DNA of 63,853 nt, filler included, from Cystobasidiomycetes sp. EMM_F5 (lineage: Eukaryota): assembly GCA_051047955.1 (NCBI GenBank). It is 7 parts of 7 records of this genome, joined end to end, with 100 filler letters (N's around TTAATTAATTAA, not from the genome) between each part and the next. Parts side by side here need not be neighbours in the genome. Positions count along the whole stretch, not along the records: positions 23,326 to 32,538 come from JBPGPT010000079.1; positions 32,639 to 41,455 come from JBPGPT010000080.1; 5 more parts are not named here. One strand, 5' to 3'. The notes beneath the pieces are model-generated. The model had not been told where the DNA came from. It ran no database searches and saw only the letters and a list, made by a program, of their open reading frames with translations. Positions within the stretch are counted from its first letter, which is position 1, and every line of letters starts with the position of its first letter. Positions 1 to 63,853 of the stretch are shown piece after piece. The translations under genes were made by a program, and so were the position numbers.

Positions 1-2
1 TG

Positions 3-260
3 CCGACTTTATATGAGGACCTTGACCGTATCCTGCCGAAGGTCGTACCCGCGCAGCGCACATCTTATAATGCCTGCCGCAAGGCCGGCAAGAAGTGCGA
101 TGGAGAATTTTCCACATCCGAGGAGATGCTATACCATCTTATTTGATACTACCGCAAGATGAAAAATCCACTTCCTGCATTCGATGAACTATCACGTCTT
201 CCGCGAGGCTATTCCTATTATGCGACGCTCAAGGTCATATTCGAGTATTGCGAGACGTAA
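3..260 (+). pseudogene. 3' end of an unidentified ORF interrupted by one in-frame TGA (144-146)
   Basis: Frame +3 reads PTLYEDLDRILPKVV...EMLYHLI*YYRKMKNPLPAFDELSRLPRGYSYYATLKVIFEYCET*. It looks protein-like, but no family was recognised. Confidence 0.3.
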
Positions 261-322
261 CCGGGCAAACTGTGTATAACATGGAATGGCAGCTTGACGG
301 CGCAGAAGCTTTCAATTAAGCT

Positions 323-576
323 TGTGAGTCATCCTACTACCTGAACACCTGCGGGGCCTGACAGTCCGAAGAGAAGTGAGGAGTTCCGAAGTCCGCGAAG
401 TGGGCGCCAATATACCAAAGAGTCCTGTGTATAGGAGGTGCTCACGTAACGTGGCTCATTGTTGTATAATACCGAGAAGTACGCGGTATACAGTGGAACT
501 GCTTACTTGTGAGGCATAATGCCTGGACCTGCAGTCCGAAGTAGTCCGAAAGACTTCGGTGAGAGCTCGGCTCACA
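323..576 (-). mobile_element. Solo LTR of the Ty3/Gypsy family in contig 3
   Basis: Inverted termini TGTGAG...CTCACA. Flanked by AAGCT (318-322) and GAGCT (577-581), a 5-bp TSD with one mismatch. 527-576 closely matches 23326-23379, the LTR end next to the PPT of element 1. Contains CCGAAGT/ACTTCGG. Confidence 0.8.
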
Positions 577-911
577 GAGCTGCTGGGTGTGACATGATTG
601 GAGGATTGGAACGATCTTCGATTTTTGCGAATTTAGATCGTGAAGGAAGGTAACAAAAGGTGAAGGGAAATTCGGCGCCAGGACATGTTCAAAAAGGCCA
701 GCGATTCTTCCAAGGGTCGTTTCCTCTGAAACGGATTATGCAATATTTCGGCAGAATTACACAGGAGCTCTGTTTGCGTGTATACACGAAGGTTCCATGC
801 TCGATATTGTGACCGATAAACGTCTCAAAGTTGCTGTCTGTAGGTTGACAACACGGCTGCAAAGCGAATACTATAGAGCCCGACCAATCTACATTTCGAA
901 TCCGCGCAACG

Positions 912-1585
912 TTACAGGGCAGCAAAAGCTTTGCCGTGAGAACCTTTGTATTCTTCGCTAGGAATATTTTCCACTTCGTCAAGCTCCAGCAGACTTTCCC
1001 TGATGACCTCAACGACCCTCCGCAAATCCTCCTCGCTGATCACTAATGGTGGAGCTAGCCGGATACTGGAAATGGTCAAGGATTTAGCTCTACCTGTCAT
1101 CCAGTGGAGTTTGAGGAGACATACGTATGAACGTGCGTTGGCTTTGCAAGCACGCCTTTGCTCGCCATAAGGAGACAGAGATCCCACGCTGAACGGCCTT
1201 TACGACTTTTACGGCTCGGATCCATGTCGATAGCACAAAACAAGCCCTTTGCGCGGATATTGCTGATCCAGCCTCCCTTTCCGTGCAAATCCGCGCCGAC
1301 AAGCTTCAATGTCTCGAGGTCCTTAGCGAAAGTCGCACCAACGCGCGCAGCTCGTTCGGACAGGTGTTCATCAACCAGCACATCTAGCGCCGCTATTGCA
1401 GTGGCGCAAGCTAACGGATTACCTGTTCACATCAATAGAGAGAGATTAAGCTGCATTGTCCAATATCGCCAGCATACACCAACCTCCGTAAGTGGAGCCG
1501 TGCTCGCCCGCTCTGATGGTAGGCATGACTCCTTGTCGGTCAGGACTGCAGAAACAGGATAATGATCCACCGATGGTTCCTATAT
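912..1585 (-). pseudogene. CAR2: Ornithine aminotransferase 3' half, 5'-truncated and frameshifted copy
   Basis: Exons read YPVSAVLTDKE/MPTIRAGEHGSTYG, GNPLACATAIAALDVLVDEHL, LAKPTHVHT/IRLAPPLVISEEDL. There is a 1-nt frameshift near 1527, and homology decays upstream with no room before the neighbouring gene's stop at 1829. Confidence 0.75.
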
Positions 1586-1828
1586 CCGGAGGGACACAAG
1601 AGTCGTGAAAGAATCACAGCCTGAGTCTGCACATTAGTTGCATACCGGAACAAACGTTCTACGCCAACGTTTGATGATCTGAATGATGGTAGTGATTTGT
1701 CTCGCACAGAGTACAAAGCATAAATGCGAAAATGGCGTTGTATACGCCAACGTCGCATACGGCTGCGTGTACAGTGATTCTTCGGATTTCGCGGCACACG
1801 ATTTCATTGCTCGTCATGCAACCTGAGT

Positions 1829-3609
1829 TCAAGTCGAAGCGAGCTTGGCCGGAGCTGGGAAGGCATTTGATTTGGCCAACACAAGTGTTTGCCGTTCGTG
1901 TGACAAGTAGCCGCGGATGTGACCCTATATCATGCGCAACTTGTTAAAATGCTATAAGCACTGACGGCAAAAGCGGAAATACCTTGTATATCAGATTGGC
2001 AATCAGGCATTCAACTTCATCACTATCCACTGCAACTTGCACGTGTACCAGCGCTCGTTGAGCGGTAGCTATAGATAACCTGCTGCTCTTGTCGGTGCAT
2101 AACCATCTGTCAATTGCATGGCATCAACCAGAGTCAAGGAGGGCATGATTACTAGCCGCTCACACCCGCTTGAATAGTATACGGAGGCAGCCTTCCCTGG
2201 CTCTCTCGACTGTAAGGTACGTCCCTGCCTTTACCAAAGCAGCGCGTGATTGGAGTAGTGCGCTGTCATACCATTGTACATTCCCTGTACGATAGGCTTG
2301 TACAAACGGCCGATAGAGTTCTGCTAGGCCAAAGTGCCGAGAGAGTAGGTACTCCGATGGCAGAGATCCACGCAGCATTCGTACGGGAATAAGGTATGAT
2401 AAGATAAGGCTATAACGGAACAATCAAAATAGTCATCAGGGCGTGGAGGATGTTTTTCCCTCGTGCACTCACCGCATGTTGGTCTGTGAACTCATGAGAC
2501 ATGCGCCAGCAGCAAAGGCAAGATGCTCCTCTGCCTCACCATATCGTTCATTGAGGAAATCATAAACGCCCATGTAATATCGATACGCTACTTGATGAGA
2601 GCGGGGATAACTAGACAATGGTGGAAGGTCTGCCTGATTTTGAATGCCACGGACAATGTTTTTCAGCAACCCGAGGGTTTCCAACTGGTATTGATGGACG
2701 TCAGTGTGAATGACAGCAACAACCTGAATATGACTAAATGAGGTAAATATGGTGATCTTACCTCAAAATATATCTTGAAGAGGAGAGTCGCGATGTAATA
2801 TGCACCCATGTTCCGTCGAACTTTACCAGTTACAGCAGAAGGGCCAGCTCTATTATAGACGCAAGCAACTCAGTCGTGGATGCTACACAGCTGCGCCGTA
2901 GGGAGGCTACTGACCGGTCATTCAGGCATGCAGTCCAACACTTTGTAATCAGGCGACTTGCTTCCTCCAGGCGAGCAGCCCCGTTGTTTTGACGCAACAA
3001 AACTTTGTCCGCCTGATGAGGGAATTGATGGAAACTCAGCATGACATTGAGCGCTCCCGCGTGACACGCATGACGCACCTTCGAAGCTATATTCTTGAGG
3101 TCACTACACGTGCGATAGAGCACCGGAAGGGCCCATCCACTCGAAGCGTTTGATGCATCGGAAAACCAGGCCAAGAAGGACCTTTTAGCAAGCATTCAGA
3201 ATCGGCGACTGTCTTTATAGTTGATACCATACTTCAGCATGTTAAGCTGAGCGAAGAAAGCTCTATCCCAGTCGGGTCCCGTAATGGGCTCTGCATTGTT
3301 GGATTGCTCACTATAGAGGTAGAGCACGACTGCCGTATGACGGCTTGCAACGTCGGCCCAGTGGTATTGTCCCAGACGACCGAATTCTGCGTGCGCCAGG
3401 CAACGCTTGAAGTCTTGCAGATACGGGCTATCGCTTTCAGCCTGCGTGTATTGCGAGGCAGTGTTCGGAGTGTATGACAAAAGCACAGCAGTGTTATCGC
3501 TATATGCCGTGCTCAAAAGACTCGCCAGGCGTCGGCCGTCCTCCTGTAGCACGGCGCTTGAAATACTGCTTGCATATGGCGCAAGGTCATACTGCTCAGA
3601 CGAAGCCAT
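1829..3609 (-). CDS. PCI-domain protein, CSN12/PCID2/Thp1 family (multi-exon)
   Basis: Exons include RLEEASRLITKCWTACLND, LPPLSSYPRSHQVAYRYYMGVYDFLNERY, LSYLIPVRMLRG, and the winged-helix tail DEVECLIANLIYK/GHIRGYLSHERQTLVLAKSNAFP. GT-AG introns. Confidence 0.85.
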
Positions 3610-5247
3610 GCCAATGCGAGTGGGTAACATGACGGTAGCAGATGCGGAACGACCGATATTGCAGAATTGTAGGCCGACGCTGCGGCTGTATTTGGCGGCA
3701 GCAGTAGAGGCAGCTGCATGGTCTGTAAAACCGGCAAGAACTGAATTGGGGTCTGGATTCTACAAACCCGCAGGCATATTAGTCGGCAGCTGCTGATATA
3801 TGGGGTTCCCACTATCACGAAAACAACCAACTATTGAGAATTGTACGTCCCAATTGCTGTCACCCCATTACGCACCAGTCAGCTTCGGTCACCTAATCCG
3901 GCTGCGCGCTCAATGGGCTACACCGTTTTGACATAGTGTCACTACAGCCGAGTCTGTGTATTACCCCAGCTCCGAATCACATCGCCCGACGCCATGTGTT
4001 ATGCCACTGATAACTTGGACCGACCTTAAAGATTTGCCAGAAATCAATGCGCCTTTGCCGATGTGAGGTGGTCTAGTGTCATCGCAGGTCTCATGCTCGT
4101 TGCAGCCAAGCTGACTGGAAGTAGACTAGGACATTATGCTGATTACAGCCGGGGTCGACGTGAACCAGACCAATGGAGCAGGGCGCTACACATAAACGAA
4201 GCAACGCCAATCACCATCAAAAGGGACCCCTCATAACAACCTCTGTTTCTTCATGACCGTCCGTCCGCTTGCTAGCCCGACGCCGCTTATTTGAGCGCAC
4301 CTGATGGTTATGACCAGGCCAAGCTATTCCACCAAAATATTACCGACCGCGAGTCGCAGAGCTCAGAATTATGCTGAAATCGCACGTACAATCTGTCATG
4401 ACATGATAGTCGGGGCATATACATCAACGACTACAACCTCGAAGGAGTCAATCGCAATTGCTGAACAGGCGAGATTGAGCGCAAGGTCATCGCACGTGTA
4501 ATCAGCGCTTGCTTGGAAATATGAAGTGTCGAGATAACACCGGATCTACGGACATGCCAGATGCCTCCTTTGAGCAGAACGCTACGAGTTTTCACCTTGC
4601 CGGAGGTCTTCGAAGACTTCTTCAGCTATTTCCGGTGTTTTATCAGGACTGGAGCTGCATTTCTGCATGGTCACGGTCTTGACAGAGGCACAGTCACCTA
4701 CGCAGCAATCTAAGCAGCACGTATAATTTAGCAGCTTACCGACAGCGCAATTCGGAACGCTTATCTAAGAGTGCCGAAAATGCCATTTTGCCCTTGCCTG
4801 CAGGAGATCAATGGTTCCAGCTACTTTACTATAGCGATGTCTTATCGATGCGCTGATGCAAAGGCGCCCAATCGCTACCCCAATCCGTGCAGGCATTAAT
4901 GACTCGCAGTACGAATTCGTCTTCTGTATGCGCGACTACTGTCACAATACATACATCAGTCCCTAACCTACAATCATACAGCTGTACAGCGCCGCGCTAA
5001 CTAATTATACGCTGCGGAGCGTCTTAAATAGCTTAATCAGCCATCACGTTAACCTACATATCTAGGTGCGCTGGAATGCAAAGATCGGTCAAATAAGTCA
5101 GTGGCAATCTGATCAATAATAAATACCGCGACTACTATTTGTAATTGGAAGACTGGGCGTGTTGACCGAGGCTGCCCGATGACTTAGTAGAATGGTACCA
5201 GCAGCGCATACAATCGACACAGCAGTCGAACGTCTCATGCAGCCGTT

Positions 5248-6655
5248 ATGAAGAAAGATGGGCATCTTTTTTGCTGGCTGCTGCTACTGCAAGCAGCCCA
5301 TCACTATAGCGCGGCGTCGACCGCTCGCTACAGTTTGCAGCACGCGTATGCCGGACCTTCCTTCTTCAGTGGCTGGAATTACTGGGGAGGCAAGGACAAC
5401 CTCACCAATGGTAAGATTTCTCATGGCAGACAGATTGGGGCAATAAAATGAGTGGCTTCTTTGCCAGGCAATACCTACTATGTTGAGCAGTCCAGATCGC
5501 AAAACGTTGCTTACGTTAGCAGCAACGGTAATGCCATCATCAAGGTCGATAATTCCACGTGGGCTCTCTCATTTTGCATTTGATAAGGCTCTGATGTCTA
5601 CTCGAACAGTGATCTCGCGGCGGGAGGTTATCGGAATTCAATACGGATTACTTCCATCGACGGCTATGGCATTGGCTCTCTGTTCGTTCTGGACGCTGTA
5701 CAGTATGACTTCACAGCAATGATCCTCTCAGCTGTCTTTGCTAATGGAGCGAATAGCGTTCCCTTTGGATGCTCAGTGTGGCCAGCGTTCTGGGTACATG
5801 GAGCTGAATGGCCAAGTGGAGGCGAAATTGATGTCTTCGAAGGAGTGAACATGCAAGCTACAAATCAGGTCGCCATGCACACTGTTACTGGATGCTATGC
5901 GTCTCCCGGCACGGTCTCTCAAGTCGGACGCCTGACCTCCGACAATTGCGACTACAGGGTCAACGGCAATCAGGGTTGCACGGTGTTGGATGGACGTAAC
6001 CAAAGTTACGGCGCAGGGTTTGCCTCGGCTGGAGGCGGTGTTTGGGCTATGGAGCTTGCTTCGACAGGTGTTAGCGTTTGGTTTTTTCCGGTTCGTGCAC
6101 GGGCTTGATATAGTCTATGCCACATTATCTCTAAGTGTGTGATTTCGAAACAGCGTGGATCCGTGCCTCCGGATCTGGCGAATCCCAGCACGAATTCCAG
6201 TACGCCTGACCCAACAACCTGGACTTCCCCGGTTGCACATTACTCGAACTCCTCTTGTAACGTCAATTCGTATTTTGCCCAGCAATACATCACAATAAAC
6301 ATCGCATTGTGTGGAGATTGTAGGTAATGTGGTTCGAAGTGTGCGCGCGACTAAATTCTGGCGACGGACAGGGGCTGGCAATGCTGCGGTTTTTGCGCAG
6401 ACGTGTTCAGGGACTTGTATCGACACAGTGGCTGCCGCATCAGCATACTCAAGCGCGTACTTCGAGATTTCCAGCGTGCGAGTATATGGCGGCGGCATCA
6501 GCACTCTCAACACGTCTACAGCTGTCCATGGCATCGCGGGCGCCAATCAAACCATTCCCGACAATGGCTCTGGCGTTTGGACTGGATCACCAAGGTTTAG
6601 GTTTCTATTGCAGATTGGTCTAATATTGTTCCTGTTAGCTTTGTGTCTATGGTGA
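5248..6655 (+). CDS. GH16 endo-1,3(4)-beta-glucanase (fungal Lam16A-like), secreted, probable GPI anchor
   Basis: Signal peptide; DNLTNG; GCSVWPAFW...WPSGGEIDVFEGVN (ExDxxE catalytic motif); INIALCGD/WAG; hydrophobic C-terminus. Confidence 0.9.
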
Positions 6656-6706
6656 GGGGATATTTTTTCTTGCGAAAGTGTAATCAAAGTACTTTAAGGT
6701 ATGACA

Positions 6707-8644
6707 TCAGCACATTTGATACATCTGGATCGAATCAATTGCCAATGCGCGATCTTGTATCCTCGTGCCTGTTGGCCAAGATGGCAACCACGAAGCTACG
6801 TTGTTCCAAAATTGTGTCATAGCCTAAGGTACAATCACATCAGTCACAGCGATTGCGAGAAGCGGGTTCAAGGGACGGCAACACATACGCCGGCCCGCGA
6901 TTCAGTATTTTGCCACGGCTTATTGGGCATTGAGTCTGCCCAGTAGCCGTCCAATCCGCCCGCAAGGACAGCCACTCGCAAATAAAAGGCCTGCGTAAAA
7001 ACGTCTTCAGTCTTGCCTGAGTATTAGCGTAGGAGACAGTACTACCTGATCGAATGGGGCTACATATGGATTCGCTGAGGTAATCCATGGGTTCGCAATG
7101 ATGGTGCCGTTTGTATAGCTGTAACCGAATTCCCCTAAATCGAAAAAGGTGCGTCCACCGAACCCGATATTGAAGGCTATTCGCACTCGACTATTTACCC
7201 AGATCGAGATCTGCTGAGGCGACCAATCCAGACCGAATTCATAGTACTGCTGGTCGAAGAAATTTCGATATACTTTGGAGGATCTCAGACGACGGCACAA
7301 TCATGCATGAACTTCATCACCAGAGCACCTTTATATAAGCCTTGAGTTCTGAAGAAGCGGTCGTACGTTGCCTCTCCGGCAGGTCCCCAGTGAAGGCCAC
7401 ATACCATCTCATTATTGAGTTGATCGAGCCGATATTTTGCCTGGTTACCGCGGCTCTCGAAAATCGAAATTCTGCAAGTGATGGGTGTCATTAGCGGCGA
7501 CAAATGCAGTCAACTGAAGCACGCTCACAGTCCGGATCCAGGATATGCACCGTACTCTTCTGTAGCCGGTACCAATGTTATCTGTGGCCATAACCAGTCG
7601 CTGCAGTCGCGCTGCAAGGTCAGTCCGCCCTTTCAACAAATACATGCACGCATATTACCCGGTTGGCATCTTTGCGCGGACTACAACGCGCCCATATTTG
7701 ATGCTGACTTTGTTTCGGGTTGATATCATTCCAGACTGCACAGGCGGTATTACAAGAGTCGCATTTTGAAGAGGGTCAGCGACGATGCGACAGTCGGACT
7801 GATGAATAGAAGTGCAACCAGTTCCAAGCTGCAGTACGGTTGCATTAAGTAGACTGCGCTTGCGTTAGCTATAAACAGGCTAGATTGTTCTGCAACGAGA
7901 CTGCGTACGCGTAGTCCGTGGGCAGGAGGGTCTCATTGGTAAGCGAAGGAATGATAAAGTATTTGCCGTTGTCCATGTAGGCATTGTGGTCGGTGAACCA
8001 GGTAAAGTCGCCCTGTATAGTAATTTAGGGCTGTTGCTAATTCCGAGAGGTATCAAGCTTACCGACTCTCCACCTCCGACTCTCTGCTCTACTTGCCACG
8101 TGGACGAATTGAGCAAATTTCCGCTAAAGTCTTCCGAGAGTACCAGACACCATTTGTGCTGTTCCGCATGCGTGATTGCTCTATTACCGGACCGTCAGAG
8201 CAAGTCAAGCGGATACTGAAATAGGAGCCTACGAGATGATTAAATACAGTCCACCGCCCAAACCCGCACATATGCCAATTAGGAAGACAAAGTACGATCT
8301 TCTGTCGCGAGTTGTTCCAGAGCGTCCTTTCATCCATGGTTTCGGCTGGAAAGGTAGCGAGACATCAACTATGAACGCGTCCTACTGCAACAAGGACTTG
8401 CATTGCCTAGCCTTCGATTGAAAACGTATGATCTGGGGGCTGGCTTGACCCGTTTGCGGGTCCTCGGTCTCGGTGAGGATGCATCTTGCCAGTGATCGGT
8501 CTGCGTTGCCACGGTGGGCTTTTCTGCCTCGTCTGTGTATGATATTCCGACTTCATCATGATCAGGCGCTCCACAGAAAGACCACTTGCTGAGGTCTGTA
8601 ATGTCTTCCTTGTCTCTGGCCAACCCCATGTCAAAGACTGGCAC
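6707..8644 (-). CDS. GH16 beta-1,3-glucan-binding/glucanase-like protein with N-terminal transmembrane anchor (start uncertain, possibly near 8775)
   Basis: Exons give KYGRVVVRAKMPTG, YGAYPGSG, FESRGN, LHWGP, FGLDWSPQQI, NPW...APFDQ and terminal IDSIQMYQMC*. TM segment IVLCLPNW/MCGFGGGLYLIIS region lies near the N-terminus. Confidence 0.8.
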
Positions 8645-9226
8645 TGAATTGCTGACCGCGGGCGCGATCCTTCGACTTCCACCTAGCTTGGCTGTAGGCG
8701 TGGTGCACGGGCCGTGGCTGAAACAGCACTTATTGAGTCACAACTAATCCCATACTACTGTATTCACCGCCATCATTATTCGCCTAGGTGTCACCACCTA
8801 CGGTTCCGAGTCGGGGTAAACGGGTGTGTTTATTTGTCCGCACGCCTGTGCGCGATATTTTAAGCACACGCGACTGTGCGGGCCGACTGATGAGAACAGG
8901 CATGCTGTCAAAAATGATGAGCGCTTCTTCCGCTAAATAGTACATAACGTACAGCAGCTGCAGGCGTGACTAATGTCCGTCTGAAACCGGCACATATCTA
9001 GTGCATAACTTATCCGATCTGCACATCGCTAGCGACTCAGAATCAGCACTTAGGTGTACAGTAAACAAACAAGACGTCTCTCTTGCGCACTTCGCCCGAG
9101 CTGCGCATGAATCACCTAAGCAACAGAACATAGGAGCCTCTCATTCGACAAAGCTTTCCTTAGCAAGCAGCTCTGACGGCAATTCCCGACAATCATTTAG
9201 GTACGAGGTCCAGACCGTTCTATCCA

Positions 9227-12200
9227 ATGTCCACTTTCGACAATGTCTCTGGACATTCGAATTCGATATCCTACACTCCTGGGCTAGTTGGACAGCTTCG
9301 CGAACAAGCGATGCCAGAACCGCCGCGGCGCTATTCGCTGGCACAGGTACCGAAACTTTCGAGCTGTGGCTCTCGCCAAGATTCCCAAGATTTCGACGGT
9401 AGGCAATGTCAACCTTCTTATCCGGCGCTGGGTTGTTAATGACTGCGCAAACTTCCTCAGGGCCGATTCGCGGTGGTAGACATGCTCTTATGGCGGAACA
9501 CCTGTAGTGAGCGTCTCGGTTGGTATGCGCATTTCATGCCGCATCATCTGAAGAAATGCGCGCAGTCGCCAGTGTCAGACAGCTGGATGGTTTTCCGATG
9601 CAGACTTCACCAACATCGTAGCCGTGCGGTCAAGTGTAGGTGCTGCAGGCACCAGCACTTACACCACGTACCCGCCGGCCGAACAAGTTGATGGTATCGA
9701 GGTACTTTTAAATGGCCTTGCTATCCTGAATTGCGAATCAGCTCTCATCATGGGAGGACATCTTGTCAGCAGCCTCCTCTCAGGCCTGTATGTCATGTCT
9801 ATTTTTTCTGCATACACTTGACTGAAATGCCGCTTTCAGCGGGGAGGATATGCGGATAGCCGCTCTAGCCGATGACGTTCATTTGGAGATAGTCGACACC
9901 TTGGAGGAGCTTGCTACTGTTAAGCGTCATCGTGAGCGCTTGACGATGACGTTGCTCTTCGGCTGTCTGCAATAGCTGAATCCTATATTTTGCAGAATAC
10001 GCGACCTTCATCTATTCCCATACTGCACTTGTCACTTGGGCGGTCGACGTCACGTCGTTAATCCCAAATACACAGAGAATATGCGGTCTTATGCTTCAAT
10101 TCTTGTGGCGAGTCCCTCCTCTCGCGGAGCGCAGCGACACGAAAGCGGAGAACTTGATCGAGACGACTCCGAGCGCGGACCTTGAATCATATACCACGCT
10201 GCCTCGTCCAATCTGCTTAATTTCGCCATTACACGTTGGTCTCGCCTGCGGCATCAATATTCTCGTGTGTTGCAACACCATCAGTAGGTTATACCCCATC
10301 GTGCAGGAGCGTGTATGCTCACCAACATTCTTAGGTACTCTAATCAGAGAGTTTTACCTAGACCGTTCCTGGTTGAGACTGTTGATCATAATTGTCATCC
10401 CCTTACAAGCATGTGTCTCGCAGTTCTTCTGCGTCATAGTTGTGGCTGTTATTCTTCAGTTCCTTGGACCTGTTGCACAGGTAAGTTACTCCTCAGTGTA
10501 CTCGATCATATGAATTGTCTGACGACTGTGAAAGATGCACGAGAATAGTCGCTACTATTCCGGCAAACGGCCGCCACGGATGAAGGCTCCCTTGCCCCCT
10601 TTTGTGAGGTCTGCGGTGGTTATAGCAAATTTCCACTAATATTGCGATAAGACGATATTGATGCCAGTCTACAAAGAAGGCCTCGAAAGTGTTCTGCAGC
10701 CAACAATTAACAGTCTGCAAAAGGCTATCCAGACATACGAACTTCAAGGAGGCTCGGTCAATATCTTGGTGTGCGACGATGGTATGCAGCTTCTTAACGA
10801 GGAGGACTTTGCTACCCGCAAGGTATCTGGCATGCTCTCAAAAGACAGGATGGTGCCGATTAACTCCCAACCTCGCAGGCGTTCTATGACGCGAATACAA
10901 TCGCGTACGTCGCGCGTCCAAAGCACTCGAAGCATTATCAACGAGCGGGTCGCTTCAAGAAAGCGTCCAATCTCAACATAGCTCTCGAGCTCACTATTCG
11001 CGTTGAGGTGCTCATGCATGAGTTGCGGCCGAGAAGCTCATCAAGTGCATCGTGGTCCTTTGGAGATGAGGAACAGCTTTATGAGCGATGCCTGCATACT
11101 GCTTTATCGGAAACAGTCAAACGCAGTCGTGCTGACGAGAACGGCGTCCAGCCAGAAGAGTTTAGAGTCTGGGCGGCTGGTAACATTCGAATAGGCGAGT
11201 TCATTCTGATCATCGACTCCGATACACGAGTACCGGAAGACTGCTTTCTCGACGCCGCATCGGAAATGCATCTATCACCCGAGTGTGCAATCATCCAGCA
11301 TGCAAGCGATGTTGTGCGTCCTTCCAGTAACGACAACACGTTCTCTTTTTGACAATTGTGGTCATTCTGCCAGATGTTCGTTGCAAATCATTTCTTCGAA
11401 AACGGTATTGCATTTTTTACGCGACTCGTAAACACATCAATATCGTGAATCATAAAACTGCTGTATGTACGTCATTTGACTTGTTCTTGCTTTTCCAGTT
11501 GGGTATCTTCAAACGGGGATGTTGGTAGGTTCGCCCAGTGCCAGCATAGTGGAGACGCCTTACTATGCGCATTCCATTGTCAGGGTGTTTTGTCGGTCAC
11601 AACGCGTTCATCCGATGGTCCGCTCTTCAGGAAATTGCAGCAATGCAACCAGATGGCAGATGGCAAATATGGAGCGAAAGTCATGTCTCAGAAGATTTCG
11701 ACTGCGCGCTGCGCATGCTCGTAGCTGGTTATGATGTTCGTTGGGCATCTTACTCTAATGGAGGATTCCAGGAAGGCGTATCACTTACAGCTGTAGACGA
11801 GATAAACCGGTGGCAGAAGGTAATCTTCCATTGCGGATGATTCCGTACCACGCACTTCTACTGAAAAACTTCCCATCTCGCGACGCAGTATGCTTTTGGC
11901 GTATCAGAGCTGCTGTTTTACCCGATTAAACACTGGCTCTCGAAAGGTCCTTTCACCCCTATGGCCAGATGTAGGTCTGGTGAAGATTAGATCCGTGGCC
12001 GTTGTCTTACCTGAGATATTCCTGACGCAGTCTTTTTCATCGAATCCAATCTACCGATTCACTACAAATTCTCGGCTTTGGCATACATGCTGTCGTACTA
12101 TGGCATCTCAGTTGCGTTCCCGCTGTGCGTCAAGTCAGTCTTGAGGACTGCAATCGCACAGCTAATGCCGCCCTCATCACCGCCTGCAGCACAATACTAA

Positions 12201-12968
12201 ATTATATTTTGTATGGGTAGGCTACTCTCTACTGTCAAGAGACGCAGTCGGCATTCTGAACGGATGATTATTTCAAGTCTCTTCATTCCAAGCCTCGACA
12301 ACGTATACTTGCCATCCTGGCAGGTAAATGTGGCACTCTTCGTTGTCTTTGGTTGCGCCTCTGCACTTGGCTTTGCAATCCTGAGGTATCGCTGCGGTGA
12401 GGCCGACCTTGCACGGGCCCTCTGGGAGCAAGCGAAATGGACCGTACGTGCGCAGGGCACACAAGGCCAAGACTTGCTTGTCTGATTCATCTGATATGTC
12501 GCGTACAGCCTTTCAATACGGTGTTCTTCATGGGCCTCTCTTTCCATGTTGGATTAGCGCTCATCGCGCATCTTGTTGGTTACAACATGGTTCGTCCGCG
12601 CATTTTTTCTACGTTTGCAGATTATGATGCCTACTCCTGAGTCATCGTCAGACCTGGTCAAGCACTGTCAAAGAAGCAGATGAGAGCGCAACAGTCTTTA
12701 CGGAATTACCAGCCATCTTTTCGAGATTTCAATTGCTCTTCACAGTATGCTTGCTCTGCATTTTGATGATCTTCCTTTTCAATTTTGTCTACACTTCTCA
12801 TCAACAGTGGAACATCACCGACTGGGTCAGGTATGTGCGCAACACTTAGTCGTCGCGATTGATCTGATCGTGCCTCGTCGAAGCATCTTCCCCCTGGCTT
12901 TACTCGTGACGGGACACGTCCTGTACGCATTCGTGCTAAATCCTACTGTCATGGGACTGCGGTTTTAG
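9227..12968 (+). CDS. Membrane glycosyltransferase family 2 (Glyco_trans_2_3-type), multi-exon
   Basis: Motifs MPVYKEGL, ILVCDDG, FKKASNLN, LIIDSDTRVPEDC, FVGHNAFIRWSALQE, VSEDFD, DEINRWQKYAFG. Several C-terminal TM helices, ending FVLNPTVMGLRF*. Start codon inferred. Confidence 0.85.
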
Positions 12969-13155
12969 AGTTGTTTTATACCAAAGCGAGCGCAATTATC
13001 ATTCACTATGCATGCCGCTCCGTCAGGTAGATCGCGCGTGGATTTCAGTCTGAAGCTCTACGAGAATTACTGCTTGCACAGCTCGGGCGTACGTGCGAGA
13101 TCGATACAACCCATATACTCGATCAAAGTAGCAGAAGCCGCGCTTTATTGTCTTA

Positions 13156-13912
13156 TTCAGAAAGGCCAACAATGCTTCAAGGGGGCGTTTCCTTTGAAAC
13201 CAATTATATTATGCGACATTTCGGCATATTGCCGTAGGGAGCTCATCGCGCGTGTATACTCGAGCTCGAAGGTTCCACGATCGATATTGTGACCGATAAA
13301 CGTCTCAAAGTTGCTGTCTGTAGGTTGACAACACGGCTGCAAAGCGAATACTATAGAGCCGACCAATCTACGTTTCGAATCCGCGACAACGTTACAGGGC
13401 AGCAAAAGCTTTGCCGTGAGAACCTTTGTATTCTTCGCCAGGAATATTCTCCGCTTCGTCAAGCTCCAGCAGACTTTCCCTGATGACCTCAACGACCCTC
13501 CGCAAATCCTCCTCGCTGATCACTAATGGTGGAGCTAGCCGGATACTGGAAATGGTCAAGTATTTAGCTCTACCAGTCATCCAGCGGAGTTTGAGGAGAC
13601 ATACGTATGAACGTGCGTTGGCTTTGCAAGCACGCCTTTGCTCGCCATAAGGAGACAGAGATCCCACGCTGAACGGCCTTTACGACTTTTACGGCTCGGA
13701 TCCATGTCGATAGCACAAAACAAGCCCTTTGCGCGAATATTGCTGATCCAGCCTCCCTTTCCGTGCAAATCCGCGCCGACAAGCTTCAAAGTCTCGAGGT
13801 CCTTAGCGAAAGTCGCACCAACGCGCGCAGCTCGTTCGGACAGGTGTTCATCAACCAGCACATCTAGCGCCGCTATTGCAGTGGCGCAAGCTAACGGATT
13901 ACCTGTTCACAT
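13156..13912 (+). repeat. Direct segmental duplicate of about 688-1432 (offset about 12.48 kb)
   Basis: Line-by-line match. Near-identical from about 800/13280 onward, clearly more diverged over about 690-800. Confidence 0.9.
13392..13912 (-). CDS. CAR2: Ornithine aminotransferase, 3' part (cut by contig end)
   Basis: GNPLACATAIAALDVL...IRAKGLFCAI...LAKPTHVHT/IRLAPPLVISEEDL. Near-identical to 912-1432. Confidence 0.8.
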
Positions 13913-14012
13913 NNNNNNNNNNNNNNNNNNNNNNNNNNNNNNNNNNNNNNNNNNNNTTAATTAATTAANNNNNNNNNNNNNNNNNNNNNNNNNNNNNNNN
14001 NNNNNNNNNNNN
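13913..14012. other. Artificial contig spacer N44-TTAATTAATTAA-N44
   Basis: Six-frame-stop linker. Identical spacers at 23226-23325, 32539-32638, 41456-41555, 49376-49475 and 56934-57033. Confidence 0.98.
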
Positions 14013-14274
14013 AAGCTGGGCAAGTTGCAGGTGTTGCTCGCGTACAGGAAACACAATGGTGCGAGGGGCGAGATCCGTTTGACGTGCGCTGCATGCCGGG
14101 GGTCATCTGAGCGACAAAGATTCGTCCTAAAGCTTTCAGGACAGCCAAAGGAGAGTCTGATTCGTGGAGAGACAAGGTATTCGCTCGTTCTTGCTGGCAG
14201 TGTGGATAGGTAGTGCAGTGGAGGGAGTGAAAACAGATTACAAAGCGATGTAGACACTGTTGGCCTCCGCACGT

Positions 14275-14545
14275 TCAATCGATTATTCCAAGTTCCAGGT
14301 ATGTGCGAACCGAAGTCGTATCGCTGATGATGGGACTCCCGACGCCCCCTTCCGTGCTGACGACCGTAGTAAGCGTTGTGGTGGAGGCCTGATGTTATTC
14401 AAGCTGTAAGAGTGGTGTCGGTAGTGTATACGCGGAGGATCGAGGCTGTATACACGGTTACAGTTGTAGTAGTCGTTAAAGCGCGGGCGGCAATCTCTGC
14501 CATGCCAAGGCTTGCGACAACTACGATTATAGTTGGGTTGGGCAT
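14275..14545 (-). pseudogene. Degenerate third paralog of the Thr-rich small secreted protein family
   Basis: MPNPTIIVVVASLGMAEIAARALTTTTTVTVYTASILRVYTTDTTLTA* (TGA at 14399-14401), then frameshifted TTTLTTVVSTEGGVGSPIISDTTSVRTYLEL. Confidence 0.7.
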
Positions 14546-14929
14546 AATGAGGAGAGACTGGCTGAATCACGACGATATCTTGCTGTTTGTGGGATATGGC
14601 TGTTGATGAAGGTCGATGGTTTGGAATGCAAGCCGAAATGGTGGCTGGGCGCGAGCTCTGGCTGGAGAGGCTGCGCTCCCGAGGGCGTGCCCCTAAGGTC
14701 AGCAGATCCGATTTTCGCATGCAACCCGCGCTTCAGGCGCGAGTGCGAGCCCACGAGATTTTACAGGCGCACCTTGCAGCGCTTGAGAGTGGACAAAGAA
14801 AGCGTCATTGCAAATCAGTTCGTGGCAGCACTCGATTTGACTACGGAACAGGCCGGGTAGAATCAAGAACAGACGCGGCGCAATGATTGATGATATACAT
14901 AGAACGATGGCAGGCACAATTAGGCACGA

Positions 14930-15205
14930 CTAGGAGCTGAGGTCCTCGTATTCGTAGACGTAGGTTGTATCGCCGACCATGGCACTGCCGACCCCTTCCT
15001 CCCTGCTAAAGATCGTAGTAACTGTTGCAGTGGGAACAACTCCTGCCGATTCCGACGCAACAAGGGTGGCTTCGGTTGTATATACTCGAAGAGTGGATGA
15101 TGTGTATGAGGTTACGGGAAATATCGTAGTTGTTGTGACCATGCGGGCAGCGGCTCCCGACATGCAAAAGCTTGCAGCAAGTATGATAGCATCTGAGGTG
15201 CGCAT
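14930..15205 (-). CDS. Small secreted Thr/Val-rich protein (91 aa), intronless
   Basis: Signal peptide MRTSDAIILAASFCMSGAAA. Shares RMVTTT, SSTLRVYTT, VPTATVTT, EGVG and YxYEDLS with 15872-16147. Confidence 0.75.
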   Translation of the reverse strand: MRTSDAIILAASFCMSGAAARMVTTTTIFPVTSYTSSTLRVYTTEATLVASESAGVVPTATVTTIFSREEGVGSAMVGDTTYVYEYEDLSS

Positions 15206-15871
15206 AGTGTGAGGATGCAATGAGGAGAGAGTCTGCTTTTTGCTGACGTGTAGGTAGAGTGAGTGAAAGCAGAAGAGAGGACAAACACAATCTATGGCAG
15301 AAAAGCGCCGTCCTCGGGAGGCCGTGCTCCAACGGCGTGCATCCGAGATCACCAGATCCAGTCTACGCATCACACCCGAAGTGCTGTAGCACAGTCTGAC
15401 CGATCTGGCTTGAGCACGCTGTGGGAAGCACGCGGCGGCTTGGGACTTATTCCCGCATACCGTTTGCCGACACGCAGTAACTTGTGGCATTACTGGAATC
15501 GGACAGTGACTCTGCGGGCTGCGATCAGAAGGCGTGGATATAGAAGACGGAAGTCAAGGCCGGTTGAGGCTGGAGCTGCAAAGAAACATGCCTGTCTCGC
15601 TGCAGACGATGAGCGGTCATTATAGACTTGCTTCAGACCGTTAGAATGGATTACAATGACACCACTATAGCGTTTGAAGTAGCATCTGCCGACTTGACGT
15701 TGCGCATTAGTCAGATACAGCAAGAAGTCTGGTTAGAGATTTTCCATGACATTTGCTCGGCGGTGGCGGCGACCGTAAACATGTGCATCACGGGTAGGAA
15801 ACAACACACACACAATGAAGGGGTAGTGGCACTTTACGGACGCCCGCCTTGCATGTTGCAAGGATGCATAG

Positions 15872-16147
15872 TTATCCGCTAAGATCCTCGTATGCGTAGG
15901 TTTCGGTGACGGCACTCATGCTGGGATTACCGACACCCTCTGACTTGCTGACGACTGTAGTGACTGTTGCTGTCGGCACAGGGCCTGATGACCCCGAAGC
16001 GACAAGTGTGGTTTGGGTTGTATACACGCGCAGAGTCGAAGAGGCATAGACGGGGACTTTGTAGACAGCGGTAGTGGTCACCATGCGACTAGCACACACT
16101 TGCGTACCGGCGCACGCAGCGAGTAGGAGGGCGATTGATGCGCGCAT
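15872..16147 (-). CDS. Small secreted Thr/Val-rich protein (91 aa), paralog
   Basis: Signal peptide MRASIALLLAACAGTQVCA; colinear with 14930-15205. Confidence 0.78.
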   Translation of the reverse strand: MRASIALLLAACAGTQVCASRMVTTTAVYKVPVYASSTLRVYTTQTTLVASGSSGPVPTATVTTVVSKSEGVGNPSMSAVTETYAYEDLSG

Positions 16148-16706
16148 AGTGACGATGTTGCCGGATGGAGCTGTATTGTTCAGGCACCGCTGACGATTTG
16201 GTAGGTACAGTATGAAGTTTGGAGCGGAGCGGAGTGACGACAGGAGCGCGAAAGATAGGAGCTTCGAGACGAATATTGCAACATATGTCTTGGCATCGCC
16301 CGATACGGCATCTACCCAGTGACGCTCATCTGACCTGCGCGGGATCAGGCCTGTAAGAAGGGAGCCGTCCGACCGTAGACGGGTGTCGGTGGTATACCGA
16401 TACTTTCGGAGTAAGATGCGAGAGATTGACAGTGATTCCGCCGCTTATCGGTCTGCGAGTGCAGGTCGTTGTACCAGCGCATTTCCGAGGGCATCTGCAT
16501 GGTGTACAGCAGCAGCCAGATTCCGACGAGAATGGCAGGCCTCGGAGAAGCTAGACCTAAGAAGCAACGCATGAAGGTGCTCAGCATTGTCAGCAAACGT
16601 GGGACGCGCCGCTACGAGCGACGATAGCTGTCTGCTCGATCAGAGGTTACAGCGTCTCCACCAGCACACGTTTCCGCTGGTATCCTGCACAGTCAGCTAG
16701 TAAGCC

Positions 16707-17375
16707 ATGGCCAGTCGTCAGCTCGTCATCAAGACTGGCGTCGTCAAGCGGTGAGTGCATGTCCAGGATGCCCTCTGGTGTATTCGACGTGCTGACGTGC
16801 TGGCGTTTCCATTGTCGGTCATCGAAATGGGCGATAATTGAATCAATAATGATGATGATGTTCCCTTCCTGCCTCTTCATGATCTCCCAAATACTTGCTG
16901 TCCTTCCACTCCACATCCAGACTCGTCGCTGAGCTTGCGGCGTATGAAAAGGAAGCCCAGGACAGGCTCGCAGACCTAGACAGAATCAATGGCAGCGATG
17001 CTGACGCGGCTGACAAGAGGCAAGCGGTGAGCGATGACGTTTCATGTGCGCTGGCCATAGTCCCGCTGATGGTCGTGTTATGACGGTAGGAACGGATACA
17101 CGCAGACTCTGCCCGTATGATCCCAGACACGACCAAGCGTCTGCAGAAAGCGGGCGAGGAATTGCGAGATTTGCTGGTGAGGGCGTACATTTTGTACTTC
17201 ATTACCAAGCTGATGGCTTCGCCAGACTGGACACAGCGCAGACTTGGCAGACTCGAAAGAACTCAAAGACGCGCAGGATGTACTTGCAAAGTATGATAGC
17301 CTAGGCAGTACAGCTTCAAAAGGACAGCAGGAAACTCTCATCAACGGACACAACCCGTCCGCAGGAGACTACTAG
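16707..17375 (+). CDS. RBL2: Tubulin-binding cofactor A (TBCA/Rbl2), 4 exons
   Basis: MASRQLVIKTGVVKR/LVAELAAYEKEA...DKRQA/ERILADSARMIPDTTKRLQKAGEELRDLL/TGHSADL...GDY*, with GT-AG introns. Confidence 0.85.
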
Positions 17376-18879
17376 GGTTTGGCCATGTCAACAAAATCCA
17401 CGTCTGCTTTGCTGTCCACATCGCTTCTTGACTGCAGCTCCACGTAAACGCGCGGCGGGAAAAGTAGGACTGGCTGCTTTTCTGCCTCCGATGGTCTTGA
17501 CTCATCCTTCGTTGTCTGCTGGCGAGTCGTCCGTACAATGATGCCGTTGTATCTGCTCCCTGTAGGCGTTGTCGACCCGCTCACAACTTCGTATCTCGTG
17601 CCGTTGTCAGTTGACGACAATTTCTTCAAGGCATTGTCAGACGTGCGAGAGCGCCATAGTGTTGGAAGATCCGTCTTGACTACCGCAACGAGTCCTGACG
17701 AGCGCGATCCCGACGGAATGAAATGGCCCGAATCTAGAGGAGATACCATGTCGTCAGAACATCCGTGTATTTTGCACACCGGCTTTTCGCGTGTGATGAA
17801 GAAGAGTGTCACGCAATTGATGACAACTGTGGATGCATCAAGATTAGCCTGCGCAGCATTTGCAGTTCCGCATCAGGGGTCGCTTGCCATCGGACACGCA
17901 TGATGTGAGGCACACAAAGCTTAGCTGATGGCCATTTGTGAGCGTGATGCCAAGAACGTTCAGGAATGTCGTCACCAGTGCTACACTGGAAGCAAAGAGA
18001 CTTGATCTAGCCAATTTGCGCGTCTGCCCGCCCACGCCAGATACGAGCGGCAATGAAAATCCGACGATCAAGTATAAGTTTAGAGGAACGTCAATGGCTA
18101 GGACAGGAACTGTCAGCAGAAGACTGTTAGTCTATTTTAGTGCCGGTTCTGCTTTGTATAACTGACCGGATGCCCATTTCTGAATACCGATATGGCACAT
18201 GCCACTCGCGCTGATGCTGTCGCTGCGTCCGATGATGAACACGATGAACATTACAACACCCCAGATATTGAGAGCGGCAGCGCCCGTCATGAACCACCGG
18301 CTTCTTAAGCGATCCTTCCAAGTAAGTCCGATGAGATCGTTTGCTGAGTGTACAATGAAGACTGTGAGATTAGTCGTCAGTATCGACAGGAAGTTGGATC
18401 GAAGCGATAGCACCCACGCCTCTCAACTGGAAGAACCAGAAATTGGCATCAAGGGCCATCTTAGTCAGGCAGTATCGTTAGGCGTTTAGTGCACTCACGG
18501 AGAAACCCTGTGACGGCAGGAGCATTCAGCAATCATCTGGTCAAGGAAGAGAATGCAATGACCAACCATAAACAAAGATCTTGCTTGAACAGTAGAGCAC
18601 GATACACAGCAGGATGCCCGCTTCACAGGCAGCACCGCTCACAATCGTCCCTACTCCAAAGAGCAAGATTGATGCTGCGAACGTGAACAGCCACGAATCG
18701 AGCAACGCCAGGAAGAAGAACTTCCGCGCGAGGGAACACTGTCTCGCAAAGAATTGCCTAGGTGAACCGATAGAGGCGGCACGCGATCCGAGCAACAGAG
18801 TGAGCACGACCAGTATGGTCAGAAAGTAAACGCAGACCAGTGGTCTTGTCCAGTCGTTGTCCGGCCATCCTCCGGTCAT
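17372..18879 (-). CDS. Uncharacterised fungal multi-pass (6-7 TM, GPCR-like) membrane protein
   Basis: Serial hydrophobic exons (LALLDSWLFTFAASILLFGVG...CEAGILLCIVLYCSSKIFVY; CHIGIQKWAS; SSVALVTTFLNVLGITLTNGHQLSFVCLTSCVSD) and a polar cytoplasmic tail. Confidence 0.7.
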
Positions 18880-20121
18880 AAGTTCTGAAGTGCCGCGCTG
18901 TCAGTACTTTGACCAGCAAGATAGACAGCGACGTATAGTGTGAGGTTTTGGGAAGGTCTTAACGGCAGCACAATATGGAACAGAGCGTATGTAGATCAGT
19001 TCACGCTTCCTCATCAATGGCTGCCTTTCGTCATGAGAATGTCCATGAAAACGTAATTGCTTCGGACCTAGCCCTTCTTTACAAACCTTAGCATGTAACC
19101 GGTAGCAACTATAAAGACTCGGTCACAGTCTGGCTTAGGCAGAGCCGTTGTATGAGGAATACTGCACATTGGGCCTTCAAAGGACAGAGACCTGTCCGCT
19201 TTAGGTAGGCTATTGAATAGAGTTCAGGCGGGCATCAACATCATTTGCAGGTTAGACGAGGTCAGCGCGACCAGCAAACGAAGTGAGCTGATGTAGATGC
19301 AGTCGTGTCGAGCGTGGGCGGGGTACATGCGGGGGTACATCTTGTGATGCAACCGCAGATGATCTCGCGGGAGCATTCGAAAGCGAACCGTCTCAATTCT
19401 TTTTCGGACGAGCGACGGCAATGAACGTCGTTGAGCACACTGGCAGAATCTAATTGGTGTCGCTGAGGAGTCCTGTTGCGCTGCGCTGCTGACTTTGAGC
19501 AGACCTGATACTGCTGCCGGAATCGTCAAAGGCGGTACTGCGACTCTGCTGGTCGACGCAGATTCGCTGGGCGAGCATGCTGTTGCTTGACCATTCTGCA
19601 AGACTGCTGGTGTTGCCCGACATCTTCTCGGTATGACCATGTCGAGCATGAACATTCGCAAAAAGGCAAAGAAGCAAACACGCATGGTTTGGCTACAGGT
19701 CACGAGTGACGTTCGAGAACAAGGCTTGCCCAACCGATTCGGGTCTGGCTACATCATGGATTGAGGTTGCTTATCCTCGGCGGCTGGTGTCACTCCATAG
19801 ACTGCTTTTAAAAGTACATGGACCAGCAGGATGAAATGGATTTTGAAGCCAAGTGTGGTGTCGGATCAGTGCAAGGGAGTGCCCTCAAGATAAAACAAGT
19901 CGTCCTGCCCCTATCTGGGGAGTCTTGTTGGAAAGAGGCGCCATATAAGCATTTTCACCCTTCTTGCACGCAGTTGATGACATTTCATTGGCCGAAGTAA
20001 GGCCCGCGCGTCGTTGAATGTGTTCCACACATCTGGACTACAAGTCTCTGACCGTTTTTCGACCAATAGGGCGGACATCGGCGGTTTGTTCTTGGTTGGA
20101 GTAGCGTCGAAGAATGATCCC

Positions 20122-21195
20122 TTACTTTTCGGATGATGCCGATGTGCTCTTGGCTCGTTCTGCAAAGTCTCGCAAGGCTTCCGCTTTCTCGCCTTCACCG
20201 TTATGGTCATCTGCAACTGCCTGGTAGATCTTTGCCAATCCGCGATACTGATCGCCAGTGTCGTGTCCTAGATTCGTGTCCACGTACGAGGCAATTTCTT
20301 CCATCTCTCCCACAAAGCGGTATGCTTTGCTGATACAGCCCGGAACGGTACGGGAGATGGAAGCCAGGAAAGCCGGCTGTGATTCCGACAACTCCTGCAG
20401 CAGAGCTTCTGCAGTGGCCGGTGACTGTTTGGATGCAGCTGTTGATAGTTATTGTTCAGTTTCGTTACCTTGTGATCCCCGCTCATCTAGGCGTACCGAG
20501 AATCATCGAAACAGCCAATCCTGTGAAGCCTTTGGTGAGACCTGCGTATGACAGCTTCAGAGCACTAGCTGCGCCATCGCCTTGACTATCCAGGATGCGT
20601 AGCTTCAAGCCTTTCCCGTTGTGCGATAGTTTCTCCCGAACGTGTTCGGTAGCTTCATGGTTCTTGCCTGACAGATAGATTGTAGGCTGATAGGAGTCTT
20701 TCGGCGGGCCCTGACAAGATCAAGAGTGTCAATGCGGTATGCGGATCAATCAACAAGACAGGCATTCACCCCGATAACACAACCATCCACATATCGAAAC
20801 TTGGGCTTGACGATGCCGGCAATCCGCTTGCTCGATTCGGGCGACACTGCATTGAGGTCGCAGTAGATGGGTGGATCGAGAGCATCTGCGGAGAATGATG
20901 TCTTGGGCGATGAAGATAGAGCGGCTGCTTCGTCCAAGGATGTGACGACCTCAACGAGCTTCTGAGCCAGCGCAACCGCTTCACTCGGAGGGACGACGGA
21001 AAGGATTATGGAACAATCGTTGACGACGCTCGCGAGTGTGCAGTCGTGCATCCCAGCCTCGCTGGCTCGTTGACGCGTGGAAGCTGAGCGGCCGTCGAGA
21101 TAGGTCAGTACCCGAATATCGCCAGTTGCAGTTAAGTGCTGGGCAATCCCAGAGCCCATTGCTCCTGCGCTGATGATGCCAATGGTCAGGGTCAT
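20122..21195 (-). CDS. NAD(P)-binding 6-phosphogluconate dehydrogenase-like protein (DUF1932-type C-terminus)
   Basis: TIGIISAGAMGSGIA Rossmann motif; YCDLNAVSP; YVDGCVIG; ASALKLSYAGLTKG; KAYRFVGEMEEIA. Confidence 0.85.
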
Positions 21196-21488
21196 GGTGC
21201 TGATAGCGCCCAATTGTGCTTCGAGTTGCACCGAATCAAGGTTACTTCGAATCAAGGTTACTATCTTATCAGATAACTAATTGAGCGTCTGAAGAAGTTC
21301 AGAGCTACTGATTGACGACTATACGGCAAGTACAAACTATTGCGTCTACAGATGTTCGCCAGACTAACACTTGCAGGCCGTGATGCTCACATGACAGTCT
21401 CCAGCGAGGTCCGCAAAGCCTCATCCCTTAATTGTTTCCCTCCGTGGCATGAGTGACCATTGATGGACGCAACTGGATTTGTCGTCGC

Positions 21489-23225
21489 TAATCTCTGGGA
21501 GGGAAAATCAGGCTTGTGAGCAGGGTTGACGATGTTTGGCCTCCGGACAGCAACATCTCCCGCCAGACTGTCGTACGAGCAACAAATCCCTGTCAGCCAT
21601 AAGCCGGCCTAATGGTTTCACGGTGCTCACACATCGAATGCTTGAAGATGAGGTCGTATCTTTTCGAGCCATGCCACTGGCCGACGCGCTCGCGATGCGT
21701 GCTCCACTTGAACGCGAGCTCTCGGACCATACACCCTGGCAGCGTGGTCTGCTGCGTAAGGTAGGTACGGATCCTCTCCATTTGCAAACCGTATGTAATC
21801 AATGCCAATTGCTTTGCCAAGTTCGGCTTCCTCCTCGCTAAGGACATCTCGCATACACCCTGCCCCGCATAACGGTCAGCCGACATGAAGAAGGAACAGC
21901 AAGCATACGAACCGAAAGCAAACATGTAGTCCATCGAATGATGAGCGAATTTACCACGACCCCACGCATTGTCCCCTGTACCGAGGCAGATATTAGCTTG
22001 ATTCTCGCCCCGACTGTCATCGCACATACATTCTGAACAATGATCCCAATGATACACGAAGAAGTTATTTGACCGATGGTTGTTGGCACTGTAATATGCC
22101 GGCGCAAAGAAAGCGATGTCCGAGACCAGAGCTTCAGCAGCCAGAAAATGCTCTTCCGATGTCATGTGCTCCGTTATAGCATACTGCGACAGCGTGTCGC
22201 TTACAATCTCTTCAGGCAGATGCTTGTCGATCATTGCAATCAACTCGTACGTGCAGAGCTTTTCCTGTACGAGCTCTGGCATGAAGATGATGCCTTCATC
22301 TATGAGTATGGTGATGTAATTTCGCATTTCAGCAAAAGAATGAAGAGGAGGCATTCGGCTCTTACGACGGCAGTCTCCCATCATTATCCGGCCTTTGAAG
22401 TCGTATCGTAGGCTCGGATACTCGCACAGCCGAGGAATGCGCTTGCCTTCGCCCAACAAGAAGCCATCATCGCACGGCGAGAAGGCAGCCACGCTGACAC
22501 CGTTTTGGAGAGGACTGGTGCATGCGGACAGATAGTCTGACGGTATGCGCCTCAATGCGGCCAATCGTTGAGCAGGCGGCAGATTGGTGTCTATGTCGCA
22601 GATCCTGAGCAGCTTATTGTAGATAACCTCGTACTCCTCCTCGGTGTAGATACCGCAAACAGGCAGCATCCCGCTCATGAGGATAACATTTTGGAACAGG
22701 ACATGGTCCGCCTTAGTCTGCAGTAACACATCTGCACTGGCGCCGCCGGCGCTTTGACCGAATACTGTCACATTGGCTGGATCCCCGTTAAAACTAGCGA
22801 TATGCCTGTTGAGCCAGCTTAGAGCATTCCGGATGTCCCTGACAGTTTGATCTCCTTTAGCGCAGGCCACATAGCGAAGCTGCAACTATCAACGTACCAT
22901 AATCCCCAATTCCCGTTGAGCTCTCCGCCATTATCGGTCTTTATGTCGGCACTGGCCAAGAATCCGTAGAACCCCACACGAAAGTTGAGATTGACGATGA
23001 TGGTCGGTCTCTCAATTTCGCTGGACAAGCTTGCCAAAGGTCGACCATCTACTATGGAGTCTGTGTTGCCACAAAGGAGAAGCGATGCATCGTCGTTAAC
23101 TACATTTTACAGACGCCGGACCAGTGCATCTCTTACAGTTAGCAGAGCCCCATGTAAAAGCACCACCGTGAATGTAGACCAATACAGGAAGGCTCTTCTC
23201 AGCATGCTCGCCTGGCGGAACGACA
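21489..23225 (-). CDS. Type-B carboxylesterase (alpha/beta hydrolase), 5' end lost at contig edge; 3' end approximate
   Basis: VLVYIHGGAF; IIVNLNFRVGFYGFLAS; GNWGLW; FNGDPANVTVFGQSAGG (GxSxG); AHHSMD. Confidence 0.85.
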
Positions 23226-23325
23226 NNNNNNNNNNNNNNNNNNNNNNNNNNNNNNNNNNNNNNNNNNNNTTAATTAATTAANNNNNNNNNNNNNNNNNNN
23301 NNNNNNNNNNNNNNNNNNNNNNNNN

Positions 23326-23379
23326 ACCTGAAGTCCGAAGAAGCCCGAAGTGGAGACTTCGGTGGGAGCTCGGCTCACA
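23326..23379 (-). repeat. Start of the 3' LTR of element 1 (TGTGAGCCGAGCTC...)
   Basis: Begins TG immediately after the PPT on the minus strand; matches the solo LTR end at 527-576. Confidence 0.8.
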
Positions 23380-23390
23380 TTCCATCCCCC
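23380..23390 (-). other. Polypurine tract GGGGGATGGAA of element 1
   Basis: Purine run abutting the LTR TG. Confidence 0.75.
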
Positions 23391-23655
23391 TAGAAAAGCT
23401 GAGTCCATATGACGAAAGCGTATGTGTGTAAACGTGTATATAGACCAGTTTCAGAGCTGTAGAAGCACTTTGGAAGTCACCGTATTACGTCCGTTGAACG
23501 GTTGTAGACTCCGAAGTGGCACGATCGTACTTCGAGAACAAAAAATTTTTGTCCGAAGTGGCGGAGGCGGGTTGTTTAACAACAACAACACCAACAGCAA
23601 CAGTGAGTTGTGTTTCGGTTTGTGTCGACTTCGTTGTGCTGACACTTCGTGGCAG

Positions 23656-25330
23656 ATGGCTCCATCCAAGCGACAATTTGCACAGGCTGCGGCCTCCAAC
23701 ACCGAGATGCGATTGCCAGGTCGCATAACAAGATCTGGTGCTTCTAGGAATCTGGAAGTGCCAATGGCGACTGTGAGTTCATTTTGTCAACTTCAAGCTT
23801 GCGCTGAAGTGGGTTCGCAGGGACCGTTTTCCGGTTCCGGCAGTCCTCGCGGCAGCTCGCCTGCGTCGACGATTGAAGAAGCACCGGAGGCTTCGCAGAC
23901 CTTGCAGGAGGCTGCAGCACCGGGTGCTGTCGAAGAAGCGGCTGGTCCAGCTGAGATTGGCGAAAAAGGGACCGAAGTAGGTTCCGAAGTGGCCGAAGTG
24001 CCTGCCGAAGTAGGAACCGAACTGGTTCCCGAAGTAGCTGGTGGACCGGCTGTTGAAGGAGAGGCGGCCGCCAACGACGTTCTGGATATAGCAGATCAAG
24101 ACGTCAACAACGTTGAGGCTGGCGAGCCGATTCATCACGCCGAAGATGCCGGCCTGCAGCTGGCTCAGCAAGAGGAGCAGGCGCCTGGCGGTGAACTGCC
24201 AGAGGAGGATATGCAGGGCCTCCAGATTCTGCTGGGCGGCGTCGTCATTCCAGGCGCAGCGGCGCTCGGTCCGGGACCAGCTCGCATAGTGGCTGGCAAG
24301 AGGGTCGACGGGGCCAGGTGCTCCAGGTGCCTCAAAACCGGAGTGCCAGAGCGCCTCTGCTTCCCGAAGGCTCCAACAGCGCCTAAGGGCTTTGCCAACG
24401 CACCGGCATGTTGCATGCGTTGCTCTTTGAAAAAGGAGGGCAAGCAATGCGAAAGTAGGTCCGAACTCGAGCAATACCAAGTATTAGCTGACGTTTGTTT
24501 CAGATCCACCTACTTGGGGTGACGGCGAGTTCGGCGCCGCAGCGTACAAGCTTGTGCGCGAGGAACTGGTGCAGTTCCTCAGTGAGTTTGACTTTGACTT
24601 CGGGCTGCGAAGTGGATCCGAAGTTGATCCGAAGTGGCCCGAAGTGGGTCGAAGTACGCGAAGTGACCCAAACTGATGTACTTTCGTCTTCTAGAGCCCG
24701 CGACAGATGCTGAGGGAGGTGCCAACGCGCCCGAAGCAAGCGGATCGACAGCCGTGAGGCGCCAATCAGGTGAGTAGTTGTACTTCGGTCGCGGAAGCTG
24801 AAGCTAAAGATGAAATTAGTTCCTCGACGAAAGTCGACTACGCCGGCTACACAAGTAGTCGCAACTCATCGCCCGGCTGGATGGAAGAAGGGCAAGAAGA
24901 GGGCCGCTCGACAGTCCGACGACGAAGAGGAGCAGCAAGAAGAAGAAGCTTCTTCGGAGGCAGGCAAGGAGTATGATGAGGACCTCGCTCCTCTAGGCGT
25001 CGGACCCAAGACTGGGGCACAGGGAAGGAAGCGACCCCGGATGGGCTTTGTCCCGAATGCACCTCGCCCTGGTGGGCCGGCCCGTCTCGCCCAAGAGAAG
25101 TGGTCGTCACGCGGACCGCAAAATACGTCCATGACAACGAACTGGTGTCGGCCGGGTTTAGTAGGGCCGCACCTAATACCGAAATGGAAATGGCCACCGC
25201 CTTGCAAGTCTTGGCAGACGAGCGAAGCTTCACTGGCGATGCCATTTTGCTCCAGGTTCTATCTCGAGGACTGAAAGCGGCGTGGGACGAATTCTGGCGC
25301 CTTTGGGAAGGCATGAGTCAACCCGAGTAA
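23656..25330 (+). CDS. Antisense accessory gene of element 1; spliced, acidic low-complexity protein with Zn2Cys6-like motif
   Basis: Introns 23773-23820, 24455-24503, 24582-24694 and 24770-24819 (plus 23603-23655 before the ATG) have GTRAGT/GTAGGT donors, branch-like CTRA sites and YAG acceptors. They join an open frame ending at 25274; a frameshifted alternative tail ends at 25330. Motif C-x2-C-x9-C-x17-C-x2-C-x8-C; basic NLS-like KKGKKR and RKRPR. Confidence 0.75.
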
Positions 25331-25731
25331 TGATCGGGCGGGTGGATGGGTTTTTCTGTTTTGTTTTCTTGATGTTGTAAACGTTTTGTCTTGTAATGTT
25401 AGGGGTTTCTTGACGAATGTTGTATTTTCCAGTAATTAGTTTCATTTCCAGAACGAATGTGAGTCTTTTTCGGTTGACCAGAGTGATTGAGCGAATTGAG
25501 TCTTGATGATTGAATGAGTCTTGAAGATGAGATGAAGTTCATTGGTGTGGAAGTGATGCGAAGGGAAAAAAGATGTTCTGAAGTGGATACGAAGTGGAGT
25601 TGAAGTGAAAATCTTGAGGAATGAAGTAGTCTTGACGAGTCCAAACGAGTGTATAGATGAGTAAACGGTTATTTCTTGAGGGTATATATACGTCCAGTGA
25701 GTTTTTTTTTGAAGGTTTGGTGTACTTCGGT

Positions 25732-28543
25732 CTACTTCGGTAGAGCCGAAGTGGTCCGAACTGCGGCCGAAGTGGAGGGAACTTCTTCAGTTCTCTTGGT
25801 AAGCCTCCACTCACGTACTGCAGCAGGGCTATCCTTGTTAATGACACTAACAGGCTCCCATGACGGATCGGGGTAGCCTTCCCAGTGACATTCATATTTG
25901 CGAATAGGTTTCTGGGTCTTTTCGTCCATTATGAGTGCTTCATTGGTAATCTTGTCAAGCTTCCAGTACATGTCTCCATCGTCGTTCATACGAGTTGGTC
26001 CTACACGCTGAGGCTGTTCTCGGTCGGCAACGGAGTTCGGTTCCGGTTTCCGAAGTAGTTTCAGAAGTGAAACAGGAAAGGTACTGTGTTTTCGATTGAA
26101 AGGAGGAGTTAGTAGTAGACGAGCAGCATTATCGCCGATCATCTTTTCAATGACAAATGGTCCTACAAATGGGTCTTTTAGTTTTGAACTTCCCACAGTT
26201 CCGAAGTGCCTTGTCGAGAGCAGCACTTCATCTCCAGCAGCGAACTTCGCGGCGACATGTGAAGAATCCCAGCGAGCTTTGTGAGCTTCAAATGCTCCTT
26301 CAACAACAGCATCGTGAGCTCTGTCACGCGCGTGTTCTATCATTGAAGCGATGTTCTCAGCGCTAGGGTCGACTTCGACCGAAGTGGAGATGGTTCCCGC
26401 TATAATTCCAAAAGGAGACTTGGGAATCCATCCTCGCTCCAAAATGTAGGGAGCTTTGTTGGTTACAGCGTGCGGTGTCGAATTATAAGCGTACTGAAGT
26501 GCCGGAAGTAGGTCCACCCAGTCGTGCCTGAATCCTTCTTTGTCTCGATGTTCAAGACCGAAAGCACAGTATCTACGGATCATATCGACCAGTGTCTGGA
26601 TAATTCTTTCAGCTAACCCATCAGTCTGTGGATGATGAGCTGTAGACATGTTGAGTTTGACTCCCAGTCTTCTTTGGAGGTACTTCCAGAAGTCCGAAGT
26701 GAACTTCGGGTCTCTATCCGAGATGATGATCCGAGGAAAGCCTACGTCAGAGTAACAGTGTTTCCAGAAGACAGTGGCGACGTCTTTGGCGGTGGCTGTA
26801 TCCCGAAGTGGCAGAAAGCGAGCCGACTTGGTCGCTCTGTCACATATAGCCAGTACGCTGTTGAATCCCGAAGTGGCCGAAGTAGGAAGTGCGGTTACGA
26901 AGTCCATATGAATGATGTCCCAAGGCCTCTTCGGGTTCTCAATATGCTGGAGCAATCCTGCTTGCTTACCTGTGGTACGTTTAGATAGTGCACAAGTAGT
27001 GCATGTCTTGCACCATGTCTCAACGTCGCTGTTCATATCAGGCCACCAAGCGTGTTGCCGAACTCGTTCTAGAGTTCGGTCAAATCCGAAGTGCCCCGAA
27101 GTGAGCTGGTCATGACAGGCAGCGATGATCATCTGCTTTGTAGGAGTGTCTCCAATGCAGGGAAGTGCAGATACACCTTTCCGAAGATGTAGAGCATCGT
27201 CGAAGAGGAAGAACTGCCCACTTCGGAAGTACTCGAGTGTACTTCGGGGAAGTCCGACTTCGGCTGCCTGTTTGGTATCTTCGGTTTCACTTCGAAGTGC
27301 CTCTCTAATGCGAGCTAGACGCGCATCAAGGTCTATTCCTGCCTTGATAGTGGCATCTAGATCGTCGTTGAGTTCGGCGATGTTGATGGCGTAGATAACT
27401 GCAACGTTATCTGTCAGTTCGGCAGCGGGATTACTCACATCATTGGGTAATGCGCATCTGCTGAGTCCATCAGCATTCTTATTGGTTACACCAGGTTTAT
27501 GGTGAATTGTCATTTGTCCCCTGTGCTCTTGGATAGCCAATTGCCAGCGTAACATATGTCGGTTGGGGTTCTTGACCGTCATTAACGTCTGAATTGCTAC
27601 GCAATCAGTGTATACTGCGAAGGTAGAGCCATCCAGGTAATAATAGAGCTTCTCTAGAGCCCAGATTAGTCCTAAGCATTCCAGCTGTGTTGCGGCATAG
27701 CGTTCTTCTGCCGGGCGGAGACGTCTGGAGATGAAAGCAATGGGTCGTTCCTTGCCTTCTTGAATTTGTGCAAGCTCTGCACCCAGTCCTTCAAAGCAAG
27801 CGTCTATATACAGCCGAAAAGGCTGATTCCAGTCTGGCATTGCTAGGATTGCGGGATCTAGAAGGGCTTTCTTCGAATCTTCGAAGGAAGTCTGACAAGC
27901 AGCGGTCCATTCCCATATAACATCTTTACTGAGCAGTGAGGACATAGGACGGAGTATTTTAGCCAGATCCTTGATGTGCGCTCGGTGATAATTGATAAAT
28001 CCCAGGTACGCCTGAAGTGTCTTCAAGTTCCGAGGGGCTGGCCAGTCCCGAACTGCAGCCAGTTTGTTATCATCGATAGCAAGATACAAACCTGATACAT
28101 GCCGTCCTAGAGCGATGAGATCTGAGCATCCGAAGTGGCACTTCGGGATCGAGACAGTGAACCCGGCCACTTCGAGTGCACTTAAGATTTTCCGAAGTGA
28201 CTCGATGTGCTCTTCAAAAGTCTTGTTGAAGATGAGGATGTCGTCAATATATACTATAGCCCATCCTTCCTGAATATACTTCCCTAGCACAGTGTTCATG
28301 GCGTGCTGGAAGTGTACAGGCGCGTTCTTCAGTCCGAAGGGCATGCGTACGTACTCGTAAAGTCCGCGGTACGTAGTAAATGCGGTATATTGAATGGAAT
28401 CCTCGTGTACCCAGCATTGATGGAAGCCTTTATTCAGATCCAATGTTGTGAAGTACTTAGCGTCTTTAAGTAATGCTAAGGTTTCCTGAATGCGGGGCAA
28501 CGGATAGACGAAGGCCTTTGTGTAGTCATTCAAAGCCTTGTAG
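25732..28543 (-). CDS. pol: Pol of element 1: reverse transcriptase, RNase H, integrase, chromodomain
   Basis: YPLPRI, LDLNKGFHQ, MPFGLKNAP, YIDD, YIDAC, HDQLTSGHFG...CTTC, HMDFV, ISDRD, DGLAER, GPF, YECHWEGYPDPSWEP. Confidence 0.93.
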
Positions 28544-31500
28544 TTAGTAGGGTTAGTAGGGAGAGTCGCGCCTTTTCGCCTTTATAGACCATGACAATGG
28601 GAGAGGAGAACTGACTCTTTGATGGTCGAATAACTCCTAGTTTGAGTAGGTCATCGATGATTATTGAGATGTCCTGTTTTGTCTTCGGCGAAGTGGGGTA
28701 AGGAGCGGCTCTTAGCTTTACCGGTATTGGGTCTGGTAATTCAACTTCGATCTGTAGAGGTGGCATCTTGCATTCGCCAAGCTGCCTGTCTCCAAAAGCA
28801 AACGCCATCTTGTACTTAAAGAGTACTGCTTTTATAACCCGAAGTTGATCCGAAGTCAGCCCCGAACTGAACTCGGCCTTCCGAAGTGCAGTTCCGAAGT
28901 CGTCTTCTACGAGAGCCATTACCTGTAAAGGATTAGCTGTGGTTACCTGAGACGTTCCCAACGCATAGCGGTTTGGGTTTGTCCCAATCTTGAGCCAACG
29001 GCCTCGAGCGGAGAACAGGTTGAATCCGTATCTGTTCATCACATTGGATCCCACCAGGATCTGTACTCCTGTAGTTGGTAGGTCTAGTACGGTGAATGAT
29101 GCCTGAATTCGAACACTACCTCGCGGGTGTGGGAAAAGCAGAGGTGTCAGATACGTTCCAATAGTCTGAAGTCGGGAGCCGAAGGCAGTGGCTACGGCTT
29201 TGGCTCCGATGATGGTAGTGACATAGCCCGGATCCAATGATTCAAGTAGTGACTTAGAGATCACAGAGATTGATGCACCAGTATCGAGTAGTACCTTGAT
29301 TGGTTTGTTGCATACTACTGCAAGTACTGTCGGAAGTACTCCGAACTGGTCATCCGAAGTGGTCTTGACGGGCTGTAAGTCTATGATGCGGTGCGGAAGA
29401 ACGGTGTTATTCAGCATACTCATAGCAGCCTCATCAGTCAGTGCTACTGGATCATTAAAAGCCCTAGTCTTCTTTGGCGAAGTGCGGACCGAAGTGGTCT
29501 CGCCAACTTCAGAAGTGAAGTGAACTTCGGGCTGAAGTTCCGAAGTGGAAGTTGCACTTCCAGTAGTATCCTCTGCCCTGCATAGAGCCGCAACTGTGGC
29601 TAGTTGGTGCTGAAGAGTCTCGAAGTCACCATCGTCGCGGTCCCAGGGTCCTATTTCAGGATACATGGTATTGTTGTCGTCGGTGTCGAGAGTTCGGACC
29701 GCATTAATATGGTAGACTACTTCGTCCACGGGATAGTCGTCGTAGTGACCATCTTCTTGGTCGTACTCGTCTTGAGCTGGTTCCTGTTGATCCAGTTGTT
29801 CGTCCAGTTCGTCTTCTTCTTCGGGCACTTCAGTAAGTGCATGGACACTTCGGTTGGGGCATTCTGCCTTAGTATGACCCGGCTTCTTACATTGGAAGCA
29901 GAGTCTACGTTCCCGAAGGTCATCGCGTTCTGCCTGACTCATCTGTGGTCTGAACGAAGAAGCCTTCTTCGGTTCCGAAGTGGCCTGCTTGGAAGAAGCA
30001 TATCGCTGCTCCGAAGTAGACTTATCCGCACTGGAAGAAGAACTGTAAGCCTGAGGACGTTGTGTAGCTCTTACTGAGTGGTTATTAGACCTCTGCGGAG
30101 GAGCTGGCCGCGTCTCTCGCCGAGAAGTCAGGTCCGAAGTGCGTCCCCGCTCTTCGTGCCTGGCGTTCTGCTGAAAGAGAGCGATAAAGTCCGTAAGCTT
30201 GCTGATACCAGGAACGAGTGGCTGTATTACTGTAGCTAGTACTGCTGGCGACACTTGATCCAGAAGTTCGTAGCACATGTCGTGAATACCTCGACCTGGA
30301 TCCACAGTTCGTGAAAGTCTGAAATATTCATTGCAGAACTTCGTCGGATCATGTTCGCTCTTAGGGAAACGGTAGCCAGCCAGCTTATTACGCTGTCTTC
30401 GTTTCCAATCTGGAGTTTCGAAGTAATCTACGATTTCTTGCTTCCAGTCTTGCCATCCGATTGGAACATCAGGATCAAGGACTCGGGTAGAGTACCAAGC
30501 CCTAGCTCTTCCGGTAAGTAGTTCGGGAAGGAGTCCAACTATCCAATTCTCGGGGACATTACCGTAGAGAATCCTAGTGTCGATGCGTGTAAACCAATCT
30601 TGATGGTTGCTTTCTGGATGCCCGTCGTAACTCGGAAGATCACTGGCTTTAGGCTGGTTGGGTTTGATCTTCTGAACATAGGACGTCCCATCAGTGTATA
30701 CCTCGGCCTCTGTTACTTCCGGGACTAGTATTGGATCTTTAGCCAGGACTGGAAGTACACTTCGGCGGTTCGGAAGTAGGGCGGGCTCAGAAGTGGCCCG
30801 AAGTGGTACTGAAGTGGGCCGAAGTGGTACTGAAGTGGGCTGAAGTGGCACTTCAGGTCTTCCCGAAGTGAATCTGACTTCTGAAGTGTACTTCGGCAGA
30901 TTTTCAGGCCTTGTCCGAACTGGAGGTGCAGGCGCAAGTGAAGCCAAGGTTGGTTCAAGCTTAGACCGATGGTCGTAAAAGATGTCTCTTGCATCTCTAT
31001 AAGCAGCTCCGGCGGCTTGAAGTTCTCCAGTAGTGTATGCTAGTGCCTTGACAACTTCTTGAAGTGTCGTAGTGACTCTACCGAAGCTTTCTACTTGTTG
31101 CTCCACCTTTTGAGCTAGCTGTTCTTGTCGATGCGTGTGCCAAGTATTTGCTTCTATCATGACATCGACACTGTTGCCAAACTTGCGAAGTAGTCGCTGC
31201 AAGTCTTGGGGTGGAGCGTGGGGATGACTAGGATGAAGATTCGAGGAAGCAGCAACCGGCTCGCTAAACGCAGGAGACTTGGGAAGCGCCGGTTTGAAAC
31301 GAGGATCTTCCATATAGAACTGCTGTGGCTCAACAAGAGTGGGGAACCATGGGCGGAGCGGCGAGCGGAGAAGCAAGCTCTGGTCTCCGGGGTTGTTTAC
31401 CTTTGTCCTGAGTTGAAATAGCAGGTGTGGGAGACTGTGGCTCTTCCAATCCCAAGTTGTTGTCGGGTAAATCAAAAAATTTACTAGACGTTTGAGAAGC

Positions 31501-31710
31501 CTCGATAAGGGCGAGTGCTTCTGGTGTCGCCATCGTGTTAGGGTAATGTACAACCCGACTGAGAGGCGGAGTGTACTGATTTGCCTGTGGCAGAGTAGAT
31601 GTACTCTGTACCGGAGTCGATTCTCCAGGTACTTCGGGTACCAAAGGGAGGTACCTGAATCGACGGGTGGGTAGTGGTGTTCCCAGGGTGATGGGAGTTC
31701 TTGAAGCCAT
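28544..31710 (-). CDS. gag: Gag-protease part of element 1 (frameshifts near 31343 and 28550)
   Basis: MASRTPITLG start; LTGRARAWY capsid-like region; CFQCKKPGHTKAEC; LLDTGAS; the RT N-terminus (IRPSKSQFSSPIVMV) is in the same frame. Confidence 0.88.
30790..30857 (+). repeat. 21-bp tandem repeat CCGAAGTGGTACTGAAGTGGG within gag
   Basis: About three units; encodes PLQPTSVPLRPTSVPLRATSE. Confidence 0.8.
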
Positions 31711-32119
31711 AGTTGAGATCTTTAGTAGACCTCGCGCTACCAGGTGAAAGCCTAGTAACCGGTAGGTCGAAGCTGAAGTGCACTTCGGTGGGATCCGAAG
31801 TGGTTCCTGGGAGCCGAAGTGCAGAGGCGAGACTTCGGTGTACCGGAAGTACTAGCTAATCTGAGGATCTTGTACTAAATCAGCTATGGGTCAAGGTAAT
31901 AGGAGCTTACAATGGTAGATCTGGATTGCCGAGATCTAGAAGTGCCTATTGATGTATAATTTGTACTTCGTCTTGGCCGAAGTACACTTCTCAGACTTCT
32001 ACTTGGTAGAAGTGGGCGAAGTACGATATTAATTATTTAATATCGTTAAAATACCGTTAAATATTATAATAAAAACTTATTATAAAATTCCGTATTGATT
32101 GGTGCTAAGGAAAGGTAGC

Positions 32120-32439
32120 CCGAAGTGGAACCGAAGTGTACTTCGAGTCCCCGAAGTGGATCCGAAGTGGGGCCGAAGTGCAGTTCGGTGGCGTTGGGCG
32201 AGCCGAAGTGCAGTTCGGGTCCGAAGTGCGGTCCGAAGTAGAAGTACCTTTCCGAAGTGAGGATAATAGAAGAACTGGATAGAGTATTGCTTCTAGAATG
32301 TACTCAAAGAAGTATTACGCTTAACCAGAAGTGGATATCGATTGTATTGAAGAAACCGAAGTGCACTTCGGGGTCCGAAGTGAGTCCGAAGTGCGGCCGA
32401 AGTGACCGAAGTGTGCCTTAAGTCGAAGTGGCACTTCGG
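32120..32439 (+). repeat. Clusters of CCGAAGT heptamers in the 5' leader of element 1
   Basis: CCGAAGT at 32120, 32131, 32151, 32162, 32173, 32203, 32221, 32233, 32252, 32356, 32375, 32386, 32397 and 32406; ACTTCGG at 32365 and 32433. Confidence 0.92.
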
Positions 32440-33095
32440 GCACGGGTTGTCTTCTGACAATTCAATATAAAATAGATGTAGGATCGATTGTAGATGTAGA
32501 ATACGTTGTAATATGTATTATATTAAACGTAGATGTAANNNNNNNNNNNNNNNNNNNNNNNNNNNNNNNNNNNNNNNNNNNNTTAATTAATTAANNNNNN
32601 NNNNNNNNNNNNNNNNNNNNNNNNNNNNNNNNNNNNNNTGTTTGTATGAATCGTTGAGACCAATGCCATTACCGCGTTGCCGAGGAACCGAGGCCGAGCA
32701 GGAGACCTGATGGTGGGCTTCATTTGATGACTAGTACTTCTCGAAGAGCTGGGGATTCTGCAGCGCCCGACACAAGTCTCACCATTCGACACCGAGCTGT
32801 CTCAGTCAGTCGACAAACTCACTTTGCATCATCATCATGCCTGCGCGTGGTGTCCGAAAACGGTCTCTGGCCGGATTCGCACGCTTCGCGTACAGGCCCA
32901 CACTGTCAGTATAGCTCGGTCACACGCTGAAAGGATACTCGCAGGTCTCACAAGTTACAGATGTGATACGAAAGTCTGCGCGGGCGTCACTCTCCGCTTG
33001 CTCCCAACCATATCGCCGCTTGATCCTATCGGAAGATCTCTACCAGCGTCATAAGCTATCGTGCTTTCGATACTATCTCCCTCCTTTCGACTGCG

Positions 33096-33554
33096 CATCA
33101 TCATATCATCACGACTTTCGCGTGTCTTGCCATCGCCTCGCACGTTACTGGAGCCGCGCCGGTTCTAATGACTGTGACTCTGGGTTCATATCATCCCGTC
33201 CTTTCCGAGAGCGTGGTCGGCGCGGGCGCGACATTCACATTTGCCGATGCTATGAATGGCCGGACTGTGAAACCAGGTCCTTTCACTATGTCATCTGGCA
33301 TGCTCTACTTTGAGCCAACGCAGACTACAACGTTGGACGTGCCCGACACTACAGGCAGCGCTCAACTCGGTCATGCTCCGGCTAACCGTCAATGCTTGTG
33401 TTGTGAATTGGCCGCAATACCTCTCCCTACACGACCTATCATCACCTGTGCCCAGTGTAGGGTACATTGTAGTTTTCTCATCCATAATCTGTCTCTTTTT
33501 CCGTGGAAGAGCATTGCGCATCGGCCGATTATTGCGTATGCGGCAGTCATTTAA
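33096..33554 (+). CDS. Small protein, paralog of 34168-34494 (no in-frame ATG before its signal-like segment; gene or relic)
   Basis: HHIITTFACLAIASHVTGAAPVLMTVTLGSYHPVLSESVVGAGATFTFADAMNG...GPFTMSSGMLYFEPTQTTT. Confidence 0.55.
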   Translation, partial: HHHIITTFACLAIASHVTGAAPVLMTVTLGSYHPVLSESVVGAGATFTFADAMNGRTVKPGPFTMSSGMLYFEPTQTTTLDVPDTTGSAQLGHAPANRQCLCCELAAIPLPTRPIITCAQCRVHCSFLIHNLSLFPWKSIAHRPIIAYAAVI

Positions 33555-34167
33555 GAAGCGTCGCTAAATGCAGAATCCACCTAAGACTGCGCGGGAATGC
33601 GGTTCTGCCTGTGCTCTACTTTTTCCCGCAGTATGTATGTCACGCAATAAGCTTCAGGTCATGGCTGGGGAATCGATGGTTTTCCACTAATTCTAAACCG
33701 TACCAGATTGATTTACATCACTACAGGAGGCTCGCCGAAGTAGATCCACTTTCTCTAGTCGTCTCCTCGGTGCACAGATGCTCTGTCTAGGCATTGCTTG
33801 CTTGACGGGTCGTGCAGGGAGGCAGCCTTTGTGACAGAACACCATCCTCCTTTCGTCCAGACTCGGTTCTGGCAATCGATCGATGGAGCTTTGCCGGTCG
33901 TCTAACCCCACTCTTTCATCGGGGACAATCACAGCCGGCAAGGGTCCAAGTCGGATTCTACCCCTCGAGTAGGCGGTGAAATAAAGGGTTCTGAAGAAAA
34001 GAGAGTGGCCAAAGGTATTCGTCTGCGCCTCCGAACATTGAGTCTCGAGTGCCGCAGATTCGCTCTCCTCCTCTCTGCACATCGCAAAGTCCGATAATCC
34101 GAATCACACCAAACAGTATCTCCCTCATCATCCACAACAAGCACTCCTCTCGACTACCTCCTCGATC

Positions 34168-34494
34168 ATGCAGTTTGGCAGAATCACCCGTCCACATCAC
34201 CTGTTCGCAGCGTCAGTGGGCTACCTTGCCTGCTTTACGTGTTTTACAAGAGCAGCCCCGGTTCTCACGACGCAAACACTAGGCTCATACCACCCCGTCA
34301 CAGCTGTAAGCGAAGTGGGAGCTGGGAAAGTTTGGACCTTCGCCGATTTTGCACAAGGCTACATCATCATGACGGGCCCTTTCAAGATGTCGTCCGGCTG
34401 GGTGTACTTTGAGCCTAGTCGGACTGTGACGACCGACATTTATTCGGAGACAATGGCCTCCGAAAGCAACACTTCCACCGCGAAGCCCAATTGA
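34168..34494 (+). CDS. Small probably secreted protein (108 aa)
   Basis: Signal-like N-terminus, then AAPVLTTQTLGSYHPV...VGAGKVWTFADF...GPFKMSSGWVYFEP, conserved with the 33.1-kb copy. Confidence 0.65.
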   Translation: MQFGRITRPHHLFAASVGYLACFTCFTRAAPVLTTQTLGSYHPVTAVSEVGAGKVWTFADFAQGYIIMTGPFKMSSGWVYFEPSRTVTTDIYSETMASESNTSTAKPN

Positions 34495-34591
34495 CCGGTA
34501 TAGCGAGACACGACTGCGATTGTTGCATTCTGTTGGTACATTAGGCATCATGTTAAATGTATCGCACACTTGACGCATCGAGCTTACGCCA

Positions 34592-34860
34592 GATTGGATC
34601 TGCTGACTCGGATGAACCATCTCCACTGACGCCTCGTCTTCGTTCATCGTATGTCTCCAACTGCACAAAGCCGGATCAAAGAGCAAGTCCCTACACGCCT
34701 GTTCAGCGTTGGTGTTTTGAACGCCTTGTTCTGCGACTTTCTCCCACATCGATTGACTCTGCTTACTCGTATGAACCATCTCTACTGATGCATCGTCTCG
34801 TTCATCGTATATCTTCAACAGTACGAAGCTAGATTACAAGGCAAGCCCCTACGCGCCTGT
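34592..34860 (+). repeat. Imperfect direct repeat, about 110-bp unit, period about 158 bp
   Basis: GATTG...TCTGCT.ACTCG.ATGAACCATCTC.ACTGA.GC.TCGTCT...CAAG.CCCTAC.CGCCTGT at 34592-34702 and 34751-34860. Confidence 0.75.
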
Positions 34861-35505
34861 CGTCGTTGATGCGCCACGCAGATGTCATCGCTTCCAGCTG
34901 GATCGCCTTTATTGACATTTTGCAATGTGTGCCTGCTGGAAAGACGTATCAAACGTTCGGCGTATATAATCTTTTTACTGGCAGGAGTGCAGTATACCTT
35001 CCGCAACTCGGAACATTGATGAGTCTGTGCAAGAGTATTACCGTAGTGTCCGATGCCTTGTAGAGGACTGGCTGGGTTACATACAGTACATGGAAACCTC
35101 GGTGGCGGTCTATCAGCTTGGCTGGAATTTCTCGACATCGTGACTAGCGGGGATCATCTCGCTTCTGGGCATCAGGATGTTGCTGCAGTTGGGAAGCGCA
35201 TACAATGGTCATCTGCTACAGTCGTAAGTTCTGCTTGGAATTGCGGAGACACAGAAGTAGCAAGTGGAGACAGCGCAGTCAAGAACCAGTCGGGAAGGGG
35301 GAACGAGGAAGCGGAAGCGGAAGAGTAGACTATTTGATCTGGTGTAGGGTCCTGGCCATCCAGGGCAGACTTGTGGAGACTCCGTTGTCCGTTATCATAA
35401 ACGATCGGGCAGGTCTCTGCCGAAAACAAAGAGCGAAACTCGGCTCTTGCTGCACTTTGCCCTTTGCTGTACTTGCATTACTACTGCATCTCTGTTTCGT
35501 ATGCA

Positions 35506-38500
35506 ATGACAGACGGATCGCAGCCTGCACCGCTGCCCGCCCATTCGTCCGAGATGGCCCACCGACGAGAGGCCAGCTCAGTCGCAAGGATGGACGACGA
35601 GCCAGAGCTCGAGCACAAGTCAGACCGGCCCATGTCGTGTTCGCTGTGTCGCAAGAGGAAGATCAAGTGCGTCCGCGTGCCGTCGAGGTAATGACCGTAG
35701 GATCACTTTATCTGATACATCTGCTGGCTCCTACAGATGTAACAGGCAGTTTCCGTGCGAAGCGTGCATCAGCCGGGGTCTGCAGGCGCAGTGCATGCCA
35801 GTAGAGCCCTCGGACAGAAAATATACCAGGTGATTCGCAGGGCTTTCCTGGGGAAAACCTGGAGACTGTGGGCGACTGCTGACGGATCTCCAAACGCTCG
35901 TGTCGTTTGCAGAGGCTTCTATGTCCTGCAGTCAGAGCACGACAGCCTCAAAACTCGGCTCGAGCAATTGCAAGAACACGTCAACGCTTTGTCCCGCTTG
36001 ATTAGCGTGACGCATCACCCGTCAATCCCCCAACAGAGCATGGCAGTGGAAGCGGCAAGTTCCACTCCATCGTCTGGTTCTGTCTTCAAGCCGCAAGCCT
36101 GGGAAAGACAGCCTCAGGATGAGCCTCCTGTCAATCTGCAACCTGGTCGCCCATTGCAAGAAGGCAGTGCTGGTAGTCGGGAGGACGCTGTTGGTGTCCT
36201 CGAAGAATTGGCTATGGGTAAGTTATTGCAGCACATTCCCTTACATCGCGTCGGGACAATGTATCAATGTTCGCACGACTCGCAGGGTTTAGGGAAGATG
36301 CTCCTGCAACCGATCCTGTCTCAAATTACAGCAACGCCGAGTCGAGCTTAGGCATGCGCGCGACTATTAACCGTAGTACGCACGGCCCTTGCAGACTACT
36401 GCTTGGTGGCAGAAGTTGTATGGACGCGGCGCGCGCTAAGCTACCTTCTCATGAGCAAACCATTGCCTTGGTGGACTTTTTCTTTTCTGGTGTCAACTGG
36501 CACCTACGTGTGAGTATGATTTCAAGAGTAGCATCAATGTGCATGATATGTTGACGCGCCCTCGCCGTATAAGACGCTTGATGAGTCATCATACCGGACT
36601 CAAGTGAGTCCGTGCTCTTCGCATAACCCGCAGCCAGGGCAACTTACGCTACCGCTTATACTTCTGTATGCAAGCTTCACACTTCGACATTGCTTTCAAA
36701 CACCGATGTGGACCAGAGGGGCTCACTATCTCCTAGCTTTCTGACCTGTCATCTGGTGGTCCTGTGTTTATCTGCGCATGTCATGGACACTTTCACGGCA
36801 TCCGTCTATGGCTGGAGTCGAGCAGACCTCAGTCAGCGAGCTCTGTCGTGGTTTGAAGCAGCTCAAGTAAGGCACACTCGTTACATTTCCCGATCTAGTA
36901 GCTTTTTGCATGGCTTGCAAGAACACCGCTCACCAGCTCAGCAGCTTGACCGAGCAAGATGTTTTCAGAGTTCTGTTCCGTATTGCTGACGCTATTGCAA
37001 ATCTTCGTTTAGGCTGTTCTCTGGTGTTCCGATTTTATGAGTATGGTGCATTTCACATTTACATGTCGTTCTCGATCTAATTTTTCATCAAGACAATCGG
37101 TCTTTGGAGTATTTGCAGGCCGTCGTTCTCATGGCTACGTACCAAATTAGCGCAATCTCGGGTGGAGCAAATTCCTACTGGGCTGCCACCGGGTTAGGCG
37201 TATCTCAGTACGGGAGGCCAACGCTGACTTTTTTGATGTTTAGAACAGCTATCAAGATTGGTCAGATGCTCGGTCTGCCGAGATTAGGTCCAGAGCAAAC
37301 TGGAAAGGTCTGGCCACATGCGTGGAGCGACCCAACACGCCGCGAGATAGGCCGTCGAGTGTGGTATAATCTGGTATGTTACCGTTACACCTCCGGCTAG
37401 CGCGGCTAATTGTATCGTACCTCGCTTAGATGTCCATCGATTATACCTTTGCACCTTCTTTCTGCCGGAGTTGTAAGTCATGCTTGAACAAAGAGGAGCA
37501 GAATAGCCTGGCTCTGAGCACAGTCGGCGTGATTCTGCCCAATCGCCATTAGATGCCATCCACCCGGACCAAAACTCTTGCGCGTTCCCTCACAATATCA
37601 ACGATGCAGATCTCACACTATCTCCTCTGGGCATAAAGCCGCTTTCAGAGTACACTGTGAGCATGCAATGCGGTCTTCGCTTGCTTCAACGCGGGGACTG
37701 AAGGACGATGCGAAATATATTTAGGATGGAACTTTTCAGCTGTTCAGGGCCAAACTCATCGTATTTCAACGTGAGATGATCGACAACGAGAAGTTCGCAA
37801 ATGCAAACTATGTAAATTTGTAAGGGTTCTGCACAATCGGCTTTTCTGCTATTGCTACCTAACCACCTGTTACCTAGAATGGACGGAAGACTTCGTGACA
37901 TGGCTCTTTCAAGACCTGCGATACTACAAAGGCCAGATCATTTCGATTGGACAGCATCTCGGAATGTAAGTCAACTTTGTGAGGCAAGCATCGTCTCCCG
38001 TCAAGCGACTCAAGCCGCATTACAGGCTGCCAGGGAGTGTTTCGTTCTAGAAATGCTATTCGAACACCGCTTTTTGCGCCTGCATAGACCTGGACTGTTA
38101 CGAGGTGTGGTTGCATCGTTGCACATGCGACTCGCGCTGATTCTCGTCACGATATCCAGCTTTCGCAAAACGAGAGTTCGATTACTCTCGACACCGCTGT
38201 CTACTAGCAGCAAGATCCACGCTCGCTTTGTTGGGCAAGGCTATTGCAGTCGTTCCCGAGATCTTCAACTTTTGGGCTTCCATTTATTTCGCGCTGTCCG
38301 CTGTACGTCAGCGATATATTCATGAATCGCTTACATGACTCCAAGTCTTCTGCTAATTGGGCTGCCCTATTACCATGTATAGATACTCGTAACATTTTTT
38401 GAACTCGTCATGGAGACGGAAGCTGCACATAGGGACACCATCCGTGCGATCCTTAACTCCAGCTCCGACATCTTAAGGTGACTTTACAGTTCGCTGATAC

Positions 38501-39097
38501 GAATGCAGACTGATTATCCTGCCGAGCGCATCAGGCCTCTCGCTCCTGCATCTGCGCTCGCTCGCCGGACTGTTGCTCTGTTAAGCAATCTGCTCGGTAG
38601 GCAACCAACAATTCTGCCCTTTCATCCTTAGTGTACTGACTTCCTAGTCTAGGCATGGAAAATGTGATTCGCAGCGCCATACCGGCCGTGACGATTCAGT
38701 CAGATACAGGAGACAATGCGTCAGGTATTGAGCACTTCTCGCAGTCTCCGTTAATCGAAATAATATCTCGTCTACCTGTGAGGAGTTAATCGCCGTCTTG
38801 TAAGATCGCTCGAATGCTGACCAGTCGATTTGCTACGGTTAGCCATTGGAAATCATTGGAAGCGGCCAAAGTCGGCATGAACAACTCGCTGAGACGGAGG
38901 ATGATAGTCTGTTCCTGCGATTTACAGAAGGCTCACAGCTGCGAACCCTAGACTACTCAAACATAGAACGAATCACTCCGAGCGATCTGGCAAGTCACGA
39001 CCAGAGTTCCACCTTATCTTCCATGGAGTTTGATCGCGCAGACGACCTTTTCCGCATCAACACCTTCCTAGATGATTACCTGTCGGCATTACAGTAG
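35506..39097 (+). CDS. Zn(II)2Cys6 fungal transcription factor with middle homology region, many introns
   Basis: SCSLCRKRKIK/CNRQFPCEACISRGLQAQC; AVGVLEELAMG; LEYLQAVVLM; AIKIGQMLGL; REIGRRVWYNL; FLRLHRP. Confidence 0.88.
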
Positions 39098-39793
39098 CTT
39101 TGTGATGGCTAGGCGGCTCTTCAATGCAACCGACAATTGCCCTGTGCGCTCTCGTCGATTTCTATCTTTTCTACGAAGGCGCAGGACAACATAGATTGGC
39201 TATTTCACGTCTTTGATATGCTTTCAGGATGGAGGTACAGGTGAACAATTGGCGACTATTTCCAGTATGGGCATGTAACCGGAGGGACGTGGTGAGATGG
39301 ACTTCAATTCAGATTCTTTTGATCGATATTGACCGGTATGTTGTAGCAAATCGTCGCAGTACCCCTCGCGTACGTTTGTAATGGCCGTTTCATGTTATGA
39401 AATGACACTGACTAAGCATTGATGTCAGCCGCACCCGGTACCGGCCTGCAGAGCGATTAGCGATTACCCCGGACTGCTGTACACTCTGAACCGGTTATGT
39501 AATACAAGCATCTCGAGTGCCGAAAGTACCCCGCTTACAAGCTGCGAGGTGATGGACGCACCGGCACGGCAGCCCTCCGTACGGGGTCGGCGGGTCCGAC
39601 AAGGGTCCGATGGTGCGGCCGAATGAAGCCGAGGCCTCCGCATTGTGATATTCGTTTATCTGATAAGTTCCCACTTTCAATTGCTGTATGCGTACGGTTC
39701 TGTTAATTGTGGACAGCAACCAAAAGCCGACAATCGACAGGCATTCATATCGATCTCGAGGAATACAACCCAACGCACCTCCGCACACCAATT

Positions 39794-41091
39794 ATGTCTT
39801 TCGATTTCAGCGGTTTCACGGATTCTGTGTATGCACAAGCTATCGATGAATTGTCATGATCCGCCAGGTGACTCTGAATTAGTACAGCATCAATGCGATG
39901 GGACCGCAGACTTCGCCCCGAGTCAGGAAGGTTGGTGAAGCTCCTAAAAATCGAGAGCTTCTGATGTTAACATACACATTCAAGGTCTTTCCGATCATGA
40001 TCCGCAAGATACACGAATTCCTCATCGAGGCAGATATCAGCATGGAAGAATGGATGGCTGCTTGCAATCTAATGGTTGCAGCCGGAAAAGTCTCTTCGGA
40101 TGCCCGCAACGAAGTTGTTCTCGTTACAGATGTATTCGGTATCGAGTCGCTATGCGGTAACAACAAATTGCGTTTGTATGATTACCGAACGCCTTTGATT
40201 CCGATTGTGAGCAGACACTCTGGATCAGACTCGTGCAGAACGTACGTCTGTTGGAGAAGACGCCACCTCGCGCGTGAACAGCACGACTTTGTCTGCAATA
40301 CTGGGTCCTTTCTATCGCGCTGGAGTACCCGTTCAACCGAATGGTACTACGATTGTTCGACAGGATGAGCCCGGTGCTCCATACACCTATCTGCACGGAA
40401 CTGTGTATGGGTTCGATGGAAAGCCCTTGTCTGGAGCCCTTGTTGACATTTGGCACGATGCTGTACGTCTCTGTGGCTACAACCGCCATACTACATCTGA
40501 CATCTCCCTGGACGGTTTGCCCATCTTTCGCATGCGTATTAGCCCGATGGTCTGTACGATGCACAATCACCAGAAAAGCCCGCCTATCACTGCCGAGGAA
40601 GATTTGTCACGGATAATGATGGAAATTACAGTACAATCTGCCTTAAGCCCACACCTTACCCAATACCATTCGATCATCAAGCGGGACAGCTTTTGAAGAT
40701 GATGGATCGCCACCCGTATCGACCAGCTCATATTCACGTACATTTTCGTGACAGATTGTTACATCTCGGTCCTGCGCCAGTCTCATAGCTGACGGTCGTT
40801 CTCACAGTTTTGGGTCGAGGCTGAGGGTCACAAGACGCTCGTTACACAGGTGTTCGATTCTGAATCCAAATGTAAGGCTATGGAAAGCCCTACCAGGTAA
40901 TGGAAGGTTTCTGACTTGCACTTCCCTTTGCCACAGATCTGAGAGACGACTCCGTCTTCGCTGTCAAGAATAATTTAGTTGTGGAGTTCAAGCCCATCAG
41001 GCCGGACTTTCCAGCTCCTCGTAACATGGAGGGCAAGATGAAGTACGAGCTGAAGCAAGATATACACCTTGCCCGCTCTCATACGCAGTAA
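39794..41091 (+). CDS. Intradiol ring-cleavage dioxygenase (catechol/hydroxyquinol 1,2-dioxygenase type)
   Basis: INAMGPQTSPR; EVVLVTDVFGIESL; SAILGPFYR; VDIWHDA/PDGLYD; PTPYPIP; MDRHPYRPAHIH (Fe ligands); DDSVFAVK. Confidence 0.92.
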
Positions 41092-41569
41092 ACTGCAGTC
41101 GTCTTGCGTCCCGGCATTGGGGTATCTGTGGCTGAGGATGTCACTGGTCATGGAGCAGCCGCACTTTGAATATCTATCAATACCGTTCGCGGCGGGGTGC
41201 TGCAGGTGGAGAGCCATAGATGCGGCATCCTCGTGGAATCGTAAATGCCCAATATTGGGTAATGTCGGCCGCGCGTGTGATATCTGAGCAATCTAGCTTC
41301 TCAGGTGGCTAGCGTTGTAGCGCCATACTCTAGCCGAGCATGTTAGTAGCCGCACTGCGCACTCGTACAGCCCACTAAGTTATAAGTTCTTTTGCTCGGC
41401 CTCAGATTCTGGGGAACGCGGTAATGGCATTGGTGTCAACGATGTAAAAGCAACGNNNNNNNNNNNNNNNNNNNNNNNNNNNNNNNNNNNNNNNNNNNNT
41501 TAATTAATTAANNNNNNNNNNNNNNNNNNNNNNNNNNNNNNNNNNNNNNNNNNNNGACTGATCTGGCAG

Positions 41570-41977
41570 CAATTGGACAGGCGGCTACGGGGAAGACCAT
41601 CCGGCCAGGATTACAGACGATTGGGACGAAGACTACGAGGGCGAGGCCATGCTGGCTATACAATATCGGCAGGTCTGTGCAAACGCTGAAGGTATCACGT
41701 GTTATGATCTACTTGACGCTGCCGGACGAGTGTAAGTCTCATGAGCATGAAGTACACTCATCCTTGCTGACGTTCCCACAGACCTGGAGTGCCTGTTAGT
41801 CTAGCCGACGATTATCCTCTCGTATTCCGTGGCATGTTAGATGATCAAATCCGACAAAGCTTGCTATGGGTGCAGATGATGCCTCCAAAATCTGCATTCA
41901 GTGGACCGTACACTCCCGCTTCCCACGCTGAACAAATTCTATCCGATGTAGTGGAATACAGAGCGGATGGAAGTTGA
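41570..41977 (+). CDS. 3' exons of an unidentified gene (cut by contig start)
   Basis: After a CTGAT...CAG acceptor: NWTGGYGEDHPARITDDWDEDYEGEAML...LLDAAGR, an intron, then PGVPVSLADDYPLVFRGML...DGS*. Confidence 0.5.
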
Positions 41978-42216
41978 CGCACGGTTCAGCATACCACTGA
42001 CAGTCGCTCGTTTGTATACGGTTTGAACGCGTGCACAATAGCTGCAGCGGAGTCCGACATGGTCCGCTATATTTTCGTATAAAGTGCGCTCTGCTGCACG
42101 CCTTCATATACGCGTAAAGCCAAAAAATGCGCCACATGGTCAGTCATACTAGACCACGCAAAATTTTGGGAACATTGCTGCTGCGCTGGCTGCCGCGAGA
42201 GACGACGGACAGCAGA

Positions 42217-42869
42217 ATGGCAATCGGAGCGTTGTTCGCAAGATTGGACATTTGCTGTCTTATCCTGTCGCATTTAGAGTTCTCCGAAATAGCGCGAAAC
42301 TCCTTGCAGTTAATCAATCGAACTACCTATCGAGCGTGGAAACAATCTGCACATCAATTATGCGTTCTTCCGAGGAAGCCTCACCCTCTACTCCGCTCAG
42401 TGCCGTACTGTAACCATCGCGGCGCAAACACCTCGACTGTGACCACACTCCATGTTGCAACCGAGGACTGGATCCACTGGCTCAGGCGCTGAACATTCTC
42501 GAGAATCTAGTGGATTTGTCCATTTCGTCTCAATCGGTCTTAGGGCTAGTCCCTCGCAAGTCCTTGGCCTGCTTGCGGTACTTTCAAGTACACTATCAAA
42601 ATCGGGGCTTTCTCAACTACAATGCCAGATGTCCTCTAGTCCCCAATACGTCTGTCTTGGAGGAAATTTCGTTCAGGATGAGTCTGGGTCGTGACTTCCT
42701 CCAACCCCCTCGTGTCGTCAGCAGGTTCATCTCTGAGGGTACTCTGTCTGGACAAATGTCCCTTATACTCGTACGACAGTCAGGTTTGGTCGCGCCTCTG
42801 TTCAAAAGCATCACAACTGCAGCATATTACTCTCCTAAGCGCCGGTCACGGATACCACGGCTTGATTAG
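42217..42869 (+). CDS. Possible F-box-like hypothetical protein or relic
   Basis: LFARLDICCLILSHLEFSEIARNSLQLINR resembles an F-box helix pattern; the exon structure was not resolved. Confidence 0.25.
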
Positions 42870-43217
42870 GGCATTACCCACCCGCTTCACTCATCAGCTT
42901 TACGATAACATGCAAGTCACATTGTTGCTTTGCGGAAGTCATCAAGAGCGTGTCAAACTACGCAAGGTTACCGTTACTGCGCGAATTGGAATGCAAGCTG
43001 GATATGGCAAATGATGCGCTGTGTTGTCGTTTCGAGCCGTGTCGTTATGCAGCAGTCGAACCCTTCTCACACGCAATTGAAAGGCGAATACAACTGCTTA
43101 AAAAAACATGGGCACGTGATTCTACGTAGTGCCCCATGATAGCGGAATTTTAAGCGAGCATTGTATAGTATTACAGGATCTACCAAACCATAACGTCTGT
43201 AGAGGGCAATACCCGGA

Positions 43218-43908
43218 TTATTGAAGCTTTTGCGCCTTGAAAGCACTGCCAGTATTGCCAGCACGAGTTATGACCGCGACGATCCGACCCAGCATATCTA
43301 TCGCCATCAACTAACGTCACATGGAACATGTACGGTCAGCTATATCACGGATGTCCATGCTTCGCAAAAAGAACATACCACGGGTGTGACTAGATAGGGC
43401 AGATACGCGCTCATCAAAGTGCGATACTGCTCTGTTGTCAAATTGCCGGAAAGAGCGTTGACCTCGGCGACACAAGCTAGGGTGGTTGTCGCGCCGTGTG
43501 CGGAATACAGTAGCAAGAGCGGCCAGACTCGTTTGTCGTCTAAAGACGTGTCTCAGCAATCTTTGATTATGATTTGGGTATGCTCATCCCGCGCTTACTT
43601 CTCCAGAGGGCGATACTTCCAAATACAAAGATTGGCAGCTGTATCAGCATTTCGCAGACGTTGAATGCTCGAAACCACGCGAACGCTGGCGATTTGACAT
43701 TCACAATCAACGGATCGTTCGACATCCTTACCCACATCGCTGCGAGATGTGAGAAGGACTTGGGAGTCAGATGCGGGGGTAGGAGAACGAGTTGGGCGTC
43801 GATGAGGACTGTTGCGGGGATGTGCATGACGAGGTAAACAAACCAGAGGCAGTCGAGTGGGCGTTTTCTCAACGGGGCGCGCGGGTGAGCACTGAGTGAC
43901 TGCGACAT
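43218..43908 (-). CDS. EXPERA-domain membrane protein (TMEM97/sigma-2/Ema19-like), 3 exons
   Basis: RPLDCLWFVYLVMHIPATVLID; DPLI...WFRAFNVCEMLIQLPIF; LLLYSAHGATTTLAC; YLPYLVTPV/LMAIDM. Confidence 0.85.
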
Positions 43909-44082
43909 GATTGACGTGAGCCAGCGCAGTATTTCAAAGTCAGAAGTCAGTCTGATCTTGCAATTGAAGCTGAGGCAACCATCATAAATTTACGCGTTGT
44001 TTCTTGTTTACACGACAATTGATCGCGCAACACCATGGACGCAAGCCAACCGCGCTGAGCTGGCAGCATTCAGCACGTCGAG

Positions 44083-45614
44083 ATGTCGTCTGGCCGCCCG
44101 CGTCTCCGGCGTGGTGCCCAGGTTGACCGCAGACGACGCAGAGCAGCGTCACTGGATCCGGCGGATGGTCGACGACTATCCAGCAACGTCGACGAAGTCA
44201 AGCGCAACGAGGACGACGTCGACGACGACAAGATGGTCTCGGAATTGATGGTGTGCAGCTTTTGACGCTTTATATTTCAGTTTCCGCCGGTTTGTGTTCC
44301 ATTATTTTCATCTTTATTTTCACAAAGTCCCAACCCTTTGAAGACGTTATTTACATACATCATAACCTGCCTCATGTCCCTCTACCCTTGAAATACCTTG
44401 TTCTGCGTTCATTCACTTTCTGAGCCATGCGCTGGGCGAATTTGTTTCTTTTCGTTACTTGATTCTGCTTTATTTTCGATTTTATTTTGTTTATTTTCTG
44501 ATCTAAGCGTTCTAATACCACGCAGGAACCTCCAGCAAAGCGGAACAAGAAGTATAAGCCGGCTGCGAATGTTTCAAGCGAGCTACACAAGCTTTCGGGA
44601 ATGTGCGCACGGGCCTCCTTGCAGGATGTTTCCAACCATACCCGACTGTCTCTCAGCATCTCGGTGAACGGCGCCGTAACCATTCCTTGCAAAGCTCTAT
44701 CGTCCCCGATCTTGCCTTCCCATACTTCTGCAAGTCTCGACGCCGAGCCGGAGGAAGATACACGATTGATGACCACTTCTGGAGCTTTTGCGTTGCCACT
44801 ACCTCGCTTGCCAACCCTGGATACTTATGACTTCGAGCAGCCAGCAGTATCTAAGCCAGTGCCCGCGGTCGCTAGGATCACTGCGAGACCTATGCCAGAT
44901 CTCTGGTGGGCTGGAGAAGTATGCGTGCCTCAAATGTTGACATCGACACCTGCTCCTCGTCGCACTCTCCCTATCCTGTCCACACGTCCCTCTATGAGAT
45001 GTGCACCCACGTCTGAGGAGGATTCTGCTAGTCCCCAGCTGCCAGTCTGGAGCCATGTACCTCCCGTCCCCACCCTGACAAACAGTAGTAGCGACGAGAG
45101 CCTCATCTCGCAAATCAGTGGATCTTCATCTTTCATGCAACGATCTCGCAAGGAGGAAGCAAGATATGCGGATCTCTACTGTGTCGACGATCTGGCTCAT
45201 CTTCTCGAGAATAACGTTCGAGTATCCGAAAATCGAAAGAATTCTCGTAGACTCGCAGTCGCTCCACTAGCTTCCTCACGTGCACAATCTTACGGCGCTA
45301 GCAGCGGCTTCGATGGAGACACATCCTCAGGCGACGAGCTTGTCAATCCTTCCTCCTCTTCGCTTACACTCCGTCAGAAAAGGACGTCGCAGCAGGGACA
45401 AACAAGGCACACCAGTGAATCGAAGGACCTGAAGATCAGGAGAAAGCGTATACACTCGATTGCGTCAACGCGTCTTGTGACAACGGAAGGTACTACAGAT
45501 AGCACGCTGAAGCAGAAGAAGCGGAAGCAGATCGCCAGTGCAGCCAGCAGTACCAATGCGCTGTCGGAGAGCAAATCAGGTGAGCATTCTGTCCATCTTC
45601 GTAATGCAGCATGA
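44083..45614 (+). CDS. Hypothetical Ser/Pro/Arg-rich low-complexity protein
   Basis: 337-codon open exon at 44601-45614 and a probable first exon at 44083-44250 ending at a GT donor; no domain recognised. Confidence 0.45.
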
Positions 45615-45899
45615 TCTAGGAACCCTTAATGAAGTGGGTCGACAGGTTTGCCAGTAGGAAATGGCAATGTTATACACGAAACGCCACGCGTAGCCAATGC
45701 AAGTGCAAGCTTGGACGACTTTGCTGTGTGGACGCCGGCCCACAAATTCGATGTCTGAACTCACCATCGTCATTTACGATAGATACATAAATGCATACAA
45801 GTCGTGCGCCCACGCCGTGAAAAAAAATTGGGGAGATGAACGCTCAATCCACTCATAGTCTATGTAACTGGATTGTATACGCTGCACACAGGCGAAGCA

Positions 45900-46641
45900 T
45901 TAAATGCCCTTCTCCAGGTCCTTCAAATCCATGAGAATCTCGCCGTTTGGCCCCATCTTCAGATAAGCGACTTCGTCGATAGACTCGAGTTTCTCTTCAA
46001 GCATCAGCTTGCCATTCCCGAACCAATCGATTCGGCTACTCTGCGTAGTCAAATACGTCAGGCCACAACCAAGATCGCTCTCTAATTACGTTTGTGCAGT
46101 GTTTGAACGAAACTTACAGCGTCCGACGTGAATACGTAGTCGGCATCATTGATGTTGGCGATGGTCGCACCGAAGTGCGCTACACTGCCAGGGTATGGCA
46201 CGTACAGCCGACCGCTATTGGTTTTGTCTATGCCAAGGTGTCAGCAGTGCGAAGACCTCAGCAGCAGGATCCGATGGCTTACACCAGGATCTACAGGTTC
46301 CACTCCAAACCCAATGAGGGTATCGAGCCTGCATCCATTCGTTCTAGTCTCGCTGAGCCTCCTCTGTAGGCATAAAAGTCCGGTAGTTTCTAGCAATCAT
46401 CCTGTCGACCATGTTACGGAGAAAAGTGCTGCACATCTGAGCTGTACTATATCCGTTGACAGCCGGAGTGCCAGGGCCTGATATGATTGCGAGAGTATGA
46501 GAATTCTGCAAGCTGACAATCAGATTTCGTTCCGGTTCATTAACCTTGACCTCACGGTTGGTGACGTTCCCCAAGAACGTAATAGGATACTCCGACCACA
46601 CGTCGGCAAGGTTTGGACCATTCAGCCCGCGAATTGGTAGT
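45900..46641 (-). pseudogene. Flavin-dependent Baeyer-Villiger-type monooxygenase, 3' fragment with premature stop
   Basis: LPIRGLNGPNLADVW; ISGPGTP; PTEEAQRD*NEWMQ; VWSGTCRSW/YKTNSGRLYVPYPGS; WFGNG. Introns intact, 5' portion absent. Confidence 0.8.
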
Positions 46642-46660
46642 CTTGCGTGGGAGCTTGCAG

Positions 46661-47030
46661 AGCGGCTAAGACAGTCAATATTGCACTCACGGAACAAGCC
46701 GCAGTGGATCATGGACCTGACGAGATCAGAGTCAACGAAATCCTTCCAGGCTTCATCAAAGTACGTACTGGTTGCAGCGTCCGATGTCCGCAGCTAAGCT
46801 GGATTTAAATCATCCTACAGACGCCTCTGTCTGCCGTATTAGCTACGGAAACCATGACAGCCGAACAAACAATGGATGCCTTCAGTAGCCTGACTTCATT
46901 GAAACGCTCGGGTAACCCTCTCGAGGTTGGCAAAGCCAGCGCGTTTTTAATCTCTGATGATGCCAGCTACATTACCGCGACCAGCTTGACAGTGGATGGA
47001 GGATATCTAGCCTGTGGACGAAGCATCTAA
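46661..47030 (+). pseudogene. Short-chain dehydrogenase/reductase, 3' fragment
   Basis: AAKTVNIALTEQAAVDHGPDEIRVNEILPGFIK/TP...LKRSGNPLEVGKASAFLISDDASYITATSLTVDGG; no N-terminal Rossmann exon. Confidence 0.8.
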
Positions 47031-47706
47031 TATATAGAACTCAGCATAGTATTGTCACTATTCCCATGGCCGTCTCCAGACTTGCTTGACCCGCAAAGCA
47101 ATTGGCGACATACCCGGCAGTCTCGTAGACAGCCGTGCGATACCCGGAAACTTCGAGCGGGCAGCATGTAGGCCTGTCGTGCGAAAGCGATTGTCACGGA
47201 AATACCCTTCCTCGCTAATCATGCATCCTAAACTTTGGAGTTAAATTGTCTGGTCAGGACTGCACCGATATCTTGAGGTAGCTGCGGTTCATGAGAACAC
47301 TTCTGTACAATCCGCCCAATTCGTCCTAATTCGCCCTGAAGCGAGCTCTGATGAGCTGCATCCGGTGACTTGTCAGCAACGCCCGTATGTCGGTGCCGGT
47401 GTATCAAATGGCTCATCGACAGGATATCCTGCATTCTCCCTCTCTATGCGTTGCGATAATGCAGAAACACGCGAAAGCATCAGAATCAGGGTTTCGCACA
47501 CGCGACCTAGCTCTCTCGTCAGCTGATTAGCTGTTTGGGCTCTGTAGCAGGCGATGCAGAGGTAGTCAGGTTTGCGCGAGATCCTCGCAATGGTCCTTAT
47601 CTCTCCATTTCATCGAAAGTAGCCAGTGCAGGCTGCCTAGTGCATATTCGCTATAGGTTTGTGGAGAGGCGTTCGGACTGGCCAGCGCTTATACCAACGC
47701 TTGGCT

Positions 47707-49375
47707 CTATCCTTGCAGCGGCAGACTGCATATCTCGCAATCAACAACCCCTGGCGGATTGACAAACGTGCAATGGGGGCATGTTATTTCTCCTTGAGTA
47801 CCACCTCCTGCTGCATTAGCGGCTTCCATTAGCTCTGGTGGAATGGCGAAGTCGTCCGCCCTTTGGCCACTTGTATTCGTTTCCCCTGCACCAGACTTGC
47901 GCATCATGTCGTGATCTTCGGGAATGATTGGGAAGCCATCGGCATCGAGCGGGAATTCTGGTGCGCTTGGTGCTGCACCAACGATATCGCCTCTGGCCCG
48001 AGCAGACGGTTTCGGGGCGTGTTCCGCAGCGATGGTAGCTAGCGTTTGCCATGCAGGGGACTTGAGAAGAGCTTCAATATCCTCCGCCTTTTTCGTTGTC
48101 GCTATTTTGGCTAGCAGCGCCATATCCACTTGATCGAAGATACCGACCGTATCCAGAAACGCTAACAAGTGCCAGTCGGATAACCATTGTGTGAGCGCTT
48201 TCGATCCGTCACTGATGTCTTCACGTTGCTTGCCCTTCAAAGCCGAAGACGGTGACGTCAGCATCTCGAAGCCATCTGCATCGAGGCGTTGAGGTAGCGT
48301 CTCTATTATCTTGTTCAAACTGCCCAAAGCCTTTTCCAGAGTCTGGTCTTCAAGGCCTTGTCGATTCTCAACCGGAAATGCAGAATTTGCAGGTGCGATG
48401 AAAAGCGGATTTGGAGTGTTCGGAAAGCCATTCGTAAGCTGTGAACATAAGGTTAGTGCAGGCAATATGTGGAGAAAGTAAAACGTCGTACAGAAACAAG
48501 GAGGTAGTCTGTTGGAAAGCATGGTTTTGCGCTTTCTTTCACTTGCAATTTGTACTCGTTGATGTAGGTGTAAAAGACGTCGGGGATATAGCGCTTCTTC
48601 GTGATGTCGACGCTAGCGCTCGTATCTTCTGTTATTCGAACGATACCGGGATCTACACTGGGTTCTACCATATCCGCTTCAACCAGGGCCATCCCCTGAT
48701 CTGACACTTGATACGCATCTACAGCAATAGCGCCTTCCAGGTTGCCCGTGACGACACAGGTTACGAATTTGGATGAAAAGCGTCCAGTGTCAGAGAAGCG
48801 GGAGGAATTTGGCCTTTGCATCTGTTGCTTTGCTGCGAACAGTGCTTCAAGAGATGAGAGAAAAAATGAATCTTTGTGCCGCTTTGTTATCGCTGCCTTG
48901 TCCTTGACACCGGCAGGAGGTGCAGTCAAATCCGTAAAGATCATGCCCACAACCTTGAGACCACACATCTGAGCCAGTGAGTCAATCTTTCCAGCATCTT
49001 CCCATGGCAGACCGAGTCGTAGCCCGTCGACGTCCCCTTCTTGCGGTGGCTCATGTATAGCTTCGACGACAGCCTTGACGCCCATTGGCACGATATCGTA
49101 GGCTTCGTACCGGCCTAAAAGCCAGCCAAAGCGTTGCATGCCAGTCTTTCGCCAGAATTTGAGCATATTCTCAATGAGGTCGGCCGACGCAAATTCAACG
49201 TGATCCACCATGCGGTACTGTTGTAACGCCAAGGTCACTGCTGAAGGCTGACATTTCGTACATATACCAGCTGGCCAAGCGGGGTGTGAGCCGGATGGAC
49301 AGGGAACTTTGACCTTGTAATCCGGCTGCGAGAGTGGCGGTATAAATGTATTTGAGGCAGCGGCGGTCGTCTTGT
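47707..49375 (-). CDS. NPL4: Nuclear protein localization protein 4 (Cdc48 cofactor), 5' end lost at contig edge
   Basis: HPAWPAGICTKCQPSAVTLALQQYRMVDHVEF; QRFGWLLGRY; VEAIHEPPQ; FSSKFVT; FPVENR; C-terminal NZF finger CPHCTFVN...CEIC. Confidence 0.95.
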
Positions 49376-49683
49376 NNNNNNNNNNNNNNNNNNNNNNNNN
49401 NNNNNNNNNNNNNNNNNNNTTAATTAATTAANNNNNNNNNNNNNNNNNNNNNNNNNNNNNNNNNNNNNNNNNNNNCTAGAACCGGAAGAAGCTGAGCCGG
49501 CGGATGAATCTTGAGCCGGATAGCCGTGTGTGCCGGAGGTACTTGTCTGTCGGATCCGAAGTCTGACTCGAACAGATGTCCGGGCGTTCGGCCAGTGTTC
49601 GAGTGTGCGACAAGCGAAGATGCGGTTGTTGAGGAGATTCGGGAGTTCGAGAGCCGAAAGTTCGGGTCGGGTGAGTGTACTTA

Positions 49684-50210
49684 TGTCAGACCGTGACATC
49701 ACCCCCGTCTGTAGCTCTGAGCTCCTGCGAAGCGGTTTCGGGTGTTCGGCCGAAAATTTGCTGAATTTGGCAATACCTCTTGAAGAAGAAGTTGTACGGA
49801 ATTTTCGATCACTTTTTCGATCTCGTGAGAAAATATGCTTCCGAATGGTACATAATAAGAAGGGGGTTCCGAAAACTCGATCGCTGACTAAGCATAGTCG
49901 TAGTGCCACCAAAACGTGGCACATTCGAAATCAAAATTGTTCCCTGATTCTCGGCGATCATTTTGGTGTACTTGGTATAGGGGGTTGTCGATCTTGTTTT
50001 AGAGTAATTCGACTTTTAGTGCCAAAAGTTGGGATATATATAGGTGGTTCATATTTGATCCTAGTACCAAAAAGTTTTTCGGGCGACCTAGCTTACTGGT
50101 CGGGTACCTGCTTAGTCATCTTTGGCAGCGGGTCACGGGTTCGAGTCCCGAAGCACGAAATTCTTAAGACCGCAGAAATTCGCCAATTTCGGATTGTGGA
50201 CGTCATCACA
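49684..50210 (-). repeat. Probable LTR of element 2
   Basis: On the minus strand it begins TGTGATGAC just after a purine-rich AGGGGAGG (50217-50224) and ends ...TCTGACA. No second copy in the window confirms the left boundary. Confidence 0.5.
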
Positions 50211-50639
50211 GCGGTGCCTCCCCTGGTGTGATGACTAAGCGTTCGGGTTGTCGGGTTTCCTCTATCCTTAAGTCCGACTAGACCGAACTGTGATGCTTTG
50301 CCGGAGATATCCGGTAGGGGGAGGCCATCACAGTGACGTCGAAGTCGGATGGGTAGAGGTCGAGTCGAGCGAACGGGATGATCGTACCTTGCAGCCGGTC
50401 GAGAGGACGTACCTGGTCTTGGACCGGGGAACCTCTTTGCCGAAAGTTACAAGGTGTTCGGGTTCGGCTTTCGGGTTTCGGGTGTTCGAGTGGAAGAATT
50501 GGAATCTTCCAAAGTTCGATCACGGAAGGTTCGATTGGGATTGGGTTTATAAGGCGCGCAGCTTGCTTTCTGCTCTTGTCTTCGTTCCAACCACTTCATT
50601 TGCCACCAACTTTGGGTTTCGTGCCATTCGAAAACAAAG

Positions 50640-51502
50640 ATGTCCGAAAGTTCGAAGCCCCAGGCTAAGCCGGTGGAGTACCATATGGTCGACGGAGAGA
50701 AAGTCAAGATGGCTACCGCATGTCCGCCATGTGTCAATGCGGGCGAGACATGTTATCAAGCGAAAAAGGATGTCGGTAAACCAGGCGAACCGCCTTGCTA
50801 CAGATGCAAGGGCTTGACGAAGGGGCCGAAGTATTGTACCGGTTCGAAGATACCCCCAAAGAGTCCGTCGAAGGTCATCGACATAGTCGATAGTGATTCG
50901 CCTATGGGTATGTCCGAACGTTCGGGTCGAAGTTCAGTTCGGTCTGATGTTATATTGTAGAAGTTGCCTCGAAACCTAAGGCAGTAAAGACCACCAATGA
51001 TGCCACGCCAAAAGCATCCACCGTTCGTATGGCAGAGACTGCAAAGTACGAGCCTCTGGTGCCTTTGGCGGTTCCGGCGATTCGTTCTTGGCAAGAACTC
51101 CTGAGCAAGACGCCTTCGGCCTCCTATTTGATGTCCGAACGTAGCTTGGACACGAAGGTTCGTAGTCTTTGCACTGCTTTGTTCAACAGTACCGCTTGCG
51201 GGGCCGACAATGCTCGAACAGTCAACATTATCGAATGGCTCGAGTTCGCTTTTGCCAAATCGAAGGCAGGTGTTTCGGTTGCCGAAGTGCGACAGGCGAC
51301 CGAACAGCACGAAGTGCAATTCGTCAAGGTCGATAAGGGAAAGAAGCGGGATCTGTCGGAGATGAATGAAGGAGTCCAAATCGAAGAATCGGGTACCGCG
51401 CCCAAGGTACAGGTTCTTGATGTAGAGGCTGGACCTTCGGGAACTTCGGGTGTCGCCGATACTTCGACTAGCACGGAGAATGGGGAGAGTTCGGAGAAGT
51501 AA
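50640..51502 (+). CDS. Antisense accessory gene of element 2; 269 aa, Zn2Cys6-like motif, one intron
   Basis: TATAA at 50548. CPPC-x6-C-x14-CYRC-x9-C. Intron 50908-50960 (GTATGT...CTGAT...TAG) joins the two ORFs in frame. Confidence 0.78.
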
Positions 51503-51708
51503 GGAGGGATGGATTGATATCGGGAAAACGACAAGCATCCGATAGATAGACTTATGTTAAAAGCCAAATAAGGATTAGGCTCTAGTCCACCAAAAAAATA
51601 GTAGTGCAATATAATTATATGTTTGTGACCCGGCTTATGGCCGCGGGTTTCCGACTTCGGGTTTCGACCGAATTTCGGGTCCGAATGTCGGACATGCACA
51701 TTGTTGCA

Positions 51709-54700
51709 CTAACGTCGAACCGCAGGTTCGGAAGTTGTTCGATGTTCCGAAGGGGCTCGCCATACTGGTCGACCACGAGTGTCACTCATAGCTCGAGGTC
51801 GCTTTCGAGGAGTCGAAGGTGTCCGAACAAGATCTTTCGGACTTGGCTTGTGTGGAAACCGAGCGTGATACTCGTCAACTACGTCGGTGAGATTGACTAA
51901 GTCGGCTGCAGGAACCCAGCTGAATTGTTCGGCTGTGTCTTCATATCCTAGCCAATCGATTCGGTACTCTAAACGGTGTTTGCGTTTGTTGATTCGGGAG
52001 TCGACGATGTCTCGAACAGCATAGACTTCTTCTTCGAGGTCGACAGGACCAGGAGGTTCAACTGTACGGCCTTCAATAGTACTTTCGGGTATAGGCCGAA
52101 GTAGAGCTACGTGGAAGACAGGATGGATTGCCGAAAGTTCTGGAGGTAAGTCCAGTTTGTATGCTAGTTCGGAGATCTTTTCTGAGACGGTGAAGGGTCC
52201 GATGTACTTTTCGGAGAACTTGCGAGTTGGTCGAGTTGTTCGGAGGTTTTCCGTCGAGAGCAGGACTTGCTTTCCGACTTCGATGGTATGTTCACTCCTT
52301 TTTCGGTCGGCATAATGCTTCTGATCCGCTTGTGCGTTAGACAGTGTGATTCGAATACGGTCATGGAGCTCTTGTAGCTGAAAGGCATATCGATTGCCTG
52401 GTCCAGCAGTGGCGCCGGGGACAACCGACAAAGATGGATCGAATCCATAAATTGCACGGAACGGTGAAGTACCTGTCGATGTATGGTCTGCGTTGTTGTA
52501 CGCAAATTCGGCTAAGGGTAGCCATTCGGACCAGTCGTCTTGCTGGTAAGCGCAATATATGCGGATGTATTGTTCGAGAGTCTGATTGACTCGTTCGGTT
52601 TGACCATCCGTTTCGGGATGGTAGGCTGTAGATAGTTTGCGATTGATACTGAGTCGAGAGCATAAGGCTTTCCAAAACTTGGATACGAACTTCGAGCCGC
52701 GGTCGGACACGATGTCGTCGGGTAAGCCGTGCTTCGAAAATATGTGTTTGAGAAAGAGAGTCGCTAAGTCTCTCGAAGTAGACGTAACTACTGTTGGAAT
52801 GAAGACTGCCATCTTAGTGAAACGACAGACAACGACAAGTATGGAGTCGAAATTATCGGAAGCGGGTAGCTTTTCGATGAAATCCATGGAAAGTGAAGAC
52901 CATGGTCGTTCGGGAACGGGTAAGGGCTGGAGAGGTCCGAAAGGTTTGGTCCTAAGCGGCTTGTTGCGTGCACACTTCATGCAGGTCGCAATGTAGTCGG
53001 AGACGAATTCTTTCGGGGCTCGCCAGTCGGGTCGTCATGCTTTTGACGTAAGATGCGAAGCTTGATGGCTTCATCAGCTGGTACAGCAATTCGGGAATCC
53101 AGGAGAAGTACGCCATCTTCGCGAAGGGACGGAACCAGTTTCGCGTTGGCGACATCAATTTTGGCCTTGTGTTCTTGTAAGATGAGATCTTCATCCTGTG
53201 CACGGATGAGACTGACGACGAAATCATCTTCGGGCGGTTCGATTTGTCGGACCGTCGAGATTTTGGGTGAAATGTGTGAGTGCGTAAGGAAACGCACAGA
53301 AGTTTCGGTAGAATCGAAACCGTTGACTTGATGTGACTTGATCAGAGTCGCGAAATTGTGAGGGTTGTTTCTGGCATAGGCGCCATCCCCTCCGGTAGGA
53401 TACACGTCGTCCCGACGTGACAGTGCATCAGGCTTATCGCTATGTTTACCAGGCCGATACGTAATCGCGAAATTGTAGTCGGCAAGCATTTCGGCCCAGC
53501 GGACCTGCCGTCTGGTGAGTTGCTTATTTGTCATAAAATAGACGAGTGCTTGATGGTCTGTCAAGACCTGGATGGGTTCGGACGTTGAGAGAAGCATCGA
53601 TCTCCATCGCTTGAACGCCCAGACAATAGCGAGTAGCTCCTTGTCATGGATTTCGTAGTTTAGTTCGGCTGGCAATAATTTGCGAGAGTCGAACGCAATG
53701 GGATGTAGAAGACCGTCTTCGCCATTCTGCGATAGGATGGTACCGATAGCATAGTCGGATGCATCGGTCTCCAGATAAGTGGTTGCATTAGGGTCGAAGT
53801 GCCGAAGGATAGGCGCTGAGGTGAACCTAGTCTTGAGTGACTCGAAAGCTGACTGACATTTGTCAGACCAGGTGAAAGCCGAATCCTTCTTCGTAAGCGC
53901 GGTCAAAGGCGAGACGACTTTGGAATAGTCGCGAATAAATCGCCTGTAGAAGTTGGCAAAGCCGAGGAACGACTGGACGGCTTTGACATGCCGAGGAATT
54001 GGCCAGTCGACTACGGTCTGGACCTTAGTCGGGTCCATGCGGAGACCGTTGATGCCCACAAGATAGCCGAGGAATTCGACTTCGGGCACACCGAAAGTAC
54101 ACTTGCTCGCCTTCGCGTATAGATTGTTCGCGCGCAGCAACGAAAGTACTTTTCGGACGTGCTCGACATGCTCGTCGGGGCTGGAAGAATAGACCAGAAT
54201 ATCGTCAAGATAAACAACAACGAAATGGTCGAGGTGTTCCCGGAAAACATCGTTCATGAGATGTTGAAACGCAGAGGGTGCGTTCGTCAAGCCGAAGGGC
54301 ATGACAAGGAATTCAAAGGAGCCGTATCGACAACGGAATGTCGTTTTCCACTCGTGGCCAGCAGCAATTCGCAGAAGGTGATACGCTCCACGAAGGTCGA
54401 TCTTTGAGTAGATGCTAGCTCCGCGCAGCTGCTCCAGAAGAAAGTTGATCGGCGGAAGTGGATACTTGTTCTTCTTGGTTCGGAGATTTAGCTGACGGTA
54501 GTCTATGCACATCCGCAGAGAAGCGTCTTTCTTCTTGACGAATAGCACTGGTGCACCGATGGGTGCAGTGGAAGCTCGGATAAAACCCATAGACAAGAGG
54601 GTGTCAATTTCTGTCTTGAGGGCTTGTGATTCGGCCGAAGAGGTCGAATAGATGGGGCCAACAGCTGGGATGTCAGACTCATCGAGCAGTTCGATGGCAT

Positions 54701-55390
54701 GATCATAAGGGCGGTGCGGTGGAAGGCGTTCCGCTCTGGCCTTGGAGAAAACGTCCAGATATTCGCTATACTCCGAAGGCACGACACGAAGGATATCTTC
54801 GATGTCGTCGGGATCCTCGTCAGGATCGAAAAAGAAAGAGGGGTCGTTGGCGCGAGAACGACCAGATGGTGTGGCAGGACCAGACTTCGTCATAGCTAAA
54901 TGGGAGTCGGTCGGAAGACGTGGAGAGTCCGCAAGCTCCCAGGAATCGTCTGAAATAAGGGGGAACACTAAAGTGCCTTTGTCCCAATCGAAATTCGGTC
55001 GGGCTTTTCGACACCAAGACATGCCAAGTAAGATTCTGGCAGTCGAAGGTAGGGATGTTATGAGAAGTAATGTCGGCAGCGTGGGACCTGCGACATGGCT
55101 AACCACATCGACTATGATGTACTCAGAGATGTCTTCGGCCTGACTTCCATCTACCATGATGAGAGGAATCGGTTCAGGACACGATTGTCGCATGAAACTC
55201 GGGACTAGGGTATGGTCGATGTAAGAGTCGGTGGCACCCGTGTCGATGCATGCGCTGATGATTTGTGCAGAAATCTCGGGAACTTTTACGAAGTGCACAA
55301 TGGACTTAGGCTCTGGCTGACCGTTCCGAATGGTCGAGATGCGCGCTGGTCCAGAGCGAGCCTCCAGGCGCATATGGAGCTCGCTATCTA
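51709..55390 (-). CDS. pol: Pol of element 2 (protease, RT, RNase H, integrase, chromodomain); broken near 53015
   Basis: [58 protein letters not shown]. Deletion and frameshift in the integrase zinc finger. Confidence 0.93.
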
Positions 55391-56824
55391 GTTTTTTGGC
55401 TGTGCTCGGTGAGCAGAGTCATTCGACGCCACTCGAGCTGTGCTTTGTTGAGGCTTGACCGAACAGTGGTCGATCTTGTGAGGACCGCCGCAATATGCGC
55501 ATAGTCCCTTCTCGGCACGACGTGTTCGTTCGGCATCGTTGATACGACCTTTGCTGTTCAGGACCTTGTCGAGGTTTGGTTTGCTCGAAGAAGTGTTGTT
55601 CGACTTTGGCTGGAATCGAACTTGATTGTTCGAACGATTCGGGAAGCGAGTCGAAGGACGGGGAACGAAAGGTCGATATTCTCGTTCGCGTGGAGGTGCG
55701 TCCTCACGAGAACGATGAGATCCTGGCACACTGACTGATGCACCGTAACGTCTACGGCGAAGCTTCTTGTCTCGTTCGGCTTCCCAGTAGGCGTTGTCGA
55801 GCTCGAGCGCTAGCTCCTGAAGACCCGAAAGCGTCAGAGGCTTTCGATGATGTTTGAGGTCTTCGAGAAGTCGTTCGGGAAGACCGAGCTTGAAGTGATA
55901 CATCAAGGAAGCTTGATCCCACATAACGCGAGTCTGATGGGTTCGGAAATGAGTAAGGTAAGTCGATATCTCATCTCTATCGTCCATCTTGATGTTGTTG
56001 AGCTCATGTTCGGCCGTCGCTTCGGCATTCATGTCACCGAAGACAGCGGACAGAGACTCCTTGAACAATGTCCAATTGTTCAGCATACGATATGCTTCGG
56101 GTTTCGTCTCATCCAGGATGGGTTCGAACCAATCGGCTGCAACTCCTCCAAGATACGAGCCAGCATACAGTACTTTGGCTTCGTCCGAACGGAATCGGTT
56201 CTTGTGATGAAGAAATACGATTGCGAGTTGATTCAGAAAAGGGCGGAGTTTCGCACGATTAACTCCATCGAATTTGTCAGCAGATCGTGCAGGAGGTTCC
56301 TTGAAAGAGACGACCTCGCTAGGCTTGCTTTCGGCTCGTTCGGCTCTTGCTGAACTTTGATTTACTAGTGCCTTGGCAATTGCTTTCCAGTCATCATCTT
56401 CGGATGATATTTCGAGTTTCGGAAGGCCATCGTGGTGTCCCGGGTTCTCGACTTCTTCCGAAAAATCACGAGCTGGGTCTTGAGATTCGGTTGGATGTTC
56501 TGCAGCTTCGAGGCTGGCCAGTCGAGCTGCGACTCGGGCCTCTTCGAGTTCGAGACTCTTGAGACGTCTTTGCAGTTCTCGTTCTTTGACTGACAGCTCT
56601 GCATTCTGTACATCCAGATCTACTCGTTCGACTTCAATGCGAGCCTTGCGAGCAGCGACATTCTCTTCGGTTTCGGATGAGAGATTCGAAGGAAGAGTGC
56701 TTTCGGAGATCTTCGTCGCCTGAACATTGGCGGCTCCGACTGGGAACGACGGTTGTGTCGTTGAGAGATCAATGTCGAGAAGTTCTCGATTCTTGTTGCG
56801 AGAGGTTGTGGATCTTGTATCCAT
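55388..56824 (-). CDS. gag: Gag of element 2
   Basis: KFDG...[23 protein letters not shown] (retrotransposon gag pattern); knuckle [13 protein letters not shown]. Confidence 0.9.
55391..55397 (-). promoter_or_regulatory. -1 ribosomal frameshift heptamer A AAA AAC at the gag stop
   Basis: CCA AAA AAC TAG; the -1 frame continues CTA GAT AGC GAG CTC CAT ATG CGC into pol. Confidence 0.8.
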
Positions 56825-57139
56825 GTTGACATGCGAAGTAGGTATTGGTACTAGTAAACTGTAAGGGGACGTGGCTTTGAGCTGGTTCGAAGACCGAAGA
56901 CTCGAAAGTTCGGACCCGAACTGGGATTCGAAANNNNNNNNNNNNNNNNNNNNNNNNNNNNNNNNNNNNNNNNNNNNTTAATTAATTAANNNNNNNNNNN
57001 NNNNNNNNNNNNNNNNNNNNNNNNNNNNNNNNNTCTTATCTTTTTTAGATAATCTAAAAAGGATAAATAATCGAAACATAAAAAAAAATAAGGGATCAGA
57101 AGGAGCTGAATTTTGAGAATTCAATTAATGTAATAAAAA

Positions 57140-57212
57140 GCTCTGGTAGCTCAAATGGTGAGAGCATCGGTGTGAAGTACCGAATATCTGCGTTCAATCC
57201 GCAGCGAGAGCA
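57140..57212 (+). tRNA. trnF: Mitochondrial tRNA-Phe (GAA)
   Basis: Cloverleaf; anticodon arm TCGGT-GTGAAGT-ACCGA; T-loop TTCAATC. Confidence 0.85.
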
Positions 57213-57508
57213 AAACGAATTATTTTACGTTAAAATATCGGTTTCGTCTTTTAATGTATACAGGTTTAAGCAGTCAAACAAAGGATTTGTCCTTTATAAC
57301 TATTCCTGAATCGAGTGATAATCTTTAGTACGCAGCACTTTTTCCTGTTTTAAAGTGGGGTTTTTTTTTCGCCCATTCTGATTGGTTTTCATTTTTAGAT
57401 TACAATGTTGAAATAATCTCAACAAATAAAAACAAACGATAATCAGGTGCTGGTTTTTATCCTCTGAAAAATAACTTACAATAAAGTTTTGATTTCCTTT
57501 TTCAGGTT

Positions 57509-57573
57509 TCGATTCCTTCTCAAGCTTCTGAATCTTTATAAAATAAAGATTCAGAAGCTTGAGAAGGAATCGA
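57509..57573. repeat. Perfect palindrome, 31-bp arms and 3-nt loop; member of a dispersed mitochondrial hairpin family
   Basis: TCGATTCCTTCTCAAGCTTCTGAATCTTTAT-AAA-ATAAAGATTCAGAAGCTTGAGAAGGAATCGA. Relatives near 57575, 58890, 58990, 59335, 61280 and 61510. Confidence 0.9.
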
Positions 57574-57754
57574 GTTATAAAGCTTCTGAATCTTTATAAA
57601 ATAAAGATTCACATGCTTGATAAGGAATCGAAATGAGTCCATTGCTGAGTTTGTTGAACCTCACAGTAAGAATCAGTAAAAAGAATCCGAAGCTGCGAAA
57701 TAAAGACGCCGTGGATTAAGTAGTAGTAGACGTTAATAGACATACATTAAAAAA

Positions 57755-58735
57755 ATGATAAATGTAAAACGCTCAGAAGCTAAAATTTACGCTACATCTT
57801 TCCGAGTTGCTGAGTCCATTGTTGATTTTTCAACAATTACAAGAATGGGAACTGAAAAACACAGTGTACTGATTAATCACAAACCCCGGTTTGCTTCCAC
57901 AATTTGAAGCGAACAAGTTCGTACCCTGGTTAGTCCTGCCAGATCGTCTTATCAGTTTCATCCCTACCACTTAGTAGATCCTTCTCCCTGACCACTAATA
58001 ACATCCTTTGCTCTGCTAACGCTAACCTTATCTGCAGCAATGTATTTTAACGGCTATGCCAACGGTGGAACTTTATTAACCTTGGGGTTTTTATCCACAT
58101 TATTTGCCATGATTTTATGGTTTAGAGATGTTTCTGCAGAAGGGTCCTTTTTAGGTCACCACACTTTTGCAGTACAAAAAGGGCTTAATTTAGGGGTCGC
58201 TCTTTTTATTGTAAGTGAAGTGTTTTTTTTTATTTCTATTTTTTGAGCTTATTTCCATAGTGCACTAGCCCCTACTGTAGAACTAGGTGCGCACTGACCT
58301 CCAGCAGGAATCGATGCTCTTAATCCTTTTGAAATCCCTTTACTAAACACAATTATTTTACTTTCCTCGGGTGCCACAGTCACGTACGCACATCACTCTT
58401 TAATTAAAGGAGAAAGAAAAGGTACATTATTAGGAATTATTTTAACCGTAGTACTAGCTTTAATTTTCACGGGACTACAAGGTTTAGAGTATCACTTAGC
58501 ACCGTTTACTTTAAGTGACGGAGCTTATGGAAGTACATTCTTTTTTGCAACCGGATTCCATGGTCTTCATGTTATTATCGGTACACTGTTTATTGCAGTG
58601 GCCTTTTTTAGAATTTTATCTTACCATGTTACAGATCACCACCACTTAGGGTTTGAATCTTCCATTTTATACTGACACTTTGTCGACGTTGTCTGACTAT
58701 TTTTATACATTTCTATTTATTGATGAGGAGCTTAA
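57755..58735 (+). CDS. cox3: Cytochrome c oxidase subunit 3 (code 4), with long N-terminal region
   Basis: QFHPYHLVDPSPWP, GHHT, SEVFFF, WPP, PLLNT, TGFHGLHV, YWHFVDVVW; TGA=Trp; intronless. Confidence 0.95.
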
Positions 58736-59092
58736 AAACATCCCTTTTTTCTTAGTTTAAAGTATTTACATTAAAAACATTTGTACCGATTATTTTCATT
58801 CGCAGCGCCTGATTATTGTTTTTTTTTTATTGGTTGAAATTGTTGCTGAGTCAGCAAGTTATCAAGCATCTTCGCAGCTCCGCTGCGAACGAATATTTAT
58901 AAAATAAAGATTCGTTCGCTTTAATATATATTCTTGCGAATACGCCAGAATAACCTTGATAAAGCAACAATGGAATCTAAAAAGGAATCGAGTTATAAAG
59001 CTTCTGAATATTTATAAAATAAATATTCACATGCTTGATAAGGAATCGGAATGAGTCTTAACCGTATACAAACAGTCTTCACTGTAAGACAC

Positions 59093-59164
59093 AGGTCTTT
59101 AGTTTAACGGTTAGAACGAGCAACCGATAATTGCTAAAAGGTGGTTCAATTCCTCCAAGACCTA
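59093..59164 (+). tRNA. trnI: Mitochondrial tRNA-Ile (GAT)
   Basis: Acceptor AGGTCTT/AAGACCT; anticodon arm AGCAA-CCGATAA-TTGCT. Confidence 0.85.
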
Positions 59165-59784
59165 GCATGAAGATAGTTATATGAGCTTCCAGAATAACTA
59201 GGTTAATTTTCAGAACGTATATTTATTAAAGGATTATTTTCTTATACCTTCCGATTATTTTGATTTACAATCAAGTTCTCCTTTTTAGATTCTTTAAAAA
59301 AAAGAAGGAATATGAATGAGTCCATATTTTTTCTCAAGCATGTGAATATTTATTTTATAAATATTCAGAAGCTTTATAACTTTATGTTTCGATTCATTCT
59401 TTTTTAGATAATCTAAAAACAAGCTAATAATACGACCTTCTGGATTTTTACTTAAAAATCAGGGGAGGACCCCGGGGTCTTCACCGTACAGATTTTAAAC
59501 CTGTCCTTAAAATACGCAGGCCGCTGCCTGTTAAAATGTGCTTAGTTAATAATCTTTAATAAAAAAAAATATCTAGCTCATTTTAGTTAGCAATTATATA
59601 ACATTACCAAACACATTCAGTGAAAACCTTTAATATTGTAAATATTCACATATAAGAATATATGAAGATTTATTCTAAATCTTCAGCTATTTTAAGAACA
59701 AGGTTTTTAATGTTTTACTCTAAAAATACAGAGTAGGAGATAAAGGGTTGAAAATAAATTGTTAACGTCTAATAAAATTTAAAC

Positions 59785-60966
59785 ATGAGATTACTAAAAA
59801 CACATCCTATTTTAGGATTATTAAACAGTTATATGGTTGATTCACCTCAGCCAGCTAATATTTCCTATATGTGAAATTTCGGATCACTACTTGGTGCTTG
59901 TCTAGGTATCCAAATTGTAACAGGGGTTACATTAGCTATGCACTATACGCCGTCTGTGGACCTAGCTTTTATCAGCGTTGAGCATATTATGCGGGACGTT
60001 AATTATGGATGACTAATTCGGTATTTACATGCCAACGTTGCATCCTTTTTCTTTATTTTCGTGTACTTACACATTGGTAGAGGTCTATATTACGGGTCAT
60101 ACAAGTATCCTCGTACATTAGTATGATCTATTGGAGTAATTATCCTTGTATTAATGATTATTATTGCCTTTTTAGGTTACGTTTTACCCTACGGGCAAAT
60201 GTCATTATGAGGTGCAACCGTAATTACTAATTTAGTGTCTGCAGTTCCATGAATTGGACAGGACATTGTAGAATTTTTATGAGGGGGATTTTCTGTAAGT
60301 AATGCTACACTTAACCGATTTTACTCGTTACATTTTGTATTACCTTTTGCATTAGCTGCATTAGTAGTAGCTCACTTAATTGCTCTACATGAGCACGGAT
60401 CAGGAAATCCTCTGGGTATCTCTGGAAATACAGACCGAATTCCATTCCATCCTTACTTTACATTTAAAGACTTAGTTACAGTATTTGCCTTTTTACTAGC
60501 TTTATCCATTATTGTTTTCTACGCGCCTAATTTATTAGGGCATAGTGATAATTATATTCCAGCAAATCCTATGCAAACACCTGCATCTATTGTTCCAGAG
60601 TGATATTTATTACCTTTTTATGCCATTTTACGGTCAATTCCAAACAAACTATTAGGGGTTATCGCCATGTTAGCTGCTTTATTGATTCTATTACTAATGC
60701 CTTTACTAGATACATCACGAATTCGAGGGGCGCAATTCCGACCTTTAATGCGAGCTGCTTTCTGAAGTTTAGTCGGAATTTTCTTTAGCTTAATGTACCT
60801 AGGTGCTTGCCATGTAGAAGACCCTTTCATTCTGGTTGGACAAGTATTTACGGCCCTTTATTTTAGTTGATTTTTAGTGCTTGTACCAGTGATTGGGATG
60901 ATTGAAAATACACTGTTAGATCTGGCTACACAAAATAAACCGGGTGATATGAGCCTAGTACATTAA
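59785..60966 (+). CDS. cob: Apocytochrome b (393 aa, code 4, intronless)
   Basis: [50 protein letters not shown]. Confidence 0.97.
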
Positions 60967-61655
60967 AAAATCCTTTTAATACCAAAGCGTTAAAACCTCC
61001 CTTTTAAATAAAGACCTTAAAAAATCCTTTTAATACTTTTCAGGACGCAGGTTTATTATTTGAGTTTTCAGGGCTCTAGTTTTTCGTTGCTGAGTTTGTT
61101 GAATATGTTGCTGAGTTTGTTGAATAAACTTCAACAATAACCTCAGCAAATTCAACAAAGGGGCCCGTTCTTTATTAATCATAAATAATGCCCCTGAAAA
61201 AGGCCCTGAAAATGGATTCTTATACCTTCCTATTATTTTAATTTTTTTATTGGTTAAAATTGTTGCTGACTTCTTATCAAGCGCCTGAATCTTTATTTTT
61301 ATAAAGATTCAGCAGCTTGATAAAGCAACAATGGAATCTAAAAAAGAACTTACAATCAAGCCTGAGAAGAAATCGAAAGGAATCTAAAAAGAACTTACAA
61401 TCAAGCTTGAGAAGAAATCGAGTTATAAAGGTTATTCGCTTTAATATTGACCATTGCTGAGGCCTTATCAAGCAGAGCTTGATAAGGCAGCAAGGGTCAA
61501 TATTCTTGCGTGTGAATTTTTTTTTATAAATATTCAGCAGCTTGATAAGGAATCTAAAAACAAGCTAATAATACGACCTCCTGGATTTTTAATTCGCAAG
61601 TTCGCAATAATATTTATTATTGCGAAACAAAAATAAGGGTCTTCACCGTAAGTCA

Positions 61656-61737
61656 GCAAAAGTGTTGAAATGGTAGCCAATCGAAGCTTAAGATTTCGTG
61701 ACATTATGTCGTGTGGGTTCAAGTCCCACCTTTTGCA
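61656..61737 (+). tRNA. trnL: Mitochondrial tRNA-Leu (TAA)
   Basis: Acceptor GCAAAAG/CTTTTGC; anticodon loop CTTAAGA; long variable arm GACAT-TATGTC. Confidence 0.88.
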
Positions 61738-61861
61738 TACAAATCGAAAAAAAAACCTTTTCTTTTTTTCGACGTAAAGTAACGTATAAGTAGATTATTA
61801 AATAACCACTTGTGCTTATAATGCATAAGTGAGTAATTATTTTAGGTTTTTTTTCATAAAA

Positions 61862-63580
61862 AATAAGAGTTTGGTCCTGGCTCAGCTTAAACGGTATCTA
61901 GCAGGTTAAGACATGCAAGTTGGTCCTTTTTTTCAGTCGATCTCTTTTTGAGGGTGGTTTTTACCCCCTTCAAAAAGATATCTGCTGAAATTCGAGGTAT
62001 TGGCGTAGAGGTGAGGATTGCTAAGTAGATACGACACAGTTTGTTCCGATTCATTTCCTTTTCAGAGGAATCTGAAAAAGTTAATCGAAACGAATCGGAA
62101 TGAGTTTCAATTGCTTTGCACCTAATAGGTAGTAGGACTTTGCGGTGTTTATTTTGGGTAGTTATAACCTGAATATTTGTATATATACTAGCAAAATAAT
62201 TATATATCGCAGGGGCTTTGCCATTTTTTATGGCAAAGAGAGGTAATAGCTCAACTAGCCAGAGATAGGTAGGAAAAAATAAACGTTTTTATCCCACAAC
62301 GGGTGTGAGATTCCCCCGGGGCATCATACGATGTACAGCAGTCACAAATCATTGTCAATGAGCCTAATCGCTTATTATTAATTTAATTTGTTTATCCTTG
62401 TGAAAAACAAGGTTAAGCCTAATAATAAGCAAGTAGCTTGAACATGCTAGCTAGAATCTAAATTAGATTTATATAGTTTAGACACTTATCTGCTCATTCG
62501 CAATAATATAGATTAAAGCGAAACAAAAGTAATAATGATACAAGGTAAGTGAAGTCCCTCCTAATCATCGTGCCAGCCGGAGCGGTTATACGATTGGGGC
62601 GACCGTTAAGCCACATACATATGCGTAAAGAGTGCGCAGGTCGCCGGTTTGGATGATAACATTAAAATTTTAATGTAATCATATAAACTGGCTAGATTCT
62701 AAAAGATGTAACTAGAACGGCTAGAGGAAGGATGAAATCTGTTGATCCTAGTTTGACTGCTAAAGGCGAAGGCAGGTTGCAAATAAAGAATGACATTGAG
62801 GCACGAAAGCGTGGGGAGTGACCTTGATTAGATACCAAGTTAATCCACGCTGTAAACGATGGGTATTAAGATTTTTGATCTAATGCAAACGCGATAAATA
62901 CCCCGCAACATTAGTATACCCGCAAGAGTGAAAATGAAAGGACTAGACGGTTTCAAAGACCCAGAGTGAAGCATGTTATTTAATGCGATGACCCACGCAA
63001 AACCTTACCATCGCTTGTATCCGGTTATTATATTTCATGATCATGAACTTAAATAGCTGTGACAGGTGTTGCATGGCTGTCTTCAATTCATGTCGCAAGA
63101 CTTAAGGTTAAGTCCGCTAATGAATGCAAACCCTACAGTTAAAAGGATAACATTAAAATTTTAATGTAAATCACTATAGATCTTAGCTGTTTGCCCCTTA
63201 TATAGGGGATATACTGGGACTAAGACAAGCCTTTATGACCCTTATGCGATGGGCTATAGACGTGCCGCAAAAACAATTACAGTATGATGCAATGTTGTAA
63301 AACATAGCTAAACATTAAAAATTGTTCAGTCCGAATTGTAGTCTGAAACTCGGCTACATGAAGAAGGAATTCTGAGTAATCGTGAATTAGTAGGTCACGG
63401 TGAAGTTTATATTTGAGATGTACTAACTGCACATCACACGAAGGGAGTGGTATGTTGCGAAAATAGGCTACTAGCTTTCATTTAAATATGAAACAAAGTA
63501 TCTTATGTGGTAACAGCCGTGACTTTTGTGAAGTTGTAACACGGATGCTGTACGGGAACGTGTAGCAGATGGATAAATTC
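61862..63580 (+). rRNA. rns: Mitochondrial small-subunit rRNA (ends approximate)
   Basis: AGAGTTTGGTCCTGGCTCAG, ACATGCAAGT, GTGCCAGCCG, ATTAGATACC, GCATGGCTGTC, GAAGTTGTAAC and a terminal helix. Confidence 0.95.
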
Positions 63581-63766
63581 TATAACCCCCTTATTTAACC
63601 ATTAAAAATCCTACAGTGAATACATTAAAAATTCTTTATAAGAATATATTAGATATATTCTTATAAAGAATTTTTAATGTGCATAACTTTTTTAGGTTAT
63701 CTAAAACCCGAACCCGGGTGTGAAAATCATGGTATTTTCAGGACGTATATTTATTATATGATTCTA

Positions 63767-63853
63767 TTTTTATCCTGAGTCTTCACCGTACTCTTTAATA
63801 TTTTTATCCTGAGTCTTCACCGTACTCTTTAATATTTTTATCCTGAGTCTTCA
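63767..63853 (+). repeat. 34-bp perfect tandem repeat (about 2.5 copies to the window end)
   Basis: Unit TTTTTATCCTGAGTCTTCACCGTACTCTTTAATA. Confidence 0.9.

Follow-up and report, generated by a model that had tools for sequence, protein, structure and literature searches.

Antisense genes are known from several retroelements. HBZ of HTLV-1, an animal retrovirus, is spliced, codes for a bZIP protein, a product resembling a transcription factor, and is located at the 3' end of its element with a promoter of its own. This antisense promoter lies in the 3' LTR according to work cited in PMC7264820. Antisense open reading frames downstream of pol (aORF-3R) comprise gene23 of maize Grande and those of rice RIRE2 and Silene Retand, as well as brtn of Botrytis Boty, a fungal example cited in PMC8365987; in the account of PMC7264820 they are conserved within lineages, have products some of which are nuclear and none of which shows clear similarity to other proteins, and are of unknown function. 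In Arabidopsis, Mutator-like VANDAL transposons carry an accessory gene, VANC, together with a short word enriched in the element itself, and the target of VANC21 as described in PMC5735166 is a 9-base motif of a single orientation and high density that was formed via tandem repeats. Since LTR elements with antisense genes have been described before, as have motif arrays of the VANC type, the present case is a variant.

This case comes from a basidiomycete yeast. The window, i.e., the whole stretch of 63,853 nucleotides that was analysed, consists of seven contigs with N spacers between them, and the finding is confined to contig 3 (23326-32538) and contig 6 (49476-56933), which represent element 1 (9.2 kb) and element 2 (7.5 kb), respectively. 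The accessory genes of both elements have the position and orientation of aORF-3R, whereas the account of PMC7264820 mentions neither a module of six Cys nor a motif spread over the whole element for the known cases. In contrast to VANDALs, which are DNA transposons, the present elements are LTR retrotransposons; they have gag and pol seeded with the word as well, while VANC21 motifs are described as mostly non-coding (PMC5735166), and they are known from sequence only, while for VANC both binding and loss of silencing have been shown. Unlike the promoter of HBZ, the TATA-like box of the element 1 antisense gene is internal to the polypurine tract (PPT) and not in the LTR.

Anatomy of the two chromoviruses

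On the minus strand both elements display the same order of Pfam domains, namely gag (zinc knuckle or Retrotrans_gag), protease, RVT_1, RT_RNaseH, integrase, SH3_Tf2-1 and Chromo, which together with the C-terminal position of the latter identifies them as chromoviruses (Ty3/Gypsy elements with a chromodomain), the Chromo match reaching E = 1.5e-8 in element 2 but staying under the cut-off, at E = 0.0037, in element 1. Since their RT-RNase H sequences are 35% identical, the two elements belong to different families. The features of element 1 are as follows:

23326..23379, minus strand: first 54 nt of the 3' LTR, beginning with TGTG on the sense strand directly after the purine tract; contig end
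23380..23391, minus strand: putative polypurine tract AGGGGGATGGAA, from position and composition
23656..25330, plus strand: antisense accessory gene, 6 exons, 451 aa (NCBI model EMMF5_006536, P0006)
~23656-23772, 23821-24454, 24504-24582, 24695-24769, ~24817-25107 and 25166-25330, plus strand: exons of the antisense gene, by exact matching
23972..24035, plus strand: CCGAAGT array within antisense exon 2, encoding the xEV repeats of the protein
24319..24450, plus strand: Cys domain C-x2-C-x9-C-x16-CC-x2-C-x8-C, P0006 residues 206-249; sub-threshold DUF3716, no Zn_clus match
24597..24660, plus strand: CCGAAGT array of 11-bp period within antisense intron 3
25735..28581, minus strand: RT-RNase H-integrase-chromodomain frame (Pfam)
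28533..31710, minus strand: gag (CCHC knuckle) and protease frame; frame break at 28530-28581
31728..31742, minus strand: primer-binding-site-like TGGTAGCGCGAGGTC, 2 nt past the LTR end (..CA), suggested by its position
31745..32538, minus strand: partial 5' LTR, densest motif arrays at 32118-32258 and 32350-32440

Those of element 2 are:

50440..50500, plus strand: TTCGG cluster about 150-200 bp upstream of the antisense ATG
50640..50907, plus strand: antisense gene exon 1, 89 codons and 1 nt; homologue P0008, 36% identity over residues 20-76
50721..50837, plus strand: Cys domain C-x2-C-x6-C-x14-C-x2-C-x9-C, residues 28-66; same spacing in P0008 and P0010
50908..50960, plus strand: antisense intron GTATGT..TAG, phase 1, including CCGAACGTTCGG; counterpart in the related metagenomic element L001
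50961..51502, plus strand: antisense gene exon 2, up to the TAA stop; 27% identity with exon 2 of L001, E = 4e-11
51712..53034, minus strand: integrase-SH3-chromodomain frame (Pfam and comparison with L001)
52980..55418, minus strand: protease-RT-RNase H frame (Pfam)
55391..55397, minus strand: slippery heptamer A_AAA_AAC immediately before the gag stop, -1 frameshift site
55391..56824, minus strand: gag (sequence and Pfam)

A first-pass annotation of this DNA had ascribed different gag-pol strategies to the two elements, a single ORF versus a -1 frameshift. Neither copy forms one intact ORF. The single gag-pol frame of element 1 is present but interrupted inside the RT N-terminus, and element 2, with its canonical slippery site, has a second break in the integrase, where its HHCC region is about 14 codons shorter than that of L001 and the frame shifts at about 52977-53034. 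The same annotation had placed both antisense genes between pol and the PPT. They are indeed found on the plus strand and downstream of pol in both elements, and the gene of element 1 is internal to the PPT; in element 2 a PPT was sought but none was located. Taken together, the ORFs are antisense to gag-pol, lie in the interval between pol and the 3' LTR and are conserved among related copies, as is typical of aORF-3R, with the boundary of 3' LTR and PPT placed in element 1 only.

Antisense genes and their six-cysteine module

The spliced accessory genes reported by the first-pass annotation both look genuine from their sequences. The gene of element 1 is an ab initio NCBI model with five GT..AG introns, GT..AG flanks being visible at most junctions, and no RNA data entered the annotation behind it, as the genome announcement (PMC12697161) states. 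In element 2, the reading frames join only once the 53-nt intron is removed. L001 and L002, the pol of which is 73% identical to that of element 2, likewise bear an antisense gene of two exons, and its phase-1 intron falls at the matching place (1048-1096 in L001). All six Cys of the element 2 gene recur in a related metagenomic chromovirus, as do its position, its orientation and the phase of its intron. Compared with P0008, exon 1 retains 6/6 Cys at unchanged spacing. At 27-36% identity, against 73% for pol, the antisense gene has kept its reading frame, the phase of its intron and its six Cys. In L001 a perfect array of heat-shock elements precedes the antisense gene on its upstream side.

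While six-Cys strings were found in both antisense genes as annotated, their assignment to the Zn(II)2Cys6 family was not supported. With the zinc clusters of the Gal4/Ppr1 type (PF00172) the modules share six Cys in two CxxC-containing halves, the first of which is a canonical C-x2-C-x6-C in element 2, and the enriched word includes CGG/CCG. However, the consensus spacing of this family is C-x2-C-x6-C-x5-12-C-x2-C-x6-8-C, and two of the five spacings fall outside it in element 2 (x2, x6, x14, x2, x9) as well as in element 1 (x2, x9, x16 followed by CC, x2, x8), the loop between the halves having 14 or 16 residues, the last spacing being 9 or 8 and the first half of element 1 having x9. Profile searches with PF00172 gave no match at E ≤ 1 for the ORFs and nothing at E ≤ 10 for P0002 (the element 2 exon), P0006, P0008 and the Cys domain of element 1 taken alone, although few matches above about 0.1 survive the HMMER filters. 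No zinc-cluster chain was retrieved by phmmer from the PDB at E ≤ 10, P0002 matching cytochrome c and a LIM protein and P0006 nothing. Finally, no inverted or everted spacing of CGG/CCG dyads was favoured in either element, the motif of element 1 forming direct repeats with a period of 9-12 bp. By profile searches the module, which is presumably zinc-binding, is not a Zn(II)2Cys6 cluster.

Its closest resemblance, at sub-threshold level, appears to be to the fungal domain DUF3716 (PF12511), the sole Pfam family surfacing for the Cys modules. Against a gathering cut-off of 22 bits, the element 1 domain scored 14.3 bits at E = 0.04 over positions 7-57 of the 59-position profile and P0008 10.9 bits (E = 0.44), whereas P0002 gave no match in the Pfam profile search. 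The ESM look-alike lists of both proteins share one cluster in which 28% of the members carry DUF3716, a lead only at scores of 0.77-0.84. Members of this family travel in a transposon, as a class II element of Zymoseptoria with two DUF3716 genes (REP9-1/REP9-2) is described in PMC8232023, and a Fusarium DUF3716 protein is named in PMC10776026 as orthologue of Neurospora NCU05718, for which direct binding to double-stranded TTAGGG is reported in PMC4650311; in contrast to the present LTR elements, the published carrier belongs to class II. We count this likeness as weak support for the protein being a DNA binder.

Between the two accessory proteins no homology was detectable by BLASTP or by hhalign, which gave the Cys modules a probability of 1.2% and the remainder one of 0.07%. 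Their AlphaFold2 models are of low confidence (pLDDT 50.6 and 44.5).

Enrichment, placement and spacing of the word

Dense seeding of both elements with a word scarce in the host contigs is borne out by comparison with 200 dinucleotide shuffles. CCGAAGT/ACTTCGG occurs 73 times in contig 3 versus 1.3 expected (z = 65) and 0-3 times in each of five other non-element contigs, and among the contigs of the window the 8-mer CCGAAGTG (49 observed, 0.3 expected) is private to element 1, with 0-1 copies per host contig. For contig 6 the figures are 101 versus 24.1 for CCGAA/TTCGG (z = 17.6), 235 versus 109 for CGAA and 114 versus 65 for TCGA. In host contigs 1, 2, 4 and 5, about 40 kb in all, CCGAA-type words do not exceed |z| = 2.6. 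TTCGAA has a z of 3.4 in host contig 1, and the two palindromes named in the first-pass annotation occur once each. That each element has its own motif is not supported: the word is (C/G)CACTTCGG in element 1 and only TTCG(G/A) in element 2 and the metagenomic relative, but the core CCGAA is common to elements 1 and 2 and L001. In L001 the excess is modest, its top 6-mer TCCGAA reaching z 7.3 versus 4-6 for the top k-mers of the host contigs. Antisense gene and motif excess occur together in 3/3 elements examined, two of which had been picked in the first pass for having them.

Each of the five gag and pol frames holds more motifs than any of its 300 synonymous-codon shuffles (z 4.6-10.8), which places the excess at the nucleotide level. 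The element 2 word has only 5 nt, and 32 of its 46 coding CCGAA copies are NCC-GAA dicodons. In the aligned pol, where L001 has 10 motif sites only, 10 of the 29 motif sites of element 2 encode the same amino acids as L001 with different codons, while at just one of the 29 does L001 have the motif too. This lack of positional conservation would be expected if the word were non-functional, the arrays having arisen by slippage or template switching and the dispersed copies by context-biased mutation or conversion, with the antisense ORFs being incidental; also in line with such an origin, the arrays are tandem even in coding sequence, where they make peptide repeats (xEV in the antisense protein, LRPTSVP in gag). 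However, to our knowledge no mutational process writes a specific 8-9-mer 150-fold above expectation at isolated synonymous sites, as is seen here, and the antisense gene has been retained despite its divergence as outlined above; we regard this explanation as improbable.

In element 1 the spacings of copies in the same orientation peak at 11, 21, 31 and 42 bp, i.e., with a phasing of about 10.5 bp. A VANC-like motif excess as claimed in the first pass is evident from these arrays, in which a short motif highly enriched in its carrier points one way as it does in the VANC21 targets described in PMC5735166. Motif density is 25.4 per kb at 31711-32538 (21 motifs), and the densest arrays flank an AT-rich, TATA-like stretch in the LTR. 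Orientation is biased about 3:1 in every compartment (54/73 overall, 26 versus 10 in gag-pol). On the sense strand, TTCGG outnumbers CCGAA in element 1 (75 versus 37), whereas in element 2 the favoured strand is the opposite one (66 CCGAA versus 35 TTCGG).

The strand bias of element 1, together with the occurrence of copies throughout the transcribed body including synonymous sites, might suggest an action of the word in RNA: Gag/nucleocapsid, or else a factor for export or stability, would bind the copies dispersed along the full-length genomic transcript and thereby bring about selective packaging or protection. Given opposite favoured strands, however, the RNA words of the two elements would differ, the phasing of about 10.5 bp suits duplex DNA, and a C(UUCG)G tetraloop hairpin is unsupported by the flanks, the pairing base being T in only 24 of 112 sites; we regard an action in RNA as improbable. 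Because of the spacings of 11, 21, 31 and 42 bp, and because one double-stranded core is enriched in all three elements despite the opposite favoured strands of elements 1 and 2, a reading in duplex DNA is favoured.

Candidate readers of the word

We tentatively prefer to see in the TTCGG-type word a binding word for a protein on double-stranded DNA, the reader of which would be the element's own six-Cys protein. The antisense accessory gene sits, in an aORF-3R arrangement, between pol and the 3' end of each chromovirus, and because it is antisense its introns persist through the passage of the sense RNA. The DNA of each element is independently under nucleotide-level pressure for a word with the TTCGG/CCGAA core, which would serve as a binding site presented on one helical face in the LTR arrays and scattered through the body of the element. 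The six-Cys protein, as the most likely reader, would then mark the whole element as 'self', keeping its transcription open or regulating it in the manner of VANC/VANDAL. The pol frames, being broken in both copies of this assembly, count against this proposal, as do the sub-threshold level of the DUF3716 matches, the low confidence of the structural models, the choice of two of the three elements for having both features, the shortness and dicodon context of the element 2 word, the modest excess in L001 with its 10 aligned pol sites, and the orientation bias of element 1, which would also suit a signal in RNA.

Nearly as likely as the element's own protein is a host factor as reader, a possibility that is itself somewhat doubtful: a conserved DNA-binding factor, e.g., a genuine Zn(II)2Cys6 regulator, would read the TTCGG core, and an LTR enhancer would have spread into the body, while the antisense protein would do otherwise, e.g., control transposition or act through antisense RNA, as has been proposed for antisense aORFs and HBZ. 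TTCGG/CCGAA half-sites are typical for yeast zinc-cluster factors such as Ppr1, which counts in favour of a host factor. The core is enriched in two families between whose accessory proteins no homology could be detected, and a third element, which comes from a different organism, shows the enrichment as well; a core word shared by elements with such proteins fits a common host reader at least as well. The position of the densest LTR arrays on either side of the TATA-like stretch points in the same direction, and the heat-shock-element array of L001 shows that host factors are recruited in this lineage. An enhancer alone, however, does not explain why synonymous sites of gag and pol are seeded, the near absence of CCGAAGTG from the about 40 kb of the four host contigs is not what a host factor would suggest, and neither is the lack of fixed-spacing dyads in both elements.

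In its most complete form, the preferred reading by the element's own protein would imply that basidiomycete yeasts harbour LTR retrotransposons with sequence-specific DNA binders of their own, in that a six-Cys, DUF3716-like module produced from an intron-bearing antisense gene would read an element-wide barcode which is also written into synonymous gag and pol codons, and would let the element recognise and then regulate or protect its own copies, as a retrotransposon counterpart of VANC. We consider this conjunction rather unlikely as a whole.

Regardless of the link to the protein, element 1 offers an unusually clean example of nucleotide-level constraint, with an 8-mer present 49 times in 9.2 kb and phased with the helical repeat, in a yeast that is harmless and can be cultured. 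If the link is true, no self-recognition system encoded by a transposon would have been described earlier for a retrotransposon or for fungi, and the antisense ORFs of LTR elements, long a puzzle, would in some cases at least have their role explained. It would also provide a DNA-binding role for DUF3716, a fungal domain of unknown function that is a passenger in DNA transposons too, and would mean that through selection the synonymous sites of a mobile element can come to carry a binding code.

Contigs and anatomy of the two elements

The window of 63,853 bases is made up of seven contigs with N spacers between them. Ordinary host genes (e.g., carboxylesterase, NPL4 and a glycosyltransferase fragment) are found on contigs 1, 2, 4 and 5, and two further contigs hold the chromodomain Ty3/Gypsy elements 1 and 2. 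The EMM_F5 assembly is Illumina-only, built with SPAdes and annotated with funannotate, RNA data not being mentioned (PMC12697161); therefore the elements are seen as short contigs without duplicated LTRs, and the gene model of element 1 is an ab initio one. Contig 1 contains two direct copies of a roughly 650-bp sequence (787-1432 and 13267-13912), which are 98-100% identical over most of their length and lie 12,480 bp apart with host-type ORFs between them; the second copy reaches the contig end.

Contigs of the window
1-13912: contig 1, host-type genes
14013-23225: contig 2, host-type genes
23326-32538: contig 3, element 1
32639-41455: contig 4, host-type genes
41556-49375: contig 5, host-type genes
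49476-56933: contig 6, element 2
57034-63853: contig 7, mitochondrial, 35% G+C, with SSU rRNA (61859-63581) and three tRNAs

Both elements lie on the minus strand, and since their RT-RNase H regions are 35% identical they represent different families.

Features of the two elements
28533-31710, minus: element 1 gag-protease frame, with CCHC knuckle
25735-28581, minus: element 1 RT-RNase H-integrase-SH3-chromodomain frame
31728-31742, minus: element 1 PBS-like TGGTAGCGCGAGGTC, after the LTR end ..CA
23380-23391, minus: element 1 purine tract AGGGGGATGGAA, then TGTG..; the contig ends 54 nt on
55391-56824, minus: element 2 gag
55391-55397, minus: element 2 slippery heptamer A_AAA_AAC, canonical -1 type, directly before the gag stop
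52980-55418, minus: element 2 protease-RT-RNase H frame

The first-pass annotation had contrasted a single ORF in element 1 with a -1 frameshift in element 2, which is right in spirit, but both copies are broken. The sole frame break of element 1 (28530-28581) follows '...VYKGEKAR' and, because it falls inside the conserved RT N-terminus beside a duplicated CCTACTAAC, looks like a mutation of an originally single gag-pol ORF rather than a programmed shift. Element 2 has a second frame change at 52977-53034, about 14 integrase HHCC zinc-binding codons being absent when compared to the intact relative on the metagenome contig L001, and this copy is probably defective. As the pol frames are broken in both assembly copies, present-day activity is uncertain. 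A search of element 2 for a PPT was negative, no stretch of 15 nt having 14 or more purines. In its 3' region, a B-box/T-arm-like GGGTTCGAGTCCCG is seen at 50136-50150; the tRNA-like stretch at 50060-50160 was dismissed, ARAGORN and Rfam having found nothing.

Antisense genes and their cysteine module

The antisense genes proposed for both elements appear to be genuine. That of element 1, encoding P0006 (the NCBI hypothetical protein EMMF5_006536, 451 aa), consists of six plus-strand exons (23656-25330) with GT..AG flanks visible at most junctions; intron 2 contains a branch point of the TAGCTGAC type. That of element 2, absent among named database proteins, recurs with its six cysteines in L001 and has the following structure.

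Antisense gene of element 2
ATG at 50640, plus: exon 1, 89 codons and one base
50908-50960, plus: intron, GTATGT from 50908, TAG ending at 50960
TAA at 51500-51502, plus: exon 2, reaching this stop exactly in phase

Considering the replication cycle of retroelements, their introns should be able to persist only in antisense orientation.

Scanning all 1.84 billion representative proteins with the exon 1 product of element 2 (P0002) yielded three matches at E <= 0.001. One of these, the metagenomic P0008 (92 aa), is 36% identical over residues 20-76 (E = 1.4e-4) with an identical cysteine spacing, C-x2-C-x6-C-x14-C-x2-C-x9-C, and is a true homologue. The second, P0009, is a repeat protein and was judged a spurious match. 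The third, P0007, a metagenome protein of 372 aa, has at least four repeats of a KPCxxCKGSRKGVxYC module; its C-x2-C-x9-C half-module matches the one that both antisense proteins have.

The DNA of P0008 was located on two metagenome contigs, L001 and L002, which are 99.64% identical, their 11 differences (three non-synonymous in the exon 1 tail, two non-synonymous in pol, six non-coding) being too few to read. On the strand opposite to the P0008 gene, L001 carries a pol 73% identical to that of element 2, and downstream of it the antisense gene, whose exon 1 (798-1047) is followed by a phase-1 intron of 49 nt (GTATGT..AG) and by an exon 2 sharing 27% identity with its element 2 counterpart (E = 4e-11). 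Because this gene is far more diverged than pol and yet has kept its position, orientation, intron phase, both frames and all six cysteines, it behaves as a functional, fast-evolving accessory gene. In exon 2 of L001 (1110-1170), four CTCCGAAG copies encode T/A-P-K repeats reminiscent of SPKK-type basic motifs. Homologue searches returned only the window's own ORF for element 2 exon 2, only itself and its own NCBI model for the element 1 protein, and only P0008 for a three-sequence profile; none of the 178 pattern matches obtained by scanning viral contigs with an integrase alignment was confirmed.

The earlier assignment of the six cysteines to the Zn2Cys6 class could not be upheld. No Pfam match to PF00172 (Zn_clus) was found at E <= 1 for the ORFs or, with the limit loosened to E <= 10, for P0002, P0006, P0008 and the element 1 module taken by itself, PDB sequence searches gave no zinc-cluster protein, two of the five cysteine spacings in each antisense protein lie outside the canonical Zn2Cys6 ranges, and Gal4-type dyad grammar occurs in neither element. 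Nor are the antisense proteins of elements 1 and 2 detectably related to each other: BLASTP found nothing, hhalign gave a probability of 1.2% for the cysteine modules and 0.07% for the remainder, and the alignment of all six cysteines in register that MAFFT can produce is a pattern, not evidence of homology.

The sole Pfam family to surface was DUF3716 (PF12511), with all scores under its 22-bit cut-off: 14.3 bits for the element 1 module (E = 0.04, profile positions 7-57 of 59), 10.9 bits for P0008 and no match for P0002. In ESM Atlas feature searches, both proteins separately listed one same cluster, 28% of whose members carry DUF3716, at scores (0.77-0.84) in the tool's leads-only range. 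AlphaFold2 models were too low in confidence for fold searches, with a mean pLDDT of 50.6 for element 2 exon 1 (3-row alignment) and of 44.5 for P0006 alone, the latter being predicted to be disordered for the most part, apart from helices spanning 260-280 and 388-447. The literature makes DUF3716 an interesting lead on three counts. Two genes of this family (REP9-1 and REP9-2) are carried by a Zymoseptoria transposon of class II (PMC8232023). In Fusarium, a protein with DUF3716 has been given as the orthologue of Neurospora NCU05718 (PMC10776026), and NCU05718, in which no DNA-binding domain was annotated, directly bound double-stranded TTAGGG repeats (PMC4650311).

A short word seeded throughout the elements

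Contig 3 contains 73 copies of CCGAAGT/ACTTCGG as compared to 0-3 in each of the five other non-element contigs, and 200 dinucleotide-preserving shuffles of contig 3 gave an expectation of 1.3 (z 65); the longer CCGAAGTG was observed 49 times against 0.3 expected by the same procedure. The element 1 logo reads (C/G)-C-A-C-T-T-C-G-G. All parts of element 1 contain the motif, most densely the 5' LTR/UTR (25.4 per kb) and the 3' end (12.1), with 5.8 in gag-PR, 6.3 in RT-IN and 6.0 in the antisense gene, whereas its density is 0.1-0.3 per kb in a host background of about 40 kb, which bears out the rarity in host contigs claimed before.

In element 1, 54 of the 73 copies point the same way, and gag-pol taken alone is biased to a similar degree (26 versus 10). 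Spacings between copies of the same orientation peak at 11, 21, 31 and 42 bp (8, 6, 6 and 5 counts for CGAAGT; for GAAGT, 12 at 11 bp, 14 at 21 bp, 9 each at 30 and 31 bp, and 8 at 42 bp), which is the helical repeat of B-DNA, a figure equally expected if units of 9-12 bp had been duplicated in tandem. The LTR arrays surround a TATA-like AT-rich stretch, and antisense intron 3 holds another array; those in antisense exon 2 (23972-24035) and in gag (30798-30870) encode xEV and LRPTSVP-type peptide repeats, respectively.

Element 2 has 101 copies of CCGAA/TTCGG where 24.1 would be expected (z 17.6), as well as 235 of CGAA (109 expected) and 114 of TCGA (65 expected), with a motif density of 8-28 per kb across all seven segments. 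Neither a flank preference beyond TTCG(G/A) nor a periodicity was seen in this element, and its strand bias is opposite to that of element 1, the sense strand having 66 CCGAA and 35 TTCGG.

Within the element 2 ORFs, NCC-GAA dicodons make up 32 of 46 CCGAA copies. As a coding control, synonymous codons were permuted 300 times within each ORF, keeping the protein and the codon usage of the ORF. For the 7-mer of element 1, 18 copies were observed versus 3.5 (max 8) in gag-PR and 18 versus 2.6 (max 7) in RT-IN; for the 5-mer of element 2, 24 versus 8.6 (max 15) in gag, 20 versus 8.4 (max 17) in PR-RT and 21 versus 9.0 (max 16) in IN. No shuffle of any of the five ORFs reached the observed number: the force is exerted at the nucleotide level, not on the protein. 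Over 778 aligned pol codons, only 1 of 29 element 2 sites is a motif in L001 too and 1 of 10 L001 sites is one in element 2, while at 10 of the 29 the same amino acids are encoded by other L001 codons (GCC-GAA versus GCG-GAA or GCC-GAG). Motif positions therefore turn over quickly, density rather than place being kept. That the word is a functionless by-product appears quite improbable.

Over the whole of L001 the excess is weaker (CCGAA 26 versus 11.2 expected, TCCGAA 16 versus 3.4). When all 6-mers are ranked without bias, TCCGAA comes first in L001 (z 7.3), the words that lead in the four host contigs being unrelated (z 4-6). Thus the suggestion that each element has its own motif is only half true, because the CCGAA core is common to element 1, element 2 and L001, with element 1 extending it to CCGAAGTG.

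Candidate readers of the word and known systems

A protein that would read the word on duplex DNA is indicated by its density and phasing, by the uniform orientation inside each array and by a double-stranded core shared under opposite strand preferences. That it serves as an RNA signal is improbable, and the tetraloop version of this explanation, a UUCG hairpin, fails, as the flanks do not pair and the base needed for pairing is T in 24 of 112 sites. Canonical heat-shock elements (HSEs) were likewise rejected as the identity of the motif, contigs 3 and 6 having no three-unit HSE. L001 contains a near-perfect contiguous HSE array of TTCnnGAA units with seven overlapping three-unit matches, at 600-700 and 1-80; it lies some 100-200 bp before the start codon of the antisense gene and also within a tandem repeat of 43 nt that is located at the end of the contig. 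Such arrays are also seen in L002 (520-570) and in neither element 1 nor element 2.

The natural candidate for reading the word on duplex DNA would be the six-cysteine protein of the element itself, because gene and motif co-occur in three of three elements (element 1, element 2 and L001), because the putative zinc module may belong to a family with one DNA-binding member, because acidic and basic stretches together with predicted C-terminal helices are reminiscent of a transcription factor, and because the antisense gene and its intron themselves hold arrays. Reading by the element's own protein, as put forward in the first-pass annotation, is a tentative proposal, with clearly less than an even chance of being right. 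A conserved host factor is nearly as likely a reader, and would explain no less simply why elements whose accessory proteins are unrelated share a core.

In the plant elements Grande, RIRE2, Retand and PvRetro13, the region separating pol from the 3' LTR is documented to hold antisense ORFs, the function of such ORFs in LTR elements being given as unknown and some products as nuclear (PMC7264820), and a fungal counterpart is the Boty gene brtn, antisense between pol and the 3' LTR (cited in PMC8365987). The motif bound by VANC21, YAGTATTAY, shows a high enrichment in VANDAL21, the family to which VANC21 belongs, its copies being mainly non-coding, dense and arrayed in one orientation (PMC5735166). 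Searches of open-access text yielded no account of a fungal LTR element in which a cysteine-rich antisense gene is coupled to motif seeding over the whole element.

Follow-up and report, generated by a model that had tools for sequence, protein, structure and literature searches.

A CCGAAGT/ACTTCGG word saturates a probable Ty3/gypsy chromovirus of a Pucciniomycotina yeast, protein-coding sequence included

Introduction

The locus described here raises the question of why one short word should recur throughout a mobile element, in its promoter, its introns and its proteins' coding frames. An earlier, sequence-only reading had claimed that CCGAAGT, with its reverse complement ACTTCGG, saturates one contig of Cystobasidiomycetes sp. 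EMM_F5. The window, i.e. the whole stretch of DNA analysed (63,853 nucleotides), consists of seven contigs, ordered from longest to shortest, and six identical artificial linkers; since these linkers are artificial, the sequence flanking 23326-32538 is not genomic context. The features of that contig, here called element 1, are as follows.

23226-23325: artificial linker, 44 N + TTAATTAATTAA + 44 N; an identical one lies at 32539-32638
23326-32538: contig JBPGPT010000079.1, 9,213 bp, the whole contig, stand-alone in the window
23326-23379, minus strand: the 3' LTR's first 54 bp, in sense TGTGAG..., truncated where the contig stops, with one inverted motif pair
23380-23391, minus strand: putative polypurine tract next to the 3' LTR, read from the sequence as AGGGGGATGGAA in sense
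25732-28581, minus strand: pol ORF2, with the C-terminal part of reverse transcriptase (RT), RNase H, integrase zinc-binding domain and core, SH3 and a sub-threshold chromodomain
28530-31721, minus strand: ORF1, delimited by stops, covering gag (CCHC knuckle), protease and the beginning of RT
31730-31742, minus strand: TGGTAGCGCGAGG in sense, a putative primer-binding site located 2 nt past ...TTTCA
31745-32538, minus strand: the 5' LTR, of which the contig end leaves the 3' part, with U3 arrays, AT-rich block and R/U5
32020-32100, minus strand: AT-rich, TATA-like block, with the U3 arrays just upstream
32120-32258 and 32356-32439, minus strand: U3 motif arrays, about 18 copies at about 11-bp spacing

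Results

Identity of the element

Judged from its domains and homologues, element 1 belongs to the Ty3/gypsy chromoviruses; it is nearly complete, comes from a Pucciniomycotina yeast and lies on the minus strand. Pfam matches include RVT_1 (8e-28), RT_RNaseH (4e-29), Integrase_H2C2 (3e-21) and SH3_Tf2-1 (1e-09), and the Ty3/gypsy order gag(CCHC)-PR-RT-RNase H-IN was found, although zf-CCHC, Asp_protease_2 and rve (30.5 bits, cut-off 32.6) score below their cut-offs. At the C-terminus of the integrase a candidate chromodomain likewise scores below its cut-off (Chromo, E 0.0037, 17.6 bits, cut-off 25.1). The best named homologues are Pucciniomycotina retrotransposon polyproteins with 43-45% identity. 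ORF1 and ORF2 can be joined only via a frameshift within RT. The primer-binding site presumably matches a tRNA. No repeat pair was found inside the contig, both ends of which cut LTRs (54 bp and about 794 bp). Contig 1 has a solo-LTR-like piece of 253 bp, whose end is matched by the 54-bp piece at 85%. The interval from pol to the 3' LTR is 2.35 kb.

Abundance of the word

The window contains 88 exact copies of CCGAAGT/ACTTCGG, a number reached in 0 of 100 dinucleotide shuffles of the whole window (mean 7.1, maximum 15), and 73 of them lie in element 1. Exact copies there amount to 7.9/kb, versus 0-0.94/kb in the six other contigs. When the contig alone was shuffled in the same manner (n = 500), means of 0.82 and 0.48 (maxima 4 and 3) were obtained, or about 1.3 in total against the 73 observed. 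One-mismatch variants are likewise in excess, 95 compared with about 24 expected, which agrees with the dozens of one-off variants claimed previously, and the tandem run described in 24582-24694 is present. Since the overall CCG/CGG density of element 1 is merely 1.16 times that of host-like contigs, the enriched entity is the extended word and not CGG as such. The saturation is thus confirmed as real and unusual.

Coding sequence is included in the saturation, as the sequence-only reading had stated. Gag-pol holds 37 exact copies (18 in ORF1, 19 in ORF2), whereas codon-preserving shuffles (1000 for each ORF) yield about 6. In ORF1, 13 copies are sense and 5 antisense, where the shuffles average 1.9 and 1.6 (maxima 9 and 7), so that its antisense copies alone fall within the shuffled range; ORF2 has 13 and 6 against 2.1 and 0.6 (maxima 7 and 4). 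With uniform-codon resampling of the coding sequence, 26 sense copies compare with about 2.0 expected and 10 antisense copies with about 1.8, approximately a 5-fold excess.

The word within the proteins

All three frames are used by the sense copies (8/1/4 in ORF1 and 7/3/3 in ORF2), and the peptides quoted in the earlier reading are present. In ORF1 an in-frame gag array of three 21-nt units occupies 30790-30852. Elsewhere, the motif is made by codon choice at conserved peptides (PKC-HFG, TSG-HFG and PKF-TSD) or, at several sites, by residue replacement. For example, [PMLK]-[GA]-G is present in 15 of 16 aligned homologues at a place where element 1 has TSA, and the PLR of element 1 corresponds to P/A-T/C/N-H/F in them. 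In a protein-level comparison, the peptide signature of the motif was absent from 14 of 14 homologous proteins. The excess over both kinds of shuffle, the use of three frames and the replacement of conserved residues together argue for pressure on the nucleic acid rather than on codons. The earlier claim of selection on the nucleic acid is therefore partly supported: the pressure on nucleic acid stands, while selection is one candidate beside a mutational or copy-choice drive.

A scan of a viral collection with pol found no relatives. With the triple-array pattern, a metagenome scan returned at least 120 matching stretches, and 119 loci were compared. Among these 119 loci listed, none encoded relatives of the gag, pol or antisense proteins (tblastn, E<=1e-5) and none was saturated over the whole locus; they carry unrelated local tandem repeats, mostly with a 12-nt period. 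The analysis of the element 1 family rests on one copy.

Site shape, orientation and spacing

The repeat unit can be described as a 9-position site, S-C-A-C-T-T-C-G-G, of about 12 bits and with random flanks. As the word CACTTCGG, it has about 100 copies over the promoter, introns and protein-coding genes of element 1. With a position weight matrix (PWM), 126 sites were found in element 1; contig 6 has 16, contigs 1, 2, 4 and 5 have 2-8 each, and contig 7 has none. Presumably, it resembles several known sites, i.e. ETS CCGGAAGTG, the B-box GGTTCGA, yeast CDEIII TCCGAAAGT and the TTCGG half-sites of Ppr1.

Dominance of CCGAAGT on the plus strand, as previously claimed, is borne out (54 exact copies versus 19). 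However, that reading left out the strand of the element itself: gag-pol is encoded on the minus strand, so that ACTTCGG prevails when the element is read in its own direction. It also took no note that the interval is a contig by itself and that an antisense accessory gene makes up part of it. The 8-mer (42:7) and the PWM sites (91:35) also favour the element's sense strand. In coding sequence the bias is about 2-fold over codon opportunity (26 of 36 copies sense, 0.53 expected, p = 0.02). Both words have the composition C2G2 and the GC skew remains after masking, so base composition cannot account for the strand bias. Types of one-mismatch variant are alike in both orientations (TCGAAGT 5+6, CTGAAGT 12+3, CCGAACT 8+9), which looks like PWM tolerance and not like strand-specific mutation.

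Copies are clustered, with 43 of the 72 gaps between them at most 40 bp long and 30 clusters resulting, and the modal spacing within the U3 arrays is 11 bp. The element is otherwise evenly covered, 3' region included, the longest motif-free gap being 942 bp. Tandem Repeats Finder (TRF) returned 18 rows, mostly motif-bearing arrays, with periods of 9-13, 21 and 30. Of the inverted pairs quoted as palindromes, all three (32356, 26694 and 28130) are present, but pairing is what random orientation within clusters would give (24 close pairs: 16 ++, 4 +-, 3 -+ and 1 --), and special selection for palindromes was rejected since inverted pairs are no commoner than chance. A UUCG-tetraloop hairpin, C(UUCG)G, was also rejected; the flanks of the site are not complementary and there is no stem. 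No Rfam family matched at E<=1. Copy-paste of long patches was rejected as well, as the recurring stretches are just 14-20-mers, mostly two motif units. No flanks are shared past the nine positions, and the spacers in seven 11-bp pairs are weakly alike.

The top density is in the 5' LTR part (31745-32538), with 21 exact copies or 26.7/kb. Apart from the U3 arrays, this LTR has five copies in R/U5. At the other end of the contig, copies at 23345, 23356, 23511 and 23553 are upstream of the ATG of the antisense gene.

Antisense accessory genes and a second element

A second chromovirus and the accessory genes of both elements were delineated as follows.

323-575, minus strand, contig 1: a related family's solo-LTR-like fragment, 253 bp, TGTGAG...CTCACA, with 3 exact copies and variants
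23656-25330, plus strand: predicted accessory gene of element 1, antisense to gag-pol, open frame only when spliced
23773-23820, 24455-24503, 24582-24694 and 24770-24819, plus strand: GT-AG introns of this gene
24582-24694, plus strand: the 113-nt intron, in which the motif forms an array of about 4.5 units with a period of 10-11
near 25100-25165, plus strand: further intron, in the deposited model
49476-56933, minus strand: element 2, a distinct Ty3/gypsy chromovirus in contig 6, RT 35% identical to that of element 1
50640-51502, plus strand: accessory gene of element 2, antisense, one intron (50908-50960), 269 aa

The source annotation includes a deposited model of the element 1 gene (P0122, 451 aa). 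In its predicted product the N-terminal half is acidic and the C-terminus helical; a six-Cys region, a predicted helix and K/R-rich stretches are further features. Motif arrays lie in one exon, in frame, and in one intron. Near its N-terminus, the element 2 protein has C-x2-C-x6-C-x14-C-x2-C-x9-C, a pattern also found in P0124, a small protein matched by phmmer; the spacing in element 1 is x2/x9/x17/x2/x8, and the six Cys align among all three. Homology searches and an exhaustive phmmer search for homologues of the antisense proteins returned only P0122, P0124 and two weak repeats. No Pfam family matched at threshold, a PDB profile search gave chance matches only, and AF2 models are of low confidence (pLDDT 44.5 and 50.6).

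A Zn2Cys6 zinc cluster, for which C-x2-C-x6-C-x5-12-C-x2-C-x6-8-C with basic residues would be expected, was rejected, with no Zn_clus match even at E<=10. The Cys regions of P0124 and P0122 match DUF3716 (PF12511) at 10.9 and 8.8 bits, respectively (E 0.44 and 2.1), below its gathering score of 22 bits, and ESM Atlas leads at 0.77-0.82 point to clusters in which 28% of members carry DUF3716. It appears to be the sole family indicated by both antisense proteins and, being below threshold, is a lead only.

In element 2, Chromo passes its threshold (1.5e-08). This element is rich in TTCG[G/A] (TTCG + CGAA 235, about 58 expected), and its sense-strand CCCGAA is biased 24:3. Relative to pol, the TTCGG core is in opposite orientation in the two elements, ...TTCGG being in the sense of element 1 and CCCGAA in that of element 2. 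Among NNCG contexts, TTCG is the most enriched in both (2.2 and 3.5 times host). The two families, with RTs 35% identical, have homologous antisense genes and different TTCGG-core words.

Discussion

Possible explanations of the saturation

We tentatively favour the possibility, at somewhat less than even confidence, that the motif is a CGG-core protein-binding site on double-stranded DNA, multiplied since activity scales with site density. The parts that we infer are a protein ligand, the reading of DNA and not RNA, and selection for site density. A compact site of about 12 bits with random flanks has the shape of a protein-binding site. The 9-mer would be the upstream activating (UAS) or enhancer unit of the element, with its arrays in U3 just upstream of the TATA-like block, and each extra copy would pay, given a near-linear response to site number. 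Copies may multiply by tandem duplication where this is tolerated (LTR, intron, acidic or linker peptides), always by multiples that keep the frame, and may elsewhere be fixed through codon choice or tolerated residue changes. The whole 9 kb could then recruit the factor, leading to activation or, in an element with a candidate chromodomain, to open chromatin. According to one report, zinc-cluster factors including Tea1 respond near-linearly to how many CGG half-sites there are, without a grammar of spacing or orientation (PMC10250231); another lists Tea1 as a Ty1 regulator, with a site near Rap1 and Mcm1 sites in Ty1's internal regulatory region (PMC10968565).

The DNA-site explanation agrees with the contrast in PWM sites (126 versus 0-16 in the other contigs listed), with the 11-bp arrays and top density in U3, with the like variants in both orientations, and with the making of the motif by codon choice and at the expense of residues kept in homologues. 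The strand bias is what it does not predict. An alternative that would predict it is a signal in RNA, with ACUUCGG on the genomic RNA bound by Gag/nucleocapsid or a host RNA-binding protein and copy-rich RNAs being better packaged, exported or protected, a replicative drive that can be likened to dispersed packaging signals in RNA viruses and uptake sequences in bacteria. The even coverage of the entire transcript, the strand bias of the element 2 word and a Gag with a (sub-threshold) CCHC knuckle are in its favour as well. However, a sense-RNA-only signal does not predict the enrichment of antisense copies in coding sequence, nor a common TTCGG core in opposite sense between the elements, nor the densest arrays at an enhancer position; the failure to find a C(UUCG)G stem, an excess of inverted pairs or an Rfam match also speaks against an RNA signal, which we consider rather unlikely. 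Further against the DNA site and its putative binding protein is the small excess of total CCG/CGG, and to our knowledge about 6 sites/kb within gag-pol are without precedent.

The same bias would follow from same-strand copying if the word spread by a drive without function, in which RT slippage and short-patch copy-choice (or gene conversion) seed copies and purifying selection removes harmful ones. The TRF arrays, including those in frame in gag and those in the antisense exon and intron, the clustering of copies and the family-specific words are consistent with it, as is a recent spread, which is suggested by the nearest homologous proteins lacking the peptide signature. Yet isolated copies at conserved peptides require several precise point changes, copies have no extended flanks in common, and the TTCGG core common to two unrelated families is left unexplained; we know of no described mechanism for such a drive at this motif density and judge it unlikely. 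A by-product of hypermutation or methylation, i.e. a RIP-like TpCpG process or CpG decay leaving or creating TTCG-rich words, is very improbable. The motif includes TCG, TTCG is the top NNCG context in both elements, and TpCpG is reported as a hypermutation target in TE-like repeats of all four Pucciniomycotina species examined (PMC3318451), the same subphylum. The signature is however the opposite: TCG should have been converted to TTG, whereas TCG is enriched (20.8 and 36.2/kb, host-like 18.7) and TTG is not (16.9 and 17.4, host-like 19.4), and of all variants CCAAAGT/ACTTTGG, which decay should yield, is the least common (0+1). By these densities and this rarity, a RIP-like hypermutated repeat is largely refuted. 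Moreover, a mutation bias at the level of context cannot fix nine positions, and the sole LTR pair (contig 1), itself uninformative, has no TCG-centred pattern. An assembly or sequencing artefact would fit a small unplaced contig with a frameshift in RT and possibly in gag, but it is hardly credible as copies are in frame within long ORFs with recognisable domains, the same proteins occur in a public collection (P0001, P0121, P0122) and related copies are present in contig 1.

It is also conceivable, though quite doubtful, that the element encodes its own reader, the antisense six-Cys protein being a nuclear DNA-binding protein that would recognise the CGG-core 9-mer. In the two families, protein and site would then co-evolve as pairs and label DNA as 'self', whether for activation, for protection against silencing or for cDNA handling.

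Comparison with known systems

Short regulatory repeats in LTRs are ordinary. However, we could not find a description of a 9-mer with about 100 copies across promoter, introns and gag-pol frames that alters conserved residues, and the literature search found nothing relevant on the motif or on over-represented motifs in retrotransposon coding frames. Should the word prove to be a binding site, element 1 would be a clear example from nature of protein sequence given up by a mobile element in exchange for site density; together with the homologous six-Cys genes that lie antisense in both families, it would offer a tractable yeast system for the recruitment or encoding, by retroelements, of factors that maintain their activity. 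If it is a drive without function, it would be a new way for reverse transcription to homogenise sequence.

Bacterial DNA uptake sequences and Chi are genome-wide words at about 1/kb, explained by drive via a sequence-specific binding step. They are similar to the present motif in being over-represented in all frames, with a peptide signature, an orientation bias and occasional inverted pairs. In contrast, the present motif is confined to one eukaryotic mobile element, at 8-14/kb. A Cys-rich fungal domain of unknown function in a transposon accessory gene recalls the DUF3716 genes carried by REP9, a class II transposon of Zymoseptoria (PMC8232023); here, however, the DUF3716 matches are sub-threshold (E 0.44 and 2.1) and the host is a retrotransposon.

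LTR U3 UAS repeats and the internal enhancers of Ty1 (PMC10968565) resemble element 1 in their arrays upstream of a TATA-like block, their copies within the coding region and their CGG core. In element 1, by contrast, the word extends over the whole of gag-pol, at about 6/kb and in all frames, with altered proteins. The half-site density mode of zinc-cluster factors would explain selection for the number of CGG cores at any spacing and orientation; PMC10250231 concerns bare CGG in S. cerevisiae promoters, whereas element 1 has a fixed 9-position word and total CGG barely raised. In the plant Retand elements (Tat-lineage gypsy), the region between pol and the 3' LTR contains family-specific tandem repeats and antisense ORFs whose TRP28 domain probably binds DNA (PMC11963269). 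A Retand-type TRP28 (PF04195) was rejected for the antisense proteins here, position and orientation fitting but no TRP28 match being obtained. The two families described here share with Retand an antisense gene and family-specific short repeats in the region from pol to the 3' LTR; they differ from this plant non-chromovirus in being fungal chromoviruses, in having spliceosomal introns and a six-Cys region in the antisense gene, and in repeats that extend beyond the pol-to-LTR interval.

Organisation of the element and of its surroundings

The window consists of seven contigs in descending order of length, joined by six identical 100-bp spacers (44 N, TTAATTAATTAA, 44 N) at 13913-14012, 23226-23325, 32539-32638, 41456-41555, 49376-49475 and 56934-57033, and adjacency across these is artificial. 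Because the interval 23326-32538 is exactly one contig (9,213 bp), its neighbours are uninformative on its context. Judged by its sequence, this contig represents a minus-strand Ty3/gypsy element (element 1), with the following parts and a related piece elsewhere:

31721-28530, minus: ORF1, gag (CCHC knuckle), protease and the first part of RT
28581-25732, minus: ORF2, RT, RNase H, integrase, SH3 domain and a sub-threshold chromodomain
Contig start: initial 54 bp of the 3' LTR (TGTGAG... in sense), with a polypurine tract before it
Contig end: part of the 5' LTR, ~794 bp, reaching the end, with a PBS-like TGGTAGCGCGAGG after the LTR
323-575, contig 1: solo-LTR-like piece, 253 bp, TGTGAG...CTCACA, carrying the same motif

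ORF1 and ORF2 are joined only via a frameshift inside RT (28530-28581); therefore either the copy is defective or an indel entered the assembly at this place. The first ATG (31710, MASRTP...) does not share the frame of the long gag ORF, which has its first Met near 31325 (region 31330-31721), and the mismatch represents a second frameshift or else an upstream ORF of 127 codons. No LTR pair was found within the contig. The end of the 323-575 piece matches the start of the element 1 LTR at 85% over 54 bp.

Among named homologues, the best are Pucciniomycotina retrotransposon polyproteins (Rhodotorula, Phenoliferia, Puccinia) with 43-45% identity; unnamed homologues reach 58-64%. No relatives of element 1 were found in a scan of the viral collection, and none of the 119 loci listed in the metagenome scan carried a related element, the matches being unrelated tandem repeats. 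The triple pattern CCGAAGTG-N2-4-CCGAAGTG-N2-4-CCGAAGT occurred in at least 120 metagenome contigs unrelated to the element, usually at a period of 12 nt, where it presumably reflects tandem repeats within the coding sequences of other organisms.

Elsewhere in the window, contig 1 has at its two ends a 758-bp direct repeat pair (688-1432 and 13156-13912, 93.5% identity), between which neither a long ORF (>=250 aa) nor a pol match was found; the pair could represent the LTRs of an element that is degraded or non-autonomous, or arise from overlap in the assembly. A carboxylesterase-family ORF (21593-22885, minus; COesterase 3.7e-28) lies where contig 2 ends and extends into the linker. The AT-rich contig at 57034-63853 (34.6% GC) is densely packed with short repeats, both inverted and direct, and has three tRNA genes (Phe-GAA, Ile-GAT and Leu-TAA) on one strand; it looks like a mitochondrial fragment.

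Abundance and distribution of the motif

The sequence-only reading held that CCGAAGT saturates element 1, and the counts bear this out: 73 of the 88 exact copies in the window lie in 23326-32538, 54 on the plus and 19 on the minus strand, far above the maxima of 4 and 3 (means 0.82 and 0.48) in 500 dinucleotide-preserving shuffles of the contig. Against codon-preserving shuffles (1000 each) the excess holds in part. It persists for the 13 sense copies of ORF1 and for both orientations in ORF2 (13+6 observed vs ~2.1+0.6), and only the five antisense copies of ORF1 fall within range (13+5 vs ~1.9+1.6); uniform codon resampling or element 2 codon usage gave the same outcome. In both ORFs the motif is read in all three frames, as had been proposed. 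The predominance of CCGAAGT on the plus strand is also real, but plus is antisense here, so the element's own sense word is ACTTCGG.

One-mismatch variants number 95 against ~24 expected. Iterative refinement led to a site of nine positions (S-C-A-C-T-T-C-G-G; ~12 bits) flanked by random sequence. This site occurs 126 times in the element 1 contig (91 sense, 35 antisense), 2-8 times in contigs 1, 2, 4 and 5, 16 times in contig 6 and not at all in contig 7.

Motif density by region of element 1
5' LTR part: 26.7/kb
Introns of the antisense gene: 19/kb
gag-pol: ~6/kb
Exons of the antisense gene: 3.5/kb

Arrays in U3 (32356-32439 and 32120-32258) lie directly upstream, in element sense, of an AT-rich block (32020-32100). 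Tandem Repeats Finder returned 18 rows, mostly motif-bearing arrays with periods of 9-13, 21 and 30; a 21-nt x3 array in gag is in frame and encodes PTSVPLR repeats, and one exon and one intron of the antisense gene hold further arrays. Gaps between neighbouring copies are 15 bp or less in 24 of 72 cases (mode 11 bp) and 40 bp or less in 43 of 72, leaving 30 separate clusters. Palindromic pairs, which had been singled out earlier, do occur; however, the orientations of the 24 close pairs (16 ++, 4 +-, 3 -+, 1 --) match random assortment of 74% '+' copies, and therefore the palindromes need no separate explanation.

Effect on the Gag-Pol proteins

In an alignment of ORF2 from element 1 and 16 homologues, some copies fall at conserved peptides through codon choice alone (PKC-HFG, TSG-HFG, PKF-TSD, HFG), and others where element 1 alone diverges. 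Element 1 has TSA-TSG where 15 of the 16 homologues have [PMLK]-[GA]-G, and PLR where they have P/A-T/C/N-H/F; SLR, TSV and LLR are motif-encoded at variable sites. Word-encoded tripeptides reach 23.5 per 1000 residues in ORF1 and 14.8 in ORF2, compared with 0.8-6.7 in 14 of 14 homologues, and the low rate extends to those at ~60% identity. The saturation is thus specific to element 1's family (represented by one copy), is of recent evolutionary origin and has altered the make-up of Gag-Pol.

A second element with the same core

A different chromovirus, likewise on the minus strand, makes up contig 6 (49476-56933; element 2), with an RT 35% identical to that of element 1. Its TTCG+CGAA count is 235 vs ~58 expected, 3.5 times that of the host-like contigs (TTCG[G/A] enriched), and its CpG observed/expected ratio is 1.26. 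The flanks of the word are not fixed, the sense-strand bias is strong (CCCGAA 24:3), and the CCGAA excess persists ~2-3-fold over codon shuffles. A TTCGG core is therefore common to both elements, in opposite direction relative to pol.

Possible origin of the motif

Hypermutation was rejected. A RIP-like process of Pucciniomycotina destroys TpCpG, according to PMC3318451; in element 1 there is an excess of TCG but none of TTG, and the decay product expected from that process is the least frequent motif variant. An artefact is very unlikely, since the motif copies are in frame within long ORFs and a public collection independently contains the proteins.

Three readings are left, a DNA site, an RNA site and a functionless drive. 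The preferred one, held at somewhat less than an even chance, is that the word is a protein-binding DNA site. The site-like PWM points to this, as do the enhancer-like arrays, with copies about one helical turn apart, upstream of a TATA-like block, the enrichment of both orientations within coding sequence (26 vs 2.0 expected and 10 vs 1.8), a variant spectrum that is the same in both orientations, and the shared core reversed in element 2. [quoted passage not shown] The residual strand bias (54:19; 42:7 for the 8-mer) would instead suit a site acting in RNA, an unlikely reading overall; the bias in coding sequence is ~2-fold over codon opportunity (p = 0.02), and base composition cannot cause the strand bias, because both words are C2G2 and GC skew stays 0.117 after masking. 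Slightly less likely again is a functionless drive, with which the arrays and the recency agree, although isolated copies at conserved codons would require several exact changes and the copies are alike in nothing beyond the nine positions. Other explanations share small remainders.

The antisense gene and comparison with known systems

Both elements carry, between pol and the 3' LTR, an opposite-strand gene with canonical GT-AG introns:

23656-25330, element 1: at least four introns, source-annotated as the 451-aa model P0122
50640-51502, element 2: one intron, 269 aa

Antisense orientation would let the introns persist through retrotransposition, since splicing cannot remove them from the genomic RNA. 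The two products are alike in little except a six-cysteine region, in which the cysteines together with an Arg and two Gly can be aligned, likewise with P0124, a metagenomic protein of 92 aa. The spacing is near the fungal Zn2Cys6 pattern, yet outside it. Pfam gave no Zn_clus match and only sub-threshold alignments to DUF3716, the family to which Atlas also weakly points; a PDB profile search returned chance matches only, and both structure predictions were unusable. The ligand of the putative DNA site may be a host factor or, with low probability, the element's own six-Cys protein.

According to PMC8232023, a DNA transposon of Zymoseptoria carries DUF3716 genes as accessory genes. Plant Retand elements, as described in PMC11963269, have antisense ORFs encoding a probable DNA-binding domain in the position taken by the antisense genes of elements 1 and 2, together with family-specific tandem repeats.

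Follow-up and report, generated by a model that had tools for sequence, protein, structure and literature searches.

The window analysed here, a stretch of 63,853 nucleotides from Cystobasidiomycetes sp. EMM_F5, is made up of seven contigs with N44-TTAATTAATTAA-N44 spacers between them. One of these contigs (23326–32538), which comes from a fragmented assembly, consists of a single minus-strand Ty3/Gypsy element (element 1). Between the pol stop (25732–25734) and the polypurine tract (PPT) and 3′ LTR start of this element lies a gene (23656–25330) whose coding strand is the plus strand and which is therefore antisense to gag-pol; GenBank already annotates it as a 451-aa hypothetical protein of this organism. 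The initial annotation had described the gene as antisense to gag-pol and inside the PPT boundary, and inspection of position and strands on the contig agrees: the gene has both the place and the orientation of an antisense additional ORF between pol and the 3′ LTR (aORF-3R). The features of the element and of the gene are as follows.

23326–23379, minus strand: first 54 bp of the 3′ LTR, TGTGAGCCGAGC... on this strand; the contig ends here
23380–23391, minus strand: AGGGGGATGGAA, resembling a polypurine tract and immediately upstream of the LTR start; read from the sequence, position putative
23437–23443, plus strand: TATA-like TATATAG upstream of the antisense gene, putative promoter
23444–23602, plus strand: leader free of ATG, with an (AAC)8 run at its end
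23603–23655, plus strand: intron 1 in the 5′ UTR, 53 nt, GTGAGT..GCTGAC..CAG; its acceptor adjoins the ATG
23656–23772, plus strand: coding exon 1, 39 codons, start ATG at 23656
23773–23820, plus strand: intron 2, 48 nt, GTGAGT; in frame and stop-free
23821–24454, plus strand: coding exon 2, acidic low-complexity half with CCGAAGT array, then Cys cluster
24319–24450, plus strand: codons of the seven-Cys cluster, residues 206–249; sub-threshold DUF3716 match
24455–24503, plus strand: intron 3, 49 nt, GTAGGT..GCTGAC..CAG
24504–24581, plus strand: coding exon 3, between introns 3 and 4
24582–24694, plus strand: intron 4, 113 nt, GTGAGT..TAG; six tandem CGAAGT copies
24695–24769, plus strand: coding exon 4, 24 codons, below the size needed for the codon test
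24770–24819, plus strand: intron 5, 50 nt, GTGAGT..TAG
24820–25105, plus strand: coding exon 5, with an acidic run and the basic patches KKGKKR and GRKRPR
25106–25164, plus strand: frame break; either the 59-nt sixth intron of GenBank, with the weak donor GTCACG, or an indel site
25165–25330, plus strand: final coding part, for 54 aa modelled as helical; stop TAA at 25328–25330
25331–25731, no strand: spacer separating pol from the antisense gene, the two being convergent, with TGTA at 25376, 25392 and 25421
25732–28581, minus strand: pol ORF with RT, RNase H, integrase (H2C2, rve, SH3) and a weak chromodomain
28530–31711, minus strand: gag-protease ORF, ATG at 31711, weak CCHC knuckle and aspartyl protease matches
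31730–31742, minus strand: primer-binding-site-like (PBS-like) TGGTAGCGCGAGG, 22 nt before the gag ATG
31745–32538, minus strand: probable 3′ part of the 5′ LTR, its boundary set from the PBS; contains an A/T-rich block

The carrier is apparently an intact Ty3/Gypsy element of a cystobasidiomycete yeast. Its gag-protease and pol ORFs are open over their full lengths (1063 and 949 aa) and overlap by 52 nt in different frames. Pol gives Pfam matches in Gypsy order (RVT_1, 1e-27; RT_RNaseH, 4e-29; Integrase_H2C2, 3e-21; SH3_Tf2-1, 1e-9; rve, 5e-7), and the succession RT, RNase H, integrase fits Ty3/Gypsy (Metaviridae); a C-terminal Chromo match is weak (E-value 0.0037, 17.6 bits against a cut-off of 25.1). 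The start of the 3′ LTR matches contig 1 (527–576) at 85%, the match ending exactly at the TGTGAG boundary. At the other end, the PBS-like site, which may correspond to tRNA-iMet, includes TGGTAGCGC (31734–31742), found as an exact sequence nowhere else within the window. Once this site had been found, we dropped a reading of 31712–32451 as leader with the LTR ending in TTGTCA at ~32452. This segment, now probable LTR, carries CGAAGT/ACTTCG at 34 per kb, and alignment of the LTR-like piece of contig 1 to it gave motif-level matches only.

All five introns proposed for the antisense gene were found at their predicted positions, each bounded by GT and AG, with lengths of 53, 48, 49, 113, and 50 nt. 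Four of the donors are GTGAGT and one is GTAGGT, and branch-like sites of the CTGAC/CTGAA/CTGAT type lie 8–25 nt ahead of the YAG. After splicing, the start codon has an A at −3. Because intron 2 is in frame and stop-free, its retention is also possible, and the product model P0001 indeed reads through it. No AATAAA is present in the spacer that follows the gene.

The alternative to which we would give most weight, unlikely as we consider it, is that there is no protein at all: the 2.3-kb region from pol to the PPT would be a non-coding tail rich in repeats, from which an antisense RNA without coding function might arise and feed dsRNA or siRNA control, and the 451-aa model would have been stitched together ab initio from chance ORFs. 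According to a review (PMC7264820), antisense transcripts of retroelements may be non-coding; the predicted protein is an orphan and largely disordered in its model, part of its ORF is a tandem 12-nt repeat, and the gene finder had to resort to a weak sixth intron. Against this stands an unspliced ORF of 366 aa on the plus strand of 23393–25734. In 300 Markov-1 sequences, in which up to six strict-donor introns were allowed, the best ORF averaged 107 aa (sd 39, max 281) and none reached 366. The four GTGAGT donors occur within ~1.2 kb, exactly where the frame would otherwise close, as against one to two per strand per 8–14 kb in host contigs. Scored against a table of 1626 host codons, the predicted frame ranked best of six in eight of nine segments; exon 4, which is too short for the test, fails it, a point for the non-coding reading. 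The codon signal comes in part from a Glu/Ala/Gly/Val-rich repeat, which counts against an accessory gene. So do the donors of three host introns (GTACGA, GTAACA, and GTACGT, against GTGAGT in the gene), which we inferred by hand from Pfam-split genes, a crude automatic screen being too noisy. The sizes of these three introns (~53–60 nt) match those of the gene, which are of 48–53 nt with one of 113 nt. The ATG-free leader with a good start context and the presence of seven Cys with two CxxC pairs in 44 residues also speak against a non-coding tail. Overall, real coding is favoured by the length of the ORF, the density of donors, and codon statistics trained on the host, and the GenBank annotation adds an independent gene-finder prediction.

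The initial annotation had the four coding introns splice into one frame of about 452 aa ending at 25330. A 452-aa frame does open at ATG 23656, but it closes at a stop at 25272–25274; the stop at 25328–25330 can be reached only by a change of frame near 25105. The GenBank model makes this change by removing 25106–25164 as an intron. We counted 22 GT-AG pairs able to bridge the two frames, and because none of them has a consensus donor, a weak sixth intron and an indel near 25105 are equally possible. The frame break, the non-consensus bridging donor, and the 22 alternative bridges together imply that this copy may be broken. In the corresponding scenario, which we regard as somewhat less probable still than a non-coding tail, the gene belongs to a real family of which this copy is a pseudogene, in which a 1- or 2-nt indel near 25100 severed the C-terminal helical domain and the sixth intron is a repair by the gene finder. 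The codon statistics do change frame at ~25105–25165, favouring the post-break frame and not the read-through frame, and the 54 residues beyond the break are the sole part of the protein modelled with confidence. On the other hand, gag and pol are intact, and an intron of 59 nt is host-sized.

The predicted protein has the overall composition announced by the initial annotation. Its N-terminal half is acidic (30 D/E vs. 5 K/R in residues 40–200), and basic patches resembling nuclear localization signals occur in exon 5 (KKGKKR at residues 324–329, and GRKRPR). The Cys arrangement C-x2-C-x9-C-x17-C-x2-C-x8-C is also present, with a seventh Cys (residues 206, 209, 219, 236, 237, 240, and 249) that turns the pattern into CX2CX9CX16-17CX2CX8C. 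Its assignment to the Gal4 type did not hold. Gal4-type Zn2Cys6 clusters follow the rule CX2CX6CX5-12CX2CX6-8C, outside which this spacing falls; no Zn_clus match (PF00172) was obtained at E ≤ 10 for the Cys region of element 1 or of the second Gypsy element of the window described below (element 2), and PDB sequence searches for Gal4-type chains returned unrelated chance matches only. The proposed likeness to a transcription factor thus comes down to the acidic disordered half, the Cys cluster, and the basic patches. A weak lead is given by DUF3716 (PF12511), which matches a 61-aa fragment (E-value 0.037, 14.4 bits, profile positions 7–57 of 59) and the whole protein (8.8 bits), both below the Pfam gathering score of 22 bits; the Cys domain of element 2 had no Pfam match to it. 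In the ESM Atlas, 28% of the members of the nearest named cluster carry DUF3716; this cluster came out at 0.85 with element 1 and, in rank 13, at 0.77 with element 2, again as a lead only. From sequence comparison, the seven Cys may form a zinc-type cluster possibly related to fungal DUF3716. Most of the protein is predicted to be disordered: in a single-sequence AF2 model of the 451-aa protein, the mean pLDDT is 44.5 and 356 of 451 residues are below 50, the helical C-terminus reaching 60–84.

Searches for relatives recovered only the locus itself. With phmmer, three matches were found among 1.84 billion representatives, all products of this locus, so that the protein is an orphan; a word-indexed protein library search with the GenBank protein or its parts returned only self matches, and no homolog of the 451-aa protein was detected in metagenome or viral contigs. 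Neither TRP28 (PF04195) nor PMD was among the Pfam matches at E ≤ 10. No host paralog was found in the protein libraries searched, which include at least this protein from the organism's own NCBI set, and a single copy of the element is visible (one contig, one annotated protein). Pol retrieved seven related metagenome loci (30–55% identity) and no relatives in viral contigs; none of the seven has a comparable antisense Cys ORF, the closest (55%) ending inside pol.

The tandem CCGAAGT arrays reported within the gene were verified in exon 2 (23972–24037, at period 12) and in intron 4 (~24608–24659). The density of CGAAGT is 8.7 per kb in the gene and 8.3–8.4 in gag and pol, as against ~1 in host contigs, which indicates that the gene is built of element-type sequence. 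CGAAGT/ACTTCG recurs at ~8 per kb across the coding sequence of element 1, in all three frames. Element 2 carries a different variant, GTTCGG. As judged from sequence, motif content and the lack of a host paralog would argue against a recent capture, without thereby setting an age for the gene, which may be a long-term component as the initial annotation proposed.

Element 2 is a divergent Gypsy element (35% pol identity to element 1) that also has an ORF on the strand opposite to pol.

50640–51502, plus strand: antisense ORF of element 2, 269 aa, after pol and convergent with it
50640–50907, 50908–50960 and 50961–51502, plus strand: its first exon, intron (GTATGT..TGTAG) and second exon

This ORF shows a single 53-nt intron, favourable codon statistics, a KGKKR patch, and a six-Cys cluster (CX2CX6CX14CX2CX9C) whose spacing is likewise outside the Gal4 rule. 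The proteins of elements 1 and 2 are no more similar to each other than to shuffled sequence (z −0.2 and +0.3; BLASTP E-value 13), a homolog search with the second exon found only the window's own ORF, and the AF2 single-sequence model of this exon is poor (mean pLDDT 41.7). The ORF is thus a positional analog that hints at a recurrent arrangement, with no detectable homology. A tRNA-like T-arm noticed by eye at ~50090–50170 was not confirmed by ARAGORN or Rfam.

That a host gene with introns was recently captured, or that a contig was mis-joined beside pol, so that the gene did not evolve as part of the element, is very improbable: LTR elements are known to capture genes, typically in one or few copies (PMC7264820), and we see a single copy in a contig from a fragmented assembly, but no library holds a paralog, the organism's own set being represented there by at least this protein, element-type motif density extends throughout exons and introns, the PPT and LTR start are located beyond the gene, and the second element has the same layout.

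We favour, with a probability of roughly 0.55, an accessory gene of the aORF-3R kind, borne by a Ty3/Gypsy element that is apparently intact. A TATA-type promoter within the element, just inside the PPT, would drive a plus-strand transcript, from which the host spliceosome would remove the 5′-UTR intron along with four coding introns, or perhaps five. The encoded protein of ~450 aa would have three parts. The first would be an acidic, disordered N-terminal half, to which the element's own CCGAAGT repeat contributes; the second, the zinc-type cluster of seven Cys, possibly a relative of DUF3716; and the third, basic patches for nuclear targeting with a short helical C-terminus after them. Its most likely role would be that of a nuclear nucleic-acid-binding regulator of its own element. 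The introns would persist because the element replicates through genomic RNA of the opposite strand, in which they are not splice substrates; this part of the initial annotation is sound and follows established logic, the same principle underlying antisense-intron retrotransposition reporters.

The closest described counterparts are genes antisense to gag-pol between pol and the 3′ LTR, as in maize Grande, rice RIRE2, Retand, and Botrytis Boty (brtn) (PMC7264820). The brtn gene is found in Botrytis cinerea and Sclerotinia, where Boty-like Ty3/Gypsy elements carry it (Zhao et al. 2011, cited by PMC7264820, PMC8365987, and PMC4227169). Both brtn and the present gene are extra genes in the same position and orientation in fungal Gypsy elements with a chromodomain-type integrase, putative in element 1, but brtn hosts are ascomycetes whereas the host here is a basidiomycete yeast. 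The present gene has five or six introns and a Cys cluster, and the library searches showed no sequence relation to brtn. In plants, aORF-3R comprise maize Grande gene23, rice RIRE2, TRP28 of Retand in Silene and others, and the PMD/Tr28 eORFs of the Tat lineage (PMC7264820, PMC11963269, PMC4408406). The Grande gene has its own internal promoter and a nuclear product, and DNA binding is suspected for plant aORF-3R (same sources). Place and orientation are shared with the present gene, and plant tandem repeat arrays also lie between pol and the 3′ LTR, but the plant carriers belong to non-chromovirus lineages. PMC7264820 and PMC11963269 make no mention of introns in plant antisense ORFs, the word 'intron' being absent from both.

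More distant systems offer partial likenesses. HTLV-1 HBZ, of which a spliced form exists, is likewise an antisense retroelement gene at the 3′ end, and its product is a nuclear regulator. HBZ is a bZIP factor (PMC7264820, PMC11963269) with its promoter in the 3′ LTR, whereas here no bZIP was found and the promoter would lie inside the PPT. DUF3716 is reported from REP9-1 and REP9-2, accessory proteins of IS3EU, a DNA transposon in Zymoseptoria tritici (PMC8232023); these too are fungal, transposon-borne, and equipped with a small Cys-containing domain, but their element is of class II, their host an ascomycete, and the DUF3716 match here reaches 14.4 vs. 22 bits. The domain is also reported from a protein described as an ortholog of the Neurospora crassa TTAGGG binder NCU05718 (PMC10776026, PMC4650311). 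The VANC proteins, anti-silencing factors of Arabidopsis VANDAL transposons (PMC5735166), provide a possible working analogy, in which an element-encoded factor goes with short motifs accumulating in its own family; VANC shows no homology, and VANDAL is a plant DNA transposon. By this analogy, binding of the present protein to CCGAAGT would be pure conjecture. We consider it improbable that the Cys-cluster protein is a sequence-specific binder of the CCGAA-core motif that saturates its own element, each Gypsy family of this yeast having its own protein-motif pair to mark self, for activation or resistance to silencing.

The accessory genes of LTR retrotransposons are poorly understood, and no function has been established for the antisense ones of plants and Botrytis. 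An antisense gene with several introns, carried by an intact Gypsy element of a basidiomycete, would illustrate in nature that introns outlast retrotransposition only when placed antisense, and would extend the range of such genes to yeasts open to culture and transformation. It would also offer a testable pair, formed by a small Cys-cluster protein and a short motif pervading element and LTR. If the motif-binder reading were true, the gene would be a retrotransposon counterpart of the VANC of plant DNA transposons, intron-bearing thanks to its antisense placement; and if the DUF3716 link were true, a widespread fungal domain would be tied to accessory proteins of both class I and class II elements.

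Contig 3 (9213 bp), the third of the seven separate contigs that the window presents in order of falling length, carries on its minus strand a Ty3/Gypsy element recognizable by Pfam (element 1). As the initial annotation had proposed, a plus-strand, intron-bearing predicted gene (the antisense gene) runs opposite to gag and pol; the feature is real and lies inside element 1. Contigs adjoining in the window are not genome neighbours.

Features of the window and of the two Gypsy elements
1-13912, 14013-23225, 23326-32538, 32639-41455, 41556-49375, 49476-56933, 57034-63853: contigs 1 to 7
13913-14012, 23226-23325, 32539-32638, 41456-41555, 49376-49475, 56934-57033: spacers between contigs, N44-TTAATTAATTAA-N44
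28530-31721, minus: element 1 gag-protease ORF, weak CCHC-knuckle and aspartyl-protease Pfam matches
25732-28581, minus: element 1 pol ORF, Pfam RVT_1, RT_RNaseH, Integrase_H2C2, rve, SH3_Tf2-1; chromodomain sub-threshold
23603-23655, plus: antisense gene intron 1, 53 nt, GTGAGT..CAG
23773-23820, plus: intron 2, 48 nt, GTGAGT..CAG
24455-24503, plus: intron 3, 49 nt, GTAGGT..CAG
24582-24694, plus: intron 4, 113 nt, GTGAGT..TAG
24770-24819, plus: intron 5, 50 nt, GTGAGT..TAG
50640-51502, plus: element 2 antisense ORF, ATG 50640, stop 51500-51502, 269 aa
50908-50960, plus: its single intron, 53 nt, GTATGT..TCTGAT..TGTAG
48456-48612, 40160-40217, 22835-22895: host introns inferred where a Pfam domain is split

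Over 52 nt (28530-28581) the gag-protease ORF overlaps the pol ORF in a different frame, which would fit a programmed frameshift. At the low end of contig 3 the minus strand reads AGGGGGATGGAA and then TGTGAGCCGAGC..., a putative polypurine-tract-like run (PPT) and LTR start, which places the antisense gene inside the PPT boundary, in line with the initial proposal. The terminal 54 bp there match contig 1 527-576 at 85%, the match stopping exactly at the TGTGAG boundary. The window's only exact TGTAGCGC-type primer-binding motif is TGGTAGCGC (31734-31742, minus strand, 22 nt ahead of the gag ATG; chance expectation for one exact 9-mer in the window about 0.5), a putative tRNA-iMet primer-binding site. 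If so, 31745-32538 would be the 3' portion of the 5' LTR, and contig 3 would be a single internal region flanked on either side by LTR pieces, which is what a collapsed repeat would assemble into. Elsewhere, contig 1 bears at 357-576 (minus strand) an LTR-like piece with the same TGTGAGCCGAGC... start (85% over 54 bp), a remainder unrelated to contig 3 and no matching target-site duplication seen, and at 3-143 a plus-strand ORF ending ..YNACRKAGKKCDGEFS.., which recalls half a Gal4-type motif and has no Pfam match. Contig 7 (57034-63853; 33-40% GC; tRNA-Phe, tRNA-Ile, and tRNA-Leu genes) is probably mitochondrial DNA.

All five introns initially predicted for the antisense gene were recovered as GT..AG introns, each with a CTGAC/CTGAA/CTGAT-like site a short way 5' of the acceptor. 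Removing the four coding introns from ATG 23656 onward yields the single frame of 452 aa that had been proposed; this frame ends at 25272-25274 and not at 25330, since the stop at 25328-25330 is in a different frame. A library search matched the gene to the NCBI protein 'hypothetical protein EMMF5_006536 [Cystobasidiomycetes sp. EMM_F5]' (451 aa, on a 9213-bp contig). GenBank thus already includes the gene model, with no visible mention of its retrotransposon context; besides those five introns, the model has a sixth at 25106-25164 (donor GTCACG). The two frames can be joined by 22 GT-AG pairs, all of them lacking a consensus donor; the frame break is explained as well by an indel in this element copy, suspected in the initial annotation, as by the sixth intron. 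Upstream, TATATAG lies at 23437-23443, no ATG occurs between 23444 and 23602, and the first exon ends in an (AAC)8 run; because the acceptor of intron 1 abuts the ATG, the spliced start reads ..AACAATGGC. Past the stop, TGTA occurs three times in 100 nt and AATAAA is absent. The gene and pol are convergent, with 400 bp between them.

Could so long a frame arise by chance? The plus strand of 23393-25734 contains an unspliced ORF of 366 aa, whereas simulating this region 300 times with a first-order Markov model gave a best ORF of 107 aa on average (sd 39, maximum 281), even with up to six strict-donor introns allowed; on the real minus strand the longest ORF is 155 aa without splicing and 196 aa with it. 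Using a codon table of 1626 codons from Pfam-supported host ORFs, the predicted frame ranked top of six in eight of nine segments, the sole miss being exon 4 (24 codons). Past 25104, the read-through frame was not favoured and the frame of the final 54 codons was. Both exons of the element 2 ORF also won this test. Scores were 0.10-0.27 bits per codon, against 0.04-0.10 for gag and pol, a signal due in part to a Glu/Ala/Gly/Val-rich repeat. Within the gene, GTGAGT occurs four times in about 1.2 kb, compared with one or two times per strand per 8-14 kb in host contigs. Three host introns were inferred where Pfam domains split across adjacent ORFs (NPL4, catechol dioxygenase, and carboxylesterase); these are ~53-60 nt long; their donors are GTACGA, GTAACA, and GTACGT, and their branch sites are of the CTAAC/CTAAA type. 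Relative to this small host sample (n = 3), the antisense gene introns are therefore of host size class but of a differing, stronger donor flavour. Host genes appear to be split into numerous short exons: of 66 ORFs of at least 110 aa, just 9 had a Pfam match.

The predicted protein has the acidic N-terminal half attributed to it (residues 40-200: 30 D/E, 5 K/R, and 75 A/G/P/S), and the gene is itself built in part from tandem CCGAAGT, as had been noted: a period-12 array of such units (23972-24037) encodes the TEVGSEVAEVPAEV stretch, and intron 4 holds six further copies. All seven cysteines fall within residues 206-249, as CX2CX9CX16-17CX2CX8C, essentially the spacing initially described, and are followed by the expected basic patches, KKGKKR (324-329) and then GRKRPR. 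A Gal4-type cluster was not supported: Pfam gave no Zn_clus match at an E cut-off as loose as 10, searches against PDB sequences returned chance matches only, and the spacing falls outside the Gal4 rule. A single-sequence AlphaFold model was poor (mean pLDDT 44.5, pTM 0.22), with only helices at 388-447 reaching pLDDT 60-84. The only family listed for the Cys cluster was DUF3716 (PF12511; E 0.037, profile positions 7-57 of 59), at 14.4 bits, below the cut-off of 22 (8.8 for the whole protein). Independently, in the top ESM Atlas cluster (0.85), 28% of members carry DUF3716, which the tool grades as a lead only, and we likewise regard the possible DUF3716 link as a lead. DUF3716 is reported in REP9-1 and REP9-2, accessory proteins of the IS3EU DNA transposon in Zymoseptoria tritici (PMC8232023), and in Fusarium PSC58, called orthologous to N. 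crassa NCU05718 (PMC10776026), which binds double-stranded TTAGGG repeats directly and is without a known DNA-binding domain (PMC4650311). Because of these reports, it is reasonable but unproven that the Cys cluster may be a small fungal domain binding repeated DNA and recurring in transposon accessory genes.

Contig 6 (49476-56933) carries a second, minus-strand Gypsy element (element 2; 32-35% pol identity to element 1), whose LTRs, PPT, and 3' boundary were looked for on that contig and not located. Its antisense ORF lies ~200 bp past the pol stop (51709), convergent with pol, and upstream of its ATG come a TTTATAAGG site and then a leader lacking ATG. The protein has CX2CX6CX14CX2CX9C near its N-terminus, with a KGKKR patch and an acidic tail farther on. 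The two antisense proteins show no detectable similarity (BLASTP E 13; shuffle tests of the long comparison and of the Cys regions, z −0.2 and +0.3), though six cysteines align. The element 2 Cys region had no Pfam match and reached the same DUF3716 cluster in ESM Atlas, but at rank 13 (0.77); the second exon had no homologue except the window's own ORF, and its AF2 model was poor. The common layout hints at an arrangement that recurs and is not evidence of common descent. A stretch of the same contig, 50090-50170, looks tRNA-like by eye (GGGTTCGAGTCCC T-arm, D-arm-like TAGCTTACTGGTC); neither ARAGORN (with and without introns) nor Rfam gave a match there.

In contig 3, CGAAGT/ACTTCG is found 98 times, at an even 8.3-8.7 per kb across gag, pol, and the antisense gene and rising to 34 per kb over the probable LTR (31712-32451); host contigs have about 1 per kb. 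The motif is strand-biased (54 CCGAAGT vs. 19 ACTTCGG), and plus-strand CGAAGT copies inside the gag and pol ORFs occupy all three codon phases. Three in-frame copies of a 21-bp unit (GAAGTGGGCCGAAGTGGTACT) lie within gag (30790-30852), so the motif is built into the gag protein too. The pentamer CCGAA/TTCGG is enriched about six-fold in both elements (12-13.5 per kb vs. about 2). Element 2 favours GTTCGG (TTCGG 8.9 and GTTCGG 3.4 per kb, vs. under 1.3 and 0.3 in host contigs), with a small TTCGG array 60-90 nt 5' of the antisense TATA-like site. Binding of the motif by the Cys-cluster protein is conjectural.

Searches for relatives returned the locus itself: the three phmmer matches among 1.84 billion cluster representatives all came from this locus, word-indexed library searches found only the protein itself, and metagenome and viral contig scans gave no match. 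The searched library includes at least one protein of the organism's own NCBI set (the antisense protein), and the absence of a paralogue there argues against recent capture of a host gene. The integrase half of element 1 pol matched seven metagenome loci (30-55% identity), none with a comparable downstream antisense ORF, and no viral contig.

Additional antisense ORFs located between pol and the 3' LTR are on record (PMC7264820) for maize Grande, rice RIRE2, Silene Retand, and Phaseolus PvRetro13, with Grande gene23 having its own promoter and a nuclear product, and for a fungal case, Boty of Botrytis cinerea and Sclerotinia, whose antisense gene brtn is credited elsewhere to Zhao et al. 2011 (PMC8365987, PMC4227169). 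The antisense TRP28 protein, present in 97% of Retand clusters, is thought to bind DNA and adjoins tandem arrays (PMC11963269), and Tat-lineage eORFs carry PMD/Tr28 domains (PMC4408406). The word 'intron' is absent from both plant antisense-ORF papers (PMC7264820 and PMC11963269), and the literature searched, which covers few subscription journals and so does not prove absence, contained no account of an LTR retrotransposon with an antisense gene of several introns. The gene is probably protein-coding, an accessory gene of the antisense aORF type already known; what is new is its Pucciniomycotina yeast host, its five or six predicted spliceosomal introns, and its Cys-cluster protein.

Follow-up and report, generated by a model that had tools for sequence, protein, structure and literature searches.

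A two-exon antisense gene for a six-cysteine protein, probably carried by a chromodomain Ty3/Gypsy element of a basidiomycete yeast

In a 63,853-nt stretch of DNA from Cystobasidiomycetes sp. EMM_F5 (GCA_051047955.1), hereafter the window, we characterized a gene of two exons that runs opposite to gag and pol of a chromodomain Ty3/Gypsy element. On computational evidence we consider, with high confidence, that it is a genuine protein-coding gene belonging to a small unnamed protein family. This judgement relies on the identity of its product to a deposited protein, on the relatives of its second exon, on the two-part architecture of one of these relatives, and on codon usage. The balance of evidence further favors a gene lying in reverse orientation in the short interval that separates pol from the polypurine tract (PPT) and 3' LTR of the element, that is, an additional antisense ORF. 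The feature is most likely of a known kind, already annotated as a hypothetical protein, in which the protein family and the host group are new.

Rather than a continuous locus, the window is a series of seven contigs, with the same 100-nt spacer (44 N, TTAATTAATTAA, 44 N) inserted between them at positions 13913, 23226, 32539, 41456, 49376, and 56934. The antisense gene sits in contig 49476-56933 (7458 nt). Pfam domains on the minus strand of this contig follow the order gag, reverse transcriptase (RT), RNase H, integrase, SH3, and chromodomain, and this order, with a chromodomain at the C-terminus, identifies the carrier as a chromovirus-type Ty3/Gypsy element (table 1). The initiation codon of gag is located about 110 nt from the end of the contig, the protease is represented by a weak match only (E 0.077), and pol terminates on the minus strand at 51709-51711 after a basic tail. 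The integrase ORF and the RT-RNase H ORF are in different frames, and the break falls inside the H2C2 finger of the integrase, for which profile positions 40-58 alone were matched by Pfam. This frame switch indicates that pol of this copy, as assembled, is damaged; the antisense gene is intact although pol of the same copy is broken. A blastn comparison of the contig with the whole window returned only the contig itself and thus no second copy, and no LTR pair was found within the contig. The region 50100-50200 has a tRNA-like appearance, but ARAGORN and Rfam (E <= 1) gave no match in it.

Table 1. Features of the antisense gene and of its carrier element, in window coordinates.
Feature	Position	Strand	Basis or remarks
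Putative 3' LTR or other element sequence	49476..50560	-	Runs to the contig end; CGAA/TTCG density; no repeat partner in the window
Putative promoter signal, TATAA	50548..50552	+	88 nt upstream of the ATG
Best polypurine-tract candidate, 27 nt	50562..50588	-	Followed by TG at 50560-50559, the putative 3' LTR start
Exon 1	50640..50907	+	Codons 1-89 and first base of codon 90; agrees with deposited protein P0012
Six-Cys module, C28-x2-C31-x6-C38-x14-C53-x2-C56-x9-C66	50721..50837	+	Translation; Cys-for-Cys alignment with P0010
Spliceosomal intron, 53 nt, predicted	50908..50960	+	GTATGT 5' site, branch-like CTGAT at 50944-50948, TAG 3' site
Perfect palindrome CCGAACGTTCGG	50914..50925	.	Single occurrence in the window; a copy of the CCGAA-NN-TTCGG motif
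Exon 2, including TAA stop	50961..51502	+	Codon score 0.221 bits per codon; the remaining five frames do not exceed 0.037
Conserved alpha-helical domain, about residues 124-215	51062..51337	+	phmmer matches, alignments, AF2 helices (block pLDDT 64-75)
Spacer between gene stop and pol stop, convergent 3' ends	51503..51708	.	206 nt; contains no purine-rich tract
ORF for integrase core, SH3, and chromodomain (end of pol)	51709..53034	-	Pfam rve 7.2e-10, SH3_Tf2-1 1.3e-19, Chromo 1.5e-8
ORF for protease-like region, RT, and RNase H	52977..55418	-	Pfam RVT_1 2.9e-33, RT_RNaseH 4.4e-36
gag ORF	55388..56824	-	Pfam Retrotrans_gag 5.9e-9; ATG at 56824; CCHC knuckle near the end
CCGAA-NN-TTCGG sites in the gene and in the putative 3' LTR	49654 (perfect), 50644 (gene codons 2-5), 50914 (intron, perfect)
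CCGAA-NN-TTCGG sites elsewhere in the element	51720, 52131, 53297 (inside pol); 56902 (element 5' UTR)

The structure proposed for the gene in the original prediction is borne out in full. The TATAA was read directly in the sequence, where the putative 3' LTR, in antisense reading, includes it among its first 13 nt. The ATG at 50640 is the first one past an in-frame stop (50550-50552) and has an A at position -3. The single 53-nt intron is present with its GTATGT, CTGAT, and TAG signals, and its removal joins frame 0 to the frame of the ORF 50948..51502. The resulting 810-nt spliced coding sequence has a single terminal stop and encodes the expected 269-aa product. The cysteine pattern C-x2-C-x6-C-x14-C-x2-C-x9-C is found as announced in the translation of exon 1, as is the perfect palindrome within the intron.

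An exact look-up retrieved a deposited hypothetical protein of 269 aa (P0012) that does not differ from the spliced product and whose model uses the same exon junction (...DSDSPM-E-VASKPK...); its contig has the length of the one studied here, 7458 nt. The deposited annotation was produced by funannotate "predict" on an Illumina/SPAdes assembly, in a report that does not mention RNA data (PMC12697161). As this gene model was made ab initio, it represents an independent computational model and not transcript evidence. We also computed a codon log-likelihood trained on the gag-pol ORFs of the window. Exon 2 obtains the same score as the integrase (pol) control (table 1), and the short exon 1 is not separated from its antisense frame (0.060 vs. 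0.074 bits per codon).

Searching exon 2 with phmmer against 1,835,955,588 representative proteins (E <= 0.001) returned four matches, one of which is its own ORF call. The three others, P0008 (7.8e-9), P0009 (3.8e-7), and P0010 (1.8e-6), were complemented by a fourth relative, P0013, through a search with the family profile. In the alignment of the six family sequences, 20 columns are invariant. Those in the helical domain include W133, L137, S138, P141, Y145, E149, D153, K155, and R157, and further along L159, L163, F164, A171, D172, F185, and G193 (P0012 numbering). The tails of four of the six contain a GPSGTS or GTSG motif. One relative, P0010, is a protein of 277 aa that has this helical domain and, in front of it, a C-x2-C-x6-C-x10-C-x2-C-x6-C module at the N-terminus. 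This two-part architecture supports the joining of exon 1 to exon 2. The cysteine modules of the window protein and of P0010 align Cys for Cys (C23 to C54 of P0010), and the observed local score was reached in 19 of 2000 composition-preserving shuffles. The two-sequence alignment of exon 1 and P0010 is too poor to serve as a profile. The shorter relatives start near the exon junction, as does the intron-blind ORF call in the window itself (P0004, 157 aa); judging from these start positions, they are probably truncated calls. Every cluster of the family was seen on one or two contigs alone.

A word-based protein search recovered only the query with exon 2, and nothing at E <= 1 when exon 1 was compared with longer proteins. 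The protein atlas provided no usable match for exon 2, and for exon 1 all leads scored below 0.9. One of these atlas clusters, with a score of 0.77, comprises 28% DUF3716 (PF12511) members; we rejected this candidate, for which Pfam gave no match with P0001 (exon 1) at E <= 1 or with P0012 at E <= 10. Similarly, a Phage_ASH match over residues 184-211 reached 16.8-17.9 bits for a cut-off of 26 and was taken as chance. The loci of the relatives had no match in metagenome contigs, searched with the family profile and then with P0013, or in viral contigs. Among solved structures in the PDB, sequence comparison gave nothing meaningful, the best match being a cytochrome c (E 0.036). Two AF2 models were obtained at low confidence (mean pLDDT 49.2 and 52.8), and Foldseek found no PDB match at E <= 0.001. 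In a wide VIA-align comparison, the best Z score was 7.3, with generic helical chains, which is within the noise stated for helical models. The C-terminal domain is predicted to be helical, with no informative fold match.

The gene had been described as Zn2Cys6-like, with a spacing close to that of canonical zinc clusters. The canonical consensus is C-x2-C-x6-C-x5-12-C-x2-C-x6-8-C, and the x14 and x9 spacers of the window protein exceed the ranges of 5-12 and 6-8, which puts two of its five spacers out of bounds. Membership in the Zn2Cys6 family is not upheld either. The Pfam profile Zn_clus (PF00172), whose gathering threshold is 21 bits, gave no match with P0001 at E <= 1 or with P0012 at E <= 10. 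P0010 reaches 9.8 bits (E 1.1), below this threshold, and its residues 43-56 fall out of register on profile positions 2-15. In domains of the Gal4/Ppr1 type, Lys or Arg residues between Cys2 and Cys3 contact the CGG triplet. At the corresponding place, the window protein has VNAGET and P0010 has IEHGLI, neither of which contains Lys or Arg. The window protein resembles the Zn2Cys6 domain (PF00172; Gal4, Ppr1, Leu3) in the order of its six cysteines, in the Pro that directly precedes Cys4, in its fungal host, and in having a relative, P0010, whose spacers (x2, x6, x10, x2, x6) are all within the canonical range. It differs from this domain by failing the HMM, by its x14 loop and its last spacer of x9, by the lack of basic DNA-contact residues, and by what follows the module: a private helical domain and not a coiled coil or a middle homology region. 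The low-confidence AF2 model places short helices at both CxxC pairs (block pLDDT 57-73). Together with the six conserved cysteines, in the order that a binuclear cluster needs, these modeled helices make a Zn2Cys6-like zinc module possible in the window protein.

The intron palindrome, an everted CCG...CGG pair, had been put forward as an autoregulatory site. By itself, a perfect 12-nt palindrome is unremarkable. The window contains 24 of them, including six spacer artefacts, for about 15 expected, and Markov simulations trained on the contig yield about two per contig, as observed. Conversely, the motif of which this palindrome is a copy is genuinely over-represented. Allowing at most one mismatch, CCGAA-NN-TTCGG occurs at seven sites in contig 49476-56933 and at none in the other six contigs. 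For the narrower form CCGAA-N-G-TTCGG, also with at most one mismatch, we counted six sites against a mean of 0.8-1.2 in contig-trained Markov nulls, a number reached in none of the 300 simulations at either Markov order. The intron copy is therefore one of seven element-wide sites, which extend to the pol coding sequence and the 5' UTR, and does not stand out as an intron autoregulatory site. CCGAA-NN-TTCGG is a motif of the whole element and not of the intron, and there is no evidence connecting it with the protein that the gene encodes. Heat-shock elements have the same core, GAA-NN-TTC.

Concerning its location, the gene had been placed inside the Gypsy element. Its antisense orientation directly downstream of pol is confirmed: it occupies 50640-51502 on the plus strand, and the pol stop lies at 51709 on the minus strand. 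Its inclusion within the bounds of the element is only probable, as no LTR pair was found. The proposed boundary is drawn from one PPT-like tract and from composition, the sequence offering no LTR pair, no target-site duplication, and no second copy. Among the five purine-rich tracts of the contig, the longest is at 50562-50588, 51 nt beyond the ATG of the gene. Only one other tract, at 50255-50270, lies downstream of pol, and it is the 50562-50588 tract that is then followed by TG. The density of CGAA/TTCG per kb is 41.7 in the gene, 35.0 in 49476-50560, and 28.0 in gag-pol, for 8.7 in three host-like contigs. At 7458 nt, the contig is very short for this assembly, which was built from short reads and whose N50 is 529 kb (N50 from PMC12697161), as would be expected where repeats bound a sequence. 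One other DNA run contains a 151-nt piece covering 50610-50760, with four differences, and short divergent pieces covering the RT; it contains no joints and gives no indication of a boundary. Taken together, we regard it as likely that the gene is part of the element.

Two other readings deny either the gene or its link to the element. A frame left open by chance where stops are few, to which the predictor would have added a fortuitous intron and from which no protein would be made, could explain why several frames are open on both strands, with minus-strand ORFs of 252 and 194 aa overlapping the gene, and would be compatible with an ab initio annotation and with the ambiguous codon score of exon 1. 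However, the translations of these overlapping ORFs have no Pfam family match below E 0.1 and lower codon scores, and exon 2 equals pol in this respect. A chance frame is also not expected to have significant relatives in a library of 1.84 billion proteins, with 20 invariant columns and a matching two-domain architecture in one of them. The phmmer relatives of exon 2 largely exclude this reading by sequence similarity, and we consider it extremely improbable. An ordinary or domesticated single-copy host gene, adjoining a decayed Gypsy copy and outside the transposing unit, is unlikely to a lesser degree. The intact state of the gene next to a pol interrupted in the integrase zinc finger would fit a host gene, as would the occurrence of each family member on one or two contigs, unlike a high-copy element gene, and the absence of an LTR pair bracketing the gene; the 151-nt piece in another run moreover indicates that this sequence exists in another sample. 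Yet the 206 nt that separate the two stops, with no PPT-like tract, cannot accommodate a complete 3' LTR between pol and the gene. In addition, CGAA/TTCG is in fourfold to fivefold excess in the gene and in the 1.1 kb past it, as in the element, whose private CCGAA-NN-TTCGG motif they also have, and the contig stops 1.16 kb past the ATG although the assembly is otherwise contiguous, which would be unexpected for unique host DNA.

A further alternative accepts the gene and concerns its product, which would be a divergent but true Zn2Cys6 transcription factor binding CCG...CGG, for instance at the intron palindrome, and regulating itself or the element. The succession C-x2-C-x6-C...C-x2-C...C with a Pro just before Cys4, the fully canonical spacing of P0010, and the short AF2 helices at both CxxC pairs are what such a factor would show, and the over-represented CCGAA-NN-TTCGG sites in the 5' UTR, the putative LTR, the start of the gene, and the intron could be its targets; but several copies of the motif are inside the pol coding sequence, the VNAGET stretch offers no Lys or Arg, and the x14 and x9 spacers are beyond the canonical limits. 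Furthermore, P0001 and P0012 have no Zn_clus match, P0010 remains at 9.8 bits for a threshold of 21, and no zinc-cluster protein was matched by sequence in the PDB. We therefore hold this alternative to be decidedly unlikely. An even bolder scenario, to which we attach a very small probability, is that the element carries its own regulator: a divergent binuclear zinc-cluster protein, encoded by an intron-protected antisense gene, would bind the private motif CCGAA-NN-TTCGG (CCG-N6-CGG) and tune the balance of sense and antisense transcription, and in the same small genome a second chromovirus, unrelated to this one, would have acquired on its own a Cys-rich antisense ORF at the equivalent position.

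This second chromovirus lies elsewhere in the window and shares 35% identity with the first over 366 aa of RT-RNase H. Downstream of its pol (stop at 25732), an antisense ORF at 23413-24522 ends in C-x2-C-x9-C-x16-CC-x2-C-x8-C. The original prediction saw no similarity between the two antisense products outside the cysteines, and we agree, as their resemblance is not above chance. Although hhalign aligns all six cysteines, it assigns a probability of 0.2%; the best BLASTP match between the two products has an E value of 0.70, and 685 of 2000 shuffles attained the observed score. Consistently, the family HMM did not detect the ORF 23413-24522 in the six-frame translation of the window at E <= 10. 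Homology between the two was therefore not retained, and the lack of similarity would fit deep divergence as well as independent acquisition, both suggested in the original prediction.

Additional ORFs in antisense orientation, situated between pol and 3' LTR (aORF-3R), are described in plants for Grande1 of maize, RIRE2 of rice, Retand of Silene, and PvRetro13 of Phaseolus, in the passages devoted to them in PMC7264820. A fungal example, brtn of Boty in Botrytis and Sclerotinia, is treated in passages of PMC7264820, PMC8365987, and PMC4227169, in which the function of antisense additional ORFs is given as unknown. For Tcn1-like chromoviruses of fungi and plants, a figure legend of PMC2864245 lists an "additional ORF with unknown function". 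The word "intron" does not occur in the main text of PMC7264820. As far as these accounts go, the gene described here resembles the plant aORF-3R in its place past pol and, probably, before the 3' LTR, in its antisense orientation, and in a product with no known family. It differs in its carrier, a chromovirus of a basidiomycete yeast, whereas the plant elements are mostly not chromoviruses, and in having a spliceosomal intron and a six-Cys module. Moreover, the plant cases were judged in that account by their presence in most copies, and the gene described here is known from one copy. The brtn gene is said to have been reported as an antisense gene of Boty-like Gypsy elements by Zhao et al. 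2011 (Virology 417:248). According to the passages on it, it resembles our case as an extra antisense gene in a fungal chromodomain Gypsy element (Botrytis cinerea, Sclerotinia) but belongs to ascomycete hosts, and we liken the two by description and not by sequence. These passages attribute neither a Cys module nor an intron to brtn. In the open-access literature searched, we found no description of an intron-bearing antisense gene with a Cys module in a basidiomycete chromovirus, and no relevant work combining Zn2Cys6, antisense, and retrotransposon.

If, as we favor, the gene is an antisense ORF of the element, its transcription, opposite to gag-pol, would be driven by a separate promoter at the PPT/U3 border, and the 53-nt intron would be removed only from the antisense transcript. 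The genomic RNA of the element would bear the complement of the splice signals, such that the intron would survive retrotransposition; as a consequence, only an antisense gene could stay interrupted in such an element. The same principle operates in the antisense-intron reporters his3AI and neoAI of retrotransposition assays, in which an intron placed in an antisense gene is not spliced from the genomic RNA of the element. These cassettes are engineered whereas the arrangement described here is natural, and we use their logic only to explain the persistence of the intron. The product, a small protein and probably a nuclear one, may bind zinc and act on the nucleic acid or chromatin of the element. 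It could function as an accessory protein or as a regulator of copy number rather than as a classical factor of the Gal4 type.

LTR retrotransposons with extra antisense genes have been recorded, almost always in plants, and such genes still await an explanation. Should this gene turn out to belong to the host and simply to neighbor a dead element, it would add one more uncharacterised fungal protein family. As a gene of the element, it would offer a compact and testable system: a culturable yeast with an 18.6-Mb genome, an intron, a small six-Cys module, and a private motif providing candidate target sites. This case could therefore help to show what antisense accessory genes do.

Within the window, all seven sites matching CCGAA-NN-TTCGG with at most one mismatch lie on contig 49476-56933, which carries the chromovirus-type Ty3/Gypsy element, and none lies elsewhere. 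The perfect copy at 50914 forms the intron palindrome of the antisense two-exon gene that this element probably carries (50640..51502, +). When up to two mismatches are allowed, 16 of the 26 sites fall within 49476-51708. Under Markov nulls trained on contig 49476-56933, the count of CCGAA-N-G-TTCGG was reached in none of 300 simulations at either order. A second repeated word, the 8-mer ATGTCCGA, has four copies inside 1.1 kb around the gene and a single further copy in the rest of the window. Bases 3-17 of the intron are identical to the first 15 nt of the gene at 14 of 15 positions.

Both Gypsy contigs share an excess of CGAA/TTCG tetramers relative to three host-like contigs: 31.5 per kb in contig 49476-56933 and 19.6 per kb in contig 23326-32538, home of the second chromovirus, versus 8.7 per kb. 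In the second chromovirus, whose pol stop is at 25732, antisense ORFs are likewise located downstream of pol; their similarity to the gene is not significant.

Features of the window
Feature	Position	Strand	Remark
CCGAA-NN-TTCGG, at most 1 mismatch (7 sites)	49654, 50644, 50914, 51720, 52131, 53297, 56902
8-mer ATGTCCGA	50640	+	start codon of the gene
8-mer ATGTCCGA	50910	+	reported as second base of the gene's intron
8-mer ATGTCCGA	51131	+	within exon 2 of the gene
8-mer ATGTCCGA	51688-51695	-	close to pol stop
ORF, 369-aa frame	23413-24522	+	antisense, downstream of second chromovirus pol; Cys-rich motif at its end
ORF, 166-aa frame	24774-25274	+	antisense, downstream of second chromovirus pol; Lys/Arg/Glu-rich
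Direct repeat pair, 98% identical	787-1206 and 13267-13686		first contig; 12,480 nt apart
ORF, NPL4-family match (2.4e-15)	47707-48612	-	contig neighbouring the element's contig
AT-rich contig, 33-40% GC	57034-63853		many short AT-rich repeats
Identical spacers, 100 nt each	13913-14012, 23226-23325, 32539-32638, 41456-41555, 49376-49475, 56934-57033		N44-TTAATTAATTAA-N44

The identical construction of the spacers shows that the window is a string of seven separate contigs, and neighbourhood across spacers is therefore without meaning. The NPL4-family ORF is an ordinary host gene. The direct repeats of the first contig, in which no ORF of at least 190 aa was found, resemble a pair of LTRs belonging to a long element that has decayed. 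The AT-rich contig, encoding tRNA-Phe(gaa), tRNA-Ile(gat), and tRNA-Leu(taa), is probably mitochondrial DNA.

As assembled, the pol of the present element looks defective: its integrase and RT-RH ORFs are in differing frames (52977-53060, -), and the break between them falls within the H2C2 zinc finger of the integrase. In one other public DNA run (X1), a 151-nt contig matches positions 50610-50760 with four differences; of the three for which details are listed, one alters Ala9 and the other two are silent. A close relative of this segment is therefore present in another sample.
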